Shown: piece after piece, positions 1 to 54,740 of the stretch
How the letters are laid out: each line of letters starts with the position of its first letter
Position numbering within the stretch: the stretch's first letter is position 1
DNA from: Candidatus Onthocola stercorigallinarum
Lineage (GTDB): Bacteria; Bacillota_I; Bacilli_A; RF39; UBA660
Length of the DNA stretch: 54,740 bases
NCBI GenBank assembly: GCA_018715145.1
Contig: DVMD01000095.1
Span: 1 to 54,740, forward strand
Direction: 5' to 3'
Position numbers and translations under genes: made by a program
Notes under the pieces: generated by a model
Seen by the model: the letters and a program-made list of their open reading frames with translations, nothing else
The model's database searches: none
Told to the model about the DNA's origin: nothing

Positions 1-1992
1 AGTAATAACCTGTTTTCTTAACATGTTATAAGCATTTTCCATATCAGCTGTTGCTTGATAATATTCTCTTTGAACCTTTGATATAGCATCTTGATAACCA
101 GCACTGTCAAATACTTTTTGAGCAGTTAGCAAATCTGTTTTTTCAAATTTGTTTTTATCTACCAAACTAGCAAAATCAGTAAAGGAAGATCGACCTTGAA
201 TTTCTTTTTGCCATGCACCTAGACTTTGACCCTTCATATTGTTATAAACATCCATAAGTTTTTGATTATTTTTAAATGTCTTTTCAGCACTAACATTTTG
301 TATAATACCACTATCGTTAATATTTTTATCAACTAGTTTTTCAGCCTCATTAAGAACAGCATCATTTCCTTTTTTCAATGCCATAGCACTTTCGATAGCC
401 TTAGAATATTGATCTGCTCCACCAGTAGCCCATTGTTTTAAACCAGCAACAGCCCCTAAACCAACACCAGCTACACCTGCCACATATTTTGGAACTTTTA
501 CATTATGTTTCAATTCAAAATCTTCAACAGCAGCTTGTCTAGAATCTCTTTTATTCGCCCTCTGTTGCTTAGCTAATAATGCGGCAGTTATTCCAGAATT
601 AGTTGCACCAACTGCATCTTTAATATTTTTTGCTTTTAATCCAGATTTACCACTTCTTACAGCTCCAGAAGCAGCTCCAGCAAGTGTAGATGCCGCAGTA
701 CCTGCTACACCACCAGCCAAAGCTTTAAATTTTCCAAAACCGCCATTTGCTTTCTTCATATTAGCTCGAGTCGCACTAAATCCGGATGTCAAATTTCTTG
801 CTCCAGTAGTCAATCCACCACCAACAAAGGCACCACCAGCAAGAATACCTCCCATAGCAAGTTTGTCCATTATACCAAGTTTCATGCCACCCGTATCTAA
901 ATGGAACATGTCTCCAATCAACTTTGGAGCTTGTTTAATAAATATAATTACACCAATAATTAACAAACCAACAACTATTGCTTGTTTATGCCATGACAAA
1001 CCATTAACAGCTAATGAAGTTGTGCCAATTGCATCAACTACAATTTTAATTAAATATACTCCCAAATACATAATAGCGACTCGAATGAACACCTCTATAT
1101 AAACGCTAATAATTTGTTTTACCCATTTACTAAAGACATCCTTCATATTTCCGCCAGGCAATATCCTACAAATAATTGGTATTGGTGCTATTAATTCATA
1201 AAAAGCCAACTTAATTACTCGAATAGCCATATCAAAACAAAAAGATGCCAATACATAAACCAAAAATCCTCCAGCAATTGTTGTAATCAACATATAATAT
1301 GTAAGTCTACCATCAGCAGTAGATTCTCCATAATCACTATATGCAAAAAACGACGCTTCACCATTTAATACATTTTGATCAACTTCATAAAAAGCATCAC
1401 CATTGGTAAGTCCCCACCAGCCATTACCTTTAATCTTTTCAGTACAACTACCATCATCACCAGTTCCATAAGCACTTGCATAACCATGATTTTTTTCGCT
1501 ACACCAATCAGGATTAGGATAAAAAAACGATCTAAAAACATAATAAGACATCATTCTACCAGCATCATTCGTAACAGATTCATCGGCAGTTGCTGTACCT
1601 TCATAATCAACTTCAGTACTATCTCCCAAAATGAATTTTGGAATGGTATTATTATCTAAAATTGCCATTTGAAAATCCGTAGCAAATTCAAATATAGCTG
1701 GCATTACTACAATTAAAGCTAAAGATATTATTATATTTTTAATTAAATTAGGAAAAGACTTTTCACCTTTAGCAAAATCATCAGGATTCATTACTGCTCG
1801 TAATAATGAATACGATAAAACAAACATCATTATCAAGCCTAAAATAATATAAATTTTGCCAGTTATTTCTCCATATTGTTCAGAGTCAAAAATATTTAAT
1901 TTAGCTAAAAAATCAAATATATCATAAACATAGTCAACTAAAGAATATACTACCCCATCAAGAAATAACAAAAAATTGTAAATTACTTGCAT
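1..1992 (-). CDS. Polytopic membrane protein whose C-terminus runs off the left window edge; TrbL/VirB6-like conjugative channel component (tentative)
   Basis: Hand translation gives an uninterrupted reverse frame from ATG at 1992-1990 to base 1 (664 codons). It is missing from the ORF track because no stop lies in the window. The N-terminal ~330 aa hold several hydrophobic helices (IYIILGLIMMFVLSYSLL, IIISLALIVVMPAIF, LITTIAGGFLVYVLASF, VVGLLIIGVIIFI). A Gly/Ala-rich helical extension follows. The gene lies 1 nt from the upstream pilin-like ORF. Confidence 0.5.
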   Translation of the reverse strand, partial: MQVIYNFLLFLDGVVYSLVDYVYDIFDFLAKLNIFDSEQYGEITGKIYIILGLIMMFVLSYSLLRAVMNPDDFAKGEKSFPNLIKNIIISLALIVVMPAIFEFATDFQMAILDNNTIPKFILGDSTEVDYEGTATADESVTNDAGRMMSYYVFRSFFYPNPDWCSEKNHGYASAYGTGDDGSCTEKIKGNGWWGLTNGDAFYEVDQNVLNGEASFFAYSDYGESTADGRLTYYMLITTIAGGFLVYVLASFCFDMAIRVIKLAFYELIAPIPIICRILPGGNMKDVFSKWVKQIISVYIEVFIRVAIMYLGVYLIKIVVDAIGTTSLAVNGLSWHKQAIVVGLLIIGVIIFIKQAPKLIGDMFHLDTGGMKLGIMDKLAMGGILAGGAFVGGGLTTGARNLTSGFSATRANMKKANGGFGKFKALAGGVAGTAASTLAGAASGAVRSGKSGLKAKNIKDAVGATNSGITAALLAKQQRANKRDSRQAAVEDFELKHNVKVPKYVAGVAGVGLGAVAGLKQWATGGADQYSKAIESAMALKKGNDAVLNEAEKLVDKNINDSGIIQNVSAEKTFKNNQKLMDVYNNMKGQSLGAWQKEIQGRSSFTDFASLVDKNKFEKTDLLTAQKVFDSAGYQDAISKVQREYYQATADMENAYNMLRKQVIT

Positions 1993-1993
1993 A

Positions 1994-2413
1994 CTACCTT
2001 ATCACCCCAATCATACCTGTTAATTGGAATAAATCCAATAAGAAATTAATAACTATTGGCAAGAAAAATATCATTACACAATAAATAAATCTTTTCATAG
2101 TTGTAGTTCCAGCTTTTTTCAAAGCATCTTTATCTTCTGAAACTATAGCTTTAACAAAATCTGCAATACTAAAACCTAACAAACATATTATTGCTGCATA
2201 TTTTATAACATCCAAAATAATATTAATATAATATAATGGTTCACCAGGTGTATCACTACCAAGTACACTATTATAATCATCAAAAGAATGAATTACAGCT
2301 GAAAAAATATCTGTATCTGGCATTAAAACATTTGCACTTACATTTAATTTAAATGAAAAAAGAGCCAGAAAGATAGTGCTAAACATTAAAACGAATTTAT
2401 ACTTATTAAACAT
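1994..2413 (-). CDS. Small secreted/membrane protein with VirB2/TrbC-pilin-like topology (tentative)
   Basis: 139 aa. It has an N-terminal signal-like segment (FVLMFSTIFLALFSFKLNVSA) and two C-terminal hydrophobic helices. It sits directly upstream of the VirB6-like ORF. Confidence 0.4.
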   Translation of the reverse strand: MFNKYKFVLMFSTIFLALFSFKLNVSANVLMPDTDIFSAVIHSFDDYNSVLGSDTPGEPLYYINIILDVIKYAAIICLLGFSIADFVKAIVSEDKDALKKAGTTTMKRFIYCVMIFFLPIVINFLLDLFQLTGMIGVIR

Positions 2414-2454
2414 TTACTATCACTCCTGAACTCATATTTAGTTCATAATAAAAA

Positions 2455-2528
2455 TGGCAGGGGCGGAGAGAATCGAACTCCCATCAAAAGTTTTGGAGAC
2501 TCCTATGCTACCATTATACCACGCCCCT
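2455..2528 (-). tRNA. trnW: tRNA-Trp (anticodon CCA)
   Basis: The reverse complement reads AGGGGCG..GGAGT-CTCCAAA-ACTTT..GGGAG-TTCGATT-CTCTC-CGCCCCT-G-CCA. That gives a 7-bp acceptor stem, a CUCCAAA anticodon loop, a canonical T-arm and an encoded CCA. It closely resembles Bacillus tRNA-Trp. Confidence 0.85.
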
Positions 2529-2620
2529 ATATATGAACTAGCAATAAAATTATAACATATTTACTAATGATTTTACAATAAATTTTAACAAACTTTTAAA
2601 ATGAAAATATAAATTTTATA

Positions 2621-2974
2621 TTATTTAACTAATAAATTTGATTTTATACCAGTTTTAGGTAAACTTTTTTGTTTTTCTTTTTCAATTTCTTTTCTAGAAT
2701 CTGCATTTTGTACTATTAAATAACAAGCATATCTAGATAACTTATAATCTATAATATTTCCTAAAGTTTTAGAACCAATATCTACCATTTTATCCACTTG
2801 GGTAAAATGGTAGTTAACCATAAAATTACTTTGCTCACAAGCTGTTTTTGCATTATTTATTACATTTATAAACTTTTGCCATTTTTTATAATCTAAGGCC
2901 ATTTGCAATTCACGAGCAAAATAAAATTCATTTTCATCAATATATTTAATATCTTCAAAGCTTTCACAATACAT
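2621..2974 (-). CDS. DinD-like (DNA-damage-inducible protein D / BRO-N type) N-terminal domain protein, apparently C-terminally truncated
   Basis: 117 aa. The pattern FYFARELQMALDYKKWQKFINVINNAKTACEQS...HF..V.KMV.IGS...IIDYKLSRYACYLIVQNADSRKEI follows the DinD N-terminal pattern. The reading frame then ends early in a Lys-rich tail. Confidence 0.5.
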   Translation of the reverse strand: MYCESFEDIKYIDENEFYFARELQMALDYKKWQKFINVINNAKTACEQSNFMVNYHFTQVDKMVDIGSKTLGNIIDYKLSRYACYLIVQNADSRKEIEKEKQKSLPKTGIKSNLLVK

Positions 2975-3086
2975 TAATTGAAAGCTTTATCGATATATTA
3001 ACAGATTATACATTTTTTTCAATACTAAATGATATAATATTAAATTAAATTTTTGGCTAAATCACCAAAATGGTATTTTATTTAAA

Positions 3087-3671
3087 TCAATCAACTTTAT
3101 TTCTTATCCTTCTTTTAATATGTTCATCTAATTCTTCTCTTTGTTTGCTACATACAAATGATATAAATGCCGATATAACCGCTTCACTATCAACATACTC
3201 TCTATTATATAGACCATTAGTTAAATATCCCATTATTCCTAAATGTTGTTTATTATTACTATTACCTAAAATTTCTTCAATAACTTTATTTAAGGAACCA
3301 CCATTCTTTATATAATCAAACATTGTTTTAGACAGTCTAATTCCAAGAGACTTACCAGTTGATTTTTTACCAAGCTTATCTTCTGATACACAGTAGGTTA
3401 CTACAAAAGGGAGACCATTTTCATCAATAGAATACCCTCCCTCAATAGAACATAAGTAATCATAATCTATTTTATTTTCTAAAGCATATTCTTTTAAAGC
3501 TAAATTTCTATTTTCAGCTCCTCTTATTATTTCATAACCAATTGGTTTGCTACTTGTATTTGATGGTACATCTACAGAAATTATATTGTAATCTTGTATA
3601 CCTAATTTTGTTAAAGCCATATCAACTGCATTCTTTTTTGCGGGATTTTTACTTCCTAATAATATTTTCAT
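3087..3671 (-). CDS. Inosine/xanthosine triphosphatase (YjjX/DUF84 family non-canonical NTPase)
   Basis: MKILLGSKNPAKKNAV..., GAENR, SIEGG and MGYLTNGLYNR follow the YjjX pattern. The start is moved to the ATG at 3671, which has a GGAGG 5 nt upstream. The track start at 3683 lies within that RBS. Confidence 0.6.
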   Translation of the reverse strand: MKILLGSKNPAKKNAVDMALTKLGIQDYNIISVDVPSNTSSKPIGYEIIRGAENRNLALKEYALENKIDYDYLCSIEGGYSIDENGLPFVVTYCVSEDKLGKKSTGKSLGIRLSKTMFDYIKNGGSLNKVIEEILGNSNNKQHLGIMGYLTNGLYNREYVDSEAVISAFISFVCSKQREELDEHIKRRIRNKVD

Positions 3672-3757
3672 TACAACCTCCAAAGTTATATTTTATTATA
3701 TATAATCCTTAAAACATTTTCAAGTATTCATGCATAAAATACCATAGGTGATTTTTC

Positions 3758-3841
3758 ATGATTATTAGTTATACTGATACCGAAAGAGATTTACTAGCTA
3801 GAATAATGCGAGCTGAGGCTTTATCAGAAGGAAAGTCATAG
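3758..3841 (+). pseudogene. cwlJ: 5' fragment of a cwlJ/sleB-type spore cortex-lytic hydrolase gene, interrupted by the prophage
   Basis: AGGTG RBS, then ATG at 3758. It encodes MIISYTDTERDLLARIMRAEALSEG, then two phage-derived codons (KS) and TAG. DLLARIMRAEA..EG is the conserved N-terminal motif of Hydrolase_2 (CwlJ/SleB catalytic domain) proteins. Confidence 0.8.
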
Positions 3842-3849
3842 TTAGTATG
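3818..3849. other. attL of the prophage (core CAGAAGG at 3825-3831 plus the phage-side half-site CATAGTTAGTATG at 3837-3849)
   Basis: GCTTTATCAGAAGG (3818-3831) matches GCTTTACCAGAAGG (42573-42586) at 13 of 14 positions. Host cwlJ coding sequence lies on the left and phage DNA on the right. Confidence 0.8.
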
Positions 3850-3872
3850 TTTATAAAGATTCTGTTATTAAT

Positions 3873-4199
3873 ATGAAAAGTAAAAGAACTAAAGCAACTG
3901 ATATACCAATGTCAGTAAAAAAGAAAGTATTTGAGCGGGATCATGGTAGATGTGTAGTATGTGGTAATAGTTATAATGTTATGCCCAATGCACATGTGCT
4001 TTCACGAGCACATTCAGGCAAAGGAATAGAAACTAATGTAGTTACCTTATGTACCAATCTAACGCCAAATAAATGCCATTACAAATTTGACAACGGTACT
4101 AAAGAAGAAAGACAATTTATATTAGATAAGATTACTAAATATATGAAATCTATTTATGGGGATGATTGGAATATTGAAGACCAGAAATATAAAAAATAG
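3873..4199 (+). CDS. Small HNH/zinc-finger nuclease-like protein at the extreme left end of the prophage
   Basis: 108 aa with ERDHGRCVVCG ... NAHVLSRAH ... NVVTLC...NKCH (HNH-type beta-beta-alpha-metal signature with Cys pairs). It is the only plus-strand gene at this end, co-directional with the truncated cwlJ fragment and 31 nt downstream of it. Confidence 0.6.
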   Translation: MKSKRTKATDIPMSVKKKVFERDHGRCVVCGNSYNVMPNAHVLSRAHSGKGIETNVVTLCTNLTPNKCHYKFDNGTKEERQFILDKITKYMKSIYGDDWNIEDQKYKK

Positions 4200-4202
4200 C
4201 AT

Positions 4203-4237
4203 AAAAAAAGAACCTAGCCAAAATGACTAGGTTTTTA
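4203..4237. terminator. Bidirectional intrinsic terminator between convergent genes
   Basis: AAAAAAAG-AACCTAG-ccaaaatga-CTAGGTT-TTTTATT: a 7-bp stem flanked by an A-run and a T-run. Confidence 0.6.
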
Positions 4238-5095
4238 TTATTCTTGAAATCCGTACTTCTTAAGAGATTCTAAAGTAATAGGTCCAAAATATCCATCAAC
4301 AGTAGAATCATAGTTGCCTTCGAGTTTTGCTCTTCTTTGAAACTCTTTAATACTAGATTTTATATAAGGGCCATAAAATGGACCTAAAGCCTTTTCACTA
4401 GTGTATTTAGGAAAAGTTTTTAACATAAATTCAGCTATTCTATTTATGTTTGGATGTTCATCGCCATCTTTAAAATAGCCTAAGCCACCAAAGAAATCTT
4501 CTGTTGGTTCTTCGCTAATTTCTTCAGTTGGCATTTCCTTGAAATTGATTCCAGCATTATCTACGATTTCGGTTACAGACTTATCTACATAGAATACATC
4601 TTCAGGTTTTTGTGTGCCTTCTTTAGTTGTAAGAACCCAAAATTCATTACCTCCGACAACTTGCTTAGCCCAACCAGTTCCGCTAAGTTCGCCAAATCCA
4701 GCACAAACATGGTTATGATGTCCTGTAGAATTTGCATCTACCGCTTCGCTAACAACTTTTTGTCCTTGTTTGAAAGCATCTCCGACTTTAAGAACATTAA
4801 ATTCGCTAGCAGATATATGAGCGATTAAGATACTAACAATTTTATCCCCGCTAGGAGTCCTTACTTTATCTGTAGAAGTAATCCAAATATAATTAGAAAC
4901 AGCATCATATTTCCTTACTATTTTACAATCAAATGGTGCTATGAAGTATCCACCACTTCCTGCAGCACCATAAGTTTCGTCTACTGGATAATCTTTTTGA
5001 ATACTTGTAGTATGTCTTTTATGATTTCCTTCATTATAGCCTTGGCTTATTCTCATTTTATTTGCAAAATATTTTGAATATTGCATATTATTCAC
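4238..5095 (-). CDS. Endolysin: N-terminal peptidase-like catalytic domain (M23/LytM-like, tentative) plus C-terminal PG_binding_1 domain
   Basis: 285 aa. The C-terminus (IKEFQRRAKLEGNYDSTVDGYFGPITLESLKKYG) fits the peptidoglycan-binding repeat pattern. The N-terminal part has a His-rich motif, STGHHNHVCAG. The gene lies next to the holin at the prophage end. Confidence 0.7.
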   Translation of the reverse strand: MNNMQYSKYFANKMRISQGYNEGNHKRHTTSIQKDYPVDETYGAAGSGGYFIAPFDCKIVRKYDAVSNYIWITSTDKVRTPSGDKIVSILIAHISASEFNVLKVGDAFKQGQKVVSEAVDANSTGHHNHVCAGFGELSGTGWAKQVVGGNEFWVLTTKEGTQKPEDVFYVDKSVTEIVDNAGINFKEMPTEEISEEPTEDFFGGLGYFKDGDEHPNINRIAEFMLKTFPKYTSEKALGPFYGPYIKSSIKEFQRRAKLEGNYDSTVDGYFGPITLESLKKYGFQE

Positions 5096-5104
5096 TCTCC
5101 TTTA

Positions 5105-5275
5105 TTAACATGTTACTTTATATGGATATTCTGGTATTTTTTCTTTAGTTTCTTTTAATAAAATTGTATTAGGTAAACCTTGATTACCTTGTTTGCTTTT
5201 AAGTTCCTCATATTTACCTTTAATTATTAAAAGCTCTTTGTACTCTTCTAAAGAAATTGTTATTGTTTCTTGCAT
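5105..5275 (-). CDS. Small coiled-coil protein between holin and endolysin (below the ORF-track size cut-off)
   Basis: Hand translation: MQETITISLEEYKELLIIKGKYEELKSKQGNQGLPNTILLKETKEKIPEYPYKVTC (56 aa). The ATG directly abuts the holin stop (TAAATG), and a GGAG lies upstream. Confidence 0.4.
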   Translation of the reverse strand: MQETITISLEEYKELLIIKGKYEELKSKQGNQGLPNTILLKETKEKIPEYPYKVTC

Positions 5276-5539
5276 TTAATTCTCCTTTTTTACTATTTTT
5301 TCTAAATTATGGAATATGTCATAAGCTCCACCAGCCAATATACCACTTAAAGCAATTGCTGTACTAAAGTCTTTAGTTATAATCCATTCTATTATTGCGA
5401 TAATTAAGCCTATAGCGATGTTTTGTAGTGGGATAAGGTTAGTACTTATCCAACTGAATTTCTTTGCTAGAGCTCCCAAAATCCATGTTACAACGATTGT
5501 TACAATTGTTAGAATTTCTGTTAGTTCCATTTCTCTCAC
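5276..5539 (-). CDS. Holin
   Basis: 87 aa with three hydrophobic helices (ILTIVTIVVTWILGAL, LIPLQNIAIGLIIAIIEWII, AIALSGILAGGAY) and a charged C-terminus. It lies in the lysis-cassette position. Confidence 0.7.
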   Translation of the reverse strand: MREMELTEILTIVTIVVTWILGALAKKFSWISTNLIPLQNIAIGLIIAIIEWIITKDFSTAIALSGILAGGAYDIFHNLEKIVKKEN

Positions 5540-6168
5540 CTACCTTTCTCATTTATCATATCTTCGAGTTGTTCTTCAATAAAGAATTTTAAACGAAGTA
5601 TTTCTTGCTTTCCGTGTTCATCTATTGAGTATTTGTTTTTAACAAATTGTACTGCTAAAAATCCAATAGGTTCATTGCTTTTATTATTTAAAACAATATC
5701 ATAAAATGAATTAATGTTTTGACTCTTTTTTAATTGATATGTACTAGGCATAATTTCCTTTATTGAATCTAATTCTTTCACTTCCAAATATCCATCGTTT
5801 AACAATTGAGAAATAAATTTCGATAAACAACTTAATGGAATAGATTGTAATTGATTTTGTTTTGGAGCAATGCTATTTCTAATAACTTCATAAGAGCAAC
5901 TCGTTTTTAAAGCGCTTCTTCCATTTGCATAGTGACCACCATTATGAAAGTCATAAACCTGTACACGATCAGCATTTAAATATTCTTTTAATGAATCCAT
6001 TTTTTCGATTATAATATTATCATAAATTGCTTGTTTCCTAATTTTATTAGGTAATGTTTCAACCTCTTTTCTTGTATTTTTATAAACCTTTATAACAGCT
6101 ACCGTAACAGCTCCTATTGCGGTAATAAGGAGCGCTAGTCCAGTTATAAAATTCGCTATATTTTCTAT
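5536..6168 (-). CDS. Membrane-anchored GAF-like domain protein; probable non-AUG (ATA) start
   Basis: The track ORF 5536-6000 has a GAF-like pattern (ADRVQVYDFHNGG..., IPLS, EPIGFLAVQF). The frame stays open 56 codons further upstream and encodes a clear TM helix, FITGLALLITAIGAVTVAVI. An AGGAGG at 6177-6182 lies 8 nt upstream of an ATA codon at 6168. There is no in-frame ATG, GTG or TTG in this extension. Confidence 0.45.
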   Translation of the reverse strand: MENIANFITGLALLITAIGAVTVAVIKVYKNTRKEVETLPNKIRKQAIYDNIIIEKMDSLKEYLNADRVQVYDFHNGGHYANGRSALKTSCSYEVIRNSIAPKQNQLQSIPLSCLSKFISQLLNDGYLEVKELDSIKEIMPSTYQLKKSQNINSFYDIVLNNKSNEPIGFLAVQFVKNKYSIDEHGKQEILRLKFFIEEQLEDMINEKGR

Positions 6169-6183
6169 TTTGATTACCTCCTA

Positions 6184-6624
6184 TTATTTGAAACCGTAGA
6201 CTCTAATAACACTAAAGCAATCGTAGAAACCACCAGTTGCATCAACCAAATTAAATTGAAAACTATTACTAATAGTAATTTGATTGCTTGACAATACCAA
6301 TTTTGCTACTGCCATCCAATAAGCATTACTAGCGGTATTTACCATAGCACTTATTGAATAATCTTGCCCTTCTATATAAGGTACTAAAACACTAGATGGT
6401 GTATTTCCCCACCATCCTCCAACAATAAGAAGATATTTATAGTTTGCAAAATTATCCCCACTTGGCGTTGGTATATTTGTAGTAGAACTGCCACTATAAA
6501 GCAACTTACCTCGTAAATTTTGTAATACTTGATTTAATTTAGTTTCATTTTCTACTATTCCAGTTGAATCTATATAAGTTTCATTTTTGAATTTTATTGA
6601 TTTAGACATATTATTTTTTTGCAA
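6184..6624 (-). CDS. Distal tail/receptor-binding candidate, paralogue of 6630-7052
   Basis: 146 aa. The N-terminus SIKFKNETYIDSTGIV parallels KAVKFKNNYYIDSDSV of the neighbouring gene. It lies at the end of the tail-fibre module. Confidence 0.4.
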   Translation of the reverse strand: MQKNNMSKSIKFKNETYIDSTGIVENETKLNQVLQNLRGKLLYSGSSTTNIPTPSGDNFANYKYLLIVGGWWGNTPSSVLVPYIEGQDYSISAMVNTASNAYWMAVAKLVLSSNQITISNSFQFNLVDATGGFYDCFSVIRVYGFK

Positions 6625-6629
6625 TTATT

Positions 6630-7052
6630 TTAAAAAGCAATTCCATAAATTCTATGCGGAACTAATTTGTTAGGATATGTTGAAAAAGCAGAATATCCAT
6701 TAATACCGTAAGAATAACAATTTGTAAAATGAATATCATTGCCAGCAAACCAAACGCTTCTTCTAAAAAGCCTATCCGCATTATCTGCCCAGTCTTCAGC
6801 AAATAAATACCCTGTTCCTGCAGTATTGGCTACCATCAAAATACATACATTTTCTATTGTTTTAATAATTACAAATTGGTATCCATCACAATTTACTCCT
6901 ATATTACCTTCTTCGAATGAAGAATAATTCAGTTCTTTAATTAGTTGTATTCTCACCCGACTATTTAAAATATTTTTTAAACTTTCGCGATTATGGATTA
7001 CGGAATCGCTATCAATATAATAATTATTTTTAAATTTAACTGCTTTAGCCAT
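6630..7052 (-). CDS. Distal tail/receptor-binding candidate, paralogue of 6184-6624
   Basis: 140 aa. It shares the N-terminal KFKN.YIDS motif with the downstream gene. Confidence 0.4.
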   Translation of the reverse strand: MAKAVKFKNNYYIDSDSVIHNRESLKNILNSRVRIQLIKELNYSSFEEGNIGVNCDGYQFVIIKTIENVCILMVANTAGTGYLFAEDWADNADRLFRRSVWFAGNDIHFTNCYSYGINGYSAFSTYPNKLVPHRIYGIAF

Positions 7053-7067
7053 TTAAGTTGTGTTTAA

Positions 7068-7547
7068 TTATGCTGTTCTTAACCATACATAACAAGTTAT
7101 AAAAGGTTGTAAATTGTTATGAGGTCGATTTCCACCAGAATTTTGTACTCCCCAACCTGTAAATTCTCCAGTAGTAGGATTATTAGCATCTTTAACCGGG
7201 TATCTTTGTCCAGAATAATAATCAATACCATAACCTGCTCTAAGTCCGCCGGCTCCAGCATTGGCTGCAATATTAGGGATATGATTATGGCTTGGCATTT
7301 CATTGACATTCAATGTATGTTTCTTTTCTCCACCAGTTTTTTTTACAGCGTTAAATTCACTTTGAGATGTATCAACACACACTATTGTTCTGCCAGGTCC
7401 AAACAACGACCAAGTTCCATAGCCTAATCTTATTTTAGGATTTTCTGAATTGGTTGTTAAATATAAATCTCCAACAGCATAATACGGGATTGGATAAAAT
7501 GGTTCATTTAGTATCTTAAGATTACCACCACGCCCCATAATATCCAC
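7068..7547 (-). CDS. Phage tail-collar domain protein
   Basis: 159 aa. The motif LNVNEMPSHNH and the overall Gly-rich pattern match the tail-collar (MdpB-like) family. The RBS is GAGGTGG. Confidence 0.65.
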   Translation of the reverse strand: MDIMGRGGNLKILNEPFYPIPYYAVGDLYLTTNSENPKIRLGYGTWSLFGPGRTIVCVDTSQSEFNAVKKTGGEKKHTLNVNEMPSHNHIPNIAANAGAGGLRAGYGIDYYSGQRYPVKDANNPTTGEFTGWGVQNSGGNRPHNNLQPFITCYVWLRTA

Positions 7548-7556
7548 CTCGTATGT

Positions 7557-7742
7557 TTAAACACATACACCCCCTATCGTAAGGGTTTGGAGAGCAATTA
7601 AACCAATGATTGCCCTCCTTTCGCATATTTTTTTGAACGCGCAAGTATGTTCGTTTCGTTTCGTTTCGTTTCGTTTCGTTTCGTTTAAGGATAAAACAAA
7701 TCGAAACATCGTGTCAATACTTTTCTTAATTTTTTTCAACAT
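7557..7742 (-). CDS. Small ORF containing a pentanucleotide repeat (NETKRNETKRNE)
   Basis: 61 aa. A strong RBS (GGAGGAATAAAAATG) follows immediately after the stop of the upstream tail gene. The C-terminal half overlaps GC-rich hairpins, so coding status is uncertain. Confidence 0.4.
   Translation of the reverse strand: MLKKIKKSIDTMFRFVLSLNETKRNETKRNEHTCAFKKICERRAIIGLIALQTLTIGGVCV
7651..7686. repeat. Tandem pentanucleotide repeat (TCGTT/CGTTT) x7
   Basis: Read directly: tcgtt tcgtt tcgtt tcgtt tcgtt tcgtt tcgtt t. On the coding strand this is (AAACG)7. Confidence 0.95.
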
Positions 7743-7754
7743 TTTTATTCCTCC

Positions 7755-9197
7755 TTACCATTCGTCAATTATTTCGTAATCTAATATTGGGTTTCCGCTA
7801 GGCAACAAAACTACATCTTTGAATATTACAAAGTTTGGTTGACCTTTTGGTCTTGAATCCGAAGATACTACATTCATCAACTTATCAGTTGCCGTAAATT
7901 CAAATTCGTATATTTTTTGATAATCCCAAGTACCATCATCGGAAATAGGATTTATTAGTTCAACAGATAAACTGTATTTGTTTTCAGTTTCAGAGATAGT
8001 TGGAGTAAGTGTTGTCGCACCATTTGTCCATTCTCCATTTCTTTCCCTAACTCTCCATGATAGTGATAAAGTATTTGAAACGGTATCACTGAAATTTCCT
8101 TTAAAGTAATTACCACTAATATTAACAAACATATCATCAGCGATTTGTGTTGATCTTTTAGTTGTAGCTGAAACAGTTAAATATGTATATGGTATTCTTT
8201 TGAAATATCCACTTTGTGAGCTACTATTTGACTGAAAGCTTTCTGTAGCAGAATATCCTCTACTATCAACAACCGTAAAACTAAAAGCATCATATATATC
8301 AAGTTTTTGCATAATTGTAGTAGCATCGGGATTATGGCTATAAGTTCCAGTGCTAGAACTTATATATAATTGGGATTTTGTGGCACTATTTTTAACTGTA
8401 GAACTTATATTAAACATCGGTTCAGAAAAGTAATCCACTAATACCGGATTTTGTGCAGTTGAGCCAGTTAATTCTACTGTAGTATCGTTATTATCATAGA
8501 AGCTCACATTGATACTTGGTTTACAATCATTATCGTTACACTTAGCGGTAAATGAACATGAACTAGTGCCTATTAATGTACCTCCGCTATATGTTTGACA
8601 AGTTATTGTTCCTTGCCCAGATTTTGAGTTTGGAATTTGTGCATAAAAACTTGTAGGTAACGCCCAACTATAGCTTGTCCCAACTCCCGTTGCTATTTGA
8701 CCACTTAAAATTCCAAAAGAATATGAAAGTGTATGTGTAAACGAGTCAGATGCTTTATTTATTGATATTAGTAAATTACTACCAATTGTTCCTTCTCCTG
8801 CAGTTACACCAGAAGCTCTTGCTATTCGTGATAATTCAGCTTGACCAGTTTGTTCACTCATTATCGTTGTAGTAATTTGACCTCTAACTGAAATATTAAT
8901 TGTTTTAGTACCATCGCTATTATGTGGGACTTTAACTGTTCCAGAAACTAACAATGTATTTGAATTTAATTTTAAAGGTCTATCATTAGAATTTTGTTGA
9001 TAAAATTCTGTTCCATTGATTTTAATATAAAATCTATGTTGATAATCCGTTGTTGTGTAATTGTTAGTTCTCCATCCTCGAAGTTCGGCATATACCATAG
9101 AATAATTTTCGGCGGTATTAACTTCTGTTTCTCGCCAATTCACTTGCCCAACAATATATTGGTTACTTGTTGTTACTTCAAAATATCCATTTTTCAT
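7755..9197 (-). CDS. Tail/host-specificity structural protein (DUF859-like N-terminus, tentative)
   Basis: 480 aa, Ser/Thr/Asn-rich and beta-type in composition. The N-terminus (VGQVNWRETEVNTAENYSMVYAELRGWRTNNY) resembles the DUF859 phage family. It lies within the tail-fibre cluster. Confidence 0.45.
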   Translation of the reverse strand: MKNGYFEVTTSNQYIVGQVNWRETEVNTAENYSMVYAELRGWRTNNYTTTDYQHRFYIKINGTEFYQQNSNDRPLKLNSNTLLVSGTVKVPHNSDGTKTINISVRGQITTTIMSEQTGQAELSRIARASGVTAGEGTIGSNLLISINKASDSFTHTLSYSFGILSGQIATGVGTSYSWALPTSFYAQIPNSKSGQGTITCQTYSGGTLIGTSSCSFTAKCNDNDCKPSINVSFYDNNDTTVELTGSTAQNPVLVDYFSEPMFNISSTVKNSATKSQLYISSSTGTYSHNPDATTIMQKLDIYDAFSFTVVDSRGYSATESFQSNSSSQSGYFKRIPYTYLTVSATTKRSTQIADDMFVNISGNYFKGNFSDTVSNTLSLSWRVRERNGEWTNGATTLTPTISETENKYSLSVELINPISDDGTWDYQKIYEFEFTATDKLMNVVSSDSRPKGQPNFVIFKDVVLLPSGNPILDYEIIDEW

Positions 9198-9199
9198 TT

Positions 9200-11101
9200 T
9201 TAATCATCTCCCATGTAAAAGAAGCCAATTCCTATTCCGTAATTTGGATCATCCGTTATCTCTATACGCCAGTCTCCACCAACATGATTATTTCCAATCA
9301 TTAAATATGTTCTAACTAGCAAATTGGCGGTTCTAACTATTGATTGTAATAAAGTCGAATCATACCCAGCATATAACAATTCAGAATCAACATTCCCAGT
9401 TTTATCCGTTACTGTAATTCCGTCTGTATCTGCATTGAATTTTGTTGGTGAATTTGTTTCGTCAATGTCCAAACCATCATCGCTAAATGTGAAACCTTTA
9501 TCAGTTTTTAAAATCGGTACACCATTTGCTAATGTTTCCTCAATTACATTTATTGATAATTCCGTAGAATTTTGAAGAGTTTGTACAGTATTAGTTAATT
9601 GAGTTACACTTTCGGCGGTAGCTAATCCATTCATTTTATCCAATGTATCTTGATAGTTGTTATTTGCCATTGCTGCATTGTTGTCTATTTGATTTTGTAA
9701 ATCATTAAGAGTCGGGTCAATGTCTTCGGTAAATTTGTACCAATTATAATCATCAAAATTGGTACTATCTGCTTCTGTAAAATCCACATATTGTCCTATA
9801 TAAGCACTAGGTTTTTCACCTTCCGAATAAGAATCATCAGCTGGAGTAAATGTTTGTCCATCTTCAGAATACTTAATATGAAGATATGATGTTTGTCCAT
9901 TTTCACCAGCTACTCCCGGACTTCCGTTTTGTCCATCAGTACCTTTTATTAAGCTCCAAGTATAATCAGTGTTTGATGTTGGTGCAGTAGAACTTGTTGT
10001 ACTTACTACACCCATGTATTTACTATTTTCATTAGGAGTTGTAGTCATTGGATTACCATCAGAATTTATTGAATATCTTATATAGAAATATGAAGATGTT
10101 CCTGCTTCTCCAGGTGGTCCTTGTATACCTTGCTCCCCAGGTTCACCTTGAGGACCTTGTGGTCCAGTATCTCCTGGATCACCAGTAATTTCTTCTTCTG
10201 CAGAATATGTGACAGTTCCATCCACATAAGTTGTCTTATTTCGTCTTAATACAATTTGACCTTCTTGCCTATTCGGAAATGTTGTAGACCACTCATCGGA
10301 AGATCCTTGTATTTTATATTCTGAAGTTATGCTAGCGACTGTATCATCAACTTTACCTTCCAAAGTTTCAACTTTAGTGGTAACTGAACTAACACTTCCT
10401 CTTATGCTTTCTGCAGTTGTTTCCAATGCCACTTTAGTTGCATAATCTGTTTCAACTGTTTTTTTAAATTGATCTAAAACCGCTTTAACATTCATTGCGT
10501 AGGTATCATCGGTATATTTAGTAGCGATTATCCAATCCACTTCATTATATTCGCCACTTGAGCGACTAGCTCGACATCTGTATAAGTCAGCATTATCTTT
10601 AAACCAAATATCCCCGACATCATAAGGCGGTGTTGGAGTAGTAACAAAAACTCTTCTTTTACTATCCGCAGTATCTTGTGCTGCATTTGCCAACGCTAAT
10701 GCTTCTGTTACATCTGAATCAGTCAATTTTAGCCAACTATATATATTGTTTTCTAAAGAAAATCGATAAGCATATCCTGTATCCTTATCGTAGTATAAAT
10801 CTCCTAAATGATTTGCTTTATCTTCTTCTGTTATCCAGTCAATAGCAGGACTATTTTCTAATGTAGGAATACCAGAAAAAAACCAAGTAGAAATGTTTCC
10901 ATCTACCTGGTCTTGTAAATTACTGATATCTTCTAAAACCTCTTTCACATAATTTTCTAAATTAGTATTGGTTTTAGTTAAATTGTCATTAAGAGTAGCT
11001 ATTGCTTTTTTGCTTCGGTTTATCTCTTCTAAATTATATCTTCTTATTAAGTCTTCAGCAGTAACTGCTTTAGTTTTATCATTATAACTTACCATTACCA
11101 A
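9200..11101 (-). CDS. Tail fibre with a collagen-like Gly-X-Y segment
   Basis: 633 aa. It contains GDPGDTGPQGPQGEPGEQGIQGPPGEAG (nt ~10100-10190), followed by two repeats of a YxxI(R/K)YS...DY.W module. Confidence 0.7.
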   Translation of the reverse strand: MVMVSYNDKTKAVTAEDLIRRYNLEEINRSKKAIATLNDNLTKTNTNLENYVKEVLEDISNLQDQVDGNISTWFFSGIPTLENSPAIDWITEEDKANHLGDLYYDKDTGYAYRFSLENNIYSWLKLTDSDVTEALALANAAQDTADSKRRVFVTTPTPPYDVGDIWFKDNADLYRCRASRSSGEYNEVDWIIATKYTDDTYAMNVKAVLDQFKKTVETDYATKVALETTAESIRGSVSSVTTKVETLEGKVDDTVASITSEYKIQGSSDEWSTTFPNRQEGQIVLRRNKTTYVDGTVTYSAEEEITGDPGDTGPQGPQGEPGEQGIQGPPGEAGTSSYFYIRYSINSDGNPMTTTPNENSKYMGVVSTTSSTAPTSNTDYTWSLIKGTDGQNGSPGVAGENGQTSYLHIKYSEDGQTFTPADDSYSEGEKPSAYIGQYVDFTEADSTNFDDYNWYKFTEDIDPTLNDLQNQIDNNAAMANNNYQDTLDKMNGLATAESVTQLTNTVQTLQNSTELSINVIEETLANGVPILKTDKGFTFSDDGLDIDETNSPTKFNADTDGITVTDKTGNVDSELLYAGYDSTLLQSIVRTANLLVRTYLMIGNNHVGGDWRIEITDDPNYGIGIGFFYMGDD

Positions 11102-14100
11102 TACACTCTCCCATCTTTAATAGTAAAACCTAATTCCGTTAAAATTAAAGTTTTCTCATCCGCCGAACTTACATTTTGATTAATGTAATTTATTATTTGC
11201 TCATTATAGTCATCAAAAGAACTATAATAAAGTTTTATGAATATTGCTTTTTGAGGTATAGATAATTTTAAAGAATTAATATAACTGATAGTTGCATCTT
11301 TCTTGTTGTCATTTTTATCTCTTATTTCATCAATTTTATCTTTGTATTCTAGATAATTATCATAATCAGTTATTTGAAGAATAGTTGTATATTTTGCAGG
11401 ATTATCTAATGCATAGTTTATTTCTTCTTTATGTAAGTAATAATCTGATACATTTCCGCCTTGTTCGGTATATTTATTAACTTTATTATAAGTTGAAGAC
11501 ATTTCTAACCCTAAAACCTCTTCTCTCGCTTTATTATAAGAATAATCAACAATAGATTTTATAATGCTAGATTTATCTTCATCACTTAACTTTTCATAAT
11601 CAGAATTATCTAATAAATTCTCAACATTTTCTTCTATTATATTTCCGGATATTTTTTGATATTCTGCTCTTTGTGAACTATCCATAGTTATTTTCTCTCC
11701 ATCACTGTTAATATAATACGGAGCAACTCTTGGCATGATTGTCGCATCACCAGTTTCTTGATACAATCTATATATTTCTTCAGCACTTTCACTAATATTT
11801 TCTGTTGATACATTAGCAGGATTCAAAAACACATTAAATATATTGTTCTTGCCGCCATATTTTTGTATTTCTCTACCCATACTATCAACACTAGGAGATA
11901 ATGTTTTACTTAAGAAAGGTATTTTAGCTTTAACACTATTTATTGAACTTTCCAAAGGTTTTCCATATTCAAAACTTGTTCTTTGAGTTCCATCAATCAT
12001 ATCAGCTATTTGTTTCATAAATGTTGGAATAGCTCGTGCTGGCAAATCAAATATTGCTTCTTGAACACCACTAGCAAGGCCATCGTTATTATTTAAAGCA
12101 GTATTAATACTTTCCATAAAGGATTGTTCTAATAATATGTTACCAGCAGTGTCTAAAGAACTTAATATCGTTTCCAAAGCACTAGCATCTTCATCTTCTT
12201 TTTGAACTATATTAGCCATAATGGAAAGCGGTGCTGCAATAGGTTGAGCCCAGTCATAAGTAAAGGATTTATTACCTATTTTTATTGAATACGAATTAAC
12301 CCCTAAAGTGTTTTTCATAAAATTTTGAACATCTTTATCATCATCACTCTCGCCACTTACTATACCTGCTTTAGCTAGTGCATATCCAGCAACATAAAGC
12401 ATAGTACCAGCAACTGCTTTACCGAGTGACTGAACAAAATCATGTTGCATTTGGGGAGTAAATTGACCAGTTTTAATAGCATTTGAAAGTCTTTTACCTT
12501 TAACTAATGTATTTACTAATCCAGCCGGCGAATAATCGACTATTGCTTTAGTTAAATTGGCAGGAGTTTTGGCAAATGGGATAAGTACATCTCCTAATCC
12601 ATATCCTCTAACATTAACATTGTTTAGCATTTTTCTTACATTTAATACAAATCTAGTATAATTATTGTTGTCTTGCCATGTTCTTGACAATGCTTCTTGA
12701 GTAGCAATATCAATCATATCTTGAGTTACTTCAGTAGTATTATTCAAGACTAATTGATTGTTAATAGAATTGGTAAATGTTGCTTCATAGAAAGTTCTAT
12801 CTCCAGCATCTAGCATAAACGACAATAAACTATCCACTCTATTTAATGCCTTTCCAATAGTAGTATTATTATTAAATGATTTGCCTTCTCCAATTTCAAA
12901 TCTATTTCCTTGAATGTTTCTTGTATTTATTCCTTGCTTAAAATCATTATAACTTTGATAAAAGCCTTCTTTAAATCCTTTAACATAGCTTTGAACATTA
13001 GTTACACCGGTTGTACGATATCCCGTTTTAGATCCTACAACTTTATCTACCATACTAGCAAATAGATCACTAAATGAATTTACTGGTGCAATAATAGCAT
13101 TACCAGCAACATTTCTAACTTGTGTTTTGGGATTGAATAACATAGATATACGCATCCAAGATTTAATACTAGCCCCTCTTTCAGGCGGTAATTTATCAGT
13201 CATAATTTTTTGGATTTTAGCCAGTTCTACTCTTTTATCATAGCCATCAGGCATAGTAGATACTTTTTGCATGATATCCATAATCGCTTCAGTTTCTTGT
13301 GGAGTTAAATCAAAATCTTTTTGATATTTATCTATCCATTTTTTAGTTTTATTTTTAACCATTCTATCATATGCTTCAGATAATTCTGATTGAGCATATT
13401 TAACCATACCTTCAGGTGTCATTCTAGCCATTATATTAAATGCTTGTACTGTTTGACCAGCTTTTGTACCCATATCACGAAGCTTTTTAGCAACAGCCAC
13501 CATACCATCAGAATCACTATTATCTGCATATTGTTTCAATAATATCCAACCTTCAGCAACATCTACTGCTGTTGCTTTTTCCGAATCCTTACTAAACCAA
13601 TTTAGAGTTTCTAATTCACCATTTTCATTTAATCTTGAAAATGCTTCATTTAAACTATCTTCATTTGTAATTTTATCGTAGTAATTAACCTCTTCATTTG
13701 CTAATATAGTATTCTTTTGTGTTTCATTTAACATGTTAGTTTTATTTCTAATATTAGAAGCAAATCTACTTTCTCCATCATTTGCTCTATTTCTATTAAC
13801 ATTAGGTAAGATTGGCGTTGTATTAGCATCTTCTGGTGTTAATTGTGATATTTCTAATGGATTTAGTATATTGTTTTGATTATTATGCATATTATTTAAT
13901 GGTAATGGTGCAATTTGACTTTGAGAAGAATTTGTGCTATTATTGTTATATGAAACAGGTTGTTCTACAAACCGACTCGCTGATTGATTTTCATTCAGAA
14001 GACCGGTCGGAACAACCTGTTTTTGTATGACTTCATCTAACGAATAAATTCTTTCTAGTCTAAAATGTTTTTCTCCATCTTGTCTTAAAACAGTATCAAA

Positions 14101-15867
14101 TTCTATTATACAATTTTTACCGTCTATGGTTACTGGAGTGGCATAATAATCCCAATTTTTATATTTAACCCTATTTTTGTTTTCTGTACTTGAAGCAATT
14201 TTTGTGCCATTTTCAATTATTTTATCTAATTTACTAAACACCTCTATATGTTCTGTTATCAATTTTTTTTGTTCTGTATTTCTAACAGTTTTAGCAACAC
14301 TTTCTTTTATATCTTCATTTGTTACTACAATGTCATCATTATTATTTTTAAATACTTTTTTGCCAATCTTACTAAACGATTCTTTTGCTTTATTAAAAAT
14401 TGTGGTTTGACTTTGAGTGCTATAGTCAACTGGAACATTAGATTTATTTGTTTGGATATTAATGTTGGTTCTAAAATCATCTTTTATAGTATTAACATAG
14501 TCATATATAGCATCATTTATATTTTGATAAGTATTAATAATGTTGTTTTGATTACTATTTATTGTTACATTACCTACATTATTTTGTAATATATTTTGGT
14601 TAACTCTATTATTAACTGCATCATTTACTATGCTATTTCCTATATTTTGATTATATGTTGGTAATATTGGACTATCATTTTGCTGCATTTGATTAATACT
14701 TTGATTTATTCTTGTATTTGACGAAAAAGCTCCACTAACACCACCAGTTAACATACCAACTAAAGCAGAATACATTGCATTTTCAAAATTTTCTTGAGTC
14801 AATAATTCGTTATTTTCTCCTAAAGTTAGATTACGGGTTAGCACATCTGCATATTCTTGAATAAATTCTTCTCCACCTTCAGAAATAGCATTCGATATCA
14901 CACTAACCAATCTAGGATTATTTTTTATAATTTTAGATAATCCTTGACCAATGCTTTGACTTAATTCAGAAGTACCAGTTCCAAATATTGCATTAGTGGT
15001 ACCACCTAACAATTTACTTGTAATAGCTTCTGTTGCGGTAGATAATGTTGCATATGTAAGTGCTTCTTCTTTAGAGTAACCTTCAGCTACCGCATTATTC
15101 CATTGATTAAAATATATATTACCAAAATATTGTACCGTTCCACTTCCTGGAATAAGTGCATTTAATGCAGCTGACATTGCTAATTTTCCACCCTCATATA
15201 AAGCACTACTACCTATTTTACCAACGGTGCCCCAAAATCCATCTCCATAACTATCCAAAACTTTTTGTTGCTTTAAATCCTCATAAGTTGGCATACTATA
15301 AGTATCGCCATTTTCATTTTTCATAATATATCTTCTGCTAGTGAAAGGGCTTATTATAGGTGCCACTACTCTACCTATCGTTTTGTCATACCAACCAATA
15401 TCATCTTCTTCTAATTTTTTATTAAGGTAATTATAATATGCCTCCCCTTCTTCATAATAAGAGTTTTCTACTTTTTCTCTTTGTTTTGCAATTTCCTTTT
15501 GTTGGTTAGCAGCATTAAACTTATCAAGATTTTCTTGTTCTTCTTTAGCACTCTCGACAACTAATGATTTCCCACCAGATATTCTATCCAGTTGATTTTG
15601 AATATTATAATCTTTATTGTTAACCCGATTTAAAACAACGGATCCCGCAGTAGGTAAAATCCCACTTTTTTGAATAACTATGCCTTGGTTATTATATTTT
15701 TTTATTAAATCATTTGTTTGTGTTTGTCTAATGTTAGATTTTTTTTGGTATTCGGCTTTAGCTTCTTCAGCGGTTTGATTGTTAATTTTATTTAATTGAT
15801 TATATTGTCTAGCAATTTTAAAACTTTGTTGATATTTCTTTTTATAATCATCATATGATACTGCCAT
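11095..15867 (-). CDS. Very large multidomain virion protein (ejection / internal / polyvalent-type protein; function not resolved)
   Basis: 1590 aa. Segments include Gly/Ala/Ser hydrophobic stretches (GSSALYEGGKLAMSAALNALIPGSG), an Asn/Gln-rich low-complexity region, and a central segment (NWDYYATPVTIDGKNCIIEFDTVLRQDGEKHFRLERIY) reminiscent of domains found in phage polyvalent proteins. It sits between the head and tail-fibre genes. Confidence 0.45.
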   Translation of the reverse strand: MAVSYDDYKKKYQQSFKIARQYNQLNKINNQTAEEAKAEYQKKSNIRQTQTNDLIKKYNNQGIVIQKSGILPTAGSVVLNRVNNKDYNIQNQLDRISGGKSLVVESAKEEQENLDKFNAANQQKEIAKQREKVENSYYEEGEAYYNYLNKKLEEDDIGWYDKTIGRVVAPIISPFTSRRYIMKNENGDTYSMPTYEDLKQQKVLDSYGDGFWGTVGKIGSSALYEGGKLAMSAALNALIPGSGTVQYFGNIYFNQWNNAVAEGYSKEEALTYATLSTATEAITSKLLGGTTNAIFGTGTSELSQSIGQGLSKIIKNNPRLVSVISNAISEGGEEFIQEYADVLTRNLTLGENNELLTQENFENAMYSALVGMLTGGVSGAFSSNTRINQSINQMQQNDSPILPTYNQNIGNSIVNDAVNNRVNQNILQNNVGNVTINSNQNNIINTYQNINDAIYDYVNTIKDDFRTNINIQTNKSNVPVDYSTQSQTTIFNKAKESFSKIGKKVFKNNNDDIVVTNEDIKESVAKTVRNTEQKKLITEHIEVFSKLDKIIENGTKIASSTENKNRVKYKNWDYYATPVTIDGKNCIIEFDTVLRQDGEKHFRLERIYSLDEVIQKQVVPTGLLNENQSASRFVEQPVSYNNNSTNSSQSQIAPLPLNNMHNNQNNILNPLEISQLTPEDANTTPILPNVNRNRANDGESRFASNIRNKTNMLNETQKNTILANEEVNYYDKITNEDSLNEAFSRLNENGELETLNWFSKDSEKATAVDVAEGWILLKQYADNSDSDGMVAVAKKLRDMGTKAGQTVQAFNIMARMTPEGMVKYAQSELSEAYDRMVKNKTKKWIDKYQKDFDLTPQETEAIMDIMQKVSTMPDGYDKRVELAKIQKIMTDKLPPERGASIKSWMRISMLFNPKTQVRNVAGNAIIAPVNSFSDLFASMVDKVVGSKTGYRTTGVTNVQSYVKGFKEGFYQSYNDFKQGINTRNIQGNRFEIGEGKSFNNNTTIGKALNRVDSLLSFMLDAGDRTFYEATFTNSINNQLVLNNTTEVTQDMIDIATQEALSRTWQDNNNYTRFVLNVRKMLNNVNVRGYGLGDVLIPFAKTPANLTKAIVDYSPAGLVNTLVKGKRLSNAIKTGQFTPQMQHDFVQSLGKAVAGTMLYVAGYALAKAGIVSGESDDDKDVQNFMKNTLGVNSYSIKIGNKSFTYDWAQPIAAPLSIMANIVQKEDEDASALETILSSLDTAGNILLEQSFMESINTALNNNDGLASGVQEAIFDLPARAIPTFMKQIADMIDGTQRTSFEYGKPLESSINSVKAKIPFLSKTLSPSVDSMGREIQKYGGKNNIFNVFLNPANVSTENISESAEEIYRLYQETGDATIMPRVAPYYINSDGEKITMDSSQRAEYQKISGNIIEENVENLLDNSDYEKLSDEDKSSIIKSIVDYSYNKAREEVLGLEMSSTYNKVNKYTEQGGNVSDYYLHKEEINYALDNPAKYTTILQITDYDNYLEYKDKIDEIRDKNDNKKDATISYINSLKLSIPQKAIFIKLYYSSFDDYNEQIINYINQNVSSADEKTLILTELGFTIKDGRVYW

Positions 15868-15868
15868 T

Positions 15869-17032
15869 TTATGAACCCCATAATATATTAGTACCAGTCT
15901 TTATTGATTTTTTTACATCACTTGTTACATCAATATAATCGTTTATGCTACCGTCCCAAACATAGTATTTTCCATTAGTTTGCCAAATAGATTGATTAGA
16001 TAAATTTGCACCAGTACTACCAACTGCTTGTCCAAAAATATCGCCTACTTTGTATCCTGAATTTGATAATTTAGATCCGCCAACATTATCTGGTTGATAT
16101 CTAACTCCATTTTTATCCTTTACATTTGGAAATGTTCCGTATTGAGCATCTGGATTTATAGAGCCGTTATAATAATTTGTGGATATCGTTGAATTATTTC
16201 CAGAACTTAAAGAGCTATTATTTAAACTATATCCCCCACTTGATCCAGAGCTCGAACCTGACGATTTAGCAGCGTTTCTTGATAGTTCGTATTCTCTTTC
16301 CCAGTTTTGTTGAGCTAAAGCATCTTGTTGTTTTTGATATTCAAATTGTTCTCTTTGGAAAGCCAATTGTTCTTCATATTGCCTTATAGCTTCTTCTCTT
16401 TCTCTTTCAGCTTGAATATTATTATATTCAGTTTGATAACGATTGTAATATTCACTATCTAATGCTTGATTGTTACTCAATTGATTTTGAGATATTGTAG
16501 ACTTATTACTATAAAAATTTTGTGATGCTTCTAATTGCATTTGAAGTTTAGTCAATGCATTTTGGGCTTTTTGAACATCATTATTCAGTCTTGCTTCGTT
16601 TATTGCGTTATCGTATTCAGTAAAAGCATCTTGCATTGCTTTATTTGCGGTTGCAAGTCTATTTTGATATGTATTAAAGCCTCCTAATTTAGAAGTTTCT
16701 GATACACCACTATTAAGTAATCCTGAACTTGCCATTGATTCTGCTTGCGTTCCATATGGATTTATAAAAGCCATGTAATCGTTTTGAGCTCGTTTTTGTT
16801 CTGCTTCCATATTTTTCTGTGCTTCATCTTTTTGTTGGTTAATTAAATCTTCTTGAAAAGCCAATTGTTGATCTAGGGCATTGTTTTGAGTTTGTTCATA
16901 TTGTTCAGCATATTGATTTGACTGATTATATATATTTTGATTATCATTCAATAACCCTTCATACATACTATTACTTTGATTAATTGCTTCTTGTTTTTGT
17001 TGATTAATTGCCGCTAATCTTTCATCTTCCAT
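15869..17032 (-). CDS. Gln/Asn-rich coiled-coil virion protein with a poly-Ser linker and a C-terminal globular domain
   Basis: 387 aa. It has a long Q/N/E-rich helical region, then SSGSSSGSSGG, then a beta-rich C-terminus. It lies in the structural operon. Confidence 0.35.
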   Translation of the reverse strand: MEDERLAAINQQKQEAINQSNSMYEGLLNDNQNIYNQSNQYAEQYEQTQNNALDQQLAFQEDLINQQKDEAQKNMEAEQKRAQNDYMAFINPYGTQAESMASSGLLNSGVSETSKLGGFNTYQNRLATANKAMQDAFTEYDNAINEARLNNDVQKAQNALTKLQMQLEASQNFYSNKSTISQNQLSNNQALDSEYYNRYQTEYNNIQAEREREEAIRQYEEQLAFQREQFEYQKQQDALAQQNWEREYELSRNAAKSSGSSSGSSGGYSLNNSSLSSGNNSTISTNYYNGSINPDAQYGTFPNVKDKNGVRYQPDNVGGSKLSNSGYKVGDIFGQAVGSTGANLSNQSIWQTNGKYYVWDGSINDYIDVTSDVKKSIKTGTNILWGS

Positions 17033-17041
17033 TATTTACAC

Positions 17042-18796
17042 CTACCTTTTTATATATCCAGCAACAAAACCTTGTAATGTTGCTTGGTATAGCCCGAACG
17101 GTTTATTCGAACTAAACTTTAATTGTATATCCTTAAATTTTTTGTCTTTTATTCTATAAGTTATATAACCTTTTTCATCACTCAATGTCATTTTTTCTTT
17201 CTCAACTCCATCAACTATAGTACTTACTTTTATAGCATCGTTTTCCATTGGCTTTAAATCCGCTACATTACCTCTTTTATTAGTAGTTTTAGTATAACTA
17301 GGATAACCGAAGTCATCTTTATATGTAGTCCAATAACTTTGAATATCTACTCCATTATCATTAGTTCCTGCTAACTTAAACAATTGTCCTGTAGCATTAC
17401 TTAAATATAATTCCCCACGATATTCTTTAATGAAAGTTATATTATTTGGTAATTCCCAATAAAACCACTCATACTGAGGCGAACCACTACTATCTTGATA
17501 TCTTGCCCTACCATCAGCTAAAAACACTTTAGAGCCCACCAAACACATTAAATAGCCATTGTATTCGCAGAGTTTAATATTATTATAATCTTCTTCATGT
17601 ATCATTTTGGTATCTACTAACGAACTTCTATGTTGGAGTATTTGCTCACTATACATAGAAGTACTAGATATTGCTTCTAATCCATTTTTGGAAAAATAAA
17701 CTATGTCATCATTAAAATTAATGCCACAAGAAACACATCCTAATGCAACACTACCATTTACACTAGGATAAATCTTCCCATAAGTACTATCTAATGTCGG
17801 AGACATATAATAAACACTACTACTATTTTGATTTATTTCCTTAATTACCCATAATACATTATTGCCAGGTATTATTGCTTTAATATTCGCTAAATCAAGA
17901 CCACACTCATAATAAGCAGTATCTCTAATATATCTTGGATCATTTAATTCACAATGAAATACTGCATTAGGGTAATCAGGATTACCACTAAAGAAAATTC
18001 TATTATCAAACTCACAACTTAAATTACAATTCAATATCCTTTCTTTATATCCTTGTGTAGTTTTACTGAATGTAATTATTACTTCACTATCTTTTTCTGG
18101 AACAGTGTTAAATGTAATAATTCCTTTTTCTCTATCAACAGTAAAATCTATATTTTCTACTTTAGTTGTACCATCTATAGTAGCTTGCACTAAAGAAATG
18201 GTAGCAGAATCCAATTCCACAGTATCCAACTGATAATTAGTACTTTCTCCATCTCCAATAAACATATTTTTTCTAAAATTACTTAAAACATTAACTGATT
18301 GATAAACTAAATCAGTATCTGTATCGGAATCTATTGTAGTAGAACCATCAGGATTTTTCTTATATGAAGTTATAGGAATAGTTCCTTCAACTTTTTTCAT
18401 AGTAGTCCCATCATATTCAAGATAATTTATTCCATCCATAAAAAAGAATATATTATCATATACAAAGCTTCTACTTTGTTTAGGATTTAAACCACTAAAT
18501 AATTCTTTGGTTACTTTAGGAGTTGTTGGGTAATTAGTCCACTCTAACATCTTAGTCCCACAATGAATTAAGACATGTGTATAATCGTTAATTGTATAAA
18601 AAAAGAGACCAAATATTTCATTATCAAAAGTCTCTAATAATGTCATACCTGGTCTAGTCTCAATACATTCGCTATCCTTATAAGTTTTCCACATATTTAA
18701 GGCATCAGGACTTCTATAATAATTAGTATCATTTTTAGAAAAATCTACACCACGAAAGTTAGTGTATTTTCTAGTAATTAAGTCATCTAATGCCAT
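17042..18796 (-). CDS. Tail structural protein (tail hub/tubular candidate)
   Basis: 584 aa with beta-rich composition. Its position follows the adaptor-sized genes downstream of the capsid gene. Confidence 0.35.
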   Translation of the reverse strand: MALDDLITRKYTNFRGVDFSKNDTNYYRSPDALNMWKTYKDSECIETRPGMTLLETFDNEIFGLFFYTINDYTHVLIHCGTKMLEWTNYPTTPKVTKELFSGLNPKQSRSFVYDNIFFFMDGINYLEYDGTTMKKVEGTIPITSYKKNPDGSTTIDSDTDTDLVYQSVNVLSNFRKNMFIGDGESTNYQLDTVELDSATISLVQATIDGTTKVENIDFTVDREKGIITFNTVPEKDSEVIITFSKTTQGYKERILNCNLSCEFDNRIFFSGNPDYPNAVFHCELNDPRYIRDTAYYECGLDLANIKAIIPGNNVLWVIKEINQNSSSVYYMSPTLDSTYGKIYPSVNGSVALGCVSCGINFNDDIVYFSKNGLEAISSTSMYSEQILQHRSSLVDTKMIHEEDYNNIKLCEYNGYLMCLVGSKVFLADGRARYQDSSGSPQYEWFYWELPNNITFIKEYRGELYLSNATGQLFKLAGTNDNGVDIQSYWTTYKDDFGYPSYTKTTNKRGNVADLKPMENDAIKVSTIVDGVEKEKMTLSDEKGYITYRIKDKKFKDIQLKFSSNKPFGLYQATLQGFVAGYIKR

Positions 18797-19401
18797 TATA
18801 AATCAATCCCTCCTGTGATAATTGCCATACTTTGAGTTTTACGAGAATCAATTAATCCTTTTAACTCACTATATCTTTCATAAAAGTATCTACCATAACC
18901 GCTAATCATATCATTTTTAAGCAAATCTGATGCTATTCCATAAGGCATTATTTCTTGCAAATCTAAATCTAGTTCAATTTCAAACGATTCATCATATTCT
19001 GCACTTACTTCTTCTTTAGTTTGAGTTGATGTAGCCTCAAATGTTAAATCCATTAGACTAGGGTATTTATAATAATAAATGGTTATTTCCTTTGGTAATT
19101 CTAAATCTTCTGTATTAAATATAATTTCAATATTACCAACAACATTATATTCAATATCAGGTATGGTATTTAATTGATAAAAATCAGGTATAGAAGACAA
19201 TGCTAAGGTTTTATTGTTCTCATTTAATGTATAAGAATACTTAGCAGGTATTTTTCTATACTTCATTAAATCCAGCATTATAGAGTTAATAACGCCATTT
19301 ATTTTATAAATTACATCTTGATCATCAGCAAGTTCTGTTCTTTCAGGGTAGTACTCTTCTATAAGAGAAAAAGTCTTAATTTTCATTTCCTTGGCTGTCA
19401 T
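18796..19401 (-). CDS. Head-tail adaptor candidate
   Basis: 201 aa. Called from position only. Confidence 0.3.
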   Translation of the reverse strand: MTAKEMKIKTFSLIEEYYPERTELADDQDVIYKINGVINSIMLDLMKYRKIPAKYSYTLNENNKTLALSSIPDFYQLNTIPDIEYNVVGNIEIIFNTEDLELPKEITIYYYKYPSLMDLTFEATSTQTKEEVSAEYDESFEIELDLDLQEIMPYGIASDLLKNDMISGYGRYFYERYSELKGLIDSRKTQSMAIITGGIDL

Positions 19402-19750
19402 TATATACCTCTTTCATAGCAAGTAATTCCGCTTCGATTTCATCAAGTGTAGACATTTGATATTGTGGAATAATATATCCTTGTTCTTCATCCCATATAA
19501 GAATTACTCCTGTCGGAATTTCTTGAACAATTTTGCTCTCTTCTTTAGAAATAACTTTTTCTTCTTTACCATTTCCTAGAATAGTTATTGTCCTTTCTTC
19601 ATTAATATAAGTTGTAAGAACTCCATTTTCCATAACTTGATGAACCTTTTTATTTTCTGTCCATTCATCAAATTTTAAAGACTTATTTACTTTTCTTCCA
19701 AAATATTGTCTTAAACTTGGTTTTAATGTGTAATATTCTATTTTTTCCAT
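19376..19750 (-). CDS. Small head-associated protein (hypothetical)
   Basis: The start is moved to the ATG at 19750 (AAAGGA RBS 8 nt upstream) from the track start at 19756. It follows the capsid gene terminator. Confidence 0.3.
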   Translation of the reverse strand: MEKIEYYTLKPSLRQYFGRKVNKSLKFDEWTENKKVHQVMENGVLTTYINEERTITILGNGKEEKVISKEESKIVQEIPTGVILIWDEEQGYIIPQYQMSTLDEIEAELLAMKEVYNDSQGNEN

Positions 19751-19810
19751 AATCATTATCCTTTCTTGGTCGTGTTTGTTAGAATTGCACTAACCACTGC
19801 TTTTAACACG

Positions 19811-19830
19811 AAAAAAGGAGCCGAAGCTCC
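19811..19830 (-). terminator. Intrinsic terminator downstream of the major capsid gene
   Basis: The minus-strand RNA reads GGAGC-UUCG-GCUCC-UUUUUU: a GC stem, a UUCG tetraloop and a U-tract. Confidence 0.7.
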
Positions 19831-19835
19831 AATTA

Positions 19836-20801
19836 CTAAATGCTAGTCTTTAAACAAACAATTTCTTTAGGTCTAACTAATAAACCACCATATACATATA
19901 AACCTTTTTGAGCAGTTTCAAAACCATCTTGAACTTCGTAATTTACTACTTTTTCAATTTGTTCTGCAAATGCAACTGCCTTTCCAGTTCTTAAGAAGTT
20001 TAAAACTTGACCATAACCAGTTATTTCATAATAAGTTGAAATAGATTCTTTACTTGGAGTTGCAACTTCTGAATAAGTATAACTTCCAGCAGAACCACTT
20101 TGCGTATAATATGTCTTACCTTCAACTATATCAGTGTCTTCAGTTAAAGCATAAGTCGGGTTTAATTTAGGTAATAAGTTTTCGATAGAAATTAAAGCAT
20201 TTCCATATTTACCTAAAAATCCTTTCTTAGCCATTTCAACATTGTTAGTATATAGTTCAGTTAAGTTTTGTCTTATCTTAGTGAAGAAGCCAGGATCAGT
20301 TTCAAGGTAAAGTTCAGTTTTTTGCTTAACATTATTTCTATAAAGTTTAGCAAATCCATCTTCAACCTTTTCAATAGCATTAGTTTTAGTTGCTGAAGTT
20401 GCATCAATAACTTCAACATCACCTGCATCAACACCGTCATTAACCAACTTAGCTACATATTTGTCGCCTTCTTCAGTTAATGCGATTGCTCCTTCTTCAC
20501 AAATTGCTTCTAGTGCTCCAGGAACACTTTGAGCCTTATACACATGGTCAATTCCAACATTGAAATAATACATTTGGTCTAGTTCAAATTCTTGTTTAGT
20601 TACACTAGCAGCATCTCTTTTAATAGGTACTCCTGGTGTATATTTTCTTACTAATGGTCTATCAGCATTTAAAATTATGACTTTTCTAGCATTTTTTGTA
20701 TCACGCTCATATTTAAAATCGCTGTGATTTCTTAATGAAGTGATAGTTCTTAGGGCGCGTTCATACCCTTGATGCCATATTGTTTGAAGTGCATCATTCA
20801 C
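19836..20801 (-). CDS. Major capsid protein
   Basis: 321 aa. It lies directly after the scaffold gene and is followed by a strong terminator. Size and position are typical for this role. Confidence 0.6.
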   Translation of the reverse strand: MNDALQTIWHQGYERALRTITSLRNHSDFKYERDTKNARKVIILNADRPLVRKYTPGVPIKRDAASVTKQEFELDQMYYFNVGIDHVYKAQSVPGALEAICEEGAIALTEEGDKYVAKLVNDGVDAGDVEVIDATSATKTNAIEKVEDGFAKLYRNNVKQKTELYLETDPGFFTKIRQNLTELYTNNVEMAKKGFLGKYGNALISIENLLPKLNPTYALTEDTDIVEGKTYYTQSGSAGSYTYSEVATPSKESISTYYEITGYGQVLNFLRTGKAVAFAEQIEKVVNYEVQDGFETAQKGLYVYGGLLVRPKEIVCLKTSI

Positions 20802-20823
20802 TTAAAATCATTCCTTTCTTTTT

Positions 20824-21681
20824 TTATTCTTTCCATTTCTTCATTGATGCTAAAGCTCTTTCCCATACTCCTGGCTTATTCCAGTCATCATCAGATAGAT
20901 TTTTAACATCTGTAGGCGAATAGAAGTCCTTCGTTTCTTTTTGAGCTACAGTATCCTTCATACTTCCCATTGCAACAGGTTTAGTTTTGCTATCCCTAGT
21001 CTTTAAATAAAGATTATAAATATCTCCAATAGGAGTTTTAGAATTAAATTGATTTTTAAAGTCTATAAAGTCTTTATCATTCAAAATATCCTCTGTAGCA
21101 CCAAGTTTCAAAAGATTACGCTTATTATCTTCTTGCGTTAGTCTTTCAGCTAAAGTATTAAAGACAATTCGTTCTCTTTCATTCAAGTTCTTATATTCTT
21201 TAGCAGCAAGTCTGTTGGCTTCATTAAGCATAGACTCATATCCATCATCGATAAAGTCTTGTGCATCTGCTTTAGCAAGAACTTCAACTTCCCTAGATGT
21301 TAATCCAGGTTTATAAACATCAGGCAATTTAACACCTTCGGCAGTGTAATATTCACGAAGTTTTTTATTGGCTTCATCAATATTGTTAGCTCCTAAAGCA
21401 CTTTTAAGAACATTCTCAGTATCCTTATATACTGACAATTCTTTTTCTTTTTGAGCTTCAAGCTTTGCCATTCGGCGATTGACTTTCTTCATTACAAGAT
21501 TGTCAATTTCCTCATCAGTCATAAATCGCCCTTTTGGTTGTTCTTCTTTTGTTTCTTCAACAGTTTCTTTTTCTGTTTCAGCGGTATCAGTTAACTCTAT
21601 ACCTTCCCCAAATTCTTCTACTGCTTGGGCATCAGTATTTTCAGTAACTTCTTCAGTGACTTTTCCGATTTCTTCTTCCAT
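20824..21681 (-). CDS. Scaffolding protein
   Basis: Highly acidic, helical N-terminus (EEVTENTDAQAVEEFGEGIELTDTAETEKETVEETKEEQ). It lies between the portal and capsid genes. The start is moved to the ATG at 21681 (AGGAAAGGAAAG RBS). The track start at 21726 is a GTG without an RBS. Confidence 0.6.
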   Translation of the reverse strand: MEEEIGKVTEEVTENTDAQAVEEFGEGIELTDTAETEKETVEETKEEQPKGRFMTDEEIDNLVMKKVNRRMAKLEAQKEKELSVYKDTENVLKSALGANNIDEANKKLREYYTAEGVKLPDVYKPGLTSREVEVLAKADAQDFIDDGYESMLNEANRLAAKEYKNLNERERIVFNTLAERLTQEDNKRNLLKLGATEDILNDKDFIDFKNQFNSKTPIGDIYNLYLKTRDSKTKPVAMGSMKDTVAQKETKDFYSPTDVKNLSDDDWNKPGVWERALASMKKWKE

Positions 21682-21775
21682 AAAAAATCTTTCCTTTCCT
21701 ATTTTTTTGGCAAGTGTTTGCTTCACTCACACCATGGCTTTTAGTGTCATCAATGCTCGGACAATAAAAAAGCAA

Positions 21776-23488
21776 CTACATTTGAGTCGCTTGATTAATC
21801 ATTTGATTACCCATTTGTGATATCGCTTCAATATCTTGTTGATTAGCAATATTTTGTTGGGCTTGGGCTTTTAACTGTTGGGCTTGAAGTTCCATTTGTT
21901 CAATGGCTTTACTTCTTTCTTTTCTTCTTTTTAATAGATCTAGCAATTTACTTTTAGGCATTGTTGAATCATCATCCAAAAGACTAACATAATCCTCTAA
22001 TAACTGTTGATTTTGTGGCAAAAACAATTGTGATTGAGTTAGATTTTCAATAGATGATTCTTGCGCATACTTGTCAAAAGCACTCTTTGGAGTAACATCT
22101 ATTTTAATATTAAGTTTTAATGTTTCCAAAATTTGTTTTGGAATGATTACTAAATTTTCTACTACTTCTCCAGTTACAGCATCAGTTGATTCATCCACTA
22201 CCATTAAATCATCAGAATATGTCTTTAACATATCAAAGATTATAAGACCAATATCCTCTATGAATTGCAATACATTAGCACTTTGTTCATTAAGTGGTTG
22301 TTCACTCGCTCTTTGAACTGCTAAAATTGCTTTTCCACTTGCTTCATCTGGTTGAATTTGACCTGTCGCCATATCTCCAGCACCAGCAAGTTCTCTTGAT
22401 ACTGAAATAAGTTCGTTTTGTAAATTAGCTATATCTGGGCTAATAGTACCAGGATTAGTAATTCTAAAATATTTACTAATATCTTCTACACTGCCATCTT
22501 TAATTCGAATAGTTGATCCAACTTTGTTTAAAGCTTCAGGATTTTGAATTTTATCCTCATTAACTACTTTATATGGATACGCTATACTTTTAGCAATAAA
22601 AGCTCTTCTTGTAGCAGTTTTATTAACCTCAATTTGATTATCAATGTGTTGTTCTACTTCGCCTATACCACGAGCATTTCCTTCGCAATCTTCCCAATTC
22701 AAATGCGCAACTGGATAATATGTAAGCCCTGTATCTTGGTCTTTAGTAATCGTCACATATTTAACAGATTCTGAAAAATGAATTGTACCATCTTTTTTAT
22801 ATAAAAATGTAACAATCGTAGTCATGTCATCAACTTCATCTTTGGAACTATCCCCAGACTCATCTTGAGTAAAGTTATCACCATGAATATTTAATATTTC
22901 TTCTTCTTTAACACCTTTACTTCTAGCATATTCTCGTGCATTAATAACATTAGAACGCCTTTTAATTAAAATATATGGTTGATTTTGTATATCATCATCG
23001 TTTTCATTGCCATACATAACATCAACTTTAGATTTTAATTCTGTTTTAGGCATTTGAATCTCTTCATCCCAATACCAATAAGATATTATTTCCCCATTAA
23101 TTGCAGCTTTTCTAACAGCCTTTTTTAATTTATAATCTAACTTATTTTTTTCCCATATTTTTGAAGCTTCTTTAGTTAACAATTCGCTAGCCCGTTTTGC
23201 TTCTGTTCTAAATTCTTGAGGCTCAAAATTATCAGAATTATAAATAATAGCATAATTAGTGCTTGTTACTACACCAACTTTGTATTTAACTATCGGTTTA
23301 ATGTAATTGATTTGAATTAATTCTACATTTTTACCTACAATGGCATTATCCCATTGGTTACCATTAAAGAATCTAAAATTCCTATCAGTAGCAGAGTAAT
23401 AGCCTTTATTACGCATATACATAGCGTGTTTTTCATATAACTGCCATATATCTGTTTCAACTAGTGTTTTTAAATCATCTATGTCCAT
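21776..23488 (-). CDS. Portal protein
   Basis: 570 aa. It lies downstream of the large terminase. The N-terminal pattern (RNFRFFNGNQWD) and acidic C-terminal coiled coil are typical of SPP1-type portals. Confidence 0.7.
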   Translation of the reverse strand: MDIDDLKTLVETDIWQLYEKHAMYMRNKGYYSATDRNFRFFNGNQWDNAIVGKNVELIQINYIKPIVKYKVGVVTSTNYAIIYNSDNFEPQEFRTEAKRASELLTKEASKIWEKNKLDYKLKKAVRKAAINGEIISYWYWDEEIQMPKTELKSKVDVMYGNENDDDIQNQPYILIKRRSNVINAREYARSKGVKEEEILNIHGDNFTQDESGDSSKDEVDDMTTIVTFLYKKDGTIHFSESVKYVTITKDQDTGLTYYPVAHLNWEDCEGNARGIGEVEQHIDNQIEVNKTATRRAFIAKSIAYPYKVVNEDKIQNPEALNKVGSTIRIKDGSVEDISKYFRITNPGTISPDIANLQNELISVSRELAGAGDMATGQIQPDEASGKAILAVQRASEQPLNEQSANVLQFIEDIGLIIFDMLKTYSDDLMVVDESTDAVTGEVVENLVIIPKQILETLKLNIKIDVTPKSAFDKYAQESSIENLTQSQLFLPQNQQLLEDYVSLLDDDSTMPKSKLLDLLKRRKERSKAIEQMELQAQQLKAQAQQNIANQQDIEAISQMGNQMINQATQM

Positions 23489-23503
23489 TGGCTATACCTC
23501 CTT

Positions 23504-23743
23504 CTAAATATGTTTTTGACTTTCAATAGTGCCATCGTAATTGTTTATATTGTCCCAACTTATTCTATCTTCTTCTGATAGTCCATCATCACTAATTTTA
23601 TTGTTTATAACTTTATTTATTGGTTCGCTTAATGGCATCTCTATTTTTTCTTCATTCTTAAGTTTTTGACCATTTTTAAGCCCTAACGTATAAGCTATTA
23701 TTACGAATAAACCAAATAAAGCACATAATACTATTGTTTCCAT
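23504..23743 (-). CDS. Small membrane protein
   Basis: 79 aa with an N-terminal TM helix (IVLCALFGLFVIIAYTLGL). Confidence 0.4.
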   Translation of the reverse strand: METIVLCALFGLFVIIAYTLGLKNGQKLKNEEKIEMPLSEPINKVINNKISDDGLSEEDRISWDNINNYDGTIESQKHI

Positions 23744-23883
23744 TGTTTATCACTCTTTTTCTTTTTAACTTTAGTTTTTTTTAACATATTTTTACATTCT
23801 TTTTTAATTATTCGATAAGCCTCTGCTCCATCTGAAATTACATTAGGCGTTGCTCTTAACTTACGCAGCATTGCTTTCTTCAT
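23731..23883 (-). CDS. Small Lys-rich protein
   Basis: The start is moved to the ATG at 23883 (AAAGGAG RBS 7 nt upstream). It encodes MKKAMLRKLRATPNVISDGAEAYRIIKKECKNMLKKTKVKKKKSDKQWKQ. Confidence 0.35.
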   Translation of the reverse strand: MKKAMLRKLRATPNVISDGAEAYRIIKKECKNMLKKTKVKKKKSDKQWKQ

Positions 23884-24124
23884 TTTCTTTCTCCTTTCCA
23901 AAATATTTTTTTTCAAGCTCCTCTATTTTCTTTTTTAACGCTAAGGAAAACATTTCTTTCGCTTCCTTCTCAAAAACAGAATATTCTTTTTCCATCTCTT
24001 CGTACTTTGGTCGACATTCTTTACATAAATCAACCAAACTATTAAGTTCTAAATTAACACAGTTAAACCTTTCTTCTGTTTCCATTAGTATTTTCTTACA
24101 TTTATCACATTGAATAACTTTCAT
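23861..24124 (-). CDS. Small zinc-ribbon/coiled-coil protein
   Basis: 87 aa with CDKC...CKEC Cys pairs. Confidence 0.4.
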   Translation of the reverse strand: MKVIQCDKCKKILMETEERFNCVNLELNSLVDLCKECRPKYEEMEKEYSVFEKEAKEMFSLALKKKIEELEKKYFGKEKENEESNAA

Positions 24125-25491
24125 ATAATCACTATTTCCTCTCCCCAGTCTCTTTGAGCTGGTTTTTCAAAATCAAAATTAAATGTTATTTCTTTATTTA
24201 TTACTTCTTTAGTAGGTGCTGTTCTGCTTACACAGAAATACCTTAACGCATCTGTTATATGTGTAGGTTCATGCGGTTCAGTTGCTACATCATTAGGTTC
24301 TTTTTCATCATGTTGTAACTGTGGTAGATACTTAATAAGATTTAAACAATTACTAAATATCTTTAAATCGCTATCTTCATACAACTCTCCGGTTTGTTCA
24401 TGCCTAACTTTTTTTATTCTCAACCACTCTTTAACATTTAACCAACCTGCTATTCTATTGTTGCTGGCTTTAGTTAAATCAATTCCACCTTCCCAAAACA
24501 ATTCTGCAGTGCTCTTACCAGTATCTCTATTACGATTCCACAAATCAGGTGGTGCATAGATATACTTGTATTTATTCTGTCTCATATAACTTTTTAATGT
24601 TTGAACCGCCTCACTAACTATCAGATTTGTTTTATGTATCTCATTATACACATAAGCCTTTCCTTTAGTGTCTATTGCAATAAAAAGAACTGCAAACATA
24701 TCCAATCCGTAATCCATTGCAATATATCTATTCCAATTATCGGGTATTTTAAATGGTTCTATTATATGAATGCTTCTTTTAAATTCAGGAAAGAACATGC
24801 CATCGTATATGTCCCAATCGCCATATTTTAATGCTTTTCTTTCTTTTTCTGGTAAAGCATCCAATCTTTTAATATAATCCGGATCATATTCCAGCATAAA
24901 TTTATTATCAGTAACTAAACTAGGAATAAATATCCGTGTTACCTCTTCTCCAGTTTCTAATTTACAATTATGAATTACATTAGGTTCACCTATATCAATG
25001 AACCTTTCCTTTACCCAAGCGTGACCTACACCTCCTGGATTAGTAGAACTTTTTATTCTTTTAGGATATGTATTAGCACCACGACACCTTGATATCATGT
25101 ATGTATACATAAATTCAGTAAAATGAGTTAATTCATCAAATCTAATAACATCGTATTCAGCAGATTGATACTGATATACATCTTTTTCATATTGAATATA
25201 TCCAAAATCAATAATACTTCCGTTATTAAACTTCCAGGTATGTTTGGAACTATTATAGTCTGCTATTGATAAAGGATATAAATCTAAACTAACACGAATA
25301 AGTGATTTTTCTAAATCAGCAAATGTGCTTCTAAATATTATTTGTTTGCTTTTGGGATATTTCAATGCATATAATAATGCATCTATCAATTGACCATAAG
25401 ATTTACCTCCACCAGCAGCACCACCAAATAAAGTTTCAAATGCATCAGATTTAAGAAATTTTTCTTGCTTCTTTGTTATCGATATTTTCAT
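24121..25491 (-). CDS. terL: Terminase large subunit
   Basis: 456 aa with a Walker A-like motif (FGGAAGGGKSYG), a Walker B-like motif (YDVIRFDELTHF) and a C-terminal nuclease-type acidic pattern. It lies immediately after the small subunit. Confidence 0.85.
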   Translation of the reverse strand: MKISITKKQEKFLKSDAFETLFGGAAGGGKSYGQLIDALLYALKYPKSKQIIFRSTFADLEKSLIRVSLDLYPLSIADYNSSKHTWKFNNGSIIDFGYIQYEKDVYQYQSAEYDVIRFDELTHFTEFMYTYMISRCRGANTYPKRIKSSTNPGGVGHAWVKERFIDIGEPNVIHNCKLETGEEVTRIFIPSLVTDNKFMLEYDPDYIKRLDALPEKERKALKYGDWDIYDGMFFPEFKRSIHIIEPFKIPDNWNRYIAMDYGLDMFAVLFIAIDTKGKAYVYNEIHKTNLIVSEAVQTLKSYMRQNKYKYIYAPPDLWNRNRDTGKSTAELFWEGGIDLTKASNNRIAGWLNVKEWLRIKKVRHEQTGELYEDSDLKIFSNCLNLIKYLPQLQHDEKEPNDVATEPHEPTHITDALRYFCVSRTAPTKEVINKEITFNFDFEKPAQRDWGEEIVII

Positions 25492-25865
25492 TACTCAACA
25501 ACTCTTATTTCTACTTCAAATTTATTGTTTTCGGTACTTTCTCCATTGGCAAGTCGCATTTTATCGTATAATGTACCAATAACAGTCGTTAGATTATTAA
25601 TCGGTATATCTTCTTTATCTAATTCTTTATCCAATTTACCTAAAGCCTTATAAATTAATCTATTGCAGTAATCTGAAAAAACTTCTTTTTTCTTTTCGTA
25701 CTCTTTCGGATTACTTTCAATTATTTTTTTTACTGTCTTATCAGAAATACCACATTGTTTAGCAGTAGCATTATAGCTATTAGTAAGTGCATAACTTGCA
25801 ATTACTTCCGCTTCCTTTTTACTATCTATTTTTACTCCGCTAGCCATACACTCACTTCCTCTCAT
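25491..25865 (-). CDS. terS: Terminase small subunit (HTH type)
   Basis: N-terminal HTH (SYNATAKQCGISDKTVKKII). It lies upstream of terL with overlapping stop and start codons. The start is either the ATG at 25865 (ATGA overlap with the upstream small ORF) or the ATG at 25847 (GAGGAAG RBS). Confidence 0.65.
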   Translation of the reverse strand: MRGSECMASGVKIDSKKEAEVIASYALTNSYNATAKQCGISDKTVKKIIESNPKEYEKKKEVFSDYCNRLIYKALGKLDKELDKEDIPINNLTTVIGTLYDKMRLANGESTENNKFEVEIRVVE

Positions 25866-26029
25866 TCATAATACTCATCAATGTCATCATCTATTTCGTC
25901 AAAATATTCATAATCGTCTTCGAACACAATACAACTCCATATTTCTTCTTTAAAAGCACTAGCTATACATATAATAATTGTGAATAACAATAAAGTTATC
26001 AACAATATTATTTCAACTATAATATTCAC
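25862..26029 (-). CDS. Small TM protein with an acidic tail
   Basis: Hand translation from a GTG that overlaps the upstream TGA (GTGA): VNIIVEIILLITLLLFTIIICIASAFKEEIWSCIVFEDDYEYFDEIDDDIDEYYE. It ends in an ATGA overlap with terS. Confidence 0.35.
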   Translation of the reverse strand: MNIIVEIILLITLLLFTIIICIASAFKEEIWSCIVFEDDYEYFDEIDDDIDEYYE

Positions 26030-26454
26030 TTTCTTCTCACTCTCTTCATAGGTTCTTCTAATGCTGGACGATATAAGTATTCATCTTTAATTAAATAATT
26101 GCCTTTCTTTCCACGATCTGAACAATGCTCTCTTTCAAAACAATGCAAAACATCTAGGATATATCTTAAATTGTCCATGTCCAGATAGCCTTTGATATTT
26201 TCGTCTATCATCTCACTTGTTATAGCACTAAACATATCATAATCTTTAGCTTCAATTAAATGAAGATATTGATGGCTTGTTTTTCCGCATAATATAGCTC
26301 CATTACTAATCGTTTCAGGACCACCATTTCTACGGGCAATAATATTATGATGATATGTATATATATCACCTTTTTGTAATGAATACCCACAAAAATCAAA
26401 ACCTAATTTATCAATTTTATATATTTTTATCATATCTTTAACAATTTGTTTCAT
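26026..26454 (-). CDS. HNH endonuclease (terminase-associated type)
   Basis: YTYHHNIIARRNGGPETISNGAILCGKTSHQYLH is an HNH signature. The start is moved to the ATG at 26454 (GGAG RBS). It lies directly upstream of terS, as in cos-type phages. Confidence 0.7.
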   Translation of the reverse strand: MKQIVKDMIKIYKIDKLGFDFCGYSLQKGDIYTYHHNIIARRNGGPETISNGAILCGKTSHQYLHLIEAKDYDMFSAITSEMIDENIKGYLDMDNLRYILDVLHCFEREHCSDRGKKGNYLIKDEYLYRPALEEPMKRVRRK

Positions 26455-26971
26455 TATATCTCCAAATATAACCACCACTGGATTTGATTTTTCCCTTGCA
26501 ACATTCAACTATATGTCGACTTTTGGTTTCTTTTGTTGCTGATCTTATTCCATCCCAAATTTTAATAATATTCATATTCATATCGTACTGAACAACTGAT
26601 TTTTTTAATCTGGTTTTAGATATTTTCAAATTATGATTACCATAATTGTTGTTGTATTTGTATGTACACCATTCCAAATTATTGACATTATTATTTGTTT
26701 TATCTTCATTCTTGTGATTAATACAAGAATAATTGTTTGGATTCTCAATAAAGGCTTGTGCAACTAGCCGATGAATATATTTAACATTTCTTTTCCTATC
26801 TTTCATCAAATACACTATATAATATCCATTACCATTATTACACGGCATTAATATTTTATTTCGCCTTATATATTTTCCACCAGCATACATTTGTAATGAT
26901 TTTACTCTACCATAATTACTAATTTGATATAAGCCTTCAAAACCTTTAATATCTTTCCAAATCTCTCTCAT
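26438..26971 (-). CDS. Free-standing homing endonuclease (NUMOD4 + HNH_3 type)
   Basis: IWKDIKGFEGLYQISNYGRVKS (NUMOD4 motif), HRLVAQAF and INHKNEDKTNNNVNNLEW (HNH). It is a paralogue of 32581-33105. Confidence 0.8.
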   Translation of the reverse strand: MREIWKDIKGFEGLYQISNYGRVKSLQMYAGGKYIRRNKILMPCNNGNGYYIVYLMKDRKRNVKYIHRLVAQAFIENPNNYSCINHKNEDKTNNNVNNLEWCTYKYNNNYGNHNLKISKTRLKKSVVQYDMNMNIIKIWDGIRSATKETKSRHIVECCKGKIKSSGGYIWRYNETNC

Positions 26972-26984
26972 TTATTTCTCCTAT

Positions 26985-27058
26985 TGGAGTATCCAGTAGG
27001 ATTCGAACCTACGGTTAAGGATTTGCAATCCTGTGCCTTTCCACTTGGCTATGGATAC
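26985..27058 (-). tRNA. trnC: Phage-encoded tRNA-Cys (anticodon GCA)
   Basis: The reverse complement reads GTATCCA-TA-GCC-AAGTGGAAA-GGC-A-CAGGA-TTGCAAA-TCCTT-AACC-GTAGG-TTCGAAT-CCTAC-TGGATAC-T-CCA. That is a full cloverleaf with the U73 discriminator typical of tRNA-Cys. Confidence 0.85.
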
Positions 27059-27061
27059 ATT

Positions 27062-27087
27062 AAAAAAAGAACTATTTCTAGTTCTCG
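27062..27087 (-). terminator. Intrinsic terminator ending the structured spacer transcript
   Basis: The minus-strand RNA reads AGAACUA-GAAA-UAGUUCU-UUUUUU. Confidence 0.5.
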
Positions 27088-27300
27088 TTTGGGGGTTATT
27101 CGTATCTTTAATAGATACTGTACTAATGATACCTACGGATTTGAACCGTAATCCCACAGGGGTCGCTGTGCCTCTATACCGTTTAGGGGACTGTTTACCA
27201 AAACAGTTGAAACTTTCAAGGAATTGAACCTATTAATATCACCAGTACACTATCCATTAAAGGATAGCAACAGTTATCGGTTTCCCGATACTAGGACATA
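27088..27300 (-). ncRNA. Candidate structured RNA with a tRNA-like T-arm/acceptor module (alternative reading: cos/packaging site)
   Basis: Elements seen on the minus strand: hairpins UAUCGG-GAAA-CCGAUA, CUAUCC-UUUAAU-GGAUAG, ACUGUUU-UGGU-AAACAGU and CACAG-CGACCC-CUGUG. There is a perfect T-arm, UACGG-UUCAAAU-CCGUA (27134-27150). An acceptor-like pairing joins UGAUAUU (27235-27241) to GGUAUCA (27127-27133). The segment is locally GC-rich in a very AT-rich genome. Confidence 0.3.
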
Positions 27301-27379
27301 TACTACTCTAGGCAGCTATGTATGTGGTTTTATGCATGGACTTATAATTATCCACAATACCATTGTACACCAAATTAAT

Positions 27380-27409
27380 AGGACATTGTGAGACATTATG
27401 AGACATTTC
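27380..27409. repeat. Three direct repeats (A/G)G(G/A)ACATT spaced exactly 10 bp apart
   Basis: AGGACATT at 27380, GAGACATT at 27390 and GAGACATT at 27400 (plus strand). They straddle the stop codon of the regulator gene at 27396-27815. Confidence 0.8.
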
Positions 27410-27815
27410 TGCGTTTTTCTTTATTATAAAGTCTATGACACTGTTTAATACTGTAATTAAATAATTTTGATATGTCATTCCACTTCCAACGAAGATTATC
27501 TCTGAAATATACAATGCAATATTCTACAGAGTTATTTCTCATCATCTCTCGGATTTCATTTATAGCCATTTCCTTATAATCTTTGTAAGTCTCCATAACT
27601 ACATCAAATTCGTTTTCTAAATTCTCTTTTTTTATAACCCTATTTAGCATTATATCTCCTTTCATACCACCTTTGGTTACTACATCTTTCCAGGTAACTG
27701 CTGATATATTTATTAGTGTTCTATTATATTTATGAGATAATTCTATCAATCTGGATCTTATTACTTTCATTTCGTCGAATATCTCTTTTATGGATAATTT
27801 CTTTTCTAGTATCAT
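27396..27815 (-). CDS. Late-gene transcriptional regulator candidate (ArpU/RinA-like, sigma region-4-like C-terminus)
   Basis: 139 aa. It is the last gene before the packaging module. The C-terminal HTH-like segment is WNDISKLFNYSIKQCHRLYNK. Confidence 0.4.
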   Translation of the reverse strand: MILEKKLSIKEIFDEMKVIRSRLIELSHKYNRTLINISAVTWKDVVTKGGMKGDIMLNRVIKKENLENEFDVVMETYKDYKEMAINEIREMMRNNSVEYCIVYFRDNLRWKWNDISKLFNYSIKQCHRLYNKEKRRNVS

Positions 27816-28196
27816 TTATGCCTCCAGTTTTTCTTTTATATCATTTTCAGAAAGTATTCTGTATTTATATTCCGACTTTAATCGTTTTTGAGCTTTTCCT
27901 AGCTCTGATAACAACATCTTTCTGTTTTCTTTTTGTAGCAACTTATTTTGATGTTGCTTTAGCACTCTTAATAGCTCATATTCTTCCTTGTATTCTCTTC
28001 GTATTAATAGATTTTCTCTTAATCTCTTAATCATTCTATAGCTGGCTTTTGCGTCTAATTTATTATGTTCTATGTAATGATATAAATCACTTATAATTAA
28101 ATCATTATTAGATTGCAAACTAGGTAAATTATCGAAGTAAGCATCAATTTCATCTAACATTTTAGTTACTTCTGCTACTTTAGTTATTATATCCAT
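27816..28196 (-). CDS. Hypothetical helical protein
   Basis: 126 aa ORF with tight gene packing. Confidence 0.3.
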   Translation of the reverse strand: MDIITKVAEVTKMLDEIDAYFDNLPSLQSNNDLIISDLYHYIEHNKLDAKASYRMIKRLRENLLIRREYKEEYELLRVLKQHQNKLLQKENRKMLLSELGKAQKRLKSEYKYRILSENDIKEKLEA

Positions 28197-28273
28197 TTCT
28201 CTCCTAATCGCTGTCTATTTTGCTATTAAAATTATATAAAATAATATCATCTAACCTATTGATTATTTCTTCT

Positions 28274-28726
28274 TTAGTCATCGGTTACCTCACTTTCGTA
28301 AATATTTCCTATTACTTCACAATAACTAGAAGTAAGCCACAAATAACTATCAAAATCATTAACTTTAAATCTATTTCTTCCAAACATAAAAGCGCCATCT
28401 TTAAAACCAACTACACAATCTCTTCTACACAATTCTTCTTCAATTTTCGCATCTGTAGAACTTATTAATTTCCTATGCTCATAATCAAGTCTTATAATAT
28501 CTCCCTCATATATTTCTACACCATTTTTATCTTTTAAACCAGTCCACTGACACGGAATAAATCTATCTGGCATAATCATCATACTAGTTAAAAATCTAAA
28601 TCTAGGACTTAATGTCAATGCTCCGTCATTTTCCACTTCTATTGCTCCCAACTCTTGATAATCTTTTAAAGTAATAAATTTCTTTTCTGCATTATCCCAT
28701 ATTCTAAATTTTATTTTTCTATTCAT
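28274..28726 (-). CDS. YopX-family protein
   Basis: KIKFRIWDNAEKKFI ... QWTGLKDKNGVEIYEGDII ... VIGNIYE matches the characteristic YopX pattern. Confidence 0.75.
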   Translation of the reverse strand: MNRKIKFRIWDNAEKKFITLKDYQELGAIEVENDGALTLSPRFRFLTSMMIMPDRFIPCQWTGLKDKNGVEIYEGDIIRLDYEHRKLISSTDAKIEEELCRRDCVVGFKDGAFMFGRNRFKVNDFDSYLWLTSSYCEVIGNIYESEVTDD

Positions 28727-29075
28727 CTTTAGCTCCTATTATTTCTTTATATTCCCGCAAAATACCTAAACAAGCACCTGAATTTATAGCGTCTCCCATC
28801 ATATCAAATTCTTTTTCTTTATTTTTCAAATATTCTATAAACTCTTTTTGTTGTTCTAATAATGTTTCTACTTGAACCCTATTACAATGGCATTTAAACA
28901 TATTGTTATATAATGTTTGTAGCTCATCAAGTTGTTTCTTTAATTCTTGGTTTTTTTGTTGTAAATTAATAATTAAATAAAATAATATCAATGAATAGTG
29001 TAATTCTTCGCCACTTAAACTGTAGTTTTTAGTATTTTTTTCTAACCATTTAATTGCTTTTTCTTCTTCACTCAT
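28719..29075 (-). CDS. Small coiled-coil protein
   Basis: 118 aa, heptad-rich (QQKNQELKKQLDELQTLYN). Confidence 0.3.
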   Translation of the reverse strand: MSEEEKAIKWLEKNTKNYSLSGEELHYSLILFYLIINLQQKNQELKKQLDELQTLYNNMFKCHCNRVQVETLLEQQKEFIEYLKNKEKEFDMMGDAINSGACLGILREYKEIIGAKDE

Positions 29076-29420
29076 TTATTCCACCTCTTTTAATAATTTG
29101 TCAATATCGTTTCTCATATTGGTTATGTCATCATAAAAATCGTATTCATAATTTATAATATCTGATATTTTATTTATTACTTCTTTATATTTTTTACATA
29201 GTTTTTCTAACTCCCCATAAGGTAATAATATATCAGAGTTAGACACTTCATTTATTTTAATAGGACATACTTCTTTTAAAATCTCAATTTCTTTTCTTAA
29301 ATTATTATTTTCTAATCTGTATTGTTCTAAAAAATAACTTAAATTTCTATTATCATTTAATATCTCATCATATTTTTTTAAAACAATTTCTAATTCAAGT
29401 TCTTTTAAATTTCTATCCAT
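29076..29420 (-). CDS. Small coiled-coil protein, member of a tandem paralogue set (C-terminal ...LLKEVE)
   Basis: 114 aa. It shares the C-terminal L(L/I)KEV(E/G) motif with the next two genes. Confidence 0.35.
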   Translation of the reverse strand: MDRNLKELELEIVLKKYDEILNDNRNLSYFLEQYRLENNNLRKEIEILKEVCPIKINEVSNSDILLPYGELEKLCKKYKEVINKISDIINYEYDFYDDITNMRNDIDKLLKEVE

Positions 29421-29761
29421 TATCCTACCTCTTTTAATATAGCTAAAAGTTCTCTATATTCTTTGTATTCATTAATGCGACAATACATATCAGCATCAGG
29501 TTCAATTTCCCATTTTTTAAGATATTCTATTGCTTTATCTATTGTTTCTTTATATTTTTGATTTTCTTCTTTAATTATTTTATTTTTGAATTTTAAACTA
29601 TTGTAATCAATATAAGTTGTTATTAAATCCACAAGAGGTGTTTTTGCTAAATCAATATCACATGCTTTCGCTACATTCCTTGCCATTTGATTATAAATTT
29701 CATTATCTAAAACATCTTTTGTTATATCATCTTTAAATAATCGTTCATTATCTTTTTTCAT
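29420..29761 (-). CDS. Small coiled-coil protein, tandem paralogue (ENQKYKETIDKAIEY ... ILKEVG)
   Basis: 113 aa. A 15-aa block is nearly identical to one in 29763-30128. Confidence 0.35.
   Translation of the reverse strand: MKKDNERLFKDDITKDVLDNEIYNQMARNVAKACDIDLAKTPLVDLITTYIDYNSLKFKNKIIKEENQKYKETIDKAIEYLKKWEIEPDADMYCRINEYKEYRELLAILKEVG
29531..29569. repeat. 39-nt DNA repeat copy A shared by tandem paralogues
   Basis: tgctttatctattgtttctttatatttttgattttcttc differs from copy B (29895-29933) at 3 positions. Confidence 0.85.
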
Positions 29762-29762
29762 T

Positions 29763-30128
29763 TTATTCCACCTCTTTTAAAATATCTAACATTTTTTTAG
29801 AACATTGTGCAGGAAGATAATATTCTTTAATAAGTTTCTCATCTTTATTTCTTCCAATTACACATTCTTGTTGATTTGATTCATAGTATTTAATTGCTTT
29901 ATCAATTAATTCTTTATATTTTTGATTTTCTTCTAATATTTCTTTATACTTTTGAACCGCTAACTCTAACATCTGTCTATCAAATTTACCTTGCTCTAAA
30001 CCATTTATATAAGCCTCTGATAGCGTTTCTCTTATAATTGGTACTATCTTATCTAAATATATACAATCTTGACATATGCCTTGTATATGATCTTTTATGT
30101 ATTGTTCATTTAATTTTTCTTCACTCAT
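29763..30128 (-). CDS. Small coiled-coil protein, tandem paralogue (ENQKYKELIDKAIKY ... ILKEVE)
   Basis: 121 aa. See the paralogue motif above. Confidence 0.35.
   Translation of the reverse strand: MSEEKLNEQYIKDHIQGICQDCIYLDKIVPIIRETLSEAYINGLEQGKFDRQMLELAVQKYKEILEENQKYKELIDKAIKYYESNQQECVIGRNKDEKLIKEYYLPAQCSKKMLDILKEVE
29895..29933. repeat. 39-nt DNA repeat copy B shared by tandem paralogues
   Basis: tgctttatcaattaattctttatatttttgattttcttc. Confidence 0.85.
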
Positions 30129-30361
30129 TTACACCACCTACTAAGTATTTTTAAACAAGATTCCATTTCACTTCTAGTTCTTTCGTCAGTTGACATTTCA
30201 GCTTCTTGTTCAATTGAATGTAAACAAAAAGCTATGTCTTCTTTCATTTCTTCAATTTGTCTTTCTAAAGTAAAACATCTAATATCTCTTTCTCTGTATT
30301 GCCGAGATAATTTTCTGTTGCGTTCTTTTAAGTCTTTGATTATTTTATTATCTTTAGTCAT
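30125..30361 (-). CDS. Small helical protein
   Basis: 78 aa ORF whose stop and start codons overlap the neighbouring genes. Confidence 0.3.
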   Translation of the reverse strand: MTKDNKIIKDLKERNRKLSRQYRERDIRCFTLERQIEEMKEDIAFCLHSIEQEAEMSTDERTRSEMESCLKILSRWCK

Positions 30362-30722
30362 TTATTTCCCCTACCACATATTTTTGAGAATTAAATTGTT
30401 CTTTTGTTACTACATCCTCAATTTCAGATTCCGAAAAACAACATTCATTGTTCTTACTATCTGTATATATCCAGATGCGATTATTTTCGTCTTCGCTTAT
30501 ATCTAATACTTTACTACCGTTAACATAGTCACCAACTTCTATTAAATCTGTTAGAGTATGGCTTGCTTTAACAACATCGTTTCGTAATATTACTTGACTA
30601 TTCTTATCAATCTTTATTAATTCATTATCTGAACAATCTATTATTTTAGCTATTTTTGGTAGTACATATCCGTTAATTGCGCCACGAACATACCTTACAT
30701 ACATTCCTTCTTCTAATTTCAT
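30354..30722 (-). CDS. Hypothetical protein
   Basis: 122 aa ORF. Confidence 0.3.
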   Translation of the reverse strand: MKLEEGMYVRYVRGAINGYVLPKIAKIIDCSDNELIKIDKNSQVILRNDVVKASHTLTDLIEVGDYVNGSKVLDISEDENNRIWIYTDSKNNECCFSESEIEDVVTKEQFNSQKYVVGEIND

Positions 30723-30728
30723 ACAAAA

Positions 30729-30908
30729 TCACTCCTCAACTTTTATTACAATCCAACCACTATATTTAGTTCTTTTTTTGTATGCTGGCGTCATATAATG
30801 TTCTATTGTCTCTTTGCTTACACCGATTAAGTTTGCTAAATATTCCTTGGTTCCCATGTCAACAAATTTATCACCATGATACAAAGCATATATTGCATTA
30901 TTTTTCAT
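30729..30908 (-). CDS. Small HTH-like protein (59 aa, below the track cut-off)
   Basis: Hand translation: MKNNAIYALYHGDKFVDMGTKEYLANLIGVSKETIEHYMTPAYKKRTKYSGWIVIKVEE. The segment LANLIGVSKETIEHY is HTH-like. Confidence 0.35.
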   Translation of the reverse strand: MKNNAIYALYHGDKFVDMGTKEYLANLIGVSKETIEHYMTPAYKKRTKYSGWIVIKVEE

Positions 30909-31086
30909 TATTACCTCTATTTACTTTAGCAATTATTGTTTTTAACGATTTATTCTCTTTAGCTAATTTTTCATATTGTATTTTTAGCATATCATATTCG
31001 TTTTTCCAATAATTTCTTTGTTCGAAAATTTTATCATAATTTGCTAGTTTTTCTGCATCTTCTAAAGTTAAATATTTTCCGTTCAT
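30898..31086 (-). CDS. Small coiled-coil protein
   Basis: 62 aa ORF. Confidence 0.3.
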   Translation of the reverse strand: MNGKYLTLEDAEKLANYDKIFEQRNYWKNEYDMLKIQYEKLAKENKSLKTIIAKVNRGNNEK

Positions 31087-31889
31087 GATTCATCTCCATC
31101 AAATAAACTTGTCTGAACAGTTATATTTGATAACATCTTTTCTTTTGCTTCTTTATAAAAGTTTTTCTTTATTTCAAATCCATAACAATTTCTATTAAGT
31201 TCCGCACACGCTCTTAAAGTTGAACCACTACCAGCAACAGGGTCAATAACTACATCTCCCTCATCAGTAAATATTTCTATCAGTCTTTTTAATAATGATA
31301 TCGGCTTTTGAGTCGGGTGTATTTTAGGATATTCTTTAGAACTATCTCTTTTCCATTCAAACCAATTGAATATCATTTTTCCATTGTTATTAAATTTTGG
31401 CAATTTATCGCGATATAACACCACTGCATATTCTGCAGCACCAACTATTTTCATATTTGCTTTTAATACTTGAGCAGAATAATTCTTAATAAATACTAAA
31501 GGATAACTTTTCATAAGGCCATGTTTTTTCCCTTGTTCAATCACCATTGGAATTTGCTCAAATGCACAAAATATTATCATTGCTGGAGCATTACTACTTT
31601 TTCCTCTTTCTCCACTAACTTTAGGTTCTTTTTTTAGGTATCTAGTACAAAAATCAAAAAAATTATTTATCTTGAAATCATTATCTGTATCAAAAAAACT
31701 TTTACCAGCTAATTTAGATTCGCCATTTTTGTTATCGCCGTCCACATACCATTGTGGATTACTCGCATAAGCGTTATTTCCTAGATTATAAGGTATGTCT
31801 GCAATAATCAATTGTGCATGAGGTATACCATATCTTTTAGCATTTTCAAAATGATCATTATATAATTCTATTTTTAACTTTCCTTTCAT
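31083..31889 (-). CDS. DNA methyltransferase (N6-adenine/N4-cytosine family, beta-class motif order), orphan
   Basis: Motif IV-like IIADIPYNLG lies near the N-terminus and motif I VIDPVAGSGSTLRA near the C-terminus. No adjacent restriction gene is present. Confidence 0.8.
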   Translation of the reverse strand: MKGKLKIELYNDHFENAKRYGIPHAQLIIADIPYNLGNNAYASNPQWYVDGDNKNGESKLAGKSFFDTDNDFKINNFFDFCTRYLKKEPKVSGERGKSSNAPAMIIFCAFEQIPMVIEQGKKHGLMKSYPLVFIKNYSAQVLKANMKIVGAAEYAVVLYRDKLPKFNNNGKMIFNWFEWKRDSSKEYPKIHPTQKPISLLKRLIEIFTDEGDVVIDPVAGSGSTLRACAELNRNCYGFEIKKNFYKEAKEKMLSNITVQTSLFDGDES

Positions 31890-32107
31890 TTCTTCAACCT
31901 CGACTTCATTTCATGTTTAAATTTTTCTTTTTCATTTTTAAATATCCAGTGACCACACCAATCACAGATAGTTTTCACTTGGCTATGAAATAAATATTGT
32001 TTTCTGCCACAATGTTCACATTGTCTTTGATATTTTTCTCTAAAATCCATTTCATCATTGTAATCCCGTATTTTCATAAACCTTATCTTTTTCTCTCTCG
32101 TGTTCAT
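31886..32107 (-). CDS. Small zinc-ribbon protein
   Basis: 73 aa with CEHCGRK...CDWCGH. Confidence 0.4.
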   Translation of the reverse strand: MNTREKKIRFMKIRDYNDEMDFREKYQRQCEHCGRKQYLFHSQVKTICDWCGHWIFKNEKEKFKHEMKSRLKK

Positions 32108-32606
32108 ATTCCCTCATCATTCTTTCAAATTCGATATCATCTAAAGTAGGTATTCCGGCGTCTTTGCATTCTTGTTCTAGCCCTCGGATTAATTGAGTAA
32201 ACTCTTTAGTATTTAACTCGCGAGTTCTTTTATAAAACAAATAGTAGTCTCTATCAGCATCAGTTCTATACAACTTAGCATATGGATAATAACTACTTAT
32301 ATCTAACCCTTTAGGAACTATAGCACCAGCAAGTTTGCCATTATCATCTGTTGCTAAAGTTCCGTAAGAGGTATTAATATGAATTTTCATTTCTTCGTCT
32401 GAAATAGCATATCCACTATTTCGATTATATCTAGCAAGTTCATTGATTAATTTATGGAAATATTTGTTTGCTTGTAATCCTCGAACTGTTTTATATTCAT
32501 TTATAACATACACTTTAGATTGGTCTAGGTTAAATAAATACATAGCCAATTCTTTTGGTGTGCCAGATAAAGTTTTATTTCTACTCATATTTCCAAATAT
32601 ATCCAT
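32055..32606 (-). CDS. Recombination-associated protein (NinB/Orf-like, tentative)
   Basis: KTVRGLQANKYFHKLINELARY resembles the NinB-type RSL.QN..YW motif. The start may instead be the ATG at 32588 (MSRNK...). It lies in the recombination module. Confidence 0.3.
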   Translation of the reverse strand: MDIFGNMSRNKTLSGTPKELAMYLFNLDQSKVYVINEYKTVRGLQANKYFHKLINELARYNRNSGYAISDEEMKIHINTSYGTLATDDNGKLAGAIVPKGLDISSYYPYAKLYRTDADRDYYLFYKRTRELNTKEFTQLIRGLEQECKDAGIPTLDDIEFERMMREYEHEREKDKVYENTGLQ

Positions 32607-33105
32607 ATGATTTTTTATATTTTCCTAAACAGCAATATGAAATATCAGCTTTTTTATATCCTAAAGCTCTTTCTATTTCGCTAAGGCTATTCCATCTTTT
32701 AATAAAATTTCTATTTAAATCATATTGGATTACTGGTTTGCAGCCATTCTGTCTTAATTTACATACCGATCTATCTGTTCTTGTACCGTAATTTGAATTA
32801 TACTTTGCATCACACCATTCTAAATTACTTGCATTATTATTACATTTATTTTCGTCTATATGATTTACTTGCAAAAAGTTATATGGATTACAAACAAAGG
32901 CACTTGCTACTAGTCTATGAACTGTCTTCGTCTTTTTTTTATTATTCTTACACAAAGAAACAATAGGATATCCATAATTATCTAAACTTTGCTTAAGAAT
33001 TATTTCGCTAATATGACTTGTTTTTCTTTTTAAACTTTTAATTCTACCAAAATTGCTAACTTGATATAACCCTTCATATCCTTCTACCTCTTTCCAAATT
33101 TCCAT
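32581..33105 (-). CDS. Free-standing homing endonuclease (NUMOD4 + HNH_3 type)
   Basis: IWKEVEGYEGLYQVSNFGRIKS, HRLVASAF and VNHIDENKCNNNASNLEW. It is a paralogue of 26438-26971. Confidence 0.8.
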   Translation of the reverse strand: MEIWKEVEGYEGLYQVSNFGRIKSLKRKTSHISEIILKQSLDNYGYPIVSLCKNNKKKTKTVHRLVASAFVCNPYNFLQVNHIDENKCNNNASNLEWCDAKYNSNYGTRTDRSVCKLRQNGCKPVIQYDLNRNFIKRWNSLSEIERALGYKKADISYCCLGKYKKSYGYIWKYE

Positions 33106-33113
33106 ACGCTCTC

Positions 33114-33587
33114 CTAAAATGGTAATTCATCTTCCGTTAGTTGAAACTCCTCACCAAAAGCCTCATATGGGTCTGCAGTTGTTTGTAGAGAATTTGCAGA
33201 GGCTTCTGCAGAGTTTTCTTCAGAATTTTGATTTTTTATGTAATCTGGTTCAGTGGGTAGTGGTGCTTTATTTGGCTCTTTTAAATATATAACTCTACTT
33301 GCTAACACATAAGTTCTATATTTTTTGTTTCCGTCTTTATCTTCGTAATTGTCATTTTTTATTCTACCTTCAACGCAAATCAGCCAACCTTTTCCAGTGT
33401 ATTTTTTCATATTTTCTGCTTGAGTTTCCCATATTACACAATTAATAAAGTCTGCGGGTCTGTCATTTCCTTGGTCATCTTTACCATTATCAATAGCTAT
33501 ACTAAATTGTCCTACTGGTGTATTTGATTGTGTATATCTTACTTCAATGTCTCTGGTCATTCGACCTATTAATATTACTTTATTCAT
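33114..33587 (-). CDS. ssb: Single-stranded DNA-binding protein
   Basis: OB-fold N-terminus MNKVILIGRMTRDIEVRYTQSNTPVGQFSIAI..., and an acidic C-terminal tail ending DELPF. Confidence 0.9.
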   Translation of the reverse strand: MNKVILIGRMTRDIEVRYTQSNTPVGQFSIAIDNGKDDQGNDRPADFINCVIWETQAENMKKYTGKGWLICVEGRIKNDNYEDKDGNKKYRTYVLASRVIYLKEPNKAPLPTEPDYIKNQNSEENSAEASANSLQTTADPYEAFGEEFQLTEDELPF

Positions 33588-33599
33588 TATCTATCCTTT

Positions 33600-33998
33600 C
33601 TATTTTGCTTCCAATATTGGTAACCCTGCTTCAGTTGGAATGTAAATAGTTGTTGCTTGATTACCAGTCATACTTCGTACCCATAAATATTTAATGTATG
33701 TATCAGTAAGTTTTCCGCCTTCTATTTCCATTGCTTCGGCCATACCTTTTGCTCTTTCTACTTCTGCTTGAGCATTAAGTTTTTCTGCTTCTAAATTTGC
33801 TTTTGCCTCCTCAATCAAAACTTGTTTAGAATACTCTGCTTCTCTCAACTGAGCCTCGCCTTTTAATCCTTTACTCCAAACACTATATTGTGGAATAATC
33901 CACATTAGTAATCCTACAATTATGCATATAAAAGTTACAATCATAATGCCTATAACTGTATATCCTAATCCATTTAAATATCCATCATTATCTTTCAT
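33600..33998 (-). CDS. Membrane protein with a coiled, SPFH-like C-terminal region
   Basis: 132 aa with a TM helix (VIGIMIVTFICIIVGLLMWII) followed by an Ala/Glu-rich helix. Confidence 0.35.
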   Translation of the reverse strand: MKDNDGYLNGLGYTVIGIMIVTFICIIVGLLMWIIPQYSVWSKGLKGEAQLREAEYSKQVLIEEAKANLEAEKLNAQAEVERAKGMAEAMEIEGGKLTDTYIKYLWVRSMTGNQATTIYIPTEAGLPILEAK

Positions 33999-34323
33999 TT
34001 TTTTCCATCCTTTCTAATTGTCTTTCAATTTTATATCGCATTATTTTTTCTAAATCTTTATTAGATATTTCATAATATTGTCTGAATTGTTCTAGCATTA
34101 CATAACAGTCTGCGATTTCTTCGGCTATGTGAGAAATATTCTCATCAACTAATTGCATATATTCATCATAGCTATATTCATTAGCTGTAGCCACATCGTA
34201 TTTAAATTGTTCAAATCTTATAATTGCTTCATTGAGTTCAAATATTTCACTTTGAAAATATTTGAGTTGTTTTAATAAACCATAATGTGCAATTATTTTT
34301 AATAAATTATCCTTCATTGCCAT
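33988..34323 (-). CDS. MazG-like nucleotide pyrophosphohydrolase
   Basis: 111 aa. ELNEAI ... HIAEEIADCYVMLEQ follows the EExxE/D metal-binding helix pattern of MazG-type proteins. Confidence 0.55.
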   Translation of the reverse strand: MAMKDNLLKIIAHYGLLKQLKYFQSEIFELNEAIIRFEQFKYDVATANEYSYDEYMQLVDENISHIAEEIADCYVMLEQFRQYYEISNKDLEKIMRYKIERQLERMEKNER

Positions 34324-34329
34324 TTTTCA

Positions 34330-34461
34330 TCACCTTCCTATATCATAATCTTCAATACATTGTTCGCAGACTTCGCCAATTCCACCATTAATCATACCTT
34401 CAGTATCGTACAACTCATCTGTTTCTTCGCCACATAGTGGACATATTATTGTTTCTTCCAT
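34330..34461 (-). CDS. Small zinc-ribbon protein (43 aa, below the track cut-off)
   Basis: Hand translation: MEETIICPLCGEETDELYDTEGMINGGIGEVCEQCIEDYDIGR, with CPLC...CEQC pairs. Confidence 0.35.
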   Translation of the reverse strand: MEETIICPLCGEETDELYDTEGMINGGIGEVCEQCIEDYDIGR

Positions 34462-34464
34462 AAC

Positions 34465-35061
34465 TTACTCCTTTACTGGAAATCCAATAGGAACGCCAGA
34501 GTCAGTATATCCAGCCACTTCTAACATTTCCTCAAATTCTTCTGTTAAATCATATATTCTTCCTGGCTTACCATGAGGTAAATGTACCAAATATAATTTT
34601 TGAGGTCTATCATTAATCAAGTATTCTACTGCATCGGCATACATACTTGTCTGTTTATAACATTTTTCTCTGTTCTTTGGAGTAGCTACCGCATATGTTT
34701 TAAAGTCAAATATAGCCTTTTCTTCAAATAATTCTTTATTTTGATTAAATAGTCTTACAAATTCATAAAATTCTTCTGTGAAGCCTTCTATTCCATCTTC
34801 TAGCCACTCTTGTATTTCTTTATGAATTAATGTACCTTTATCTCTTGCATAATCTAAAGTATCTTTTGAAATATTCGGATTATCATAGGTACCATCATCG
34901 AGTATTTGTGTAACACTAGGAACAATTTTGTTATCCACTCGATATGTATGCCAATCAGAATCAAAAGAAATATCTGTCATAAAATCATCATAACCAGTTA
35001 ATAAATCTATTGTTCCAGCATACTTGTCTGTATTAACTGCTTTTTCACATAATATTTTCAT
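34465..35061 (-). CDS. PD-(D/E)XK-type recombination exonuclease
   Basis: SVTQIL ... KGTLIHKEIQ ... AIFDFKT matches the PD-(D/E)XK pattern. It is paired with an annealing-protein gene. Confidence 0.55.
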   Translation of the reverse strand: MKILCEKAVNTDKYAGTIDLLTGYDDFMTDISFDSDWHTYRVDNKIVPSVTQILDDGTYDNPNISKDTLDYARDKGTLIHKEIQEWLEDGIEGFTEEFYEFVRLFNQNKELFEEKAIFDFKTYAVATPKNREKCYKQTSMYADAVEYLINDRPQKLYLVHLPHGKPGRIYDLTEEFEEMLEVAGYTDSGVPIGFPVKE

Positions 35062-35618
35062 TTATGACTTTTCCTTGCAATTACTTCTTCAGCTGTTGCA
35101 TAAGACATATCCTCAAGTTTTTTTAACTTATAATACATTAACATATCTGGGATTTTATCTTCACTTACTAGTTCTTTAATCTTTTTTATTTGTTCCGGTT
35201 CAATTAACTTTTTTGCTTCTTCTTCTGGTAAGTCTTCACCCGCATAAATGTATAATCCTAAACCATGTCTTGCCACTGCTTTTGTAAGGCTTCTTTGAAT
35301 TGTTTTATTTACATCAAAACTAGTTATATTTTCTAATAAAATGGATTTGTTTTTATAATCCATAACTGGCAGTTCTTCGATATGTTCAATACCATTTACA
35401 ATAACCCCAGTCTTTACCCAACAAGTCTTTCCATCAGTAAAATAATTTACCGGTCCTTTTTCAGTCTCTCTTTCGTAAATAACATAATTAGCATCTGGAA
35501 ATTTCTTTTTTATTTCTCCCCAAGCCCAAGCCCACGAAAGATAACTAAGATTATTTTTCTTTTCTACTTTATCTTGAACATTGATATTATTTAGTTCAAC
35601 AAAATAATTTTCTGCCAT
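35058..35618 (-). CDS. Rad52-like single-strand annealing protein (Sak/DUF1071 family)
   Basis: NNLSYLSWAWAWGEIKKKFPDANY ... RSLTKAVARHGLGLYIYAGEDLP is the characteristic Sak/DUF1071 pattern. Confidence 0.7.
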   Translation of the reverse strand: MAENYFVELNNINVQDKVEKKNNLSYLSWAWAWGEIKKKFPDANYVIYERETEKGPVNYFTDGKTCWVKTGVIVNGIEHIEELPVMDYKNKSILLENITSFDVNKTIQRSLTKAVARHGLGLYIYAGEDLPEEEAKKLIEPEQIKKIKELVSEDKIPDMLMYYKLKKLEDMSYATAEEVIARKSHK

Positions 35619-36161
35619 TTATTCTTTCTCCTTTACGATTTTCACTTTGCAGCCAAAATGTTCACATAGTTCTGTCATAGTCATTTCTATAACTTCAGGT
35701 TCTTTTCTTTCGAATACTGTTTCTAATTTAATTGGTCTTTCTACTTTGACAATGTCATTGTCAGATTTGCCCTCTTTGTCTTTTAAATCATCGGTTAGAC
35801 CATATATGCTTAAAGTTCTTCCTCGCAATGCACCATTATGAAACAGCGATTTACATCCTTCCCTATCAGTTACAATATCACCTTCTTGTAAGTCTGATTT
35901 TGTGAATTTGGATGTGTCTACTAATTCAATCATATCCATTGAAAAGAACCAATATGGTCCGTCACTATCACCAGACCAATCTTTTAATTTAATATTATAG
36001 TTACAAATTTCATCTATTGTTGCAGTTTTGCCACATAAATGCTTCATGTCTTCTATAAAGCGAGGTATACAATTAATACTTTCAAAACAATCTTTTCCAA
36101 ATTCTTTTTCCATTTGTTCCCAACTTTTTATTCTTACTCTGTCTCCAACTTTAAATATCAT
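35619..36161 (-). CDS. Hypothetical protein
   Basis: 180 aa ORF in the early operon. Confidence 0.3.
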   Translation of the reverse strand: MIFKVGDRVRIKSWEQMEKEFGKDCFESINCIPRFIEDMKHLCGKTATIDEICNYNIKLKDWSGDSDGPYWFFSMDMIELVDTSKFTKSDLQEGDIVTDREGCKSLFHNGALRGRTLSIYGLTDDLKDKEGKSDNDIVKVERPIKLETVFERKEPEVIEMTMTELCEHFGCKVKIVKEKE

Positions 36162-36164
36162 AAT

Positions 36165-36596
36165 CTAATTCTCCTTCACTTTCTTTATTATTTTACTAGT
36201 AACAACACTACTCTTTGACCCTACTTTTTGTTTTCCCGGAGTCTTGCCCTCGGGTACTTTAACTTTTACATAATGATCAGATTTTAAATCAGCAATTTCA
36301 TCTAATAATTTTTGATTGTCCGATTGAACTATCGTTGCTAATTTATAAGCATAATCGTATAGCTTTTGATATTTTTCATCTAATTTAATTAATTGTTCTT
36401 CTTTAAATCTGTTTTCCGTTTCTAATTCCTTGATAGTCAAATTTAAATTGTGAATATCGTTATGCAGATTATCAATTTCACACAAGTGTTCAAAACCACT
36501 CCCGATTTTTTCCTGTACCATTAATGCGATGTTATTTGCTTCAATCTCAAATATGTCTTTCATGTGTTGTATTTTTTTCTCTTTCAACTTAAACAT
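36165..36596 (-). CDS. Coiled-coil protein
   Basis: 143 aa with heptad repeats. Confidence 0.3.
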   Translation of the reverse strand: MFKLKEKKIQHMKDIFEIEANNIALMVQEKIGSGFEHLCEIDNLHNDIHNLNLTIKELETENRFKEEQLIKLDEKYQKLYDYAYKLATIVQSDNQKLLDEIADLKSDHYVKVKVPEGKTPGKQKVGSKSSVVTSKIIKKVKEN

Positions 36597-36927
36597 TTTC
36601 TTCTTCTCTCCTTAAAACAAATTGTGATACCATCTTTCCCGAATACGAACATCTCACTTTTGTTTTAGAACAATCAATAACCCCTTTTTTTAATAACTCA
36701 GTTAGTCTTGGAGCTGCTATGTTTCTTTCATCGGTATAAGCATAACCCCGTTTGTACATTTCAACTGCAATCTCTTTTGCCGTTAGAGGCTTGTCCAATT
36801 CTTTCATAATCTTAAGGATTTGCCTATATCTCTTTTGCTTATCTACTGTTTCATAAGACTCTCGTCTTGTTTCATATGTAGGTATTACACCAGGCCTAAT
36901 TTCTTCAAACATCGATAGTTGCATCAT
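36589..36927 (-). CDS. Winged-helix DNA-binding protein
   Basis: RYRQILKIMKELDKPLTAKEIAVEMYKRGY...RLTELLKKGVI is a wHTH-like pattern. Confidence 0.4.
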   Translation of the reverse strand: MMQLSMFEEIRPGVIPTYETRRESYETVDKQKRYRQILKIMKELDKPLTAKEIAVEMYKRGYAYTDERNIAAPRLTELLKKGVIDCSKTKVRCSYSGKMVSQFVLRREEENV

Positions 36928-37466
36928 ATACCCTCGGCTATAAACGATTTTGCTTTTTCTTTCGATGGTGGATTAAATATAAATTCAATTCTAGTCTTTT
37001 CTCTTTCGTCTTCCGTATGATCGTGTATCCACCAAAGTAATTTTTTATATCTTTCCTGAAACTCCTCGTCTGGCATCGCAAACAATTCTTTTCTAGTTAG
37101 CTCTTTTTTAAACCACTTTCTTGTTTCTCGAATAACATAATCAACCCTGCTACATTTTCCAAAATGTTCATCTTCTTCTTCATGTGAATTAAATCCCTTG
37201 TGACATCTTGGACAAAATATTACTGATTTAGTAAAATCTAATTTTTCATTTTTTGGTGTTAAACCTCGGATAATTCTTGATAACAAAGGTGGCGTCTTCG
37301 AGTATAAATCTTCAGCCATTAATTCTTTAAGATTTCTTTTTACATCTTCTAAATCATATACTTGTAATTCATTAAACCAAGCATTTATAACATTACTATC
37401 TACCTCAAAATGTGGATAATTAAGATTAATATAATTTAGTAGCTCAGTTACTTCATCTCTATTCAC
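36924..37466 (-). CDS. Replicative helicase loader (G39P-like, tentative)
   Basis: The N-terminus (VTELLNYINLNYPHFEVDSNVINAWFNELQVYDLEDVKRNLKEL) resembles the loader/inhibitor family of phage SPP1 G40P helicase. It lies downstream of the replication organiser. Confidence 0.45.
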   Translation of the reverse strand: MNRDEVTELLNYINLNYPHFEVDSNVINAWFNELQVYDLEDVKRNLKELMAEDLYSKTPPLLSRIIRGLTPKNEKLDFTKSVIFCPRCHKGFNSHEEEDEHFGKCSRVDYVIRETRKWFKKELTRKELFAMPDEEFQERYKKLLWWIHDHTEDEREKTRIEFIFNPPSKEKAKSFIAEGI

Positions 37467-38163
37467 TTTTACTTCTTATCCTTTCCATTTCTTTATCAAG
37501 AAATTCTCTAGTTTTATCTTTTTTACTTTGATTTTTTTTAAACCAATTTTCTCTGAATGATTTTCTAAGCACTAAATTAAAATTAGTATATTTGTTTTTA
37601 TTGTTATTACTTTCTACATATTCATCTAATAATTTAATTTGTTCATCTAACCTTTCTTTGCCATAATCTTCACAAAGTTTCTGATATTCTTTATCAGTTA
37701 ATTTTATTCTCTTATAATCTCCATAATTTTTTTTGGATTCTTTTTTTTGCGTACTAAAAATATTATTTATATTATCCTTATTCTCAGTATTTATTATATT
37801 AGTATTTATATATGTGTCATTTACTGACGCGTCACTAGATGACTCAGAGTTATTTATTGACTCGTCACTAGGTGACTCACACTTTTCTTTTAACACATAT
37901 ATATAATCTGTTTCTTTATTGTTTGTCGCTTTTATTAATTCTAAATATCCAGCATCTTTTAATCTCTTTATTTTGGAATTAATATTTCTTCTGTTACAAC
38001 CTAATTCTGTTCCTAAATAAGACTGATTAATTTTCCAACCATCAGGGAGTGAATATAGATAAATTAATAATCTATAATCTCCGTCACTTATATCATTTGC
38101 TCTAATAACCGAATTGGGTATTTGCGAATATTTATTTCTAATTTCACTTTTTAATATTGCCAT
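37459..38163 (-). CDS. Replication initiator / replisome organiser with an N-terminal wHTH domain
   Basis: YSQIPNSVIRANDISDGDYRLLIYLYSLPDGWKINQSYLGTELGCNRRNINSKIKRLKDAGYLE is a DnaD/phage-Rep type N-terminal domain. It is the first large gene of the early leftward operon. Confidence 0.55.
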   Translation of the reverse strand: MAILKSEIRNKYSQIPNSVIRANDISDGDYRLLIYLYSLPDGWKINQSYLGTELGCNRRNINSKIKRLKDAGYLELIKATNNKETDYIYVLKEKCESPSDESINNSESSSDASVNDTYINTNIINTENKDNINNIFSTQKKESKKNYGDYKRIKLTDKEYQKLCEDYGKERLDEQIKLLDEYVESNNNKNKYTNFNLVLRKSFRENWFKKNQSKKDKTREFLDKEMERIRSKSE

Positions 38164-38254
38164 ATCAAATTATATCCCTTTCTTCCATATTGCCCCCCGA
38201 TTTGATTTTTATTGTATTTTCTGATATAATCATTAAGTAAATAATTTTGATAAA

Positions 38255-38395
38255 TTATTTTGTTTGTGCTATTTGAACTGCAGATTCAGTAGCACTTTTT
38301 GTTTGTTCTAAACCATTAGCAAAAGCTAATACTAGAAATACAATACTCGCATAGAAAAATACCAATGGTAAATATTTATTTACTACTTTTTTCAT
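38255..38395 (-). CDS. Small hydrophobic peptide (46 aa)
   Basis: Hand translation: MKKVVNKYLPLVFFYASIVFLVLAFANGLEQTKSATESAVQIAQTK. The RBS is GGAAAGGAGAAG. Confidence 0.35.
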   Translation of the reverse strand: MKKVVNKYLPLVFFYASIVFLVLAFANGLEQTKSATESAVQIAQTK

Positions 38396-38510
38396 TTTCT
38401 TCTCCTTTCCGTGTTATTTCGATTTCAACACCTAATTTTTCAGCATACATCGTATATAAAAGTCTTATTATATGATCTATCTGCTCTTCCGTAGGTTTTG
38501 TTTTATCCAT
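38376..38510 (-). CDS. Small ORF (44 aa)
   Basis: Hand translation: MDKTKPTEEQIDHIIRLLYTMYAEKLGVEIEITRKGEENEKSSK. A GGAG lies upstream. Confidence 0.25.
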   Translation of the reverse strand: MDKTKPTEEQIDHIIRLLYTMYAEKLGVEIEITRKGEENEKSSK

Positions 38511-38582
38511 AAAAGTTCATCTCCTTATTTAAATTTTATGTTTCATTTTGTCGAAACTTGTGGTTGATTGTTTTTTTTCTTA

Positions 38583-38682
38583 TTCAGATGCTTAAGTGAG
38601 AGCTAAATGTGATAATTGAAAAAATTATTAACAGTTATACTTTTTTTTAGAAAGGAGTTTAGCTCTCGCGTAAGCATCTGAA
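38583..38682. repeat. Long imperfect inverted repeat (25-nt arms, ~50-nt spacer)
   Basis: TTCAGATGCTTAAGTGAGAGCTAAA (38583-38607) pairs with TTTAGCTCTCGCGTAAGCATCTGAA (38658-38682). There is one mismatch and one G:T pair in 25 positions. Confidence 0.85.
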
Positions 38683-38730
38683 TTTGAATACCGACAAATT
38701 GCGCGACTTTTGGCGGTGTTTTAGTTATGC

Positions 38731-38750
38731 ATGACAACTTGTCATATAAT
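38731..38750 (+). promoter_or_regulatory. Palindromic operator ATGACAAcTTGTCAT overlapping a TATAAT -10 box upstream of ORF 38804
   Basis: Read directly: a 7-1-7 perfect palindrome at 38731-38745 and TATAAT at 38745-38750. The -35 element is weak. Confidence 0.4.
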
Positions 38751-38803
38751 TTCTTGATTTTTACTTATTACTCCTTTACAATATTTGAAAAGGAGGGATA
38801 ACA

Positions 38804-39142
38804 TTGGATGGTACATCTAAGAAAATATTAAAATTTATTAATAAAAACAGTTCTGTTAAAAATCATTGCAATATATTTTATATTTGTGAAAAATTAGACC
38901 TAGATTATGATGTCGCAAAGTATTATCTAAATTTTTTATTGTCTCAAAACCTTATAGAATACTTTGACACATCGCTAGACTATAAAGACTGGTACTACCG
39001 CTCTACTCCTATAGGAATTGTCTATTTTAAAAATAAAATTGAACAAAGACTTTTAGCAATATGTAACAGTATTATTTTCCCTATCGTAGTATCATTAGCA
39101 ACAAACTTAATACTTGTGTTAATAAAATTAATATCAAAATAG
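38804..39142 (+). CDS. Small protein with an N-terminal wHTH-like region and a C-terminal TM helix (TTG start)
   Basis: 112 aa with an AGGAGGG RBS. The C-terminus is IIFPIVVSLATNLILVLIKLI. It is plus-strand, opposite to the early operon, so it is likely expressed in the lysogen. Confidence 0.45.
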   Translation: MDGTSKKILKFINKNSSVKNHCNIFYICEKLDLDYDVAKYYLNFLLSQNLIEYFDTSLDYKDWYYRSTPIGIVYFKNKIEQRLLAICNSIIFPIVVSLATNLILVLIKLISK

Positions 39143-39235
39143 TAATTTTATATATTGCTATTTTTTTATTTTGTTTTTTTATACTCAGTAATCTTGAGTC
39201 AATTAATTTTAATATTTCTGTATCCATATACTCTC

Positions 39236-39493
39236 CTATTCTTCTTTTATTTCTAAATTGTTTATGTTGCTATTAGTTACATTGATTTCCACAAAAAAAT
39301 CTGCTAATTTACAATTTAATATATCAGCAATTTGTTGTAAAGTTTCAACTTTTACTTTTTGCGGATTAACTTCATAGTCGCAATAAGTTGCACGTGAAAC
39401 TCTTAATATTTCTGCTAATTGTTCTTGCGAATATCCTGCCCTTGCTCGATAAGAACGCAAGTTATTAGAAACATATTTTAACTTATCTTTCAT
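39236..39493 (-). CDS. Cro-like XRE-family HTH regulator
   Basis: LRSYRARAGYSQEQLAEILRVSRATYCDYE is an XRE-type HTH. It is the first gene of the leftward early operon, divergent from the repressor. Confidence 0.8.
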   Translation of the reverse strand: MKDKLKYVSNNLRSYRARAGYSQEQLAEILRVSRATYCDYEVNPQKVKVETLQQIADILNCKLADFFVEINVTNSNINNLEIKEE

Positions 39494-39514
39494 AATTACC
39501 TCCTAACTACCTAC

Positions 39515-39543
39515 ATTATAGTTGCTATAAGCAACGTTGTCAA
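39515..39543 (-). promoter_or_regulatory. Leftward early promoter with an operator palindrome in its spacer
   Basis: The minus strand reads TTGACA (39543-39538), a 17-nt spacer, then TATAAT (39520-39515). The spacer contains the palindrome GTTGCTATAAGCAAC (39521-39535). Confidence 0.7.
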
Positions 39544-39572
39544 GTATCTTTTTGCTAAAAGTTACTTTTTAC

Positions 39573-39601
39573 TTTACATTTTGCAACTTTTGAATTATAA
39601 T
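39573..39601 (+). promoter_or_regulatory. Rightward (repressor-side) promoter
   Basis: TTTACA (39573-39578), a 17-nt spacer, then TATAAT (39596-39601), followed by an AGGAGG RBS. Confidence 0.6.
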
Positions 39602-39627
39602 TTTTAAAAAGGAGGAAATAATGTTTT

Positions 39628-39978
39628 ATGAATTTTTTATCTACAAATATTAAATTTTTAAGGCAAAATTCTGGACTAACACAAGAGGATTTAGCAAAAA
39701 TAGTTGGAAAATCGAGAGTGCTTGTAAGTCAATGGGAATCCGATGATAGAGAAATCACTACTGAAGATATTGTAAAATTATCAGATTATTTTAATCTGCC
39801 TATGGATGCACTTGTTGGAAAAGATTTAAGAATTGAAAAAAACAACTTTGATGAGTTGGATATACTATTTGACAAAAACAAAGATATTTTAACAGAATCA
39901 GATAAAAATATAATGAAAGCTATTATAACAGAAAGAAGAAAACAAATAGACAAAGAATTAGGTGAAGAAAATGAGTAG
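39628..39978 (+). CDS. CI/ImmR-like XRE-family repressor
   Basis: LRQNSGLTQEDLAKIVGKSRVLVSQWES is an XRE-type HTH. It is divergent from the Cro-like gene and followed by an ImmA-like protease. Confidence 0.8.
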   Translation: MNFLSTNIKFLRQNSGLTQEDLAKIVGKSRVLVSQWESDDREITTEDIVKLSDYFNLPMDALVGKDLRIEKNNFDELDILFDKNKDILTESDKNIMKAIITERRKQIDKELGEENE

Positions 39979-40294
39979 GATTAAAAGTTTTGCTACACAA
40001 TTAGGATGTGTTATAGCAACTCTATTAATGCTTTCCCCGCTGGCAATTATAATAAGAAGTGAATTTTATAGCACAAAAGAAATTATAATATTACTAATTG
40101 TTTCTATTTCATATGATGTATATATGTTTCAAACATTATTGACAGATGATGCTATAAAAAAAGAAAAAGAACATTACTATAATTTTGTAAAAAATGCTGA
40201 TAAAAAGCTTAATTTAAAATTAACTGACAAAGAGAAATATGAGCATTTACAAAATTATATTGAGAATTTCTTTGAAAAAAATACAAAAAAATAA
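39971..40294 (+). CDS. Small membrane protein in the lysogeny operon
   Basis: The start is moved to the ATG at 39971 (AGGTGA RBS). There are two TM helices (LGCVIATLLMLSPLAIII, IIILLIVSISYDVYMF). Confidence 0.45.
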   Translation: MSRIKSFATQLGCVIATLLMLSPLAIIIRSEFYSTKEIIILLIVSISYDVYMFQTLLTDDAIKKEKEHYYNFVKNADKKLNLKLTDKEKYEHLQNYIENFFEKNTKK

Positions 40295-40312
40295 AAGAAA
40301 GGATATGAGTTA

Positions 40313-40621
40313 ATGATTGAGCAATTACTTAAAGGGGGAATTGGTCAACAAGATATTTTAAATTATTATAATGCAACAATAACTTATATTGAAATGCCTT
40401 TAAATATTAGAGGATGTGTCCATTATTATAAAGGAATATATGATATATTGATAAATAAAAGTTTAAGTTATTATAAACGGAAAAAAACATTATTACACGA
40501 ATTGGCTCATATTGAATTAAACCAATTGTGTCAATACGATAAAGACTTATTTGCCTTTCATATTAACAAATATGAGGATGAAGCAAGTTTATATATTAAG
40601 AAAATTTTGGAGGAACTATGA
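40313..40621 (+). CDS. ImmA/IrrE-family zinc metalloprotease (short form)
   Basis: The HEXXH motif sits in LLHELAHIELNQ. It lies downstream of the XRE repressor, as in ImmR/ImmA modules. Confidence 0.65.
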   Translation: MIEQLLKGGIGQQDILNYYNATITYIEMPLNIRGCVHYYKGIYDILINKSLSYYKRKKTLLHELAHIELNQLCQYDKDLFAFHINKYEDEASLYIKKILEEL

Positions 40622-41034
40622 GAAAAAATAATAGAGCTATAATTATACTAACAATTATAATGATTATTATTTTGGTTATAAATATAATGGATGCTCAAAA
40701 TATATGTAACTATTACATTAAAGATTCATCATTTAATTGCATTATAAAGAATGCGTTAGGCTTAACAGATATATTTTATTTTATTGGTAAAAATTTATAC
40801 ATAATAATTTATATAATAATATTGTTATTTATTTTTAAGAAAAACAAAAATAAAATAAAACATAGGAAAGTACAGCACAAGGAAAAAGCAACTATCGCAA
40901 ATTATAAAAGTCAAAATTCATTAAAAAAAGAATACATAGATTCTAACTATTCGATAAAAGAAATTGGATTATTTATTTTTATAATCTGTATGATAATAGC
41001 ATTTATTTTGCTGATATTTCTATTCAGCAAATAA
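40618..41034 (+). CDS. Membrane protein in the lysogeny operon
   Basis: 138 aa with three hydrophobic helices and a GGAGGA RBS. Its start overlaps the ImmA stop (ATGA). Confidence 0.45.
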   Translation: MRKNNRAIIILTIIMIIILVINIMDAQNICNYYIKDSSFNCIIKNALGLTDIFYFIGKNLYIIIYIIILLFIFKKNKNKIKHRKVQHKEKATIANYKSQNSLKKEYIDSNYSIKEIGLFIFIICMIIAFILLIFLFSK

Positions 41035-41169
41035 AAAAGAGCCAGTACTGCGAATACTGACTCAAATGGATCTTATACAATCAACCACGATTAAATAAGG
41101 AATCCTCTTTAATTTTAACATAAAAGGGCTTCCTTATCAATAAATTTTTAAAGAAAAGGAAGTGTAAAA

Positions 41170-42552
41170 ATGAATAAAGAAATATATGTGGCAATTTATA
41201 TAAGAGTATCAACTACACATCAAGTTGAGGAAGGTTTTTCTCTTGATGCTCAAGAAAATAAATTAAGACAAATATGTGAATTAAATGGATACAAGATATA
41301 TAAAATATATGCTGACAAAGGAATAAGCGGTAAGGACACTATTCATAGACCAGCATTCCAACAAATGATGGAAGATATGGAGACAGGATTATTTTCTAAA
41401 ATACTAGTCATGAAATTAGATAGAATATCTAGGTCAGTTGCAGATTTAGAAAATATTATTAAGCAATTACAAAAGCATAACTGCGGATTTGAAAGCGCTT
41501 CTGAAAAAATTGATACAACTTCTTCAATGGGATTAATGTTTATACGACTGTTGGGTGTATTTGCTCAATTCGAAAGAGAAAGAATTGCCGAAAGAATTAG
41601 AGATGCATTTGATGAAAAAATCAAACAAGGTGGTGCAGTAACCAGATCATTACCTATGGGATATAAAATTGGAACAGATGATAAAGGCAAGAAAATCGTA
41701 ATCAAAGACATTGAGAAAGAAGAAATAGTTAAAGATATGTTTGATACTTATGAACGGACTAATTCGTTACAAAAAACCGCGGATTATTTAAATGAAAAGT
41801 ATCCTGATAAATTAAATAAATATATGGCTACCGGACAAGGAATAAGTAGAGCATTAGATAGCAAAATGTATTATGGATATTATCGTGGTAACGACAGTTA
41901 CTGCGAACCGTATGTCAGTAAAGAAAGATGGGAACGATTAAACGAAATTAAAAAATCTAAAAATATTAAAGGTTATAAACACACATTCATTTTTAGTGGT
42001 ATACTAAAATCATCTTGTGGACATTATTTAGTAGGTCATTTCTGCCACGGAGAAAATGCTTATCGATGTAAAATTTATTCAACTAACAAAAAATGTTCAT
42101 GCAACTCTGTGCGTGAAAAATATGTTGAAAAGCAGTTCCTAGATAAACTTAACGATTCATTAATAGAATATATTGATAAATACACTATCAAGATATCAAA
42201 TTCTAAATATATTGATAATACCAAAAAAATTAAATCTTTAGAAGAAAAAAAGCAAAAAATAATTAGTTCATTTATTAACGGGTGGATTAATGAAGATGCC
42301 GCAAAATCAGAAATTAATCAAATAGAAGTTTCTATAAAAGAACTTAAAAAAGACAATAAAATAGAAGATATAGAGGCATTAAAAAAGATTATAAATTCAA
42401 ATTGGAGAGAAAAATATAATCACTTTACAAAAGAAGAAAAACAAGCTTTTATAAGAAACTTAAATATAGACTATATCTATATAGATCATGAAAAATATAA
42501 TCAAGGATGGAGGGATAGAAAACCAGAATTTTTAACTATTTATTTCAAATAG
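41170..42552 (+). CDS. Large serine recombinase (phage integrase)
   Basis: 460 aa. It has a resolvase-type N-terminus with the catalytic Ser context AIYIRVSTTHQ and LDRISRS, a recombinase domain, a Cys-rich zinc-ribbon region (SCGHYLVGHFCHGENAYRCKIYSTNKKCSC) and a C-terminal coiled coil. It ends 28 nt before the att core. Confidence 0.95.
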   Translation: MNKEIYVAIYIRVSTTHQVEEGFSLDAQENKLRQICELNGYKIYKIYADKGISGKDTIHRPAFQQMMEDMETGLFSKILVMKLDRISRSVADLENIIKQLQKHNCGFESASEKIDTTSSMGLMFIRLLGVFAQFERERIAERIRDAFDEKIKQGGAVTRSLPMGYKIGTDDKGKKIVIKDIEKEEIVKDMFDTYERTNSLQKTADYLNEKYPDKLNKYMATGQGISRALDSKMYYGYYRGNDSYCEPYVSKERWERLNEIKKSKNIKGYKHTFIFSGILKSSCGHYLVGHFCHGENAYRCKIYSTNKKCSCNSVREKYVEKQFLDKLNDSLIEYIDKYTIKISNSKYIDNTKKIKSLEEKKQKIISSFINGWINEDAAKSEINQIEVSIKELKKDNKIEDIEALKKIINSNWREKYNHFTKEEKQAFIRNLNIDYIYIDHEKYNQGWRDRKPEFLTIYFK

Positions 42553-42560
42553 TTTATTAG

Positions 42561-42586
42561 CATATTAAATATGCTTTACCAGAAGG
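42561..42586. other. attR of the prophage (phage-side half-site CATATTAAATATG at 42561-42573 plus core CAGAAGG at 42580-42586)
   Basis: See attL. Phage DNA lies on the left, and host cwlJ coding sequence resumes at 42587. Confidence 0.8.
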
Positions 42587-42935
42587 CGATCTTGGAATGC
42601 TTATGGTTGGTAATGTTGTTGTAAATAGAGTTTTGGCAGATTGTCTAACTTTTAAAAATATTGATAGTGTCTATGATGCCATTTATCAACCAAATCAATT
42701 TGTAGGAACTAATTCTTCATTATTTAATGCATCTCCAACAACTACAGAAAGAAGGCTAGCTGAACGAATTTTAAGAGGAGAATATTATTATCCTGCAACA
42801 AATGCTTTATGGTTTTATGCCCCATCTGGTAACAGTAGTTGCAAAACAACATGGTATGATCAAGTTCTCGCAGGTAGATATAAAAGTCATTGTTTTTATA
42901 ATCCCGATCCAGGAGTATGTCAAAAAATACATTAA
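42587..42935 (+). pseudogene. cwlJ: 3' fragment of the cwlJ/sleB-type spore cortex-lytic hydrolase gene
   Basis: The in-frame sequence (G)DLGMLMVGNVVVNRVLADCLTFKNIDSVYDAIYQPNQFVGT...ALWFYAP...YYNPDPG follows the Hydrolase_2 catalytic-domain pattern (VG.VV.NRV ... IYQP.QF). It has no RBS or start codon of its own at the junction. Confidence 0.8.
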
Positions 42936-42987
42936 ACTTTTAATTTTTAAATATTTGGGGTATAATAATACAGAAAGGATTATTAAT

Positions 42988-43569
42988 ATGCTAAATATTT
43001 ATATTTTATTATTTTTTATATATTCTTTTGTTGGTTGGATATTAGAAGAAATATATGCTTTTTATATTCACAAAAAATTTATCAATAGAGGATTTTTAAT
43101 GGGCCCATTATGTCCTTTATATGGAGTAGGTTGTCTTGCTTTAACTTTTGTTTTGCATAGATTTAGTAATAATATACTTTTATTATTTATTTTATCTATG
43201 CTTATTTGTTCTGTAATTGAATATTTAATTAGTTATTTACTTGAAAAATTATTTAGTTTAAGATGGTGGGATTATTCTAATATGAAATTTAATATTAATG
43301 GCCGAATATGTTTAGAAACAACTATTCTTTTTGGCATTATTGGTATTTTAGTTGTTAAATTTATTAATCCCTTTTTAATTAATATACTTACAAATATAAA
43401 TATAAAAACAGTAAATATAATAACTTTAATATTAGTTATTATATTTACTGCTGATCTAATAATATCTTCTTATTTAACTTTAAACATTAAAGATAAAAAT
43501 CCTAAAGTTGATGCAACAGAATATATTAAAAAGTATATTCATGAAAATATAAAGAATATATTTTCATGA
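42988..43569 (+). CDS. Polytopic membrane protein (putative ABC-transporter type IV / CmpB-like family)
   Basis: The start is moved to the ATG at 42988, because the track start at 42802 overlaps the cwlJ fragment. FFIYSFVGWILEEIY ... GFLMGPLCPLYGVG ... RWWDYS is characteristic of this family. Confidence 0.55.
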   Translation: MLNIYILLFFIYSFVGWILEEIYAFYIHKKFINRGFLMGPLCPLYGVGCLALTFVLHRFSNNILLLFILSMLICSVIEYLISYLLEKLFSLRWWDYSNMKFNINGRICLETTILFGIIGILVVKFINPFLINILTNINIKTVNIITLILVIIFTADLIISSYLTLNIKDKNPKVDATEYIKKYIHENIKNIFS

Positions 43570-43674
43570 AATATTTTTTTAGATCTATTTATCACAATGT
43601 TTAGTTATTTCATATATTTTTATCTTTTTTATAACACAGAGATTTCAGTACAATTATCTGCAGAATTTAAACGC

Positions 43675-43698
43675 AAAAAACTATAGCCTAAGCTATAG
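43675..43698 (-). terminator. Intrinsic terminator downstream of the VirD4-like gene
   Basis: The minus-strand RNA reads CUAUAGC-UUAG-GCUAUAG-UUUUUU. Confidence 0.6.
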
Positions 43699-43700
43699 CA

Positions 43701-45023
43701 TTATTCACTATATATTTTTGTTTCATGGGTCTTTCTTAGAGGTAAATTAACTTTATTATATTCACCCCAATTATATTTATAATCTGGATATAATTTAGTT
43801 CTAATTGGATATTCTCTAGGCATTAATATTAATGCTTCAAAATGATTTAATACTTTTAATTCTTCAACTGTAATTAATGGTTGTATTTTTTTATCAGCTA
43901 AAGTATTACCACAAATTTTAGATATTTCTGTTAAAGTATCATAATCATTAGAAAGTAAATAAATTGTATTTGTAAAACACATTCTAAGTATTTCTGAATT
44001 TTCTTTACCATAAGTATTTTCTAGATCTTTAAAACTTCTGATAATAGCAGTAATACATACCTTATTTCTTCTAATGTTATTTATCAATTTAGAAAAATCT
44101 TTAATAGGAAGTAAATTATCAAAATCATCTAATAAAATATTTAATCTCTTTTTATTATTATCTTCAATTGAATCAATTATTTGATTAATAAATAGAGGAA
44201 TTATATCATTATAGTTTGATGTATTACCACTTAAAATAAAGATTGCTGTTTTTTCTTTTTGAATATCTCTTAAATCAAAATCACTATAATTTAACATATT
44301 AGCTAAATTAACTCTAGTTATATATTTATGCATTCTTAAATTAAATGTAGCAATTATTCCCCCTTTTGTTTCTGCTGGGGCTTTTAAAATAGCTGATAAA
44401 TAATAACTAATAGTTGCTTTGTCTTTTATTTTATCAATAAACTTATCATCTATTTTATTAGCTAAATTATAAATGCTTTCTAAGTTTATTTCATCAGATT
44501 TAGCATTTTCAAATAAATACAAAGCTAAACCAACAAAATAATCTATTGCAGAATTATTCCAAAAACTACTAGCTTCATCACTATCACTAAACAAGTAGTA
44601 TGCGATATTTTCAAGTTCTGTAATAACTTCATCCAAATTATTATTCTTATATAAACTATATGGTAATGTTAAAGGATTCCAATTATTACCATATTTTGCT
44701 TCTTTAAAATCAATAGCAATAACTTTATAACCATTATCATCTAGCATACCACTTAAAGCATTATAAGCTTCCCCACTAATATCATGAATTACAAATGATT
44801 CTCCAGCTTTAATAGAAAGTCTAGCCATTGGTAATATAACCGTTTGACTTTTACCAGAGCCAGTTGAACCAATTACTAAATTATGGCCATCATGCGTATT
44901 AATATAAAAATTATTATTATCATATATCATAGGAAAACCTGATTCATCTAACACCTCCGTTCCATCATAGTTAACTAATTTTTCTTTGAACTTATTATTA
45001 TTTGTCCAATGTGCATATTGCAT
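43701..45023 (-). CDS. VirD4/TraG-family type IV coupling-protein-like ATPase lacking the N-terminal TM region (orphan)
   Basis: 440 aa with Walker A (VIGSTGSGKSQTVILP) and Walker B-like (LNILLDDFDNL) motifs. It has no N-terminal hydrophobic segment and no neighbouring T4SS genes. Confidence 0.65.
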   Translation of the reverse strand: MQYAHWTNNNKFKEKLVNYDGTEVLDESGFPMIYDNNNFYINTHDGHNLVIGSTGSGKSQTVILPMARLSIKAGESFVIHDISGEAYNALSGMLDDNGYKVIAIDFKEAKYGNNWNPLTLPYSLYKNNNLDEVITELENIAYYLFSDSDEASSFWNNSAIDYFVGLALYLFENAKSDEINLESIYNLANKIDDKFIDKIKDKATISYYLSAILKAPAETKGGIIATFNLRMHKYITRVNLANMLNYSDFDLRDIQKEKTAIFILSGNTSNYNDIIPLFINQIIDSIEDNNKKRLNILLDDFDNLLPIKDFSKLINNIRRNKVCITAIIRSFKDLENTYGKENSEILRMCFTNTIYLLSNDYDTLTEISKICGNTLADKKIQPLITVEELKVLNHFEALILMPREYPIRTKLYPDYKYNWGEYNKVNLPLRKTHETKIYSE

Positions 45024-45105
45024 TTTTTCTCACCTCGCATATATTAAATCACATATTTTATATTATCTTTTAAACAATAGTGGCTTTTTATGATATAATG
45101 TACTT

Positions 45106-45561
45106 ATGAAAGAAGTAATATATAAAATATTAAAATTTATAGATTCTAATATTAATCAAAAAATAGATATAGATCATTTATCTAAACATTTTTATATTAA
45201 TAGATATTATTTAATGAAACTATTTAAAAGAGAAATGGGTTTAACTATTAATAACTATATTAATAGTCTAAGAATATATAATAGTCTAAAAGATATTAAA
45301 GATAAAAGCATTTTAAATGTTGCTTTAAAAAACGGATTTTATTCTCAAGAATATTATTCTGAGACATTTAAAAAGATTATGGGTGTTAAACCAATTACTT
45401 ATAAAAAGTATATTAATTATGATAGATCTGTATCCTATAAAGAAATAGATATAATATTAAATAGTTTAATTAATTTAAAAGATATAGTAAATAAAAAAGA
45501 AAATTATTTACATAACTTTCTTTCTCAAGATCATGAACAAGTATTATCTATATTTAGATAA
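45106..45561 (+). CDS. AraC-family HTH transcriptional regulator (DNA-binding domain only)
   Basis: IDHLSKHFYINRYYLMKLFKREMGLTINNYINSLRI ... VALKNGFYSQEYYSETFKKIMGVKPITYKK gives two HTH units. Confidence 0.75.
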   Translation: MKEVIYKILKFIDSNINQKIDIDHLSKHFYINRYYLMKLFKREMGLTINNYINSLRIYNSLKDIKDKSILNVALKNGFYSQEYYSETFKKIMGVKPITYKKYINYDRSVSYKEIDIILNSLINLKDIVNKKENYLHNFLSQDHEQVLSIFR

Positions 45562-45562
45562 A

Positions 45563-46912
45563 TTAAGGCAATAATAATTTTTGACCTATTGATAATGTAG
45601 TTGTTGATAGATTATTTAATTTAGTAATTGCTGATACGGTGGTACCAAATTCTTCTGCTATACCATATAAGGTATCTCCTGATTTTACGGTATAAACTAC
45701 ATTATCACTACTGCTACTTGGTATTTTTAGAGTCTGACCAATACTTAAAGTATTACTCGTTAAATTATTTAACGATTTTAAAGCATCAACTGTAGTATTA
45801 TATTTATTAGCTATTGCATATAATGTATCTCCTGCTTTTACAGTATAAGTATTAGTACTTGTACTATTACTACCTGGTAATTTTAAAACTTGACCTATTG
45901 ATAATGTATTACTTGTTAAATTATTTAGTGATTTTAATGTATCAACTGTTGTGTTATATTTATTAGCTATTCCATAAAGGGTATCTCCTGATTTTACAGT
46001 ATAGGTATTAGTACTAGCTGTAGTACTTGGTAATTTTAAAACTTGACCAATAGACAAGGAATCAGTGGTTAAATTGTTGATAGATTTCAAGTTATCAACA
46101 GTTGTATTAAATTTATTGGCTATACCATATAATGTATCACCTTTTTGAACTATATATTCATCAGTAGTAGTCTCAGATTCTTTAGTTGGAATAAGTAAAT
46201 TTTGACCAATACTTAGTAAATTACTTGTTAAATTATTAGCTTGTTTTAATTCATCCACTGTAATACCGTACTTTTTAGAAATACTCCATAGGGAATCTCC
46301 ACTTTTAACTGTATAGTAATTAGAACCAGTCGGAGCAATATAAGTACCACCAGCATATTCCACAATTGCTTTAGTTACCGCTTCAGCGAGGTCTTCCCAA
46401 TTATTTTTAATTTGAGAAACATCATCTCCAGTAGAATCTGCAAAGCCATATTCAACAATTACTGTTTCGTTATTGGGGGTATCACGCATTATGTAATAAT
46501 AATCTTTCGCGGGATTGCTAGGCAATCTTCTTTGATAATACTTTCTCACATTTTGGCCAGCGGTTTCTAACTCTTTAGCTATTTTAGCTGAAAATGTATC
46601 ATCATTGCGAAGGGCATAAATAACCTCAGCACCATCACCACCCCCAGCATTAATGTGATTAGATACAACTATTACATCTTCGCCATTACCATAAAAACTT
46701 TGAATACGCCCAGGCCTTGAATTACTATCAAGTGTTTCATCACTAGTCCTAGACATTTCATTAGGCATTCCTAACTCATCTAATCTGTTATGAATATAAT
46801 CACTAATTTTTAAAGTATATTCTTTTTCAGTTATTCCATTTGCAATAGTCCCAGGATCATCCCCACCATGTCCAGCATCAATTACCACCTTTTTTAAAGC
46901 TCTATTATCCAT
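45563..46912 (-). CDS. N-acetylmuramoyl-L-alanine amidase (Amidase_3) with five LysM repeats
   Basis: The N-terminus KVVIDAGHGGDDPG is followed by 5 copies of YTVKSGDTLYGIANKYNTTVD.LKSLNNLTS..LSIGQ.LK.P. The start is moved to the ATG at 46912 (AGGTGA RBS). Confidence 0.85.
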   Translation of the reverse strand: MDNRALKKVVIDAGHGGDDPGTIANGITEKEYTLKISDYIHNRLDELGMPNEMSRTSDETLDSNSRPGRIQSFYGNGEDVIVVSNHINAGGGDGAEVIYALRNDDTFSAKIAKELETAGQNVRKYYQRRLPSNPAKDYYYIMRDTPNNETVIVEYGFADSTGDDVSQIKNNWEDLAEAVTKAIVEYAGGTYIAPTGSNYYTVKSGDSLWSISKKYGITVDELKQANNLTSNLLSIGQNLLIPTKESETTTDEYIVQKGDTLYGIANKFNTTVDNLKSINNLTTDSLSIGQVLKLPSTTASTNTYTVKSGDTLYGIANKYNTTVDTLKSLNNLTSNTLSIGQVLKLPGSNSTSTNTYTVKAGDTLYAIANKYNTTVDALKSLNNLTSNTLSIGQTLKIPSSSSDNVVYTVKSGDTLYGIAEEFGTTVSAITKLNNLSTTTLSIGQKLLLP

Positions 46913-47021
46913 GTATATCACCTAGAATATTATATGAATATTTTAAATATTGGTTATATCGTGGTTTAATTACAATTCAAAAACATCTAACAATAATCAT
47001 CAATAAAAAAGTTTTACTAAA

Positions 47022-47501
47022 TCAAACTTCTATTGGTTTATAATCTATTACTTCTACTGAAACACATTTATGTAACTCTTTACTAAATCCCTCATCTTCT
47101 AATGGTTTATTATGAATATGTCCATGAACATTAATAAAACCAACAGGTATATCTCTATCAGGAATAGGCCGATGAGATAAAATTATCTTTTTATCTTCAA
47201 TTAAAGTTCTAGTTGGAATAACTTCCAAGCCATGAGTATTGTAATAATTAATAGATTTACCATCATGATTACCACGAATTAAATATATTTTGCCATTCAA
47301 TTTACTAACTAAATTAGTAATATCACTATTTTTAAAAGCAAAATCTCCAAGATGATAAACTATATCATTTTCGTTTACTACACTGTTCCAATACTTTATT
47401 AATTCTTCATTCATTTCTTCTACATTACTAAAGGGACGATTACAATACTTTATAATATTGGTATGACCAAAATGAGTATCAGCAATAAAATATGTTTTCA
47501 T
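47022..47501 (-). CDS. Calcineurin-like metallophosphoesterase
   Basis: Motifs IADTHFGH, HLGDF, RGNHDG and VHGHIH are present in canonical order. Confidence 0.8.
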   Translation of the reverse strand: MKTYFIADTHFGHTNIIKYCNRPFSNVEEMNEELIKYWNSVVNENDIVYHLGDFAFKNSDITNLVSKLNGKIYLIRGNHDGKSINYYNTHGLEVIPTRTLIEDKKIILSHRPIPDRDIPVGFINVHGHIHNKPLEDEGFSKELHKCVSVEVIDYKPIEV

Positions 47502-47560
47502 TATTCCTCCAGTTTACTATCACCCATAGCATAATCAATAGTAATCCCAGGGCGTACATT
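47501..47560 (-). pseudogene. Relic of the 3' end of a nuclease gene paralogous to 50095-50826
   Basis: 47499-47560 matches 50093-50154 at 52 of 62 nt. It encodes NVRPGITIDYAMGDSKLEE*, compared with NVQPGIIIDYETGDSKLEE* in the intact gene. Both share the same TAATG junction with the downstream gene. The frame is closed upstream of 47560. Confidence 0.7.
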
Positions 47561-47589
47561 TTTTAATTAAAAAACTATATTTAAAAAAC

Positions 47590-49434
47590 TTATATTTTTC
47601 TTACAGAATCATACACAATTGCTATTTTTTCAAACACACTATCCGTTTCATCAATTAATATTTTTTTTACTTTGTCTATATTTTTAATAAAGTTAAATAA
47701 CGAATATGTATTTTTTTCTGAATCTCTATACACATCTATATAATCAATATAAAAAGAAATGGTGTCATTTACAATATCATACAAAAAACCAGTTGTTGTT
47801 TCCATTTGTAAATTTTTATTTCCATGAAATTGCTTATTTCTTAGATAATAAGCATCCATTAATAATTCTTTTGCCTCTTTATGAAACATTTGAAAATACA
47901 CCTCATATTGAAGTACCATATTCTTTACTCGACAATATTTCCATGTCAAGAAATCACAATTATCAGGATTTCTCCCATCAAAATTCAAAAAAATATTCTC
48001 TACGAAATTATTACTCAATTTATTAAAACCTTTATACATTTTCTTAATTTGTACCGCTGTTAAATATATATATCCCGATAACATTCTATCCGCCACCAAA
48101 TAACTAGCATAATCTTCAAAAGACTTAGAAATATTATCTCCAGCATTTCTAAACAAAGTCTCCAAAGCAAACCATGTATTTGTAAATTTAGTTAATGTCG
48201 ATTCAGAATTTTTGTAGTATGGCAATAATTGTACAGCTTCATCTATAATTCTATTTATATCACTATCACTATTGTCTATAACATATCTTTTAAACACATC
48301 AGAATAATCAATTCTATCTTGCGTTAATGGTTTAAAAACATCATCATAAAAATTATAATAATTTATAAAATTTTTGTGTTCTTTGTTCTCTATTAAAAGA
48401 TAATCGCCTATAGTATTTACTTTTATTCCAGAATAAAGCATTGAACCAATAAATGGCTGAAGTACTTTCTGCTTAAATTTGCGAATTGCTTGCCAAATGT
48501 CTTTACTATATATTTCAGATGATAAATAATAATTATTATCTCTTTTAATTTTAATATCACTAATTATTTCTGATAAGTGTTTTTTATTATTAATCATAGA
48601 TTCTTCCAAAAATTTAATCAATCCGGACTTGCTATATATAATATAATTATTATTCCCAGATTGTTTTAATACACTTAATAATTTTTCATCAAATTCTTTA
48701 TCCATTTTTATAAAAATTATATATTTATTTTCAGAATCATATTGCTCTGCAAATTTAATAAACATATCACTAAAAGAAGAAAATGATTTCTTTTCAAAAA
48801 AATTTCTATATGCATCACGCACAATTTTTTTTATTTCAAAAATACTTATCCCTATATAATCTATAAGTAATGCGAAATACTCATTAGATAATTCAGCTAT
48901 TTCATCAAAATTATCATAATTAAATTCTTCACTTACTACTAAATCAAACAAACTATCTGATATATTGTCAAAATATTTATTATCAATTAAACTTATATAA
49001 ATCAATTTCAAGTTTTCTATTAAGTTTAAGTCATCATTTTCATTAATAAACTGAATATATCTTTTTTTGTGATCAGCTTTTATAAATTTATTGTTTTTTA
49101 TTGCATCTCTTATATAATCAATTTTATGCTTAGGAATTTTAGCTATTTTTTCTTTAGCCTCAAATTGCTTGTTTATATCTTCATAATAGCTTATTATTTT
49201 CTTTATTTTTCCTAACAGTGAATTATTTAAATTTCTACTTCCAAGCATAGAAATACTACTTAAATTTTCTATAATATAATTTAAAAAAAACATCATATTT
49301 CTATTTTTTAAGCCAATTCTATTAAAATCATCATTACTAACAATATTTTTGCTTGAAAAAAGTAGCTGTTTAATAAACTTTTCTTCGTCATCTAAAACCC
49401 TACTATATAATAATAATTTTTCTGTTACCTTCAT
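47590..49434 (-). CDS. Large orphan protein with a C-terminal HEPN-like Rx4H motif (candidate defence/abortive-infection nuclease)
   Basis: 614 aa, extremely AT-rich. WFALETLF ... YYLRNKQFHG places the R-N-K-Q-F-H motif at nt 47824-47841. No other recognisable domains were found. Confidence 0.4.
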   Translation of the reverse strand: MKVTEKLLLYSRVLDDEEKFIKQLLFSSKNIVSNDDFNRIGLKNRNMMFFLNYIIENLSSISMLGSRNLNNSLLGKIKKIISYYEDINKQFEAKEKIAKIPKHKIDYIRDAIKNNKFIKADHKKRYIQFINENDDLNLIENLKLIYISLIDNKYFDNISDSLFDLVVSEEFNYDNFDEIAELSNEYFALLIDYIGISIFEIKKIVRDAYRNFFEKKSFSSFSDMFIKFAEQYDSENKYIIFIKMDKEFDEKLLSVLKQSGNNNYIIYSKSGLIKFLEESMINNKKHLSEIISDIKIKRDNNYYLSSEIYSKDIWQAIRKFKQKVLQPFIGSMLYSGIKVNTIGDYLLIENKEHKNFINYYNFYDDVFKPLTQDRIDYSDVFKRYVIDNSDSDINRIIDEAVQLLPYYKNSESTLTKFTNTWFALETLFRNAGDNISKSFEDYASYLVADRMLSGYIYLTAVQIKKMYKGFNKLSNNFVENIFLNFDGRNPDNCDFLTWKYCRVKNMVLQYEVYFQMFHKEAKELLMDAYYLRNKQFHGNKNLQMETTTGFLYDIVNDTISFYIDYIDVYRDSEKNTYSLFNFIKNIDKVKKILIDETDSVFEKIAIVYDSVRKI

Positions 49435-49615
49435 ACTACCATCCTTAAATATAAAATAATATTATTTAATACTATTATACCATAAAAAAATTATTATTAC
49501 ATATTTTTATTAATGTTTAAGAATAACTAGAAACATTATTTCTAGCATTAGTGAATAACTAATTTCTAAAGTTCCCTCATCTATCTAATTCACCTACAAT
49601 ATCATTTTATCATAT

Positions 49616-50095
49616 TTATTCATTTGCAATATATTTCAAATAAATATTTCTTACTCCTCTTTTAAATTCCTTATTCCTTTTTAACTCAAATCCATCTAAC
49701 AATAAATTTTTGATTGAATACTTATTATCTGGATGCACAGTGCATATTGCATATTTATATCCTAACTTCAATGAATATTCATCAAGTTCTTTAAGCATTT
49801 GATATTGTAATTGATTTCCAATATATTTCGGATTTACAAACATAGGGCCATAATCAGCTACATCTCTATATTTTATTTTTATACTCAAATCAAAACTATT
49901 TAAAGCATTTTCATCACATGGTATTAACATCATTGAGCAAACTGGCTCATCAGCATCATAATAAATCCAATCTTCTTTTGAAAAATCTCCTAGCCAATCA
50001 GGATGTTCCATATTATCTTTTACTTGTTTTCTAAATTCAATATATTCATCTAAATTTATATTATCACTATTACATTTTAATTCATTTAATCTCAT
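49616..50095 (-). CDS. GNAT-family acetyltransferase (tentative)
   Basis: 159 aa. Its size and beta-alpha pattern fit, and there is an acetyl-CoA-site-like segment (FVNPKYIGNQLQYQMLKEL). Its start overlaps the nuclease stop (TAATG). Confidence 0.4.
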   Translation of the reverse strand: MRLNELKCNSDNINLDEYIEFRKQVKDNMEHPDWLGDFSKEDWIYYDADEPVCSMMLIPCDENALNSFDLSIKIKYRDVADYGPMFVNPKYIGNQLQYQMLKELDEYSLKLGYKYAICTVHPDNKYSIKNLLLDGFELKRNKEFKRGVRNIYLKYIANE

Positions 50096-50826
50096 TATTC
50101 CTCCAATTTACTATCTCCAGTTTCATAATCAATAATAATTCCAGGTTGTACATTATAAACAAATACATTAAATGATATTCCTTCACCATTATCTTCAATA
50201 GAATATGCTTCCATTTCAACACCAGTTGCAACTAAGTTATCCCCTTCAAAGTATGGAGTAACTTTATATAACACATGATTGCCGGTTTCCTCAATATATG
50301 CCGCAACTTCATTTTCAAATTGAAGCATAGTTGTTGCATTCATATATCTTGTACAAGTAATTAAATTTTCCGCATTAGCATTTTCTCCAGTTAATTGATA
50401 ACCTATTAAATGACAACGATTATATAAGTATTTTCCACTCACAATATCATATCTAACCGTATGCCAACCACTAGGTTCTATACTACCAATACTGCCTCTT
50501 TCTTCTGTGGGCATAGTATCCTTACTAACACTTGCAAAAGCTACACCACATCTACCTAAATTATCTAAAGGACTATAATATTCAAATGATTCTAATGCTT
50601 TTTCTTCATCAGAAAAATTTGGAACATTATCATTTATATAAACATAAGCTTCTCCACTATATTCAGAAATGTTTTCTAAATTAGTATAATTTTCTTTAAC
50701 TTCATTTTCTTCTATTAATGTAACATATTCTTCATGAACATAATAAATAAAATATCCCAGCAAAAAACAAAAGACAACACCTAATAATTTATTTAAATTT
50801 TTCTTTCTTTTTCTTCTTCTAGCCAT
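50095..50826 (-). CDS. Membrane-anchored DNA/RNA non-specific endonuclease (DNA-entry nuclease / EndA-NucA type)
   Basis: It has an N-terminal anchor (LLGVVFCFLLGYFIYYV). PLDNLGRCGVAFA ... WHTVRYD ... YNRCHLIGYQLTGENANAENL matches the family pattern. Confidence 0.7.
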   Translation of the reverse strand: MARRRKRKKNLNKLLGVVFCFLLGYFIYYVHEEYVTLIEENEVKENYTNLENISEYSGEAYVYINDNVPNFSDEEKALESFEYYSPLDNLGRCGVAFASVSKDTMPTEERGSIGSIEPSGWHTVRYDIVSGKYLYNRCHLIGYQLTGENANAENLITCTRYMNATTMLQFENEVAAYIEETGNHVLYKVTPYFEGDNLVATGVEMEAYSIEDNGEGISFNVFVYNVQPGIIIDYETGDSKLEE

Positions 50827-50910
50827 AATACTACCCCTTTCATTATATCAAATTTGACTAAAATAAACAATTATGTTAAAATATTATTCAATCTGAAAGG
50901 GGGAAAACTT

Positions 50911-51561
50911 ATGTCTCAAGATTTGTATAAAGGCCAATGTGGTTCTTGCAAAAATTATCAAATCAATGATTTGAGAGGAGCAGAAAGAGACGGATACGGT
51001 TGTAGCTATCAAGGAAGAGTATTTGGATCCCCATATTATAAAAGATTCCCATTTGATTACTCCTGCGGAGGCTACAAAAAAGATTCATATCGTACCGATA
51101 AAGATATTCAAAAAGCTTATGAAGCTCTTGACCGTAGATATGGATATCGTCCTGGCAAATCCACATGGTATTACATTGCAACATTTGTTACCGAAACACT
51201 AGGAACTGAAGCATGTGAAAATTATTTCACAACTATTGCCCAATTTCGTGAACAAGTATTAGAAAAAAAGATCATAAAATATGCATCATTCTTAGTAGAA
51301 TATGATATGTATGGTAGATTAATTGCTAATTCTTTATACCAAGATGAGCAAAAAGAATTAATAGCTAAAGAATTATTATTTAATTATATAATTCCAACTT
51401 GTTTATTAATTAATCAAAAAAAATATGATGAAGCATTAAATATATACATAGAAATGTTTGAAAAACTAAAAGAAATGTATAATATAACTACAATTAAAGA
51501 TTATGATTTTGCAAATACTTCAAGTTTAGATGAAGACCAAATTAGTAAATTAACAAGATAA
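50911..51561 (+). CDS. Hypothetical protein with a Cys-rich N-terminus
   Basis: The start is moved to the ATG at 50911 (GAAAGGGGGA RBS). The N-terminus contains CGSC...GC...SCGG. The remainder is helical. Confidence 0.35.
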   Translation: MSQDLYKGQCGSCKNYQINDLRGAERDGYGCSYQGRVFGSPYYKRFPFDYSCGGYKKDSYRTDKDIQKAYEALDRRYGYRPGKSTWYYIATFVTETLGTEACENYFTTIAQFREQVLEKKIIKYASFLVEYDMYGRLIANSLYQDEQKELIAKELLFNYIIPTCLLINQKKYDEALNIYIEMFEKLKEMYNITTIKDYDFANTSSLDEDQISKLTR

Positions 51562-51573
51562 AAGAAGGCCAAA

Positions 51574-52047
51574 TTAGTCTTCTTTTAGTTTGCCAACATC
51601 TATCCATTCTTTAAAATTTGAATATTCTCCTAATTCTGGAATAGTTAGTTTAATTGCACTACTTGCACTCCCACAAGCGGGATATACATATTCAAATCTC
51701 TTTAAAGATTCATCTAAATAAACAGTAATTCCTTCATTTATAGCAAAAGGACAAACTCCTCCAGCGGCATGACCAATAACACACTCTAACTCATCAGCTT
51801 GAATCATTTTTGCTTTACAACCAAATTTTTGCTTATATTTTGGATTATCAACTTTAGTATCTCCCGCCAAAACTATAAGTATGGGCTTATCATCTACCCA
51901 AAAAGACATTGTTTTAGCAATATGAGCCTCATCGCATCCTATTGCTAATGCCGCATCATGAACAGTTGCACTGGATTCATTAAATTCAAGTACATCTTCC
52001 TCACGACCAAATTTTTTAAAATATTCTTTTACTTTATCAATTGCCAT
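51574..52047 (-). CDS. YbaK/EbsC-type aminoacyl-tRNA deacylase (editing domain protein)
   Basis: HIAKTMSFWVDDKPILIVLAGDTKVD..K ... IGHAAGGVCPF is the YbaK-family pattern. The start is moved to MAIDKV at 52047. Confidence 0.7.
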   Translation of the reverse strand: MAIDKVKEYFKKFGREEDVLEFNESSATVHDAALAIGCDEAHIAKTMSFWVDDKPILIVLAGDTKVDNPKYKQKFGCKAKMIQADELECVIGHAAGGVCPFAINEGITVYLDESLKRFEYVYPACGSASSAIKLTIPELGEYSNFKEWIDVGKLKED

Positions 52048-52642
52048 TATTAACCACATCCTTAACTTCTGTTTTACATATTAAATCATGAATTCCTAAA
52101 TGCTTTTTACTAAATATCACAATTCCACCATTAATATAAAAGAAAATACCTACTATAAATGTTAAAGCCATATCAACATATAAATATACATTTGCATCAA
52201 ATATCCACAAAGCAAGTAAACTTAATACTTCAAATATAATATTATATATAATCAAAGTCCTAAGTAACATTTGCCAAATACTTACTTTTTTATTTTTACT
52301 TGTAACACTAATATTGAAAGCTTTTTTACCCAATGTTTGATTATGATTCCATTTTTGAAATCCGACAAAATATAATAAATAGATAACTATTGTACTAATA
52401 GATACTGACACACTATATTTATCTAAATTATAATAAATATTTTTAAATTCAGCACTATTAACAGCATCAAAATTGCCATCCACGACTTCATCATACATTA
52501 CAGCATAATCATTATAAGCACTTACATATTCATCATAACTAGGATTTAAAAATCTAATTTGACTAACCATAGTAGTAAGTAAAATTATAAAAATATAATC
52601 AAGAGCATACGCACAAATTCTTCTAAATGTTAAACTATCCAT
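52037..52642 (-). CDS. RDD-family membrane protein
   Basis: The N-terminal RRICAYALDYIFI motif is followed by several TM helices. Confidence 0.6.
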   Translation of the reverse strand: MDSLTFRRICAYALDYIFIILLTTMVSQIRFLNPSYDEYVSAYNDYAVMYDEVVDGNFDAVNSAEFKNIYYNLDKYSVSVSISTIVIYLLYFVGFQKWNHNQTLGKKAFNISVTSKNKKVSIWQMLLRTLIIYNIIFEVLSLLALWIFDANVYLYVDMALTFIVGIFFYINGGIVIFSKKHLGIHDLICKTEVKDVVNNGN

Positions 52643-52691
52643 AAATCACCACATAAATATTGTACACTCATTCCAAGAAAAAAGCAAACTT

Positions 52692-53831
52692 TTATGTAGT
52701 TTGCCGATTTGTTCCAAGAGTTACTTCTATATCTCTAGTATCTCCATTACGATAAACTGTAAATGTTACTGTATCTCCAACATTATGTTGATATAGATAA
52801 TATCTTAAATAAGCAACACTAGGTACTTCTTCGCCATCCATAGCAGTAATTATATCATTTGCTCTAATTCCTCCATTAGCTGCTGGAGAATCTTCTACAA
52901 CATCAGTAACTATTACTCCACCATCTAAATTAGATTGTCTAATTAAACTATAATATTGAGAAAAATAAGCATCAGCAAAGTCTAACATAGATACTCCTAA
53001 ATATGGATAATCAGTTACTTCACCATTAATAATATCTTCAGCTTTATCAATTGCATCTTCAATTGGAATAGCAAATCCCATACCTTCAATACCATCATTT
53101 ACTAATTTCAAGGAAGTAATACCTATAACTTCTCCATTAGCATTACATAAAGGTCCACCACTATTACCAGAATTTATAGCAGCATCTGTTTGTAATGTTC
53201 TCATTATATAATTACCATTATCAATTTCTACTTCAACCATTCTATCTTTTCCAGAAATAATACCACGAGTTACAGTCCAAGAATAAGCACTATCAAGTGG
53301 AGCTCCAACAGCAAAAGTAGTATCGCCAATTCTTGTTTCATCATTATTACCTATTTCAGCAACTGTATATTCTTCATTACTTTCAATTGCTAAAACAGCT
53401 ATATCTTGATATTCATCAAAACCTATAATTTCTGTTTCAACAATAGAACCATCAGTAAATGTAACTGTTACATGATTACCATCCTCAATTACATGATAAT
53501 TAGTAAGTAGATAATAAGTATCTCCATCATGACGATATACAAAACCAGTACCTGATGCTACATAAGTATCATCACTATAAGTTGAAACAACTACAACTGC
53601 ATCATAAACTTTAGCTACCGCTTCAGCTATTCCTGTATCATTAATTGTAACATTTCTCTCTTCTCTAGTTACTGACTCAGTTAAAGTAACAGGGAAAAAG
53701 TAAATAATAGCATACATTATAATACAACCTACAAAAAATACCACAATATAAGATATTATCTTTTTAGACCAATTATTTTTATTATTATGTTCATTATTAA
53801 CTGGTTCAACATTATTTAAATTTTCTTCCAT
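52692..53831 (-). CDS. htrA: HtrA/DegP-family serine protease with a PDZ domain
   Basis: It has an N-terminal TM anchor. The catalytic contexts are TNYHVIE, DIAVL and GNSGGPL. The C-terminus is PDZ-like (GGVIVTDVVEDSPAANGGIRANDIITAMDG). Confidence 0.9.
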   Translation of the reverse strand: MEENLNNVEPVNNEHNNKNNWSKKIISYIVVFFVGCIIMYAIIYFFPVTLTESVTREERNVTINDTGIAEAVAKVYDAVVVVSTYSDDTYVASGTGFVYRHDGDTYYLLTNYHVIEDGNHVTVTFTDGSIVETEIIGFDEYQDIAVLAIESNEEYTVAEIGNNDETRIGDTTFAVGAPLDSAYSWTVTRGIISGKDRMVEVEIDNGNYIMRTLQTDAAINSGNSGGPLCNANGEVIGITSLKLVNDGIEGMGFAIPIEDAIDKAEDIINGEVTDYPYLGVSMLDFADAYFSQYYSLIRQSNLDGGVIVTDVVEDSPAANGGIRANDIITAMDGEEVPSVAYLRYYLYQHNVGDTVTFTVYRNGDTRDIEVTLGTNRQTT

Positions 53832-53832
53832 T

Positions 53833-54740
53833 TTAATCCATCCTCACAATCTCTTTATAATTATTAGGAAATCCCATCGCATATAACACTTTATCAATTC
53901 GTATAACTTCTAGTTTTCCCGCCAAACGATCTATTTCATAGCTTATTTCATTCATAAATAAAGTAAAATCATCTTTATCTAATATAAATTTTAAAATAAT
54001 AACTAAAGCAAATAGATCATTTTTACCATAAATATACTCACCATCAGCTTTAGTAATATAAAGCATACGATGATACTTAGTATCTTCAATTGCTTTTTGA
54101 GTTTTATTGTTATAACAAATATCTTCATGAGCACACAAATTACGATAATTTGCTAAGAGCGGTAAATACTCAATCATACTATAAACATCAACTCCAAAAG
54201 CTTCAGCTATTTCTAATTGGTCTTGATATTGCAGTATTGTATATAATTCACCTACAATTCCAAATGACAACACTTTGACAACAACCCATAAGGGAATATA
54301 GCCATAATTTATTAAATAGTGAGCAGTAGCAGAATGTTGTTTACCATTAACACTAATTTGTCTTTTCATCTTTCTAATTAGATCATTAATTTGTTTTTTC
54401 TTTTTAGAATCTTTGACAAAATTATTAGGGTTTAAATAGTTATTTTCTTTAAAACCATGATTTTTACTCATAACATAAGCTAATATACTTTTTAAATTAT
54501 TTTCAACAATTAATATATTCTTAAAAATAATATTGCGTATTTGCCTATCAAAAGTAAACATAGCATAAAGCTCTCTAAATGTGGTACCACTTAAGAATCT
54601 TTTACTGTCACTTTCTAAAAAAAGATGCCTATACCCACTTAAAAAGAAATAGTTTTCTCGAAGCAATATTTTTCTTGTCTCATCAATATCTTCGATAACT
54701 AAGCCTTTATTCTTAAGTATGTCAATTTGTTCATCTAATG
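53833..54740 (-). CDS. AbiD/AbiF (Abi_2) family abortive-infection protein; N-terminus runs off the right window edge
   Basis: The frame is open to the window edge (hand translation ...LDEQIDILKNKGLVIEDIDETRKILLRENYFFLSGYRHLF). The family-typical YRNLCAHED (RNxxAH HEPN motif) is present. The track start at 54666 is an internal TTG. Confidence 0.75.
   Translation of the reverse strand, partial: LDEQIDILKNKGLVIEDIDETRKILLRENYFFLSGYRHLFLESDSKRFLSGTTFRELYAMFTFDRQIRNIIFKNILIVENNLKSILAYVMSKNHGFKENNYLNPNNFVKDSKKKKQINDLIRKMKRQISVNGKQHSATAHYLINYGYIPLWVVVKVLSFGIVGELYTILQYQDQLEIAEAFGVDVYSMIEYLPLLANYRNLCAHEDICYNNKTQKAIEDTKYHRMLYITKADGEYIYGKNDLFALVIILKFILDKDDFTLFMNEISYEIDRLAGKLEVIRIDKVLYAMGFPNNYKEIVRMD

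Follow-up and report, generated by a model that had tools for sequence, protein, structure and literature searches.

The window, i.e. the whole 54,740-nt stretch of DNA analysed here, carries the two fragments of a cwlJ-type gene at the ends of a prophage, with two further host genes downstream:

3714-3741, + strand: promoter-like element of the cwlJ-type gene (AC at 3714-3715, 17-nt spacer, CATAAAATA at 3733-3741), resembling the sigma-K/sigma-E mother-cell consensus
3758-3841, + strand: truncated 5' ORF (ATG at 3758; RBS AGGTGA at 3746-3751)
3818-3831, + strand: attL core GCTTTATCAGAAGG, predicted crossover dinucleotide GA at 3827-3828
3832-42586: siphovirus-like, apparently complete prophage of 38,755 bp (38.8 kb), with a phage gene set, absent from the empty sites L103-L107
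42573-42586, + strand: attR core GCTTTACCAGAAGG, predicted crossover dinucleotide GA at 42582-42583
42587-42935, + strand: 3' fragment of the cwlJ-type gene (codons 26-140 and stop)
42988-43569, + strand: host gene of the PF06541 (CmpB-like) family, 193 aa, downstream of the 3' fragment
45563-46936, - strand: gene for an Amidase_3 protein with five LysM domains, intact in the window, with CATATAATA at 46936-46928 just 5' of the RBS

The truncated ORF encodes MIISYTDTERDLLARIMRAEALSEG, after which K, S and a stop codon are supplied by phage DNA; 3758-3831 covers the first 25 codons of the cwlJ-type gene, and the reading frame picks up again at 42587 as DLGMLMVGNVVVNRVLADC..., ending at the stop codon at 42933-42935. 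Both junctions carry CAGAAGG (3825-3831 and 42580-42586), within a repeat, GCTTTAYCAGAAGG, that is identical at 13 of 14 positions (3818-3831 versus 42573-42586) and leaves the codon phase unchanged. In-silico deletion of 3832-42586 generated a 423-nt ORF of 140 aa. The original prediction had described this arrangement (the 5' ORF with its RBS and early stop, the resumption of the frame, the repeat with its shared phase and a joined, single-domain, CwlJ-like Hydrolase_2 ORF of about 140 aa), and all of its coordinates and identities held.

The comparison of the joined protein (3758-3831 plus 42587-42935) with Hydrolase_2 and CwlJ/SleB, proposed at that time, gave a match to Pfam Hydrolase_2 of 66.5 bits (cutoff 27) and 40% identity to the verified CwlJ of B. 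subtilis (E 3e-43), with 139 of 140 residues colinear, one 2-aa gap and the C-terminal KSHCFY motif as part of the full-length match. By sequence comparison the protein is much nearer to CwlJ than to SleB, the NCBIfam SleB model scoring 41.7 bits against a cutoff of 236.5. The 5' fragment contains the RAEA/SEG motif, whose Glu aligns to the SleB active-site region and with the SleB structures 4F55 and 4FET; a catalytic Glu common to SleB and CwlJ has been described (PMC12331253). The sole in-frame start of the 3' fragment, M29 at 42597, would yield a 112-aa product lacking the N-terminal Glu motif. Since the insertion cuts off the first 25 codons, with the conserved Glu motif, from the remaining Hydrolase_2 domain, a lysogen is unable to make the full enzyme. 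The gene is conserved at 68-98% identity (Hyd2 tblastn) over the 80 species-representative genome loci kept, and we regard its assignment as a CwlJ-type sporulation gene as quite probable.

An uninterrupted allele, for which the original prediction had proposed a search in relatives, exists in nature. Five conspecific metagenome contigs from five samples (L103-L107) carry the gene without the prophage and encode a protein identical to the in-silico join, and their DNA matches window positions 3010-3831 and 42573-43570 with 98-99.8% identity in the flanks (about 98% over the matches), the two matches overlapping by precisely the 14-nt repeat. The same empty-site pattern was observed in L011, L012 and L006. 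Because L103-L107 carry an uninterrupted gene encoding the joined protein, the split and the repeat are not due to chance. The join and the L103 gene differ at 10 DNA positions, all of them (10/10) synonymous, and most database alleles of the gene are intact, the prophage being sporadic. As read from these alleles, precise excision regenerates the allele present in uninfected members of the species, and we hold the gene-split structure and its reversibility to be nearly certain.

The inserted DNA was identified as a prophage, as predicted, by the following genes:

3873-4199, + strand: HNH endonuclease, 108 aa, at the left prophage end (PHROG 7370, E 6e-20)
4238-5539, - strand: lysis cassette (endolysin 4238-5095; holin 5276-5539)
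7755-19401, - strand: tail module (tail proteins 7755-9197 and 9200-11101; 1590-aa ORF 11095-15867)
19836-25491, - strand: head and packaging module (major head protein 19836-20801; portal 21776-23488; large terminase 24121-25491)
37459-38163, - strand: DnaD-like replication initiator, with which the early/replication block (~26026-38163) begins
38376-38571, - strand: 44-aa ORF (38510-38376) and its upstream region, with CATAAAATT at 38540-38532 and the 12-mer ACAATCAACCAC at 38571-38560
39236-40621, both strands: immunity region (cro-like HTH 39236-39493, -; CI-like HTH 39628-39978, +; ImmA-like metalloprotease 40313-40621, +)
41077-41088, + strand: the 12-mer ACAATCAACCAC again, 5' of the integrase gene
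41170-42552, + strand: large serine recombinase (integrase), 460 aa (Pfam Resolvase 1e-39, Recombinase 1.8e-10, Zn_ribbon_recom 6e-07; PHROG 95 integrase 3e-104)

The 1590-aa ORF gave no family match and is, by its size and position, probably the tape measure. As the prophage looks fully lytic-competent, domestication is not evident. The recombinase, whose position at the attR end agrees with the original prediction, is encoded 34 nt from the right junction. Its relatives, with 77-99% identity, were found either integrated at the identical codon in other hosts (attR forms L095, L097, L100, L101 and L102) or as free or circular attP forms (L091-L094, L096, L098 and L099), while its best match among cultured phages reached 31% identity. 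The integrases of L101 and L102 are 99% identical to that of the window, and those of L095, L097 and L100, which lie in different host alleles, 77%. In L091, sequence like window positions 41029-42593 is fused directly to sequence like 3820-4198, and in the circular forms L091-L094 the HNH endonuclease gene directly follows the integrase gene and attP. The attP sites showed dyad symmetry at 14-16 of 22 positions, with one and the same GA at the centre in three variants, and because the symmetry is centred there, the crossover is predicted to fall on the GA of CA-GA-AGG, i.e. of codon 24 (GAA). These junction sequences show a clean, site-specific insertion, with related phages targeting the same codon in other host species. 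The short junction repeat, just 14 nt, would suit a chimeric contig in which phage and host reads had been fused, but the attR junction recurs in independent assemblies (the attR forms above), both junctions fall at one and the same nucleotide of the gene, and the attP and attB partners were found separately, which leaves the likelihood of such an artefact negligible.

Upstream of the cwlJ-type gene, CATAnnnTA was present just 5' of the RBS, at a fixed distance, in 60 of 72 distinct orthologous regions, as compared with a background of ~2% ahead of other ORFs, and a C occupied the -35-like position in 36 of the 72 (a further 17 with a shift of one). The same element precedes the Amidase_3-LysM gene in 18/19 cases. 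The conserved C is not sigma-A-like, and since the cro-like gene has a perfect TTGACA-17-TATAAT promoter (39543-39515), the housekeeping promoter here is of another type than CATA. We infer a mother-cell-expressed, CwlJ-like germination enzyme under a sigma-K/E-type promoter, an assignment of sigma factor that is not secure because near-consensus sigma-A -10 hexamers lie inside both CATAAAATA and CATATAATA. In the window, CATAnnnT[AT] followed by an RBS and a start was found at the two hydrolase genes and, otherwise, only at the 44-aa ORF. This ORF, which has no informative family match, shares the 12-mer with the integrase upstream region, and the 12-mer is conserved in L091, L092, L101 and L102. 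It is the sole candidate for a recombination directionality factor and is offered as a lead, one CATA-type match per ~60 phage genes being the chance expectation. A sporulation-type promoter was not demonstrable upstream of the integrase gene, where CATAAAAGG misfits CATAnnnTA.

The host is an uncultured low-GC gut Bacilli lineage, probably of the order RF39, which is predicted to form spores (PMC10868615). The interpretation in the original prediction is supported with this qualification, namely that the host belongs to neither Bacillus nor Clostridium and that its sporulation is genome-predicted. The gene downstream of the 3' fragment, of the PF06541 family, is not gerQ, the CwlJ partner in B. 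subtilis, and RF39 is described as having gerQ in reduced form or lacking it; both points speak against the developmental reading. The closest relatives have the cwlJ-type gene next to a type IV secretion cluster (VirB4-like, VirD4-like, TraC-like and SpoIID-domain proteins), remnants of which flank it in the window. Together with the reduced genomes of the lineage and the score far under the SleB cutoff, this would fit a vegetative cell-wall or conjugative-element enzyme in a non-sporulating host, in which the insertion is developmentally meaningless. We consider this improbable, since the protein matches CwlJ over its full length, including KSHCFY, the promoter element is distinctive, its conserved C not being sigma-A-like, and RF39 genomes are reported with sigma-E/sigma-G activation genes. 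Moreover, the cwlJ-type and amidase genes adjoin in many more distant species lacking the secretion genes, which argues that the pair is chromosomal core and not element cargo.

Of 65 genomes of related species, 38 have the Amidase_3-LysM gene itself interrupted in frame by serine-recombinase elements, both halves remaining open and joinable in frame. The elements in the amidase gene of these relatives are small (3-8 kb) and liker to gin, vfbin, vrin and yin than to a phage.

Our sequence analyses place the locus among real, reversible gene splits of the skin/SPbeta class, and, as the original prediction had presumed, no paper in the library searched links cwlJ to such elements. In Listeria monocytogenes, active lysogeny of phage phi10403S in comK makes precise excision a reversible gene switch for which virions are not required; the prophage here is comparable as a potential switch, although integrase type, trigger and host biology differ and a sporulation link is absent there. 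SPbeta is an active full-size temperate phage in B. subtilis spsM, with SprA as integrase and SprB as directionality factor (PMC4191935, PMC5499854). Both cases combine a large serine recombinase beside one att site, a split mother-cell-type coding sequence, in-frame rebuilding and empty-site strains, whereas the target of SPbeta (~134 kb) is a polysaccharide synthesis gene and that of the smaller, unrelated phage described here, in an uncultured host, a cwlJ-type cortex hydrolase gene; sporulation-dependent expression was shown for SprB, while the directionality factor here is only a lead. The skin elements in sigK (SpoIVCA in B. subtilis, CD1231/CD1234 in C. difficile) and PhiS63, an inducible sigK phage of C. 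perfringens (PMC3442830, PMC5025042), likewise involve a late mother-cell gene interrupted by a serine-recombinase element that site-specific recombination removes, PhiS63 also remaining a fully functional phage. However, most skin elements are defective and close to fixation in their lineages, and they interrupt a master regulator, whereas the present element is sporadic and the split gene encodes an effector enzyme packed into the spore. The recombinase-bearing elements gin in gerE (B. cereus), vfbin in spoVFB, vrin in spoVR and yin in yabG (C. botulinum) also split sporulation genes (PMC5595907, PMC4191935, PMC10747680), but none lies in cwlJ or an Amidase_3-LysM gene, and their hosts are cultured Bacillus, Geobacillus or Clostridium.

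We propose that the large serine integrase of a temperate phage recombines a dyad-symmetric attP (~50 bp) with attB inside the cwlJ-type gene, and that the integrase and a directionality factor would excise the prophage as the mother cell undergoes terminal differentiation, as in SPbeta/spsM and skin/sigK, allowing CwlJ synthesis and its loading onto the spore, with the prophage staying in the forespore chromosome. Such sporulation-timed excision is plausible, and we give it an even chance. A somewhat lower but substantial probability attaches to ordinary lysogeny with insertional inactivation, in which the conserved cwlJ-type stretch serves merely as a reliable attB, the gene is off in all lysogens and restored only in rare phage-losing or lytic cells, and lysogens get by without it, the enzyme being redundant or needed only under certain conditions. 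The complete prophage, with its classic cro/CI/ImmA immunity region and sigma-A promoters, the common circular or free forms in metagenomes, the minority of lysogens among the alleles and the integrase upstream region all accord with ordinary lysogeny. Single cwlJ mutants of B. subtilis still germinate via SleB, cwlJ being dispensable if SleB is present, and a plain knockout could thus be tolerated. On the other hand, the high conservation of the gene suggests that its loss should be costly, the 3' reading frame is intact in all six lysogen alleles found (6/6), and the differences from the intact allele are exclusively synonymous. Recurrent interruption of the amidase gene, under the same promoter element, in more than half of related species, with joinable halves, is hard to square with simple knockouts, and sporulating cells are reported to excise the published elements in spsM, sigK, gerE, spoVFB and spoVR. 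Taken together, the conserved mother-cell-type promoter element and the recurrently split neighbouring hydrolase gene provide circumstantial support for developmental excision.

The prophage sits within the coding sequence of the cwlJ-type gene, which is found in two parts:

3758 (start), + strand: 5' ORF of the split gene, with the ribosome-binding site (RBS) AGGTGA at 3746-3751; it encodes MIISYTDTERDLLARIMRAEALSEG, then K, S and a stop codon
42587-42935, + strand: 3' part of the split gene, where the frame picks up as DLGMLMVGN...

The original prediction had described an ORF with an RBS at 3758 that enters phage DNA and stops after two codons, a frame that resumes at 42587 and a core repeat in equal codon phase at both junctions. 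Coordinates and reading were confirmed, the repeat GCTTTAYCAGAAGG being present at both edges of the insert (3818-3831 and 42573-42586) with 13/14 identical positions and the same codon phase. Deletion of 3832-42586 (38,755 bp) in silico gave the continuous ORF of about 140 aa that had been foreseen, with a length of exactly 140 aa, and the join is equivalent to natural intact alleles; precise excision would restore a single ORF. The conserved Glu of the RAEA motif is located in the 5' fragment, and the sole possible start of the 3' fragment, M29, would give a 112-aa product without this motif.

The joined protein matched the Pfam family Hydrolase_2 (PF07486) with 66.5 bits (cutoff 27), with profile positions 2-100 of 100 covering residues 24-129; this was its only Pfam match, and the signal peptide and peptidoglycan-binding domain of SleB-type proteins were absent. 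When aligned with B. subtilis CwlJ, for which an exact sequence look-up of the query returned 'cell wall hydrolase CwlJ [Bacillus subtilis]', it presented 40% identity and 59% positives over 139/140 residues (E 3e-43), colinear over the full length with one 2-residue gap. The score against the NCBIfam SleB equivalog was 41.7 bits, as compared with the 236.5 needed, and the SleB catalytic-domain structures 4F55 and 4FET were matched weakly. Based on its 140 aa, the Hydrolase_2 domain, the 40% full-length identity to CwlJ and a score far below the SleB model, the joined protein is CwlJ-type in size and sequence, in agreement with the size and motif order previously predicted; the alignment to PF07486 and CwlJ/SleB that had been proposed as a check was colinear with CwlJ and weak with SleB. 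At least 4,289 homologues were found, most of them of 140 aa. In the alignment with 4F55 and 4FET, residue E20 (RAEA) falls on the GES-motif Glu, and as a catalytic glutamate is common to SleB and CwlJ (PMC12331253), we infer that E20 is the catalytic residue. A cwlJ-gerQ operon was looked for at the locus and was absent, the downstream gene coding for a PF06541 (CmpB-like) protein. gerQ is reported to be reduced or absent in RF39 (PMC10868615), and its linkage is not universal among cwlJ genes, since the operon is present in B. subtilis and for B. cereus cwlJ1, while B. cereus cwlJ2 is also monocistronic.

The claim that the insert is a prophage with a large serine recombinase at its attR end was borne out by its genes, which cover head, tail, packaging, lysis, replication and immunity functions: HNH endonuclease, endolysin, holin, tail proteins, major head protein, portal, large terminase, a DnaD-like initiator, HTH genes of cro-like and CI-like type under canonical sigma-A promoters, an ImmA-like protease and a 460-aa large serine recombinase. 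The gene for the latter (41170-42552, +) stops 34 nt before the att junction, and its product carries the three Pfam domains Resolvase (1e-39), Recombinase (1.8e-10) and Zn_ribbon_recom (6e-07). The nearest cultured-phage integrases were those of phi105 and rho14, at 31% identity, with no close cultured phage, and neither the integrase nor the reconstructed attP had a match in scans of viral contigs. Relatives of the integrase (77-99% identity), retrieved from the protein database and by contig look-ups, occurred in two contexts. In attR forms (contigs L095, L097, L100, L101 and L102) the integrase is followed by a 110-112-aa Hydrolase_2 fragment of varied host alleles, and in attP forms (L091-L094, L096, L098 and L099) by the left-end genes of the phage itself; in L091, sequence like window 41029-42593 is fused directly to sequence like 3820-4198. 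The site in the cwlJ-type gene is the normal attB of this phage.

Three attP variants had their best dyad symmetry centred on GA (CCA-GA-AGG, CCA-GA-TGG and CCT-GA-GGG), with 14-16 of 22 arm positions complementary. The GA dinucleotide is also present in attB, attL and attR, the symmetry of attB itself being weak. A T/C difference three bases to the left of GA matches attB in attL and the phage in attR, and the base to the right of GA is the host version in attR forms and differs in some attP forms. From the centre of the attP dyad and these differences on the left and on the right, crossover is predicted to occur at GA, at positions 3827-3828 and 42582-42583. The integrase and its natural attB, attP, attL and attR, in several sequence variants, constitute a new and fully defined serine-integrase system, and systems of this kind serve as genome-engineering tools.

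The exact 140-aa joined protein was found in public data, and the uninterrupted allele whose search in relatives had been suggested was recovered. Five same-species metagenome contigs from five samples (L103-L107) carry an uninterrupted gene encoding exactly this protein, in the order 139-aa gene, NTPase, hydrolase, CmpB-like, 440-aa VirD4-like, AraC-type and amidase, that is, with the same neighbours as in the window. Their DNA matched window positions 3-2787 at 99.8%, 3010-3831 at 97.9% and 42573-43570 at 98%, and the two arms on either side of the prophage overlapped by exactly the 14-nt repeat. Within the gene, the 10 nt differences between the join and the empty-site allele were all synonymous. 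The same empty-site pattern was observed in three further contigs (L011, L012 and L006). We show that the insertion is site-specific and reversible, that it was made by the serine integrase and that it disrupts the enzyme.

Two other features of the empty-site contigs were observed. A stretch of 222 nt (window 2788-3009), which overlaps a Bro-N-domain ORF at 2621-2974, was missing from L103-L106, otherwise 98-99.8% identical, and L107 begins downstream of it. The empty-site contig L001 is 100% identical to the window over its first 154 nt and 98% identical afterwards; at its positions 155-175, facing window 3811-3831, 10/21 bases differ, exactly over the integrase binding/crossover region, and the patch encodes RSEAIGEG in place of RAEALSEG. 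This patch looks like a localized mosaic or an escape allele of attB.

The relatives of the cwlJ-type gene come from uncultured gut MAGs whose labels include Bacilli, Tenericutes, Mycoplasma sp. CAG:472, Clostridium sp. CAG:609, Candidatus Caccenecus and Candidatus Ventrenecus, names which we take to correspond to the GTDB order RF39; the GC content of the window is 29%. RF39 bacteria are predicted to have a peptidoglycan wall and to form spores (Field et al., PMC10868615). In the closest relatives the cwlJ-type gene is preceded by a type IV secretion cluster, and more distant species, which have no such cluster, still presented the hydrolase beside the Amidase_3-LysM gene. Because the two genes are kept adjacent in species without the cluster, the pair belongs to the chromosomal core, and for the same reason we rejected the alternative of a hydrolase carried as cargo by the neighbouring conjugative cluster. 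In an NCBIfam scan for sporulation genes over 97 neighbouring ORFs on five long contigs, most of the matches summarized were to LysM and adenylation families, which gave no useful information.

Traces of a conjugative (type IV secretion) element surround the locus (window 1-2413 and 43701-45561; L007-L010 and L103). Homologues of a 752-761-aa protein and of a 139-aa protein lie on its left side, and the CmpB-like and amidase genes are separated by an insertion of a 440-aa VirD4-like gene and an AraC-type regulator. Close relatives have the full conjugative cluster, with VirB4-like, TraC-like and SpoIID-domain proteins.

Upstream of the cwlJ-type gene, 60/72 distinct orthologous regions (CATA in 69/72), which are otherwise poorly conserved, had CATAnnnTA at a constant spacing from the RBS, with a C located 17 nt upstream of the element in 36 of the 72 and 18 nt upstream in 17. 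The amidase gene carries the element in 18/19 distinct upstream regions, as compared with about 2% of ~620 other ORFs at the same loci. AC-N17-CATAnnnTA is the sigma-K consensus of B. subtilis promoters and, in part, that of sigma-E. The element upstream of the cwlJ-type gene would fit this sigma-K, and partly sigma-E, consensus, which is that of B. subtilis. CATAnnnTA also overlaps or contains a sigma-A-like -10 hexamer; the cro-like phage gene uses a perfect TTGACA-17-TATAAT promoter, indicating that promoters here are not generally of the CATA type.

The neighbouring amidase gene (45563-46936, -; Amidase_3 + 5x LysM), located downstream of the cwlJ-type gene at a distance of two to four genes, is uninterrupted in the window. 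We surveyed 65 related species genomes in which it lies beside the hydrolase: 24 had an intact amidase, 36 an amidase that began midway through the catalytic domain (residue 81-97), in most cases 4-3000 bp from a serine recombinase gene, two started near residue 200 and three were unclassifiable. Serine-recombinase elements split the gene in 38/65, at two in-frame sites. Where both halves were in reach the inserts measured 3.2, 6.2 and 8.2 kb, and junction cores, read by eye, gave in-frame joins at residue ~92 (NAGG|GDGAE, core GAGGT) and residue ~210 (KSGD|SLW, core GGRGATA). Locus L008, from a relative, had both sites occupied. Split amidase loci in relatives include the following, together with many of L012-L090:

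L007, 11246-15808
L008, 11249-18279
L033, 10468-18101
L064, 10456-20068

Among the phage genes, no family match identified a directionality factor. There are exactly two copies of the 12-mer ACAATCAACCAC in the window, one at 41077-41088 (+), upstream of the integrase gene, and one at 38560-38571 (-), upstream of a 44-aa early ORF (38376-38510, -). Both copies are kept in four related phages (L091, L092, L101 and L102), and 1.3 Mb of other loci contain none; the integrase and the small protein may thus be regulated together. A role of the 12-mer as a -35 element was rejected because its spacing from the CATA element is variable (19, 22 and 30 nt). The 44-aa ORF, which had no informative family match, is the only phage gene with the CATAnnnT[AT]-RBS arrangement (element CATAAAATT), of which about one is expected by chance among some 60 phage genes, and we regard it as a weak lead for excision control. 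A 108-aa ORF just downstream of attL was considered for the part of a host-promoter-driven directionality factor and rejected, as it is the HNH endonuclease. An inverted repeat, TAAGGAA...N25...TTCCTTA (41100-41145), brackets AACATAAAAG in the stretch that separates the 12-mer from the start of the integrase gene and is kept even in the group with 77% identical integrases; it might control the integrase, as an operator or as an RNA structure.

As modelled on SPbeta/spsM and skin/sigK, excision in the mother cell would restore the split gene, and with it CwlJ synthesis for the spore. The architecture is the same as in intervening prophages already described. Intervening elements of sporulation genes (skin, SPbeta, vfbin, vrin, gin and yin) each lie inside an ORF with their own recombinase beside an att site, and both features are observed here. 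Endospore formation by the host and a mother-cell function of the split gene are suggested indirectly, by the RF39 literature prediction, the CwlJ homology and the promoter element. Plain lysogeny with a tolerated knockout would be nearly as likely as mother-cell excision, and we give it somewhat less than an even chance. At the amidase gene, regulated excision would account for the frequent interruption more readily than knockouts that arose again and again, since this conserved gene is often interrupted yet its halves remain open and joinable. A role of the cwlJ-type gene outside sporulation is less likely, and we consider it improbable, while an assembly artefact is excluded by the independent contigs that carry the junctions.

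Mother-cell excision might extend beyond this prophage, with programmed DNA rearrangement in late sporulation throughout this uncultured gut Bacilli lineage with reduced genomes, the cwlJ-type and amidase genes serving as landing pads for serine-recombinase elements that are excised in the mother cell. This broader reading, which we hold as possible but doubtful, would cover the mother-cell-type promoter element shared by both hydrolase genes, the range from 3-kb minimal elements to full phages, the at least three distinct in-frame sites and the presence of elements in more than half of the species.

Split targets named in the literature consulted are sigK, spsM, spoVFB, spoVR, gerE and yabG. 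As the original prediction had remarked, cwlJ is not known to be an established target, and we found no case in the searchable literature; the host lineage and the target gene are therefore new for intervening prophages, the architecture being already known. If mother-cell excision occurs, the germination enzyme gene cwlJ would join the few sporulation genes that mobile elements are known to split, and the phenomenon would extend from cultured Bacillus/Clostridium to an uncultured gut lineage with predicted sporulation. The amidase interruptions may be the more informative lead on how these bacteria and mobile elements coexist. If the rearrangement is indeed lineage-wide, phages would gate germination competence and mother-cell lysis, and this would be indirect proof that 'Tenericutes-like' bacteria really sporulate.

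Follow-up and report, generated by a model that had tools for sequence, protein, structure and literature searches.

A conserved phage nuclease gene behind the promoter of a prophage-split cwlJ-type gene in a gut member of the Bacilli: probably an incidental fusion, and an unlikely directionality factor

The host and its split cwlJ-type gene

The window analysed here is a stretch of 54,740 nucleotides that makes up one entire contig of the 1.27-Mb metagenome-assembled genome (MAG) of Candidatus Onthocola stercorigallinarum, whose completeness is 83%. The host genome encodes both Spo0A and SpoIVA, and the organism is therefore presumed to be a spore former. Near the left end of the window lies the 5' fragment of a cwlJ-type gene (cwlJ'; 3758-3841, plus strand). 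It starts with ATG at 3758, is host-derived up to 3831, and then runs through two phage codons into a TAG stop codon at 3839-3841; the peptide encoded from 3758 before the reading frame enters the foreign DNA is MIISYTDTERDLLARIMRAEALSEG. The in-frame continuation of the gene is found on the same strand at 42587-42935 and matches Hydrolase_2 with 66 bits. When 3758-3831 and 42587-42935 are joined, they encode a 140-aa Hydrolase_2 protein (Pfam E-value 3.6e-18) that has a single domain and a CwlJ-like architecture, the match to SleB being below threshold. Unbroken copies of this cwlJ-type protein of 140 aa, with identities of 74-98%, are encoded by 19 congeneric genomes; in two more it is broken solely by contig ends. 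Splitting of cwlJ by insertion was also considered for the relatives G002 and G019 and was rejected, both breaks being contig ends. The split gene is the single Hydrolase_2 match in this 83%-complete genome.

The insertion interrupts the host gene at codon 25. It has two features of an intervening element: joining the two parts of the gene restores the frame that is known intact from congeners, and a serine recombinase gene adjoins the attachment site. The skin element, SPbeta and the elements of gerE and yabG are the classic prophages that split sporulation genes and couple phage and host development, and each new element of this kind raises the question of what times its excision. Term counts over the literature on intervening elements of sporulation genes returned cwlJ in a paper on the B. 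subtilis sigma regulons only, and not as a named target of such an element.

The prophage, its integrase and its attachment sites

The inserted DNA, about 38.8 kb long (3832-42586), is the genome of a temperate tailed phage whose lineage has a long tape-measure gene and a P22-like portal. Every substantial ORF between 4238 and 38163 is on the minus strand, beginning at the left with the endolysin gene (4238-5095), the last gene of the late operon, which matches PHROG endolysin families and, weakly, PG_binding_1. The phage encodes NinB, Sak, SSB and a PDDEXK nuclease; none of the ORFs searched was recognisable as a resolvase gene. Its large terminase matches the T4-like Terminase_6N/6C families, which together with the P22-like portal points to headful packaging. 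No close relative of the phage was found in INPHARED, and none of its integrase in IMG/VR.

The integrase gene (41170-42552, plus strand, reading toward attR) encodes a large serine integrase of 460 aa with Resolvase, Recombinase and Zn_ribbon_recom domains (PHROG 95 integrase, E-value 3e-104). The solved structure nearest to its catalytic domain is that of the TP901-1 integrase (E-value 2.4e-29). We delimited attL (3818-3851) by comparison with attR, with the intact attB of two contigs (L020/L021) and with the attP-form contigs L037 and L078. The two junctions have 14 bp in common, GCTTTAyCAGAAGG (3818-3831 and 42573-42586), and the crossover lies inside CAGAAGG (3825-3831). On the left, the phage P' half-site reaches 3851 and has the arm ATAGTTAGTATGTT at 3838-3851. 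On the right, attR (42559-42586) is composed of the P arm AGCATATTAAATAT (42559-42572) and the shared core GCTTTACCAGAAGG (42573-42586). The uninterrupted attB reads ...GCTTTATCAGAAGGTGATCTTGG, and the attP of L037 consists of AACATATTAACTAT, 20 nt and ATAGTTAATATGTT, so that the core is central and is flanked by perfect 14-bp inverted arms. From the stop codon of the integrase gene (int) it is 27 nt to the first base and 34 nt to the last base of the CAGAAGG crossover core. When transcribed, attP is predicted to form a long hairpin with a U-rich stretch behind it, and this hairpin is missing from attL.

Excised or free forms of the phage are represented in metagenomes by contigs that carry attP (L037 and L078-80). 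In these, the serine integrase gene is followed, 75 nt farther on, by a gene for an HNH nuclease, and the two genes are co-directional across attP in all attP-form contigs. In the window the same HNH gene is found at the opposite junction, next to cwlJ'.

An intact HNH nuclease gene at the left junction

The HNH gene (3873-4199, plus strand) begins 31 nt past the stop codon of cwlJ', in another frame, and encodes a zinc-bound protein of 108 aa that matches PHROG 7370, annotated as HNH endonuclease (E-value 6.4e-20). It has 482 homologues at an E-value of 0.001 or less, and the best 120 of the 482 are 65-94% identical to it; the relatives that carry it come from MAGs labelled as uncultured Bacilli of animal guts. 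In an alignment of 28 homologues, the two Cys pairs of a zinc site (C27, C30, C60 and C68) are invariant, as are the active-site residues H41, N55, H69 and D73. The AlphaFold2 model (pLDDT 88.9) places strands at 36-41 and 56-60 and a helix at 68-74. The protein thus combines the catalytic residues, the Cys4 zinc site and the beta-hairpin and helix fold of the HNH superfamily. None of the Pfam HNH models matches the copy in the window with an E-value below 0.01, and PF14279 was found in some of the homologues. In fold searches the protein comes closest to the HNH domains of EcoKMcrA, TagI, ScoMcrA and IscB, and the similarity is weak (Foldseek E-value about 0.02, TM-score 0.5).

Values of dN/dS range from 0.058 to 0.21 over all pairs of HNH genes, pairs within the cwlJ-targeting serine-integrase phages included, and indicate that the gene is under strong purifying selection. 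Judged by these features of its sequence, the protein is catalytically intact and the gene is a functional, expressed one. No Shine-Dalgarno sequence was found at the HNH start, either in the window or in the attP forms of the serine-integrase phages. In the more distant homologues (55-70% identical), the gene lies within a replication and recombination module, and in several of them it is directly 3' of a NinB-like gene and near genes for SSB, a DnaD-like protein and a primase-helicase. If these neighbourhoods are a guide, the protein probably works in the DNA metabolism of the phage, as an endonuclease that is structure-specific or nicks DNA.

Predicted transcription from cwlJ into the HNH gene

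Upstream of cwlJ' there is a putative promoter of the mother-cell type (3714-3741, plus strand), made up of AC at 3714-3715, a 17-nt spacer and CATAAAATA at 3733-3741, and the Shine-Dalgarno sequence of cwlJ, GGTGA, follows at 3747-3751. CATAAAATA stands at a constant distance from the cwlJ ATG in 11 of 11 congeneric upstream regions and has AC mostly 16-17 nt 5' of it; the sequence around these elements has diverged. The consensus for sigmaK is AC-N16/17-CATAnnnTA. We take the cwlJ promoter to fit this consensus and to be close to that of sigmaE, as a motif match in an uncultured organism. In B. subtilis, cwlJ belongs to the sigmaE regulon (PMC517825). From the promoter motif alone, we infer that the split gene is expressed in the mother cell.

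A scan of 3758-3873 found no terminator, and the RNA fold of 3740-3900 is not more stable than those of shuffled sequences (z 0.06). The first terminator-like hairpin with a T-run after the HNH stop codon is at 4211-4233 and is common to the HNH gene and the convergent endolysin gene; its homologue in a related contig (L015) is flagged on both strands. On all of these points we agree with a preliminary description of this DNA, which had reported that neither a hairpin nor a T-tract follows the cwlJ' stop at 3841, that an HNH-like ORF begins 31 nt later on the same strand with the first terminator behind it (placed at 4203-4237), and that the other genes in the left 34 kb of the prophage are on the opposite strand. 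The P' arm of attP ends at 3851, only 21 nt before the HNH ATG, and therefore leaves no room for a private promoter outside attP. It follows that in serine-integrase phages transcription of the HNH gene would have to come from int in the circle and from cwlJ in the lysogen. In a consensus scan, no convincing promoter of the sigma70 type was found upstream of the gene, even in relatives with tyrosine integrases. The identical junction of cwlJ' and HNH is present in a second sample (L036), in which the HNH protein is 94% identical.

The preliminary description had proposed promoter capture, and its structural part stands: with a conserved promoter, a gap of 21 nt, the lack of a terminator and the recurrence in L036, read-through from the cwlJ promoter into the HNH gene appears rather likely. 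If it takes place, the locus would be a clean natural case of a phage gene under the control of a sporulation promoter of its host.

The HNH gene keeps its place beside unrelated integration systems

In the closer relatives with a readable context, the HNH gene is at the edge of the prophage, on the outer side of the lysis genes. On contigs that also carry int, HNH is the first gene on the far side of attP, has the same direction as int and ends against the lysis module, in the window and L015 at a terminator common to both. The arrangement int-attP-HNH is evidently conserved, and it extends over two classes of integrase: orthologues with 68-86% identity hold the first position past attP, in the direction of int, in phages with tyrosine integrases (contigs L019, L038, L015/16, L048, L053 and L183/185). 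The gap between int and HNH is 200-220 nt in the tyrosine-integrase phages compared with 70-76 nt in the serine-integrase phages, and in the closer tyrosine-integrase relatives attP has cores from tRNA 3' ends and tandem arm-type repeats that reach up to the HNH ATG. Serine-linked copies of HNH are 85% identical to each other and 84-86% identical to tyrosine-linked copies. The HNH tree, which is of low resolution, interleaves the two, and the alignment of 28 homologues contains no signature residues that mark the serine-linked copies.

Another phage, P0129, has an integrase 77% identical to that of the window and is found at the same cwlJ site in other hosts (L081 and L083). This family of gut-Bacilli phages has repeatedly inserted, in one host after another, at the same few codons of cwlJ. 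In P0129, the slot after attP is occupied by another Cys-rich ORF of 151 aa with a faint resemblance to the HNH motif; it is about 20% identical to HNH (blastp E-value 0.011, hhalign probability 10%). Of about 8 other lysogens from GTDB in which HNH lies at the prophage edge, 7 have an upstream host gene that is encoded on the opposite strand. Host read-through is thus not the normal route by which HNH is expressed in this lineage, and the proposal that the arrangement evolved as sporulation wiring is not borne out.

A probable incidental fusion and its alternatives

We consider it most probable, at about 0.55 for the explanation as a whole, that cwlJ' and HNH form an incidental bicistron in which a conserved nuclease gene with a role in DNA metabolism, and not a directionality factor, has come to lie behind a host promoter. 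HNH is a conserved gene of a temperate tailed-phage lineage in uncultured gut Bacilli. The serine integrase inserted the phage at codon 25 of cwlJ and thereby placed HNH 31 nt behind cwlJ'. Since attP leaves no space for a separate phage promoter, the lysogen most likely transcribes a cwlJ'-HNH bicistron from the conserved sigmaK/E-type cwlJ promoter to the hairpin at 4211-4233. The fusion, neat as it is, is probably incidental: it would be a by-product of the position of attB and of the conserved gene order int-attP-HNH. The protein's own job would be in phage DNA metabolism and not in directing the integrase.

A different and appreciably less probable explanation is that HNH senses the state of integration. 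In the circle it would be the last gene of a repressor-int unit, and it would be switched off on integration, read-through from cwlJ being negligible or inconsequential. Consistent with this, int and HNH are co-directional in every attP-form contig, the scan for sigma70-type promoters upstream of HNH gave nothing convincing, tyrosine-integrase relatives included, and the upstream host gene points away in most lysogens. However, the hairpin and U-rich stretch of attP could halt int transcripts before they reach HNH, and in the window a well-conserved cwlJ promoter lies 140 nt 5' of HNH with no stop between them. There is precedent for attP inside a transcription unit whose flanking context is altered by integration, in the int-sib retroregulation of lambda and in the integration-dependent immunity of mycobacteriophages. 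Lambda int-sib acts through an RNase III site and mycobacteriophage immunity through truncation of the repressor gene, whereas in the window integration transfers an entire conserved gene from its place after int to a host promoter, with a regulatory effect that is putative.

A further reading, which we regard as doubtful, is that attP-adjacent nucleases are wired to the integration state and that cwlJ lysogens reconnect them to a mother-cell promoter, which would aid the exit of the phage before lysis. An HNH-type gene would then be transcribed behind int in the circle and disconnected on integration, and its help in the exit might consist, for example, in assisting excision or processing DNA. 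If such wiring exists, the different Cys-rich, HNH-motif-like ORF in the slot of P0129 would reflect selection for function at this position.

Equally doubtful is a role in defence or exclusion, in which HNH would be a McrA-like moron whose nuclease is made during lysogeny from its own cryptic promoter. Its location at the prophage edge, past the lysis genes and antisense to the late operon, would suit such a role. The adjoining cargo slot is variable and holds SocA/Panacea, PBECR3 or Acb2/Tad1-like genes in relatives, and the top fold matches, EcoKMcrA, TagI and ScoMcrA, are type IV restriction enzymes that the protein resembles in their nuclease domains. These matches are weak by E-value, however (about 0.02), HNH is conserved far beyond the neighbouring cargo, and its more distant homologues are located in the replication module. 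The window protein has the beta-beta-alpha-metal fold, the Cys4 zinc site and the catalytic His and Asn in common with the HNH domains of EcoKMcrA, TagI and IscB. Those are domains of larger proteins with target-recognition parts, whereas the window protein, at 108 aa, is a bare domain with a C-terminal helix and no target-recognition domain. Membership in a known defence family was rejected, the PADLOC search having returned no family match.

The preliminary description had put forward HNH as the recombination directionality factor (RDF) of the serine integrase, and our results do not support this. In such a scheme HNH would moonlight as the RDF, and the cwlJ promoter would time excision to the mother cell and rebuild cwlJ when it is needed. 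The geometry of cwlJ' and HNH permits such a reading, and the host, with Spo0A and SpoIVA, is presumably of the spore-forming kind. The int-attP-HNH unit is compact, as is sprA-attP-sprB of SPbeta (PMC4191935). The RDFs of serine integrases have no fold in common, bind at the junction of the coiled coil and the zinc domain of the integrase, and can be scavenged from among phage proteins whose main function is a different one, nucleic-acid enzymes included (PMC11795197). As the preliminary description had noted, no RDF or Xis is recognisable elsewhere in the phage, where 0 of 20 small ORFs match the PHROG excisionase and RDF families. This absence carries no weight, because serine-integrase RDFs lack a common fold and more than 15 of the small phage ORFs are unassigned. 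An RDF should be inherited along with the integrase that it serves and be missing from phages that use a different one, and HNH shows neither pattern. A protein 68-86% identical holds the same slot beside tyrosine integrases, which lowers the odds even though RDFs may be scavenged proteins; the serine-linked copies resemble one another no more than they resemble the tyrosine-linked ones; and P0129, with a closely related integrase at the same cwlJ site, carries a different ORF in the slot. We therefore regard it as very unlikely that HNH is the RDF of this integrase.

Least credible of all is a terminase-associated packaging nuclease of the HK97 gp74 type, which was rejected: such cofactors are similar stand-alone HNH proteins of about 110 aa that belong beside terminase genes, whereas here the terminase genes are 20 kb away on the other strand and the T4-like Terminase_6N/6C and P22-like portal point to headful packaging.

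SPbeta, TP901-1 and the search for the directionality factor

The closest parallel to the window is SPbeta in B. subtilis spsM, with its integrase SprA and its RDF SprB. Both are prophages that encode a large serine integrase and interrupt, in frame, a sporulation gene of the mother cell (presumed to be one in the window), with the integrase gene at one junction and a small phage gene at the other, by the 5' fragment of the split gene (PMC4191935, PMC5499854). In SPbeta this small gene is that of the RDF, sprB (PMC4191935). It encodes 58 aa and is served by a sigmaE/K promoter of its own; after mitomycin C treatment it is transcribed together with the phage genes upstream of it. The junction gene of the window, in contrast, encodes a 108-aa HNH protein and is directed away from the junction; it lacks the space for a promoter, and it is also found with tyrosine integrases. 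Excision and an RDF are known features of SPbeta and putative ones of the window phage.

Among solved structures, TP901-1 Int is the closest match to the catalytic domain of the window integrase, and both proteins are short large serine integrases of Firmicutes phages. The RDF of TP901-1 is Orf7, a small protein of the early lytic operon, which is a further argument against HNH. By analogy, the RDF of the window phage would be sought among the small early ORFs and not at attL. The obvious candidate, the promoter-fused gene, is a lineage-wide attP-side nuclease whatever the integrase, so the search moves to the early operon and a misdirected experiment on HNH as RDF is spared.

One candidate in that operon is an ORF of 44 aa with a strong ribosome-binding site (38376-38510, minus strand). 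It has no family match, and no relative of it was found in IMG/VR and JGI metagenomes. One homologue, P0246, stands in a context of BLIP, membrane-protein and tRNA genes without phage genes, and it adjoins a 546-aa serine recombinase because that element inserted at the neighbouring tRNA gene. The leader DNA of the 44-aa ORF is more conserved than the integrase. Given the non-phage homologues, the adjacency due to tRNA insertion and the conservation of the leader, we keep it as a weak alternative candidate for the RDF, a lead and not a finding. The 44-aa ORF is missing from three tyrosine-integrase phages (G042, G043 and L019). It accompanies the serine integrase in all four lineages that carry one (the window, L078/79, L081/83/84 and G041), even in G041, whose integrase is only 49% identical to that of the window, and it is the sole phage gene that tracks the serine integrase across the lineages compared.

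The integration target and its surroundings

The position at which the prophage of the window splits cwlJ is also occupied in other hosts, with different flanking genes, by related phages that have serine integrases (L081, 11424-11762; L083, 11430-11762; core CCTGAAGG). cwlJ is thus a recurrent target of this serine integrase family. In the window, the cwlJ locus is flanked on both sides by host DNA with type IV secretion genes (TrbL/VirB6-like and VirD4-type coupling protein; 1-1992 and 43701-45023, both on the minus strand), and therefore a conjugative element may contain or adjoin the cwlJ gene.

The gene next to attP and its neighbors

The slot after attP, occupied in the window by the HNH nuclease gene (3873-4199), holds a 151-aa Cys-rich ORF in a phage that shares the cwlJ target and whose serine integrase is 77% identical (L082, 3289-3744; L084, 4683-5138). 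No family match was obtained for this ORF; its pattern, CxxC...H...CxxCH, is HNH-like. The endolysin gene directly abuts the HNH gene in the window. In relatives (L036, 965-2066; L037, 730-1867; L078, 10034-10872; L017, 6340-6977; L014, 2370-2570), cargo that varies from phage to phage occupies the interval between the two genes, which holds SocA/Panacea-like, Asp-protease-like, PBECR3 and Acb2/Tad1-hairpin genes. The window phage has two additional HNH genes, both of the homing type (NUMOD4, HNH_3 and NUMOD1) and on the minus strand; the terminase genes closely follow one of them, and the SSB and NinB genes flank the other (26438-26971 and 32581-33105).

On the attP side of the HNH gene, the relatives with tyrosine integrases have tandem direct repeats (e.g., two copies of AAGAGGTAAA) that extend up to the HNH start codon, include its Shine-Dalgarno-like sequence and reappear a short way past int (L015, 560-615; L019, 9950-10000; L011 and L017, immediately upstream of position 6001). 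These repeats are probably arm-type integrase sites. L019 also has a perfect (12/12) sigma70 consensus promoter, TTGACA-18-TATAAT, within the attP P' region (9898-9927, minus strand). It is directed back to the core and int, and in a lysogen it would read from the prophage outward into host DNA.

The 44-aa ORF module

The 44-aa ORF of the early operon (38376-38510) forms a minus-strand module with a leader of about 100 nt (38511-38620) and a 46-aa membrane ORF (38255-38395). Conservation of the module at the DNA level extends to a phage whose integrase is just 49% identical (L165, 1380-1730). The leader contains CATAAAATT, located 21 nt 5' of the ATG, which partially matches the cwlJ -10 motif. 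Members of the 44-aa family are also present in a non-phage setting adjoining a tRNA gene (L198-L202). A separate small integrative element lies at a tRNA gene there (L198, 6076-7716; also L201 and L202). It carries genes for a serine recombinase of 546 aa and for an HTH repressor, together with a primase/VapE-like gene. As called, the recombinase ORF crosses the junction and continues into host DNA.

Follow-up and report, generated by a model that had tools for sequence, protein, structure and literature searches.

Several bacterial contingency loci carry a simple repeat within coding sequence, among them opa of Neisseria, with a (CTCTT)n tract, and lic1 of Haemophilus influenzae, with a (CAAT)n tract; lic1 has three expression levels, one for each reading frame. 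In phages, variation of host recognition is known to arise through invertible segments, diversity-generating retroelements and, in phages of Campylobacter, polyG tracts inside tail genes. The repeats of H. influenzae have been reviewed (PMC2651432). Fletchervirus phages of Campylobacter, as summarized in a citing article, have hypermutable polyG tracts in the genes for their receptor-binding proteins (Sorensen et al., 2021, Cell Rep 35:109214; cited in PMC12823448). Homopolymer contingency loci have also been described for coliphages T2 and T4, where slippage was proposed to serve as bet-hedging; that study analysed only homopolymers of 6 bp or more and found them under-represented in tail-fibre genes (Gomez, Barrick and Waters, bioRxiv 10.1101/2025.10.21.683753).

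A different arrangement is found at the pil1 and pil3 loci of Streptococcus gallolyticus, for which leader-peptide phase variation with attenuation has been described and, for pil1, proven experimentally (Danne et al., 2014, PMC3894217). Specifically, pil1 has a (GCAGA)n pentanucleotide repeat in a short leader ORF equipped with a ribosome-binding site of its own. A change of one unit shifts the leader stop codon from well upstream of a stem-loop to a position within or past it, and the genes behind are expressed more strongly when the stem-loop is translated through; the study included '3 STOPs' and ATG* mutants (PMC3894217).

Here we examine a pentanucleotide tract in a 54,740-nucleotide contig assigned to Candidatus Onthocola stercorigallinarum (DVMD01000095.1; hereafter the window). 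All features of the locus are on the minus strand. The tract is best read as a contingency-type repeat in a short translated leader, located between the DUF859 and Gp10_C genes of a temperate gut phage.

A perfect pentanucleotide tract in a leader ORF

The genes on either side of the spacer had been taken for tail genes, and family matches agree with this assignment. Upstream is a gene for a 480-aa DUF859 / phrog_372 tail protein (7755-9197), and downstream is a gene for a Gp10_C-domain tail protein (7068-7538). The TAA of the DUF859 gene (7757-7755) adjoins the SD of a small leader ORF, with the start context GGAGGAATAAAAATG following directly. This SD, GGAGG, precedes the leader ATG by 8 nt (GGAGGAATAAAA-ATG, 7743-7754), and the ORF extends for 61 codons (7557-7742) in what we term frame A, confirming the prediction of a small ORF with a very good ribosome-binding site right after the stop of the 480-aa gene. 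Because that TAA abuts the leader SD, translation of the leader is probably coupled to that of the DUF859 gene.

The leader SD and ATG are conserved in all relatives of the window type and in those whose repeat unit is CAAA. In L165, which has AACG units, the start consists of GGGAGG plus an ATGA stop/start overlap, and a leader start of one kind or the other is therefore present in all three leader types despite their differing N-terminal sequences. Leader variants in other assemblies are called at 39-86 aa. The frame A product, 56-66 aa long, has a basic N-terminus and ends in a hydrophobic tail; it matches no Pfam or PHROG family and has no homologues outside this clade.

Approximately the first 19 leader codons lie 5' of the repeat, which occupies codons 19-31. 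The seven perfect 5-nt units that had been reported, (AAACG)7 on the coding strand, were located at 7652-7686 and are followed by a partial AAC, so that the (CGTTT)n of the plus strand reaches 7650 via a partial unit. Tandem Repeats Finder gave 7650-7686 with a period of 5, 7.4 copies and 100% matches, and no other short-period repeat of the window scored as high. A regex scan showed that this tract is the longest 4-9-nt simple repeat of the whole 1.27-Mb, 27%-GC assembly, which is otherwise nearly devoid of such repeats; the runner-up pentamer has 4 units. Its length is thus far beyond what chance would yield. Neither the window (Tandem Repeats Finder) nor the assembly scan gave a repeat tract inside the Gp10_C or DUF859 genes.

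Repeat number varies among otherwise identical phages

We tallied 27 contigs that span the tract, including sister lineages. The number of units ranged from 3 to 10 for AAACG, whereas sister lineages carried 7-17 units of CAAA or 9 of AACG, and the tract was perfect in every relative (3-17 uninterrupted units). The window and three contigs from independent gut metagenomes (L144, L145 and L146) have n = 7, 4, 10 and 7, and their flanking sequences show 0 substitutions over about 1.1 kb. Over 6,471 nt, L144 and the window show 0 mismatches and differ by a 15-nt indel only. A second clone recovered from three samples (L153, L154 and L156) has n = 6, 5 and 4, again with 0 substitutions in about 1,145 nt. 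Repeat number therefore differs between genomes that are otherwise identical over 1.1-6.5 kb. The original prediction had held that an invariant repeat number across homologous phages would speak against a switch; counts differed among the 27 contigs, some of which have zero-substitution flanks. The tract is hypermutable, gaining and losing units far faster than its flanks collect substitutions.

The repeat unit itself has been swapped at the same site, being AAACG in the window type, AACG in L158 and L165, and CAAA in L159-L178. Its length is never a multiple of three in any type, and gain or loss of a single unit puts the leader in a different frame, as had been anticipated from the window. 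Perfect tracts persist in lineages that are 12-18% diverged (L151 and L152), L151 being 82% identical to the window type. Some contigs end within short tracts (L148 at k87, L178 at k141, and L157), an indirect hint at most of length heterogeneity inside single populations.

All clonal relatives of the window have n = 4, 7 or 10 and are in frame. Selection for frame A, which was suggested by the first four clonal contigs (n = 4, 7, 7 and 10), was dropped as an explanation when the wider sample gave 12 contigs in frame A, 9 in frame B and 6 in frame C. This absence of preference fits a switch, but it also fits neutrality.

Frame-specific stops and an open linker

Each frame of the leader has its own stop codon near the Gp10_C start. 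Frame B ends at a TAA (7600-7598) on the loop edge of hairpin 1, at -62 relative to the Gp10_C start, and frame A ends at a TAA (7559-7557) in the loop of hairpin 3, at -21, which is 18 nt before the Gp10_C ATG. A tract of 3, 6 or 9 units puts the leader in frame C, as in L153 and L155; the TAA that ends this frame (7522-7524) is located 14 nt inside the Gp10_C ORF. These positions are conserved: the window type, L151 (82% identical), and the CAAA and AACG types all have stops at -62, -21/-24 and +14.

Between the tract and the hairpins is a 29-nt linker (7623-7651) that lacks TAA, TAG and TGA in every frame (p = 0.03 by shuffling). Stop trinucleotides are likewise absent from all frames in the 7 linker variants, with p = 0.003-0.05 for each, although these values are not independent because the variants share the core GTYCAAAAATT. 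Furthermore, relatives carry a paralogous (AT)n cassette of the same layout, whose linker is stop-free in all frames (p = 0.005) and whose stops fall at -77, -21 and +5, at least the first two again in hairpin loops. A second cassette within the window was ruled out: the 183-nt gap at 6001-6183 contains neither a tract nor the orphan SD GAAAGGAGG that is described below.

Hairpins between the tract and the Gp10_C gene

Folding in silico, which had been proposed as a check, returned all three hairpins expected 3' of the tract. Hairpin 1 (GGAGGGCAAT / loop CATTGGTTTA / ATTGCTCTCC, 7618-7589) has a predicted energy of -14.3 kcal/mol. An orphan 9-nt SD, GAAAGGAGG (7622-7614), runs into it, the two together covering 7589-7622. 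This element is the full complement of CCUCCUUUC (PMC10783764, Table 1), it has no start codon at SD distance, and its GGAGG is base-paired in hairpin 1 as folded by RNAfold. Hairpin 2 (ACCCTTA-cga-TAGGGGGT, 7569-7586; -7.1 kcal/mol, flagged as terminator-like) and hairpin 3 (GTATGT-gtttaa-ACATAC, 7551-7568; -6.7 kcal/mol) occupy about -48 to -31 and -30 to -13, respectively, relative to the Gp10_C start.

Hairpin 1 and the orphan SD are invariant in 7 spacer variants, and L152 has a different stem in their place. Hairpin 3 carries a U-A to C-G compensatory change in L151 and L165. Across the alignment 98.8% of cells stay paired despite radical changes in the encoded peptide (Cys to Arg; Thr-Ile to Gly-Asn), and one compensatory partner base is positioned past the stop codon of the leader. 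Covariation support is thin, as the 7 sequences offer a single double-sided change. The folds have z-scores of -2.7 and -5.0. These patterns support the view that the hairpins are kept as structures rather than for the peptide they encode.

Hairpin 2, which has a GAAA-tetraloop version in relatives, is followed by GTATGTGTTT. It passes a loose terminator scan with the tail GUAUGUGUUU in both types, with an interrupted U tract and -7 to -10 kcal/mol, and is a weak candidate for an intrinsic terminator. Upstream of the tract, GTTTCGATTTGTTTT (7693-7707) is an imperfect complement of the repeat unit and is predicted, weakly, to pair with the first tract units (sixth fold, -11.8 kcal/mol).

Other structures were considered. 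A long-range helix that RNAfold formed between leader codons 8-11 and the Gp10_C SD and ATG was rejected because a U-to-C change in L151 breaks the pairing without compensation. Masking of the Gp10_C SD by the 3' arm of hairpin 1 (CUCUCC) was rejected by eye, with at most 4 pairs. No Rfam match overlapped 7539-7754, even at E values up to 10. The description of the spacer as conspicuously GC-richer than its surroundings was overstated, its GC content being 0.39-0.41 compared with 0.31-0.35 nearby and 0.42 within the Gp10_C gene.

Genes behind the leader

The Gp10_C gene is preceded by GAGGTGG (7550-7544), the ribosome-binding site assigned to it in the original prediction. The gene had been placed at 7068-7547 with a GTG start at 7547, and this start did not hold: the most likely start is the ATG at 7538-7536 (SD and start together 7536-7550), 5 nt downstream of GAGGTGG; the resulting protein has 156 aa, as annotated in all public contigs. 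Behind Gp10_C, after gaps of 15 and 5 nt, come two small paralogous distal-tail genes of 140 and 146 aa (6184-7052), which are probably co-regulated cargo. Other genes replace them in sister lineages.

The 2.7-kb region was unmatched by blastn in the phage collection, and 61 related genomes searched as DNA together with 56 genomes of the genus searched as protein gave only Gp10_C homologues of at most 46% identity, none with the spacer. With Gp10_C as query, the viral and metagenome collections yielded homologues of at most 54% identity, again none with the spacer and most with gaps of 4-31 nt, which represent the normal, tightly coupled layout of relatives that lack the cassette. The DUF859 query found no match among viral contigs, and the exact hairpin 1 pattern had 0 matches in the viral contig and genome contig collections.

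A promoter-like site within the leader

A predicted promoter-like site, TTGACA-18-TATCCT, is located inside the leader ORF (7688-7717) and is the best such site in 3.5 kb. The tract begins 1 nt after it in the window and 1-4 nt after the -10 element across types. In relatives the same place holds a near-consensus TTGACA-17-TGcGATAAT, which in L159 matches 11 of 12 positions plus the TG and is the best site in 4.5 kb; the -10 element of the window (TATCCT) is poor. Transcripts from the site in relatives would lack the leader start, and the switch model leaves the site unexplained.

A possible three-state switch and its alternatives

We propose, with a probability of roughly 0.55, that the tract is a slipped-strand switch with three states, which would set the coupling of leader ribosomes to Gp10_C and the two genes behind it, or the de-attenuation of these genes. 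Every added or lost unit alters the leader frame and the stop position, and it is from these changes that we infer an effect on Gp10_C. Ribosomes would start on the leader, coupled to termination on DUF859. In frame B they would stop early, hairpins 2 and 3 would stay folded and coupling would be lost, giving a low or off state; transcription, too, would stop should hairpin 2 act as a weak terminator. Ribosomes in frames A and C would melt the hairpins and reach the Gp10_C start, giving an on state, perhaps of two strengths. Which frame corresponds to the on state is a guess. Because the two small tail genes are chained so closely to Gp10_C, the state would spread to them, and phage lineages would come to differ randomly in the amount of distal-tail, probably receptor-binding, protein. 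The earlier suggestion that translational coupling or RNA structure acts on the distal tail genes fits the conserved frame-specific stops, the linker open in all frames and the (AT)n cassette. Against a switch, Gp10_C has a good SD of its own that is not clearly sequestered; for this reason, and because the long-range pairing is broken in L151, gating may be partial.

The same SD, together with the similar frequencies at which all three frames occur as assembly consensus (12, 9 and 6), would suit a neutral microsatellite that is hypermutable but whose length has no selected effect, the leader being only a coupling relay or untranslated. We consider this unlikely. Decay by point mutation would then be expected, yet the tracts of L151 and L152 are perfect at 12-18% divergence; moreover, three different non-triplet units occur at one site, stops keep the same structural positions, every linker variant, like the linker of the second cassette, lacks stops in all three frames, and the host genome otherwise has almost no such repeats. 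That the tract lengths are short-read tandem-repeat assembly errors is very improbable indeed. Logan contigs (k = 31) do break after 28-30 nt of repeat (L147, L167, L168, L176 and L177), and some assemblers could get the count wrong in tracts longer than about 55 nt. Most tracts, however, are 15-50 nt long, which is below the final k used by the assemblers spanning them (MEGAHIT at k87 and k141, and SPAdes), and the same variation appears under every assembler. Identical lengths also recur in independent samples (n = 7 four times and CAAA n = 9 five times), and the record name of L145 looks like that of a long-read assembly.

The repeat could instead be promoter-proximal, with the TTGACA/-10 element as an internal promoter and the tract at the start of a 5' UTR, where its length would tune mRNA stability or translation in a graded, frame-independent way. 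Precedents for promoter-proximal repeats are the (AGAT)n tract of Moraxella uspA2 and the 7-bp repeats of Haemophilus hmw. Neither locus has a better promoter-like match than this site (11 of 12 with an extended -10 in L159), the tract follows the -10 element at 1-4 nt, and next comes an orphan perfect SD that we take to resemble STAB-SD, an mRNA stabiliser of Bacillus thuringiensis cry3A. STAB-SD is cited in PMC12970973. We nevertheless find this reading distinctly improbable, since it accounts neither for the conserved leader SD and ATG, which lie upstream of the promoter, nor for the non-triplet units, the linker open in three frames or the frame-specific stops in hairpin loops; in addition, the -10 element of the window is poor, and the GGAGG is paired in hairpin 1, unlike that of a free stabiliser SD. 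Slightly more doubtful again is a phase-variable small protein, in which the leader product would itself be the target, for example as a small membrane or tail-associated peptide with three C-termini or a hydrophilic (NETKR)n linker of varying length. The basic N-terminus and hydrophobic tail of the 56-66-aa frame A product, and the in-frame tracts of the window's clonal relatives, agree with this proposal. The lack of family matches and of homologues outside the clade does not, nor do N-termini that differ between types, radical C-terminal changes that preserve the hairpins, a compensating base outside the ORF, and the commonness of frames B and C.

Implications

If the switch operates as proposed, its parts would follow one another in a fixed order: a leader ORF bearing an SD, a non-triplet repeat, a linker open in all frames, an orphan-SD hairpin whose loop holds a stop, more hairpins, and the start of a tail gene. 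The chance seems to us a little short of even that this 'three-stop leader' is a modular, duplicable cassette of temperate gut phages, several copies of which, before successive distal-tail genes, would form a mutational switchboard. Lysogen lineages would then differ at random in their receptor-binding tail composition, with no need for invertases or retroelements. We found no published description of a cassette of this kind. A leader ORF phased by a repeat would add to the known means of tail variation a cheap, protein-free, heritable and reversible device, by which sets of tail-tip genes could be tuned or switched with their proteins intact. Length polymorphism is directly visible in metagenomes and is therefore a testable marker of bet-hedging by gut phages. 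On the practical side, assemblies break at such tracts, gene callers miss the leader or give it varying lengths, and one reference genome conceals the switch state.

Comparison with known systems

The locus differs from each of the systems described above. Like opa and lic1, it has a non-triplet repeat near the 5' end of an ORF; in those loci the repeat lies in the regulated gene itself, whereas here it lies in an upstream relay ORF whose peptide is seemingly unimportant. It shares with the Fletchervirus polyG tracts the use of a phage-encoded simple repeat, which there, by the account in PMC12823448, generates heritable, reversible diversity in host-recognition proteins. Those tracts, by the same account, are homopolymers in the coding sequence of a structural gene of lytic phages; the tract described here has a 4-5-nt unit, is in a separate ORF (61 codons and a 5-nt unit in the window) of a temperate phage, and does not alter the sequence of the tail protein. 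A slippage-prone tract in a phage genome is also the feature held in common with the T2 and T4 loci, for which neither a leader ORF nor multi-nucleotide units were described.

The nearest proven analogue is pil1 of S. gallolyticus. In both cases the repeat is within a leader ORF with its own ribosome-binding site (here GGAGG, 8 nt and ATG), and alternative frames stop before, as opposed to within or beyond, a stem-loop that precedes the downstream gene (here at -62, -21 and +14). Unlike that of pil1, this leader follows a structural gene in a phage late operon rather than a promoter, and the only promoter-like site is inside the leader ORF, 3' of its ATG. There are also three hairpins and three designated stops, one of them inside the downstream gene; the hairpins are weak candidates for terminators, and the downstream gene has its own SD. 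Finally, the cargo consists of phage tail genes, and the cassette has been duplicated with other repeat units.

A non-triplet repeat within a leader ORF between two tail genes

On the minus strand, the stretch leading from the 480-aa gene (7755-9197) to the following gene consists of GGAGGAATAAAAATG..., (AAACG)7 at 7686-7652 plus AAC, three predicted hairpins (numbered 1 to 3 in this order) and GAGGTGGATATTATG. The original prediction of seven perfect tandem copies is confirmed both by the sequence and by Tandem Repeats Finder, which reports an array at 7650-7686 (period 5, 7.4 copies, 100% identity) as the top short-period array of the window. A scan of the entire source assembly (1,269,978 bases in 106 contigs, 27.2% GC, 83% complete) identified this tract as its outstanding simple repeat, the runner-up pentamer having four units and other repeats being few. 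Besides it, only two simple repeats of this assembly (G000) stand out, (TAA)9 at C23:2555-2581 and (ACA)7 at C44:4241-4261, and both have triplet units.

Domain and family matches place the tract between two tail genes, as had been proposed: one neighbour encodes a DUF859 / phrog_372 tail protein and the other a Gp10_C-domain tail protein. Elsewhere the Gp10_C domain sits at the C-terminal end of larger proteins of the tail or tail fibre (profiles of 266-1150 positions, ORFs of 300-700 aa); here it is a stand-alone protein of 156 aa. As in all public contigs, its start is most likely the ATG at 7538, and not at 7547 as assigned earlier. The spacer is GC enriched (0.39-0.41), but only mildly, and not as conspicuously as had been claimed. 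Neither the spacer nor the leader ORF matched a family in Rfam, Pfam or PHROG.

The predicted 61-codon ORF is present at 7557-7742. In every type of related locus, this leader starts directly behind the DUF859 stop with GGAGG, 6-8 nt and ATG (in L165, a contig of the AACG type described below, with GGGAGG and an ATGA stop/start overlap instead), and it enters the tract despite unlike N-termini (MLKKIKKSID..., MKEKIQNVCEK..., MKKNKNIF...). In one further contig (L173, about 985-995) the DUF859 stop is changed from TAA to GAA, and the tail gene extends a few codons into the leader SD region.

Modelling of n = 1-12 units yielded three leader outcomes that cycle with n, in agreement with the expectation that gain or loss of one unit shifts the frame. 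A leader in frame A terminates 18 nt 5′ of the Gp10_C ATG, where TAA 7559-7557 falls in the hairpin 3 loop; in frame B it terminates at TAA 7600-7598, at the edge of the hairpin 1 loop. Frame C, set by 3, 6 or 9 AAACG units, runs across the Gp10_C SD and ATG to a stop at 7524-7522, 14 nt inside Gp10_C. These stop positions (-21/-24, -62/-65 and +14) recur in the AAACG-type relative L151 as well as in the types with CAAA and AACG units, and gene callers have independently predicted leader products of 39-86 aa, with each of the three frames represented, in other assemblies. The 27 tract-spanning contigs show no frame preference (12 A, 9 B, 6 C), and therefore the C-terminus of the leader peptide is not under purifying selection.

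Variation in the length and unit of the tract

Exact-protein look-up retrieved the locus from many independent gut-metagenome assemblies, and comparison across these related phages established that the unit number varies, even where the flanks carry no substitutions. One contig (L144) aligns to 6,471 nt of the window without a mismatch and with a single 15-nt gap, which corresponds to 4 units versus 7. Together with two further contigs (L145 and L146), the counts are 7 (window), 4, 10 and 7, with 0 substitutions over ~1.1 kb around the tract; a second set, from three different samples (L153, L154 and L156), has 6, 5 and 4 units with 0 substitutions in ~1,145 columns. Perfect tracts of 3 (L155), 8 (L151, 82% identical) and 4 (L152, 88% identical) units are found in more diverged relatives. 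Along the alignment, nucleotide diversity reaches its maximum at the tract and its minimum in the 90 nt directly upstream of it (0-0.02 versus 0.05-0.07 in adjoining coding sequence). Logan contigs (k=31) end after 28-30 nt of tract, as long tracts should, and three contigs (one k87, one k141, one Logan) terminate inside short tract stretches, which is compatible with, but no proof of, mixed lengths within a sample. We conclude that the AAACG tract is hypermutable (probability above 0.95).

The repeat is retained at this site while its unit changes. The 90%-identity Gp10_C cluster comprises 34 member sequences, of which the 15 listed were seen on >130 contigs. Members of this cluster have other units at the tract position: L165 carries (AACG)9, L158 at least 7.5 AACG units, and contigs between L159 and L175 (CAAA)n with n = 7, 9, 9, 9, 9, 9, 10, 10, 10, 12, 12, 14, 14, 15 and 17. 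None of these units has a length divisible by three. AAACG-type and CAAA-type lineages co-occur in gut samples (L153 and L164 in ERZ24773313, L156 and L170 in ERZ28614516).

Flanking the tracts are short segments complementary to the repeat unit: the window has GTTTCGATTTGTTTT at 7693-7707 (minus strand), and (CAAA)n has ATGTTTGT on either side (about 1800-1812 and 1895-1905 in L159). Both are predicted to pair with the tract, and might favour slippage or give rise to alternative RNA pairings. L152 is identical to the window from the DUF859 3′ end to the tract and diverges sharply right after it (L152:4001-4130); a recombination junction may lie at the tract. This contig terminates within hairpin 1.

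Conserved features downstream of the tract

Between the tract and the conserved GAAAGGAGG lies a linker of which at least four markedly different versions occur; none of them contains TAA, TAG or TGA in any frame. Such a linker arises in 0.3-5% of mononucleotide shuffles per variant, probabilities that cannot simply be multiplied because the versions share a core. This openness is evidence that all three frames are likely to be meant for reading.

Seven distinct variants of the 3′ spacer aligned without difficulty. Neither hairpin 1 with its loop nor the GAAAGGAGG ahead of it varies, whereas the 3-nt joint that follows is AAA, GCA, GTG, GAG, GGG or GAA; L152 has another stem at the hairpin 1 position (GGTGCAGTTA/TAATTGCACC), likewise with stops in the loop. 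The top of hairpin 2 is TTA-cga-TAG or TTG-gaaa-CGG/TGG, and in two variants of hairpin 3 a U-A pair is replaced by C-G on both sides, the compensating base lying beyond the leader stop codon. Overall, 98.8% of alignment cells are paired, a share that falls to 39-53% if the partners are displaced by 1-3 columns. At the protein level the matching substitutions are drastic (Cys to Arg, Thr-Ile to Gly-Asn): it is the structure that is conserved, and not the peptide. Folding in silico reproduced each of the three hairpins anticipated downstream of the tract (-14.3, -7.1 and -6.7 kcal/mol, with -10.0 for the GAAA version of hairpin 2), with fold z-scores of -2.7 (window) and -5.0 (L159). The invariant GAAAGGAGG is an orphan SD in hairpin 1, which appears to resemble the STAB-SD stabiliser. 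Over its full length it is complementary to the 3′ end of the 16S rRNA (PMC10783764 Table 1).

A second cassette in CAAA-type phages

Leader with its own SD, non-triplet repeat, stop-free linker and hairpins together form a cassette 5′ of a tail gene, and this cassette has been modularly duplicated. CAAA-type phages carry a paralogous copy in the 184-nt gap between a 164-aa gene and the next tail gene (L159:2985-3168; also L160-L178). Its leader (MIQKIKKALD...) is similar to that of the window (MLKKIKKSID...), its tract is (AT)n with n = 5, 8, 9, 10, 11 or 12 depending on the contig, and its linker is stop-free (p = 0.005). A GAAAGGAGGGCAAC...GTTGCTTTCC hairpin with TAA in its loop follows, then further hairpins; the three frames stop at -77, at -21, within the GCAAAAT-attta-ATTTTGC loop, and at +5. 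The window itself contains just one cassette.

Searches of the phage collection, 61 related genomes (DNA), the 56 genomes of the genus (protein), IMG/VR and the JGI metagenome set yielded just distant Gp10_C homologues (≤54% identity). The spacer accompanies none of them, and most are placed 4-31 nt behind the preceding gene.

Proposed mechanism

Translation of the leader is probably coupled to DUF859 termination because the DUF859 TAA adjoins the leader SD. Leader ribosomes would reach only hairpin 1 in frame B, and would pass hairpins 1-3 to the Gp10_C start in frames A and C, re-creating the tight coupling of cassette-less relatives. If hairpin 2 and its GUAUGUGUUU tail form a weak terminator, this passage would also block termination. 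The two genes after Gp10_C are chained by gaps of 15 and 5 nt and vary by lineage (140/146 aa here; 164/151 or 164/159-161/148/141 aa elsewhere), and therefore the cargo looks like an exchangeable distal-tail set. The genes behind Gp10_C are mosaic (window 6184-7052, minus strand, compared with L149, L153-L156 and L159-L178), with the spacer and the Gp10_C 5′ end conserved.

We consider the odds slightly in favour of this model, in which tract length would set ribosome delivery to the Gp10_C start. Several features fit it poorly. Gp10_C has a good SD of its own that is not clearly hidden, the terminator candidate is weak, and the invariant orphan SD of hairpin 1 plays no part in the model. Furthermore, the leader ORFs of the CAAA and AACG types contain a near-consensus sigma-70-type promoter-like site 4 nt 5′ of the tract. 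In L159 (1821-1849) it reads TTGACA-17-TGcGATAAT, and its spacer holds a perfect palindrome, GCATTC-GTAA-GAATGC; at the same place the window carries a weaker counterpart (TTGACA-18-TATCCT, 7688-7717, minus strand). Transcripts from this putative promoter would lack the leader start.

Comparison with known systems

To the extent that sequence allows a test, the original prediction of a slipped-strand switch holds. The closest proven system is pil1/pil3 of S. gallolyticus, in which (GCAGA)n in a leader peptide gene determines where the leader stops with respect to a terminator stem-loop; ribosomes that translate across this stem-loop increase transcription (PMC3894217). As in pil1, the repeat lies inside the leader and the logic would be one of stop versus hairpin. 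Unlike in pil1, the leader of the window locus follows a tail gene and not a promoter, and the counterpart of the pil1 terminator is the weak candidate formed by hairpin 2 and the GUAUGUGUUU tail. By analogy, the locus would function like pil1, but it cannot be called a proven representative of that type.

Phage precedents are homopolymers, in contrast to the 5-nt unit found here: Campylobacter phages have polyG tracts inside receptor-binding genes (Sorensen 2021, as cited in PMC12823448), and a preprint on homopolymer loci of T2/T4 finds such tracts under-represented in tail-fibre genes (10.1101/2025.10.21.683753). A full-text literature search found no multi-nucleotide repeats in leader ORFs 5′ of phage tail genes. 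The arrangement described here appears to be slipped-strand phase variation of a new form, in which a three-stop leader cassette would serve the distal tail genes of a temperate phage.

Follow-up and report, generated by a model that had tools for sequence, protein, structure and literature searches.

A conserved RNA clamp around an exchangeable insert in the candidate late leader of a prophage from an uncultured gut bacterium

What is the role of a structured, non-coding spacer that separates a candidate regulatory gene from a tRNA gene in a prophage and that itself contains a tRNA-like arm? Such a spacer is found at 27059-27395 of the window, which is the whole stretch of DNA that was analysed (54,740 nt of contig DVMD01000095.1, Candidatus Onthocola stercorigallinarum). 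A sequence-only reading had described it as a GC-enriched, 337-bp non-coding gap with several hairpins, a tRNA-like T-arm and an acceptor-like pairing, and had proposed that it is either a structured RNA with a tRNA-mimic module or the cos site. The gap between the 139-aa gene and tRNA-Cys is indeed non-coding, and its GC content is raised (36.8% versus 28.9% in the window, 97.5th percentile). All the listed features were recovered on the minus strand at the positions given for them; the proposal that they form one unit did not hold. The whole spacer folds more stably than its shuffled versions (z -3.9), and this signal is due to a 28-bp helix that had been overlooked.

The helix joins 27262-27235 to 27133-27106 and contains one G.G mismatch and five G.U pairs; the element as a whole gives a z of -4.67. 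Its strands can be paired in two ways. Either a left flanking hairpin (LH) and a right flanking hairpin (RH) stand beside a central helix (P1), or the distal arms are zipped into the single 28-bp helix. Both foldings are conserved across the family described below. The LH-P1-RH arrangement is called the clamp here, and the insert at the apex of P1 is called the payload (Table 1). The CUAUCC/GGAUAG hairpin (27266-27250), which had been listed as a lone hairpin, is real but belongs to the conserved LH, and its counterpart RH had been missed. Similarly, the 7-bp "acceptor" (27241-27235 with 27133-27127) does pair, with two U.G pairs, but it is merely the inner end of the 28-bp helix. The two hairpins at the 5' end of the leader are missing from the close relative L001; the stem of the GNRA-capped one is kept in L186 by a change from G-C to G.U.

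Table 1. Features of the spacer and its surroundings (window coordinates).
Feature	Position	Strand	Remarks
139-aa gene	27396..27815	-	coiled coil and C-terminal HTH; remotely RinA/sigma-70-region-4-like; candidate late activator
Three direct AATGTC repeats	27407-27402, 27397-27392, 27387-27382	-	10-nt period; over the stop codon of the 139-aa gene
Extended -10, TGTG-GATAAT	27347..27356	-	no -35; conserved block TGG(A/C)ATAAT in the window, L001, L091, L085 and L032
Two lineage-specific 5' leader hairpins	27271..27321 (27321-27296; GNRA-capped 27293-27271)	-	fold z -1.98
GNRA hairpin UAUCGG-GAAA-CCGAUA	27290-27275	-	
LH, left flanking hairpin UGCUAUCC-UUUAAU-GGAUAGUG	27248..27269	-	
P1 left strand GUGUACUGGUGAUAUU	27235..27250	-	inner 7 nt = 5' "acceptor" strand of the sequence-only reading
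Payload	27134..27234	-	101 nt, 43.6% GC; at the apex of P1; contains small hairpins and the T-arm
ACUGUUU/AAACAGU hairpin	27207-27190	-	inside the payload
CACAG/CUGUG hairpin	27170-27155	-	inside the payload
P1 right strand GGUAUCAUUAGUACAG	27118..27133	-	inner 7 nt = 3' "acceptor" strand of the sequence-only reading
RH, right flanking hairpin GUAUCU-AUUAA-AGAUAC	27102..27118	-	absent from the sequence-only reading
Intrinsic-terminator-like hairpin GAGAACUA-GAAA-UAGUUCUU + U7	27062..27086	-	8 bp; dG -8 kcal/mol; z -4.66
tRNA-Cys(GCA)	26985..27058	-	ARAGORN and Rfam, 65 bits; genuine, outside the element

The clamp is not confined to this prophage. A non-redundant set of 97 elements in 91 viral loci, or about a hundred gut-phage contigs, was retrieved by searches with arm patterns, with one or two elements per contig, and an exact 24-mer that includes the right strand of P1 occurs in 39 IMG/VR stretches. 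Among species-representative genomes, only three matches were found, all in contigs of uncultured bacteria or MAGs. The element is always oriented like the neighbouring genes. Its usual site is between the gene for a RinA/sigma-like regulator and terS, about 1 kb upstream of terS; 57 of the 97 elements precede terS/terL or follow a gene of the regulator family, and 11 are placed between Phage_min_cap2 and scaffold/coat genes, far from the terminase. Some loci carry tandem or "empty" copies.

Across the family, base pairing is maintained while the sequence of the hairpins changes. LH of at least 5 bp is formed in 82 of 92 elements by 41 distinct stems, with 97% of cells paired. RH is formed in 59 of 92 by 30 distinct stems, and compensatory changes are seen at four of its 5 pairs (e.g., U-A in 22 versus C-G in 14). 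In P1, 99.5% of cells are paired, and the variation is confined to U.G, G.U or compensatory changes; in its core, G.U cells outnumber A.C cells by 125 to 3. An example of a compensatory change in the inner part of P1 is G-C to A-U in L184. The three-hairpin model leaves 96.4% of cells paired, with 6 pairs changed on both sides, and the single long-helix model leaves 95.0% paired, with 9 such pairs. The first of these values was reached by none of 500 shuffles and slid controls gave 16-62%, though the shuffle controls overstate independence because many loci are interrelated and come from one metagenome project (3300045988). The large excess of G.U over A.C, together with the covarying hairpins, points to conservation of the RNA type. 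The otherwise invariant G.G at the outer end of P1 is replaced by C-G in three elements (L036, L037 and L070), whose flanks form neither LH nor RH.

The left-strand core of P1 is near-invariant across the 97 elements, but this apparent invariance is inflated since most loci were fetched by exact arm patterns. The bias is mitigated by several observations: in each pattern search, the arm left out of the pattern is near-invariant too, ten further contigs were fetched by a protein, and diverged variants of P1 do exist. Two diverged relatives (L003 and L007) keep the LH-P1-RH layout at the same position with different P1 sequences. In the closer relative L001, an unrelated interior of 79 nt is framed by both conserved arms, and the promoter block and the terminator-like hairpin are retained as well.

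The clamp has no match in Rfam 15, either at gathering thresholds on the window and 28 loci or at E<=10 on the spacer; the sole hits were tRNAs and a single ROOL RNA. A megablast search of 24 kb against a cultured-phage database gave no match, and blastn of the spacer region against it matched only the tRNA and the start of the HNH gene. Keyword and full-text arm-sequence searches of the literature returned no description of the clamp, which could nevertheless be among the more than 10,000 candidate phage RNAs catalogued in PMC10690425. Two known elements were considered and rejected. The CUGAUGA in P1 recalls a hammerhead ribozyme, but it is fully paired with UCAUUAG, is not followed by GAAA and matches no Rfam model. 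A mimic of CRISPR repeats or tracrRNA is not indicated either, as the arms occur solely as inverted pairs and never as direct arrays.

The interior of the element behaves in the opposite way to its frame. When the payloads of 99 elements were classed, 60 unrelated classes of 26-294 nt were obtained, including structured RNAs and a small ORF, and the payload of the window is a singleton among them. The exchange can be followed among close relatives. Ten ENA/Logan contigs, found via an identical 139-aa protein and thus independently of the arms, are ~100% identical outside the arms, yet three different payloads are present. The payload of the window is identical in nine of these 11 sequences (window included) and is replaced in L184 and L186, and the breakpoints of the switch lie inside the arms. 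Among the same 11 sequences, tRNA-Cys and the NUMOD4-HNH gene are present only in the window, L183 and L184.

The payloads look functional, to judge from their sequences. One class of 161 nt has 12 compensatory pairs, another is an ORF of 81/83 aa with a ribosome-binding site that is conserved at 39% identity, and the GC content of the payload exceeds that of its flanks in 62 of 89 cases (p = 5e-6). The 101-nt interior of the window shows no extra stability compared with shuffles (z +0.43). Antisense targets were also considered; the three payloads of the identical-regulator contigs have no complementarity to the window beyond chance 13-15-mers.

The surroundings of the clamp suggest where its RNA would come from. 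The 139-aa protein gave nothing usable in single-sequence Pfam (E<=10), PDB and profile-versus-PDB searches. Its family gives weak hits to HTH_23 (4 of 16 members, best 7.5e-5), Sigma70_r4, sigma70-ECF and phage_rinA, and the protein looks like a RinA/sigma-like activator rather than a Q- or N-type antiterminator. The family is represented in 26 of the 91 loci, and a member lies at most 1.5 kb upstream of 25 of the 97 elements. The AATGTC repeats, which may be the binding sites of the activator, are conserved in L001, and in diverged relatives, analogous direct repeats of another sequence are found upstream of the element. The extended -10 would be the late promoter, with a start site near 27341; a sigma-70 scan misses it because the scan demands a -35. 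The terminator-like hairpin, including its U run, is present where it had been described, and a consensus scan misses it because at least three G-C pairs are required. It is kept in L001 and in all ten identical-regulator contigs, whether or not the tRNA is present. Across the family, such a hairpin lies within 150 nt downstream of 37 of 89 elements and upstream of 13 of 89. In its anatomy, the window has the order candidate regulator, putative promoter, short RNA, terminator-like hairpin and late genes.

The preferred explanation, which is held with moderate confidence, is that the spacer is the promoter and leader of the prophage late operon for DNA packaging and head formation: an activator-dependent late promoter would produce a leader of ~280 nt that ends at the terminator; in this leader, the clamp would present an exchangeable payload and probably be processed around it. 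From this arrangement, we infer the following course. The HTH regulator from the gene just upstream would bind the three AATGTC repeats and activate the extended -10, -35-less promoter. The leader would open with the two lineage-specific hairpins and then fold into the three-helix clamp, whose distal arms could alternatively zip into the 28-bp helix. The tip of P1 would bear the payload, the 3' end of which here is a canonical T-arm that may stack on P1. At the terminator, most transcription would stop, in the manner of lambda PR'-tR', and yield a discrete small RNA; read-through would supply tRNA-Cys and then the HNH, terminase and head genes. The clamp could serve as a scaffold and a processing stalk with a double-stranded stem long enough for RNase III, so that it brackets the payload, protects its ends and releases or presents it. 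The payload itself would be a phage RNA of an accessory kind with a fast turnover. Phages would exchange it through homologous recombination in the conserved arms, possibly with the Sak single-strand annealing protein that the phage encodes. The structural prerequisite of the stalk, a 28-bp helix, is present, with 95% of its cells paired across the family.

Nevertheless, the preferred explanation does not account for all observations. RNase III acts on a long helix without the need for a fixed sequence; the sequence of canonical P1 is strongly conserved, which hints at a sequence-specific partner left unnamed by the stalk model. The two conserved alternative pairings suggest a switch, which is unexplained by a pure scaffold. 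Both points would fit a cis-acting antitermination or attenuation element comparable to HK022 put or nut, which acts on RNA polymerase directly or via a host or phage factor. The clamp would then allow read-through of the next terminator, LH plus RH versus the long helix would be the switch, a conserved host machine would bind P1, and the payload would be a tolerated apical insertion. The position of the element is in line with this idea, as it lies directly after the putative late promoter and directly before the terminator-like hairpin, beyond which are the late genes and a tRNA-Cys that has no promoter of its own; elsewhere, the element also precedes the highly expressed scaffold/coat genes. 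Antitermination is unlikely all the same. The P1 sequence differs in diverged relatives, the upstream regulator resembles a RinA/sigma-like activator and not a Q/N-type antiterminator, and the structured, GC-enriched and often swapped payloads are left unexplained. A recognisable terminator follows only ~40% of the elements within 150 nt, and this observation counts against antitermination and against the leader model alike. Two further alternatives place the function in DNA. The spacer or its inverted repeat was proposed as the cos/pac recognition site of the HNH-terS-terL packaging machine, and the premise is sound: the spacer is the nearest non-coding DNA upstream of these genes, with a 55-aa ORF between HNH and terS that is a real gene. 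The element usually lies ~1 kb upstream of terS, and seven contigs terminate 55-271 nt downstream of an element. These contig ends are outside the element and at different sequences, the interior of 26-294 nt is unrelated between phages and may contain an ORF, 11 elements lie between minor-capsid and scaffold genes, and the excess of G.U over A.C together with the hairpin covariation points to RNA. No positive support for a cos site was obtained, and it is hardly credible here, although one elsewhere in or near the spacer is conceivable given that premise. A non-coding "real" cos in the HNH-terS gap was rejected for this lineage, as the 55-aa ORF there is conserved and its indel is in frame. 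The other alternative is a mobile or recombining DNA element, i.e., a MITE-like transposon, an inverton, or an attC-like site that folds as a single strand and captures cassettes. It would explain the conserved inverted arms around variable cargo (an ORF included), the cargo differences among the identical-regulator contigs with breakpoints within the arms, and the tandem or "empty" copies, and the G.U bias would equally fit one folded DNA strand. It is, however, very improbable. The orientation is fixed relative to transcription, only two genomic contexts are used, each phage has one or two copies, and species-representative genomes gave only the three matches; a linked transposase or integron integrase was not seen, and the only recombinases seen are the prophage serine integrase and the single-strand annealing protein Sak, besides which the window encodes an SSB. 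The copy number, the gene-following orientation and the two fixed contexts led to the rejection of a MITE or small transposon, and an inverton was rejected since no payload was found inverted: 168 of 174 HSPs have the same orientation, and the six opposite ones were attributed to a mis-called orientation of L043 and an internal palindrome.

The T-arm that drew attention to the spacer must be considered separately. The hairpin UACGG-UUCAAAU-CCGUA (27150-27134) is present and canonical, but it is situated in the hypervariable insert and not in the conserved part. The proposal of a structured non-coding RNA with a tRNA-mimic module was therefore right in kind and misplaced the conserved, covarying part, which is the LH-P1-RH clamp. 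The statement that the spacer is not a normal tRNA was upheld: the suggested ARAGORN run yielded, by default, only tRNA-Cys and tRNA-Trp, neither of them in the spacer, Rfam at E<=10 found no tRNA there, and a D arm and an anticodon arm are absent. A payload stacked on P1 could still imitate the acceptor/T-arm half of a tRNA; tRNA-directed enzymes or defences might then be decoyed by it or take it as a substrate, or it might serve as a signal for processing. The T-arm has a G-C closing pair and a UUCAAAU loop and abuts P1 without a spacer via two U.G pairs. From base composition, such a T-loop hairpin is expected ~0.002 times per 337 nt and ~0.4 times in the whole window; in the family, 3 of 91 payloads contain a total of 4 T-loop hairpins, versus 0.21 expected and 0 on the antisense strand, and the variant element L082 has a payload with GCAAG-UUCGAUU-CUUGC. 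The elements also cluster with tRNA genes (of the 50 tRNAs in the loci, 18 share the strand of an element and are at most 400 nt away), and the GC content of the payload is near that of the adjoining tRNA. Against this stand the negative results of Rfam and default ARAGORN, the missing D and anticodon arms, and a helix that runs far past 7 bp and so leaves no free acceptor end and no CCA. The payload is missing from L184 and L186 despite an identical regulator and near-identical flanks, its fold is no more stable than that of shuffles, and no homologue with variation was found, the variation of the window payload being zero. In searches of IMG/VR and JGI metagenomes, no contig had the T-loop adjoining the arm sequence, and a gapped T-loop/arm pattern gave four chance hits, all inside a coding sequence. 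On balance, a tRNA mimic is distinctly unlikely. It is highly improbable that the T-arm and the "acceptor" are the remnants of a tRNA gene from a phage tRNA cluster. One to three tRNAs are indeed present in related leaders, among them an unusual one of 84 nt that ARAGORN missed, and the T-arm core GGTTCAAATCC is also found in the phage tRNA-Ile of L001. Nevertheless, the "acceptor" is the family-wide P1 helix, which is common to payloads without tRNA features, a residual cloverleaf score is absent (default ARAGORN and Rfam), and no intact tRNA lies between the same arms in the 99 elements with classed payloads. Relaxed ARAGORN calls contradict each other, with "introns" of 54-150 nt and a "permuted tmRNA" with the tag VAIL*, and were judged to be threshold artefacts.

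Other RNAs with tRNA-like domains were also considered and rejected. The sole call of a tmRNA was the permuted one at the relaxed ps80 threshold, with no Rfam hit at E<=10. A bacterial Y RNA (YrlA) that acts with Ro60 has no Rfam hit, and the 27 window ORFs that were scanned contain no TROVE domain. Likewise, cmscan of 26800-27600 at E<=10 detected no tRNA, tmRNA or Y RNA within the spacer. Read directly, the third position of the acceptor-like pairing is A-U and not the alanine identity pair G3:U70.

A broader reading is possible but doubtful. The clamp may be the fixed docking or processing frame of a modular RNA-cassette system, in which one or two frames head the late units and at least 60 types of insert are traded by arm recombination; the inserts would be fast-evolving RNAs for counter-defence or host takeover, and the two-state folding would reflect recognition by a host or phage factor. 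If so, it would correspond, at the level of RNA genes, to integron cassettes or anti-defence hotspots, with inserts that include tRNA-like and other structured RNAs and micro-ORFs. If the clamp-plus-payload model is correct, it describes an unannotated family of phage RNAs, with about a hundred instances in IMG/VR alone, and an unusual architecture in which a conserved frame surrounds a hypervariable core of RNA, exchanged among phages that are near-identical. Homology searches otherwise miss the accessory non-coding RNAs of uncultured gut phages, and such a frame would provide a handle on them. It would also mark a new kind of diversity hotspot and offer a natural RNA scaffold for the expression of arbitrary small RNAs. 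The clamp would share its leaders with tRNAs and ROOL RNA, whose function in phages is a standing question. There are also two lessons for annotation: non-coding DNA upstream of HNH-terS-terL can be a late promoter and leader and is not necessarily cos, and a T-arm beside a helix is insufficient for calling a tRNA mimic.

The proposed leader can be compared with several known systems. In phage lambda, the Q gene is followed by PR', the 194-nt 6S RNA and tR', and Stx phages produce the small RNA StxS from the corresponding region. The proposed leader would share with them a regulator gene just upstream, a late promoter, and a short structured leader with an intrinsic terminator before the late genes; tRNA genes can be present in such a leader, and once terminated, it can act as a small RNA. 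The regulator here looks like a RinA/sigma-type activator and not Q, and the lambda leader lacks a conserved clamp with a swappable insert. The cis-acting RNAs of processive antitermination, HK022 put and EAR, resemble the proposed leader, in which adjacent stem-loops would likewise closely follow a promoter, precede terminators and act in cis. Unlike the clamp, put consists of two hairpins with no variable insert, and to our knowledge, neither put nor EAR has any sequence similarity to the clamp. The stalks cleaved by RNase III, such as the stems that bracket 16S and 23S in rRNA operons and the intergenic sites of T7 and SP82, likewise use long-range pairing of at least 20 bp to surround an RNA that is released or stabilised, as the payload may be. 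They too are placed at gene boundaries in highly transcribed operons with co-transcribed tRNAs, and the sequence of the SP82 and T7 sites is conserved within phages. The difference is that here, the bracketed RNA differs in nearly every phage and is accompanied by two covarying flanking hairpins that can re-pair with each other. An acceptor-like helix on a T-arm, without an anticodon arm and with a long closing stem from 5' and 3' parts, is also found in the tRNA-like domain of tmRNA and in the bacterial Y RNA YrlA. The element differs from them by having no Rfam hit, no free 3' end or CCA, no G3:U70 and no model-supported tag ORF; with respect to YrlA, no Ro60/TROVE gene is among the window ORFs scanned, and the tRNA-like part is not conserved in the family. 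Repeat-bounded cassettes, i.e., integron attC sites, the PeSL "mobile regulatory cassettes" of T4-type phages and REP/REPIN, are similar in that short conserved sequences frame variable cargo and serve as recombination handles, with turnover between near-identical genomes. In contrast to these, a dedicated integrase or RAYT is not linked here, each genome has no more than one or two copies, at fixed positions, and the arms are inverted instead of direct, so that they form one RNA helix around cargo that is mostly non-coding RNA of 26-294 nt. ROOL (Rfam RF03087) and GOLLD are large phage-associated non-coding RNAs found beside tRNA genes (PMC5737381, PMC12286853). They share with the clamp an occurrence near tRNAs in phages or prophages of Bacillota-type hosts, and in L012, a ROOL RNA (163 bits) is found in the same leader at the equivalent position. 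Membership in these families was rejected, since the window has no hit to RF03087 or the GOLLD model and no match in sequence or structure. ROOL and GOLLD are large and conserved throughout, whereas the clamp element is a small conserved frame with a hypervariable core.

The gap is GC-enriched, as proposed from the sequence alone (36.8%, the 97.5th percentile of 337-nt windows; the AT-rich window has a GC content of 28.9%), and every feature listed in that sequence-only reading was found in it. The minus strand of the spacer folds with a z-score of -3.9. Segment 27275-27100 reaches -4.67 because of a 28-bp helix, in which 27262-27235 pairs with 27133-27106. The 7-bp pairing previously compared to a tRNA acceptor is present, but it is the inner end of this helix and not a tRNA acceptor. 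The 101-nt interior, with its small hairpins and T-arm, folds no more stably than shuffled sequences (z +0.43), and the terminator hairpin is weak yet clearly non-random (dG -8, z -4.66). Default ARAGORN and Rfam at E<=10 detected no signal resembling a tRNA, tmRNA or Y RNA in the spacer, and relaxed ARAGORN gave contradictory calls only, in agreement with the earlier view that it holds no normal tRNA.

Features in and around the gap, in order of transcription
Feature	Position	Strand	Remark
YopX gene		-	first in gene order before the gap
A small gene, then the 139-aa gene (position of the latter)	27815-27396	-	after the YopX gene
Three AATGTC repeats, 10-nt period	27407-27382	-	between regulator stop codon and element
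Extended -10, TGTG-GATAAT	27356-27347	-	after the repeats
Gap, 337 bp	27395-27059	-	after the 139-aa gene
LH hairpin	27269-27248	-	precedes left arm; CUAUCC/GGAUAG of the sequence-only reading
RH hairpin	27118-27102	-	after right arm
tRNA-Cys(GCA)	27058-26985	-	ARAGORN; Rfam 65 bits
NUMOD4-HNH homing-type endonuclease gene	26971-26438	-	after tRNA-Cys
Second HNH gene		-	after the NUMOD4-HNH gene
55-aa ORF	25862-26029	-	between HNH and terS-like gene
terS-like gene, then terL		-	end of the listed order

All genes around the gap lie on the minus strand. The prophage encodes a serine integrase, a Sak annealing protein, an SSB, a methylase, a P22-type portal and other head genes, and is adjoined by conjugation and Abi genes. 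Beyond the integrase (41170-42552), the stretch within 41170-54666 holds a T4SS coupling protein, a LysM amidase, a non-specific endonuclease, an HtrA-like protease and an Abi_2 protein, so the prophage abuts a conjugative or defence region. A 40-nt inverted repeat (38568-38697, 80% complementary, 50-nt spacer) sits where GC skew and gene direction switch, probably marking the lysogeny and early-control region. The product of the 55-aa ORF is hydrophobic at its N-terminus and ends in an acidic tail. Relatives have kept this ORF with an in-frame indel of 3 nt, which marks it as a real gene, so the premise that the gap is the nearest non-coding DNA upstream of HNH-terS-terL stands. One related contig (L184) has an additional tRNA between this ORF and terS. 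The tRNA-Cys and NUMOD4-HNH genes occur jointly only in the window, L183 and L184, and both are missing from the other eight contigs with an identical 139-aa protein. About 20 nt directly upstream of the terminator stem (about 27101-27084) vary together with them, which is what homing with co-conversion would produce. By this pattern, a homing endonuclease seems to have inserted at 26438-27101, bringing a tRNA along and leaving a co-conversion tract.

No close relative was found among cultured phages, and related terL genes were found in 23 IMG/VR contigs. The closest, L001 (terL 98%), aligns near-perfectly with the window over the block after the regulator stop codon, both long-helix arms and the terminator. 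Its interior between the arms is 79 nt long and unrelated to that of the window, it lacks some 70 nt of the 5' leader found in the window, and its tRNA is Ile where the window has Cys. In L012 (terL 91%) the equivalent non-coding region spans 1.5 kb and consists of a ROOL RNA, three tRNAs and then an arm-bracketed element. The ROOL RNA of this late leader (RF03087, 163 bits) and a neighbouring 84-nt tRNA (Rfam 42.5 bits, no ARAGORN call) lie at L012:2516-3121 and L012:3272-3355. When IMG/VR was scanned for exact patterns, 39 stretches matched the 24-nt right arm and 11 matched an 18-nt pattern of the left arm; a 15-nt left-arm pattern matched more than 120, chance matches included. Pairing left and right arms gave 97 non-redundant elements at 91 loci; most were retrieved by exact arm words, so that arm invariance is partly built in, and many contigs come from one project and are mutually related. 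Judging from three matches to species-representative genomes, the phages probably infect uncultured gut Bacilli or 'Tenericutes'. In L082 (~75-180) a second type of element stands in tandem about 30-90 nt upstream of the canonical one; it shares the LH/RH arrangement and has a different P1 core (GCAUCUAAUAUA / UAUAUUAGAUGG), and its payload holds a T-arm-like GCAAG-UUCGAUU-CUUGC. Similar right arms occur upstream in L006, L024, L115, L151 and L169.

The conserved part of the spacer is a clamp of two hairpins, LH (82/92 elements, 41 distinct stems) and RH (59/92, 30 distinct stems), flanking the central helix P1. To score the pairing models, 46 distinct arm sets were aligned with MAFFT. The three-hairpin model paired in 96.4% of cells, with six both-side changes, among them four of the five RH pairs; a single long helix paired in 95.0%, with nine such changes. 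For each model none of 500 shuffles did as well, and slid controls gave 16-62% and 25-59%, respectively, so both foldings are conserved. The outer end of P1 carries a near-universal G.G, which makes sense because each G pairs within its own flanking hairpin; C-G replaces it in L036, L037 and L070, whose flanks have neither LH nor RH. In core P1, 125 G.U cells against three A.C cells point to coding-strand RNA or, less likely, to the same strand as folded DNA. At the same genomic position, the more distant relatives L003 and L007 also have LH, P1 and RH in this arrangement; their P1 sequences differ, and they fold strongly (z -6.2 and -4.7). The covariation to be looked for in homologous spacers is present in the clamp, but the window's payload has no comparators.

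The interior, by contrast, is hypervariable. Inserts between the arms measure 26-294 nt, and those of 99 elements make up 60 unrelated classes, the window's payload being a singleton. Independently of the arms, ten ENA/Logan contigs were chosen by exact identity of the 139-aa protein. These contigs hardly differ from the window in the spacer outside the arms, and three between-arm versions occur: the window's payload in eight contigs with zero variation, a 106-nt insert in L184, where inner P1 has a compensatory G-C to A-U change, and a 123-nt insert in L186. Phages that are otherwise identical therefore exchange the payload together with the innermost arm pairs, and the T-arm is part of this exchanged unit. 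Of the proposed structured RNA with a tRNA-mimic module, the structured RNA holds; the T-arm of the putative mimic module lies in the exchangeable payload. Some payload classes recur with compensatory changes (12 pairs altered on both sides in a 161-nt class), and payload GC exceeds that of the flanks. Another class (L042, L056 and L085, 285-294 nt between arms) is an ORF of 81/83 aa with a ribosome-binding site and 39% identity between its two versions (E 6e-21), so the arms can frame a coding cassette as well as RNA. These three properties are counted as evidence that payloads are functional. The 178-nt payload of L139 contains CUGAUGAG, a short hairpin and CGAAAC, resembling a hammerhead core, and had no Rfam match at gathering threshold.

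Elements share the orientation of neighbouring genes. Among the 97, 57 lie upstream of terS/terL or downstream of a 139-aa family member, another 11 have a minor-capsid gene (Phage_min_cap2) on one side and the scaffold and P22-type coat genes on the other, and the remainder are on truncated loci. A terminator-like hairpin follows within 150 nt in 37/89 elements, compared with 13/89 upstream, and of the 50 tRNAs at these loci 18 are on the same strand and no more than 400 nt away. The 139-aa family has a C-terminal HTH with weak matches to HTH_23, sigma-70 region 4/ECF and RinA models. This would suit late activators of the kind that Gram-positive phages encode directly ahead of terS. L001 keeps the repeat/-10 block, and diverged relatives still show it in recognisable form, with other repeats. 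After each diverged family gene (window 27408-27347; L038, L012, L085, L032, L029), a direct-repeat pair or triplet of its own precedes an extended -10; the repeats include AATGTC, TGTCAGT, GATAACGTT and AAATGCAC. Regulator and repeat appear to co-vary, and an activator-dependent late promoter starting near 27341 is inferred. Seven contigs (L060, L065, L040, L137, L059, L170, L086) stop 55-271 nt downstream of an element, outside it and at different sequences, and two begin 114-269 nt upstream. Such ends exceed chance (about one expected by our estimate) and could represent genome termini near terS or assembly breaks at a variable cassette.

From this promoter, a leader of about 280 nt would be transcribed, comprising two lineage-specific hairpins, the clamp with its payload and the terminator. 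Much transcription would stop there and yield a discrete small RNA; polymerases that read through would go on to transcribe the tRNA and the packaging and head genes. The clamp is best regarded as a scaffold and processing device that would release a stable payload RNA, a role favoured because a helix of at least 28 bp around the payload resembles RNase III processing stalks. Payloads probably move by homologous recombination within the arms, the phage encoding its own Sak annealing protein. What the sequences establish is how the element is built, conserved and placed and that its payload is swapped; use of the promoter, termination, processing and the function of the payload are inferred. 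The main rival, a put-like antitermination or attenuation switch, would account better for the conserved sequence and the two conserved foldings, but would leave the biology of the payloads unexplained.

A narrower possibility is tRNA mimicry by the window's payload alone. Its T-arm is canonical and stacked on P1, and T-loop hairpins are mildly enriched in payloads (four, in 3/91, against 0.21 expected), but this payload has no comparators, free acceptor end or structural support. The alternative suggestion that the gap is the cos region found no support: the interior is hypervariable, elements also occur in the capsid module, and the sequence varies as that of an RNA does. Inverton, MITE, hammerhead, tmRNA and Y RNA each failed their own defining tests.

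No Rfam 15 family matches the element, and a full-text literature search with the arm sequences, which did not extend to large catalogues of candidate phage RNAs, gave no match. We could find no described counterpart in which a conserved frame encloses a hypervariable RNA core that can be swapped; in its broad kind, the element belongs with the known phage leader or small-RNA elements.
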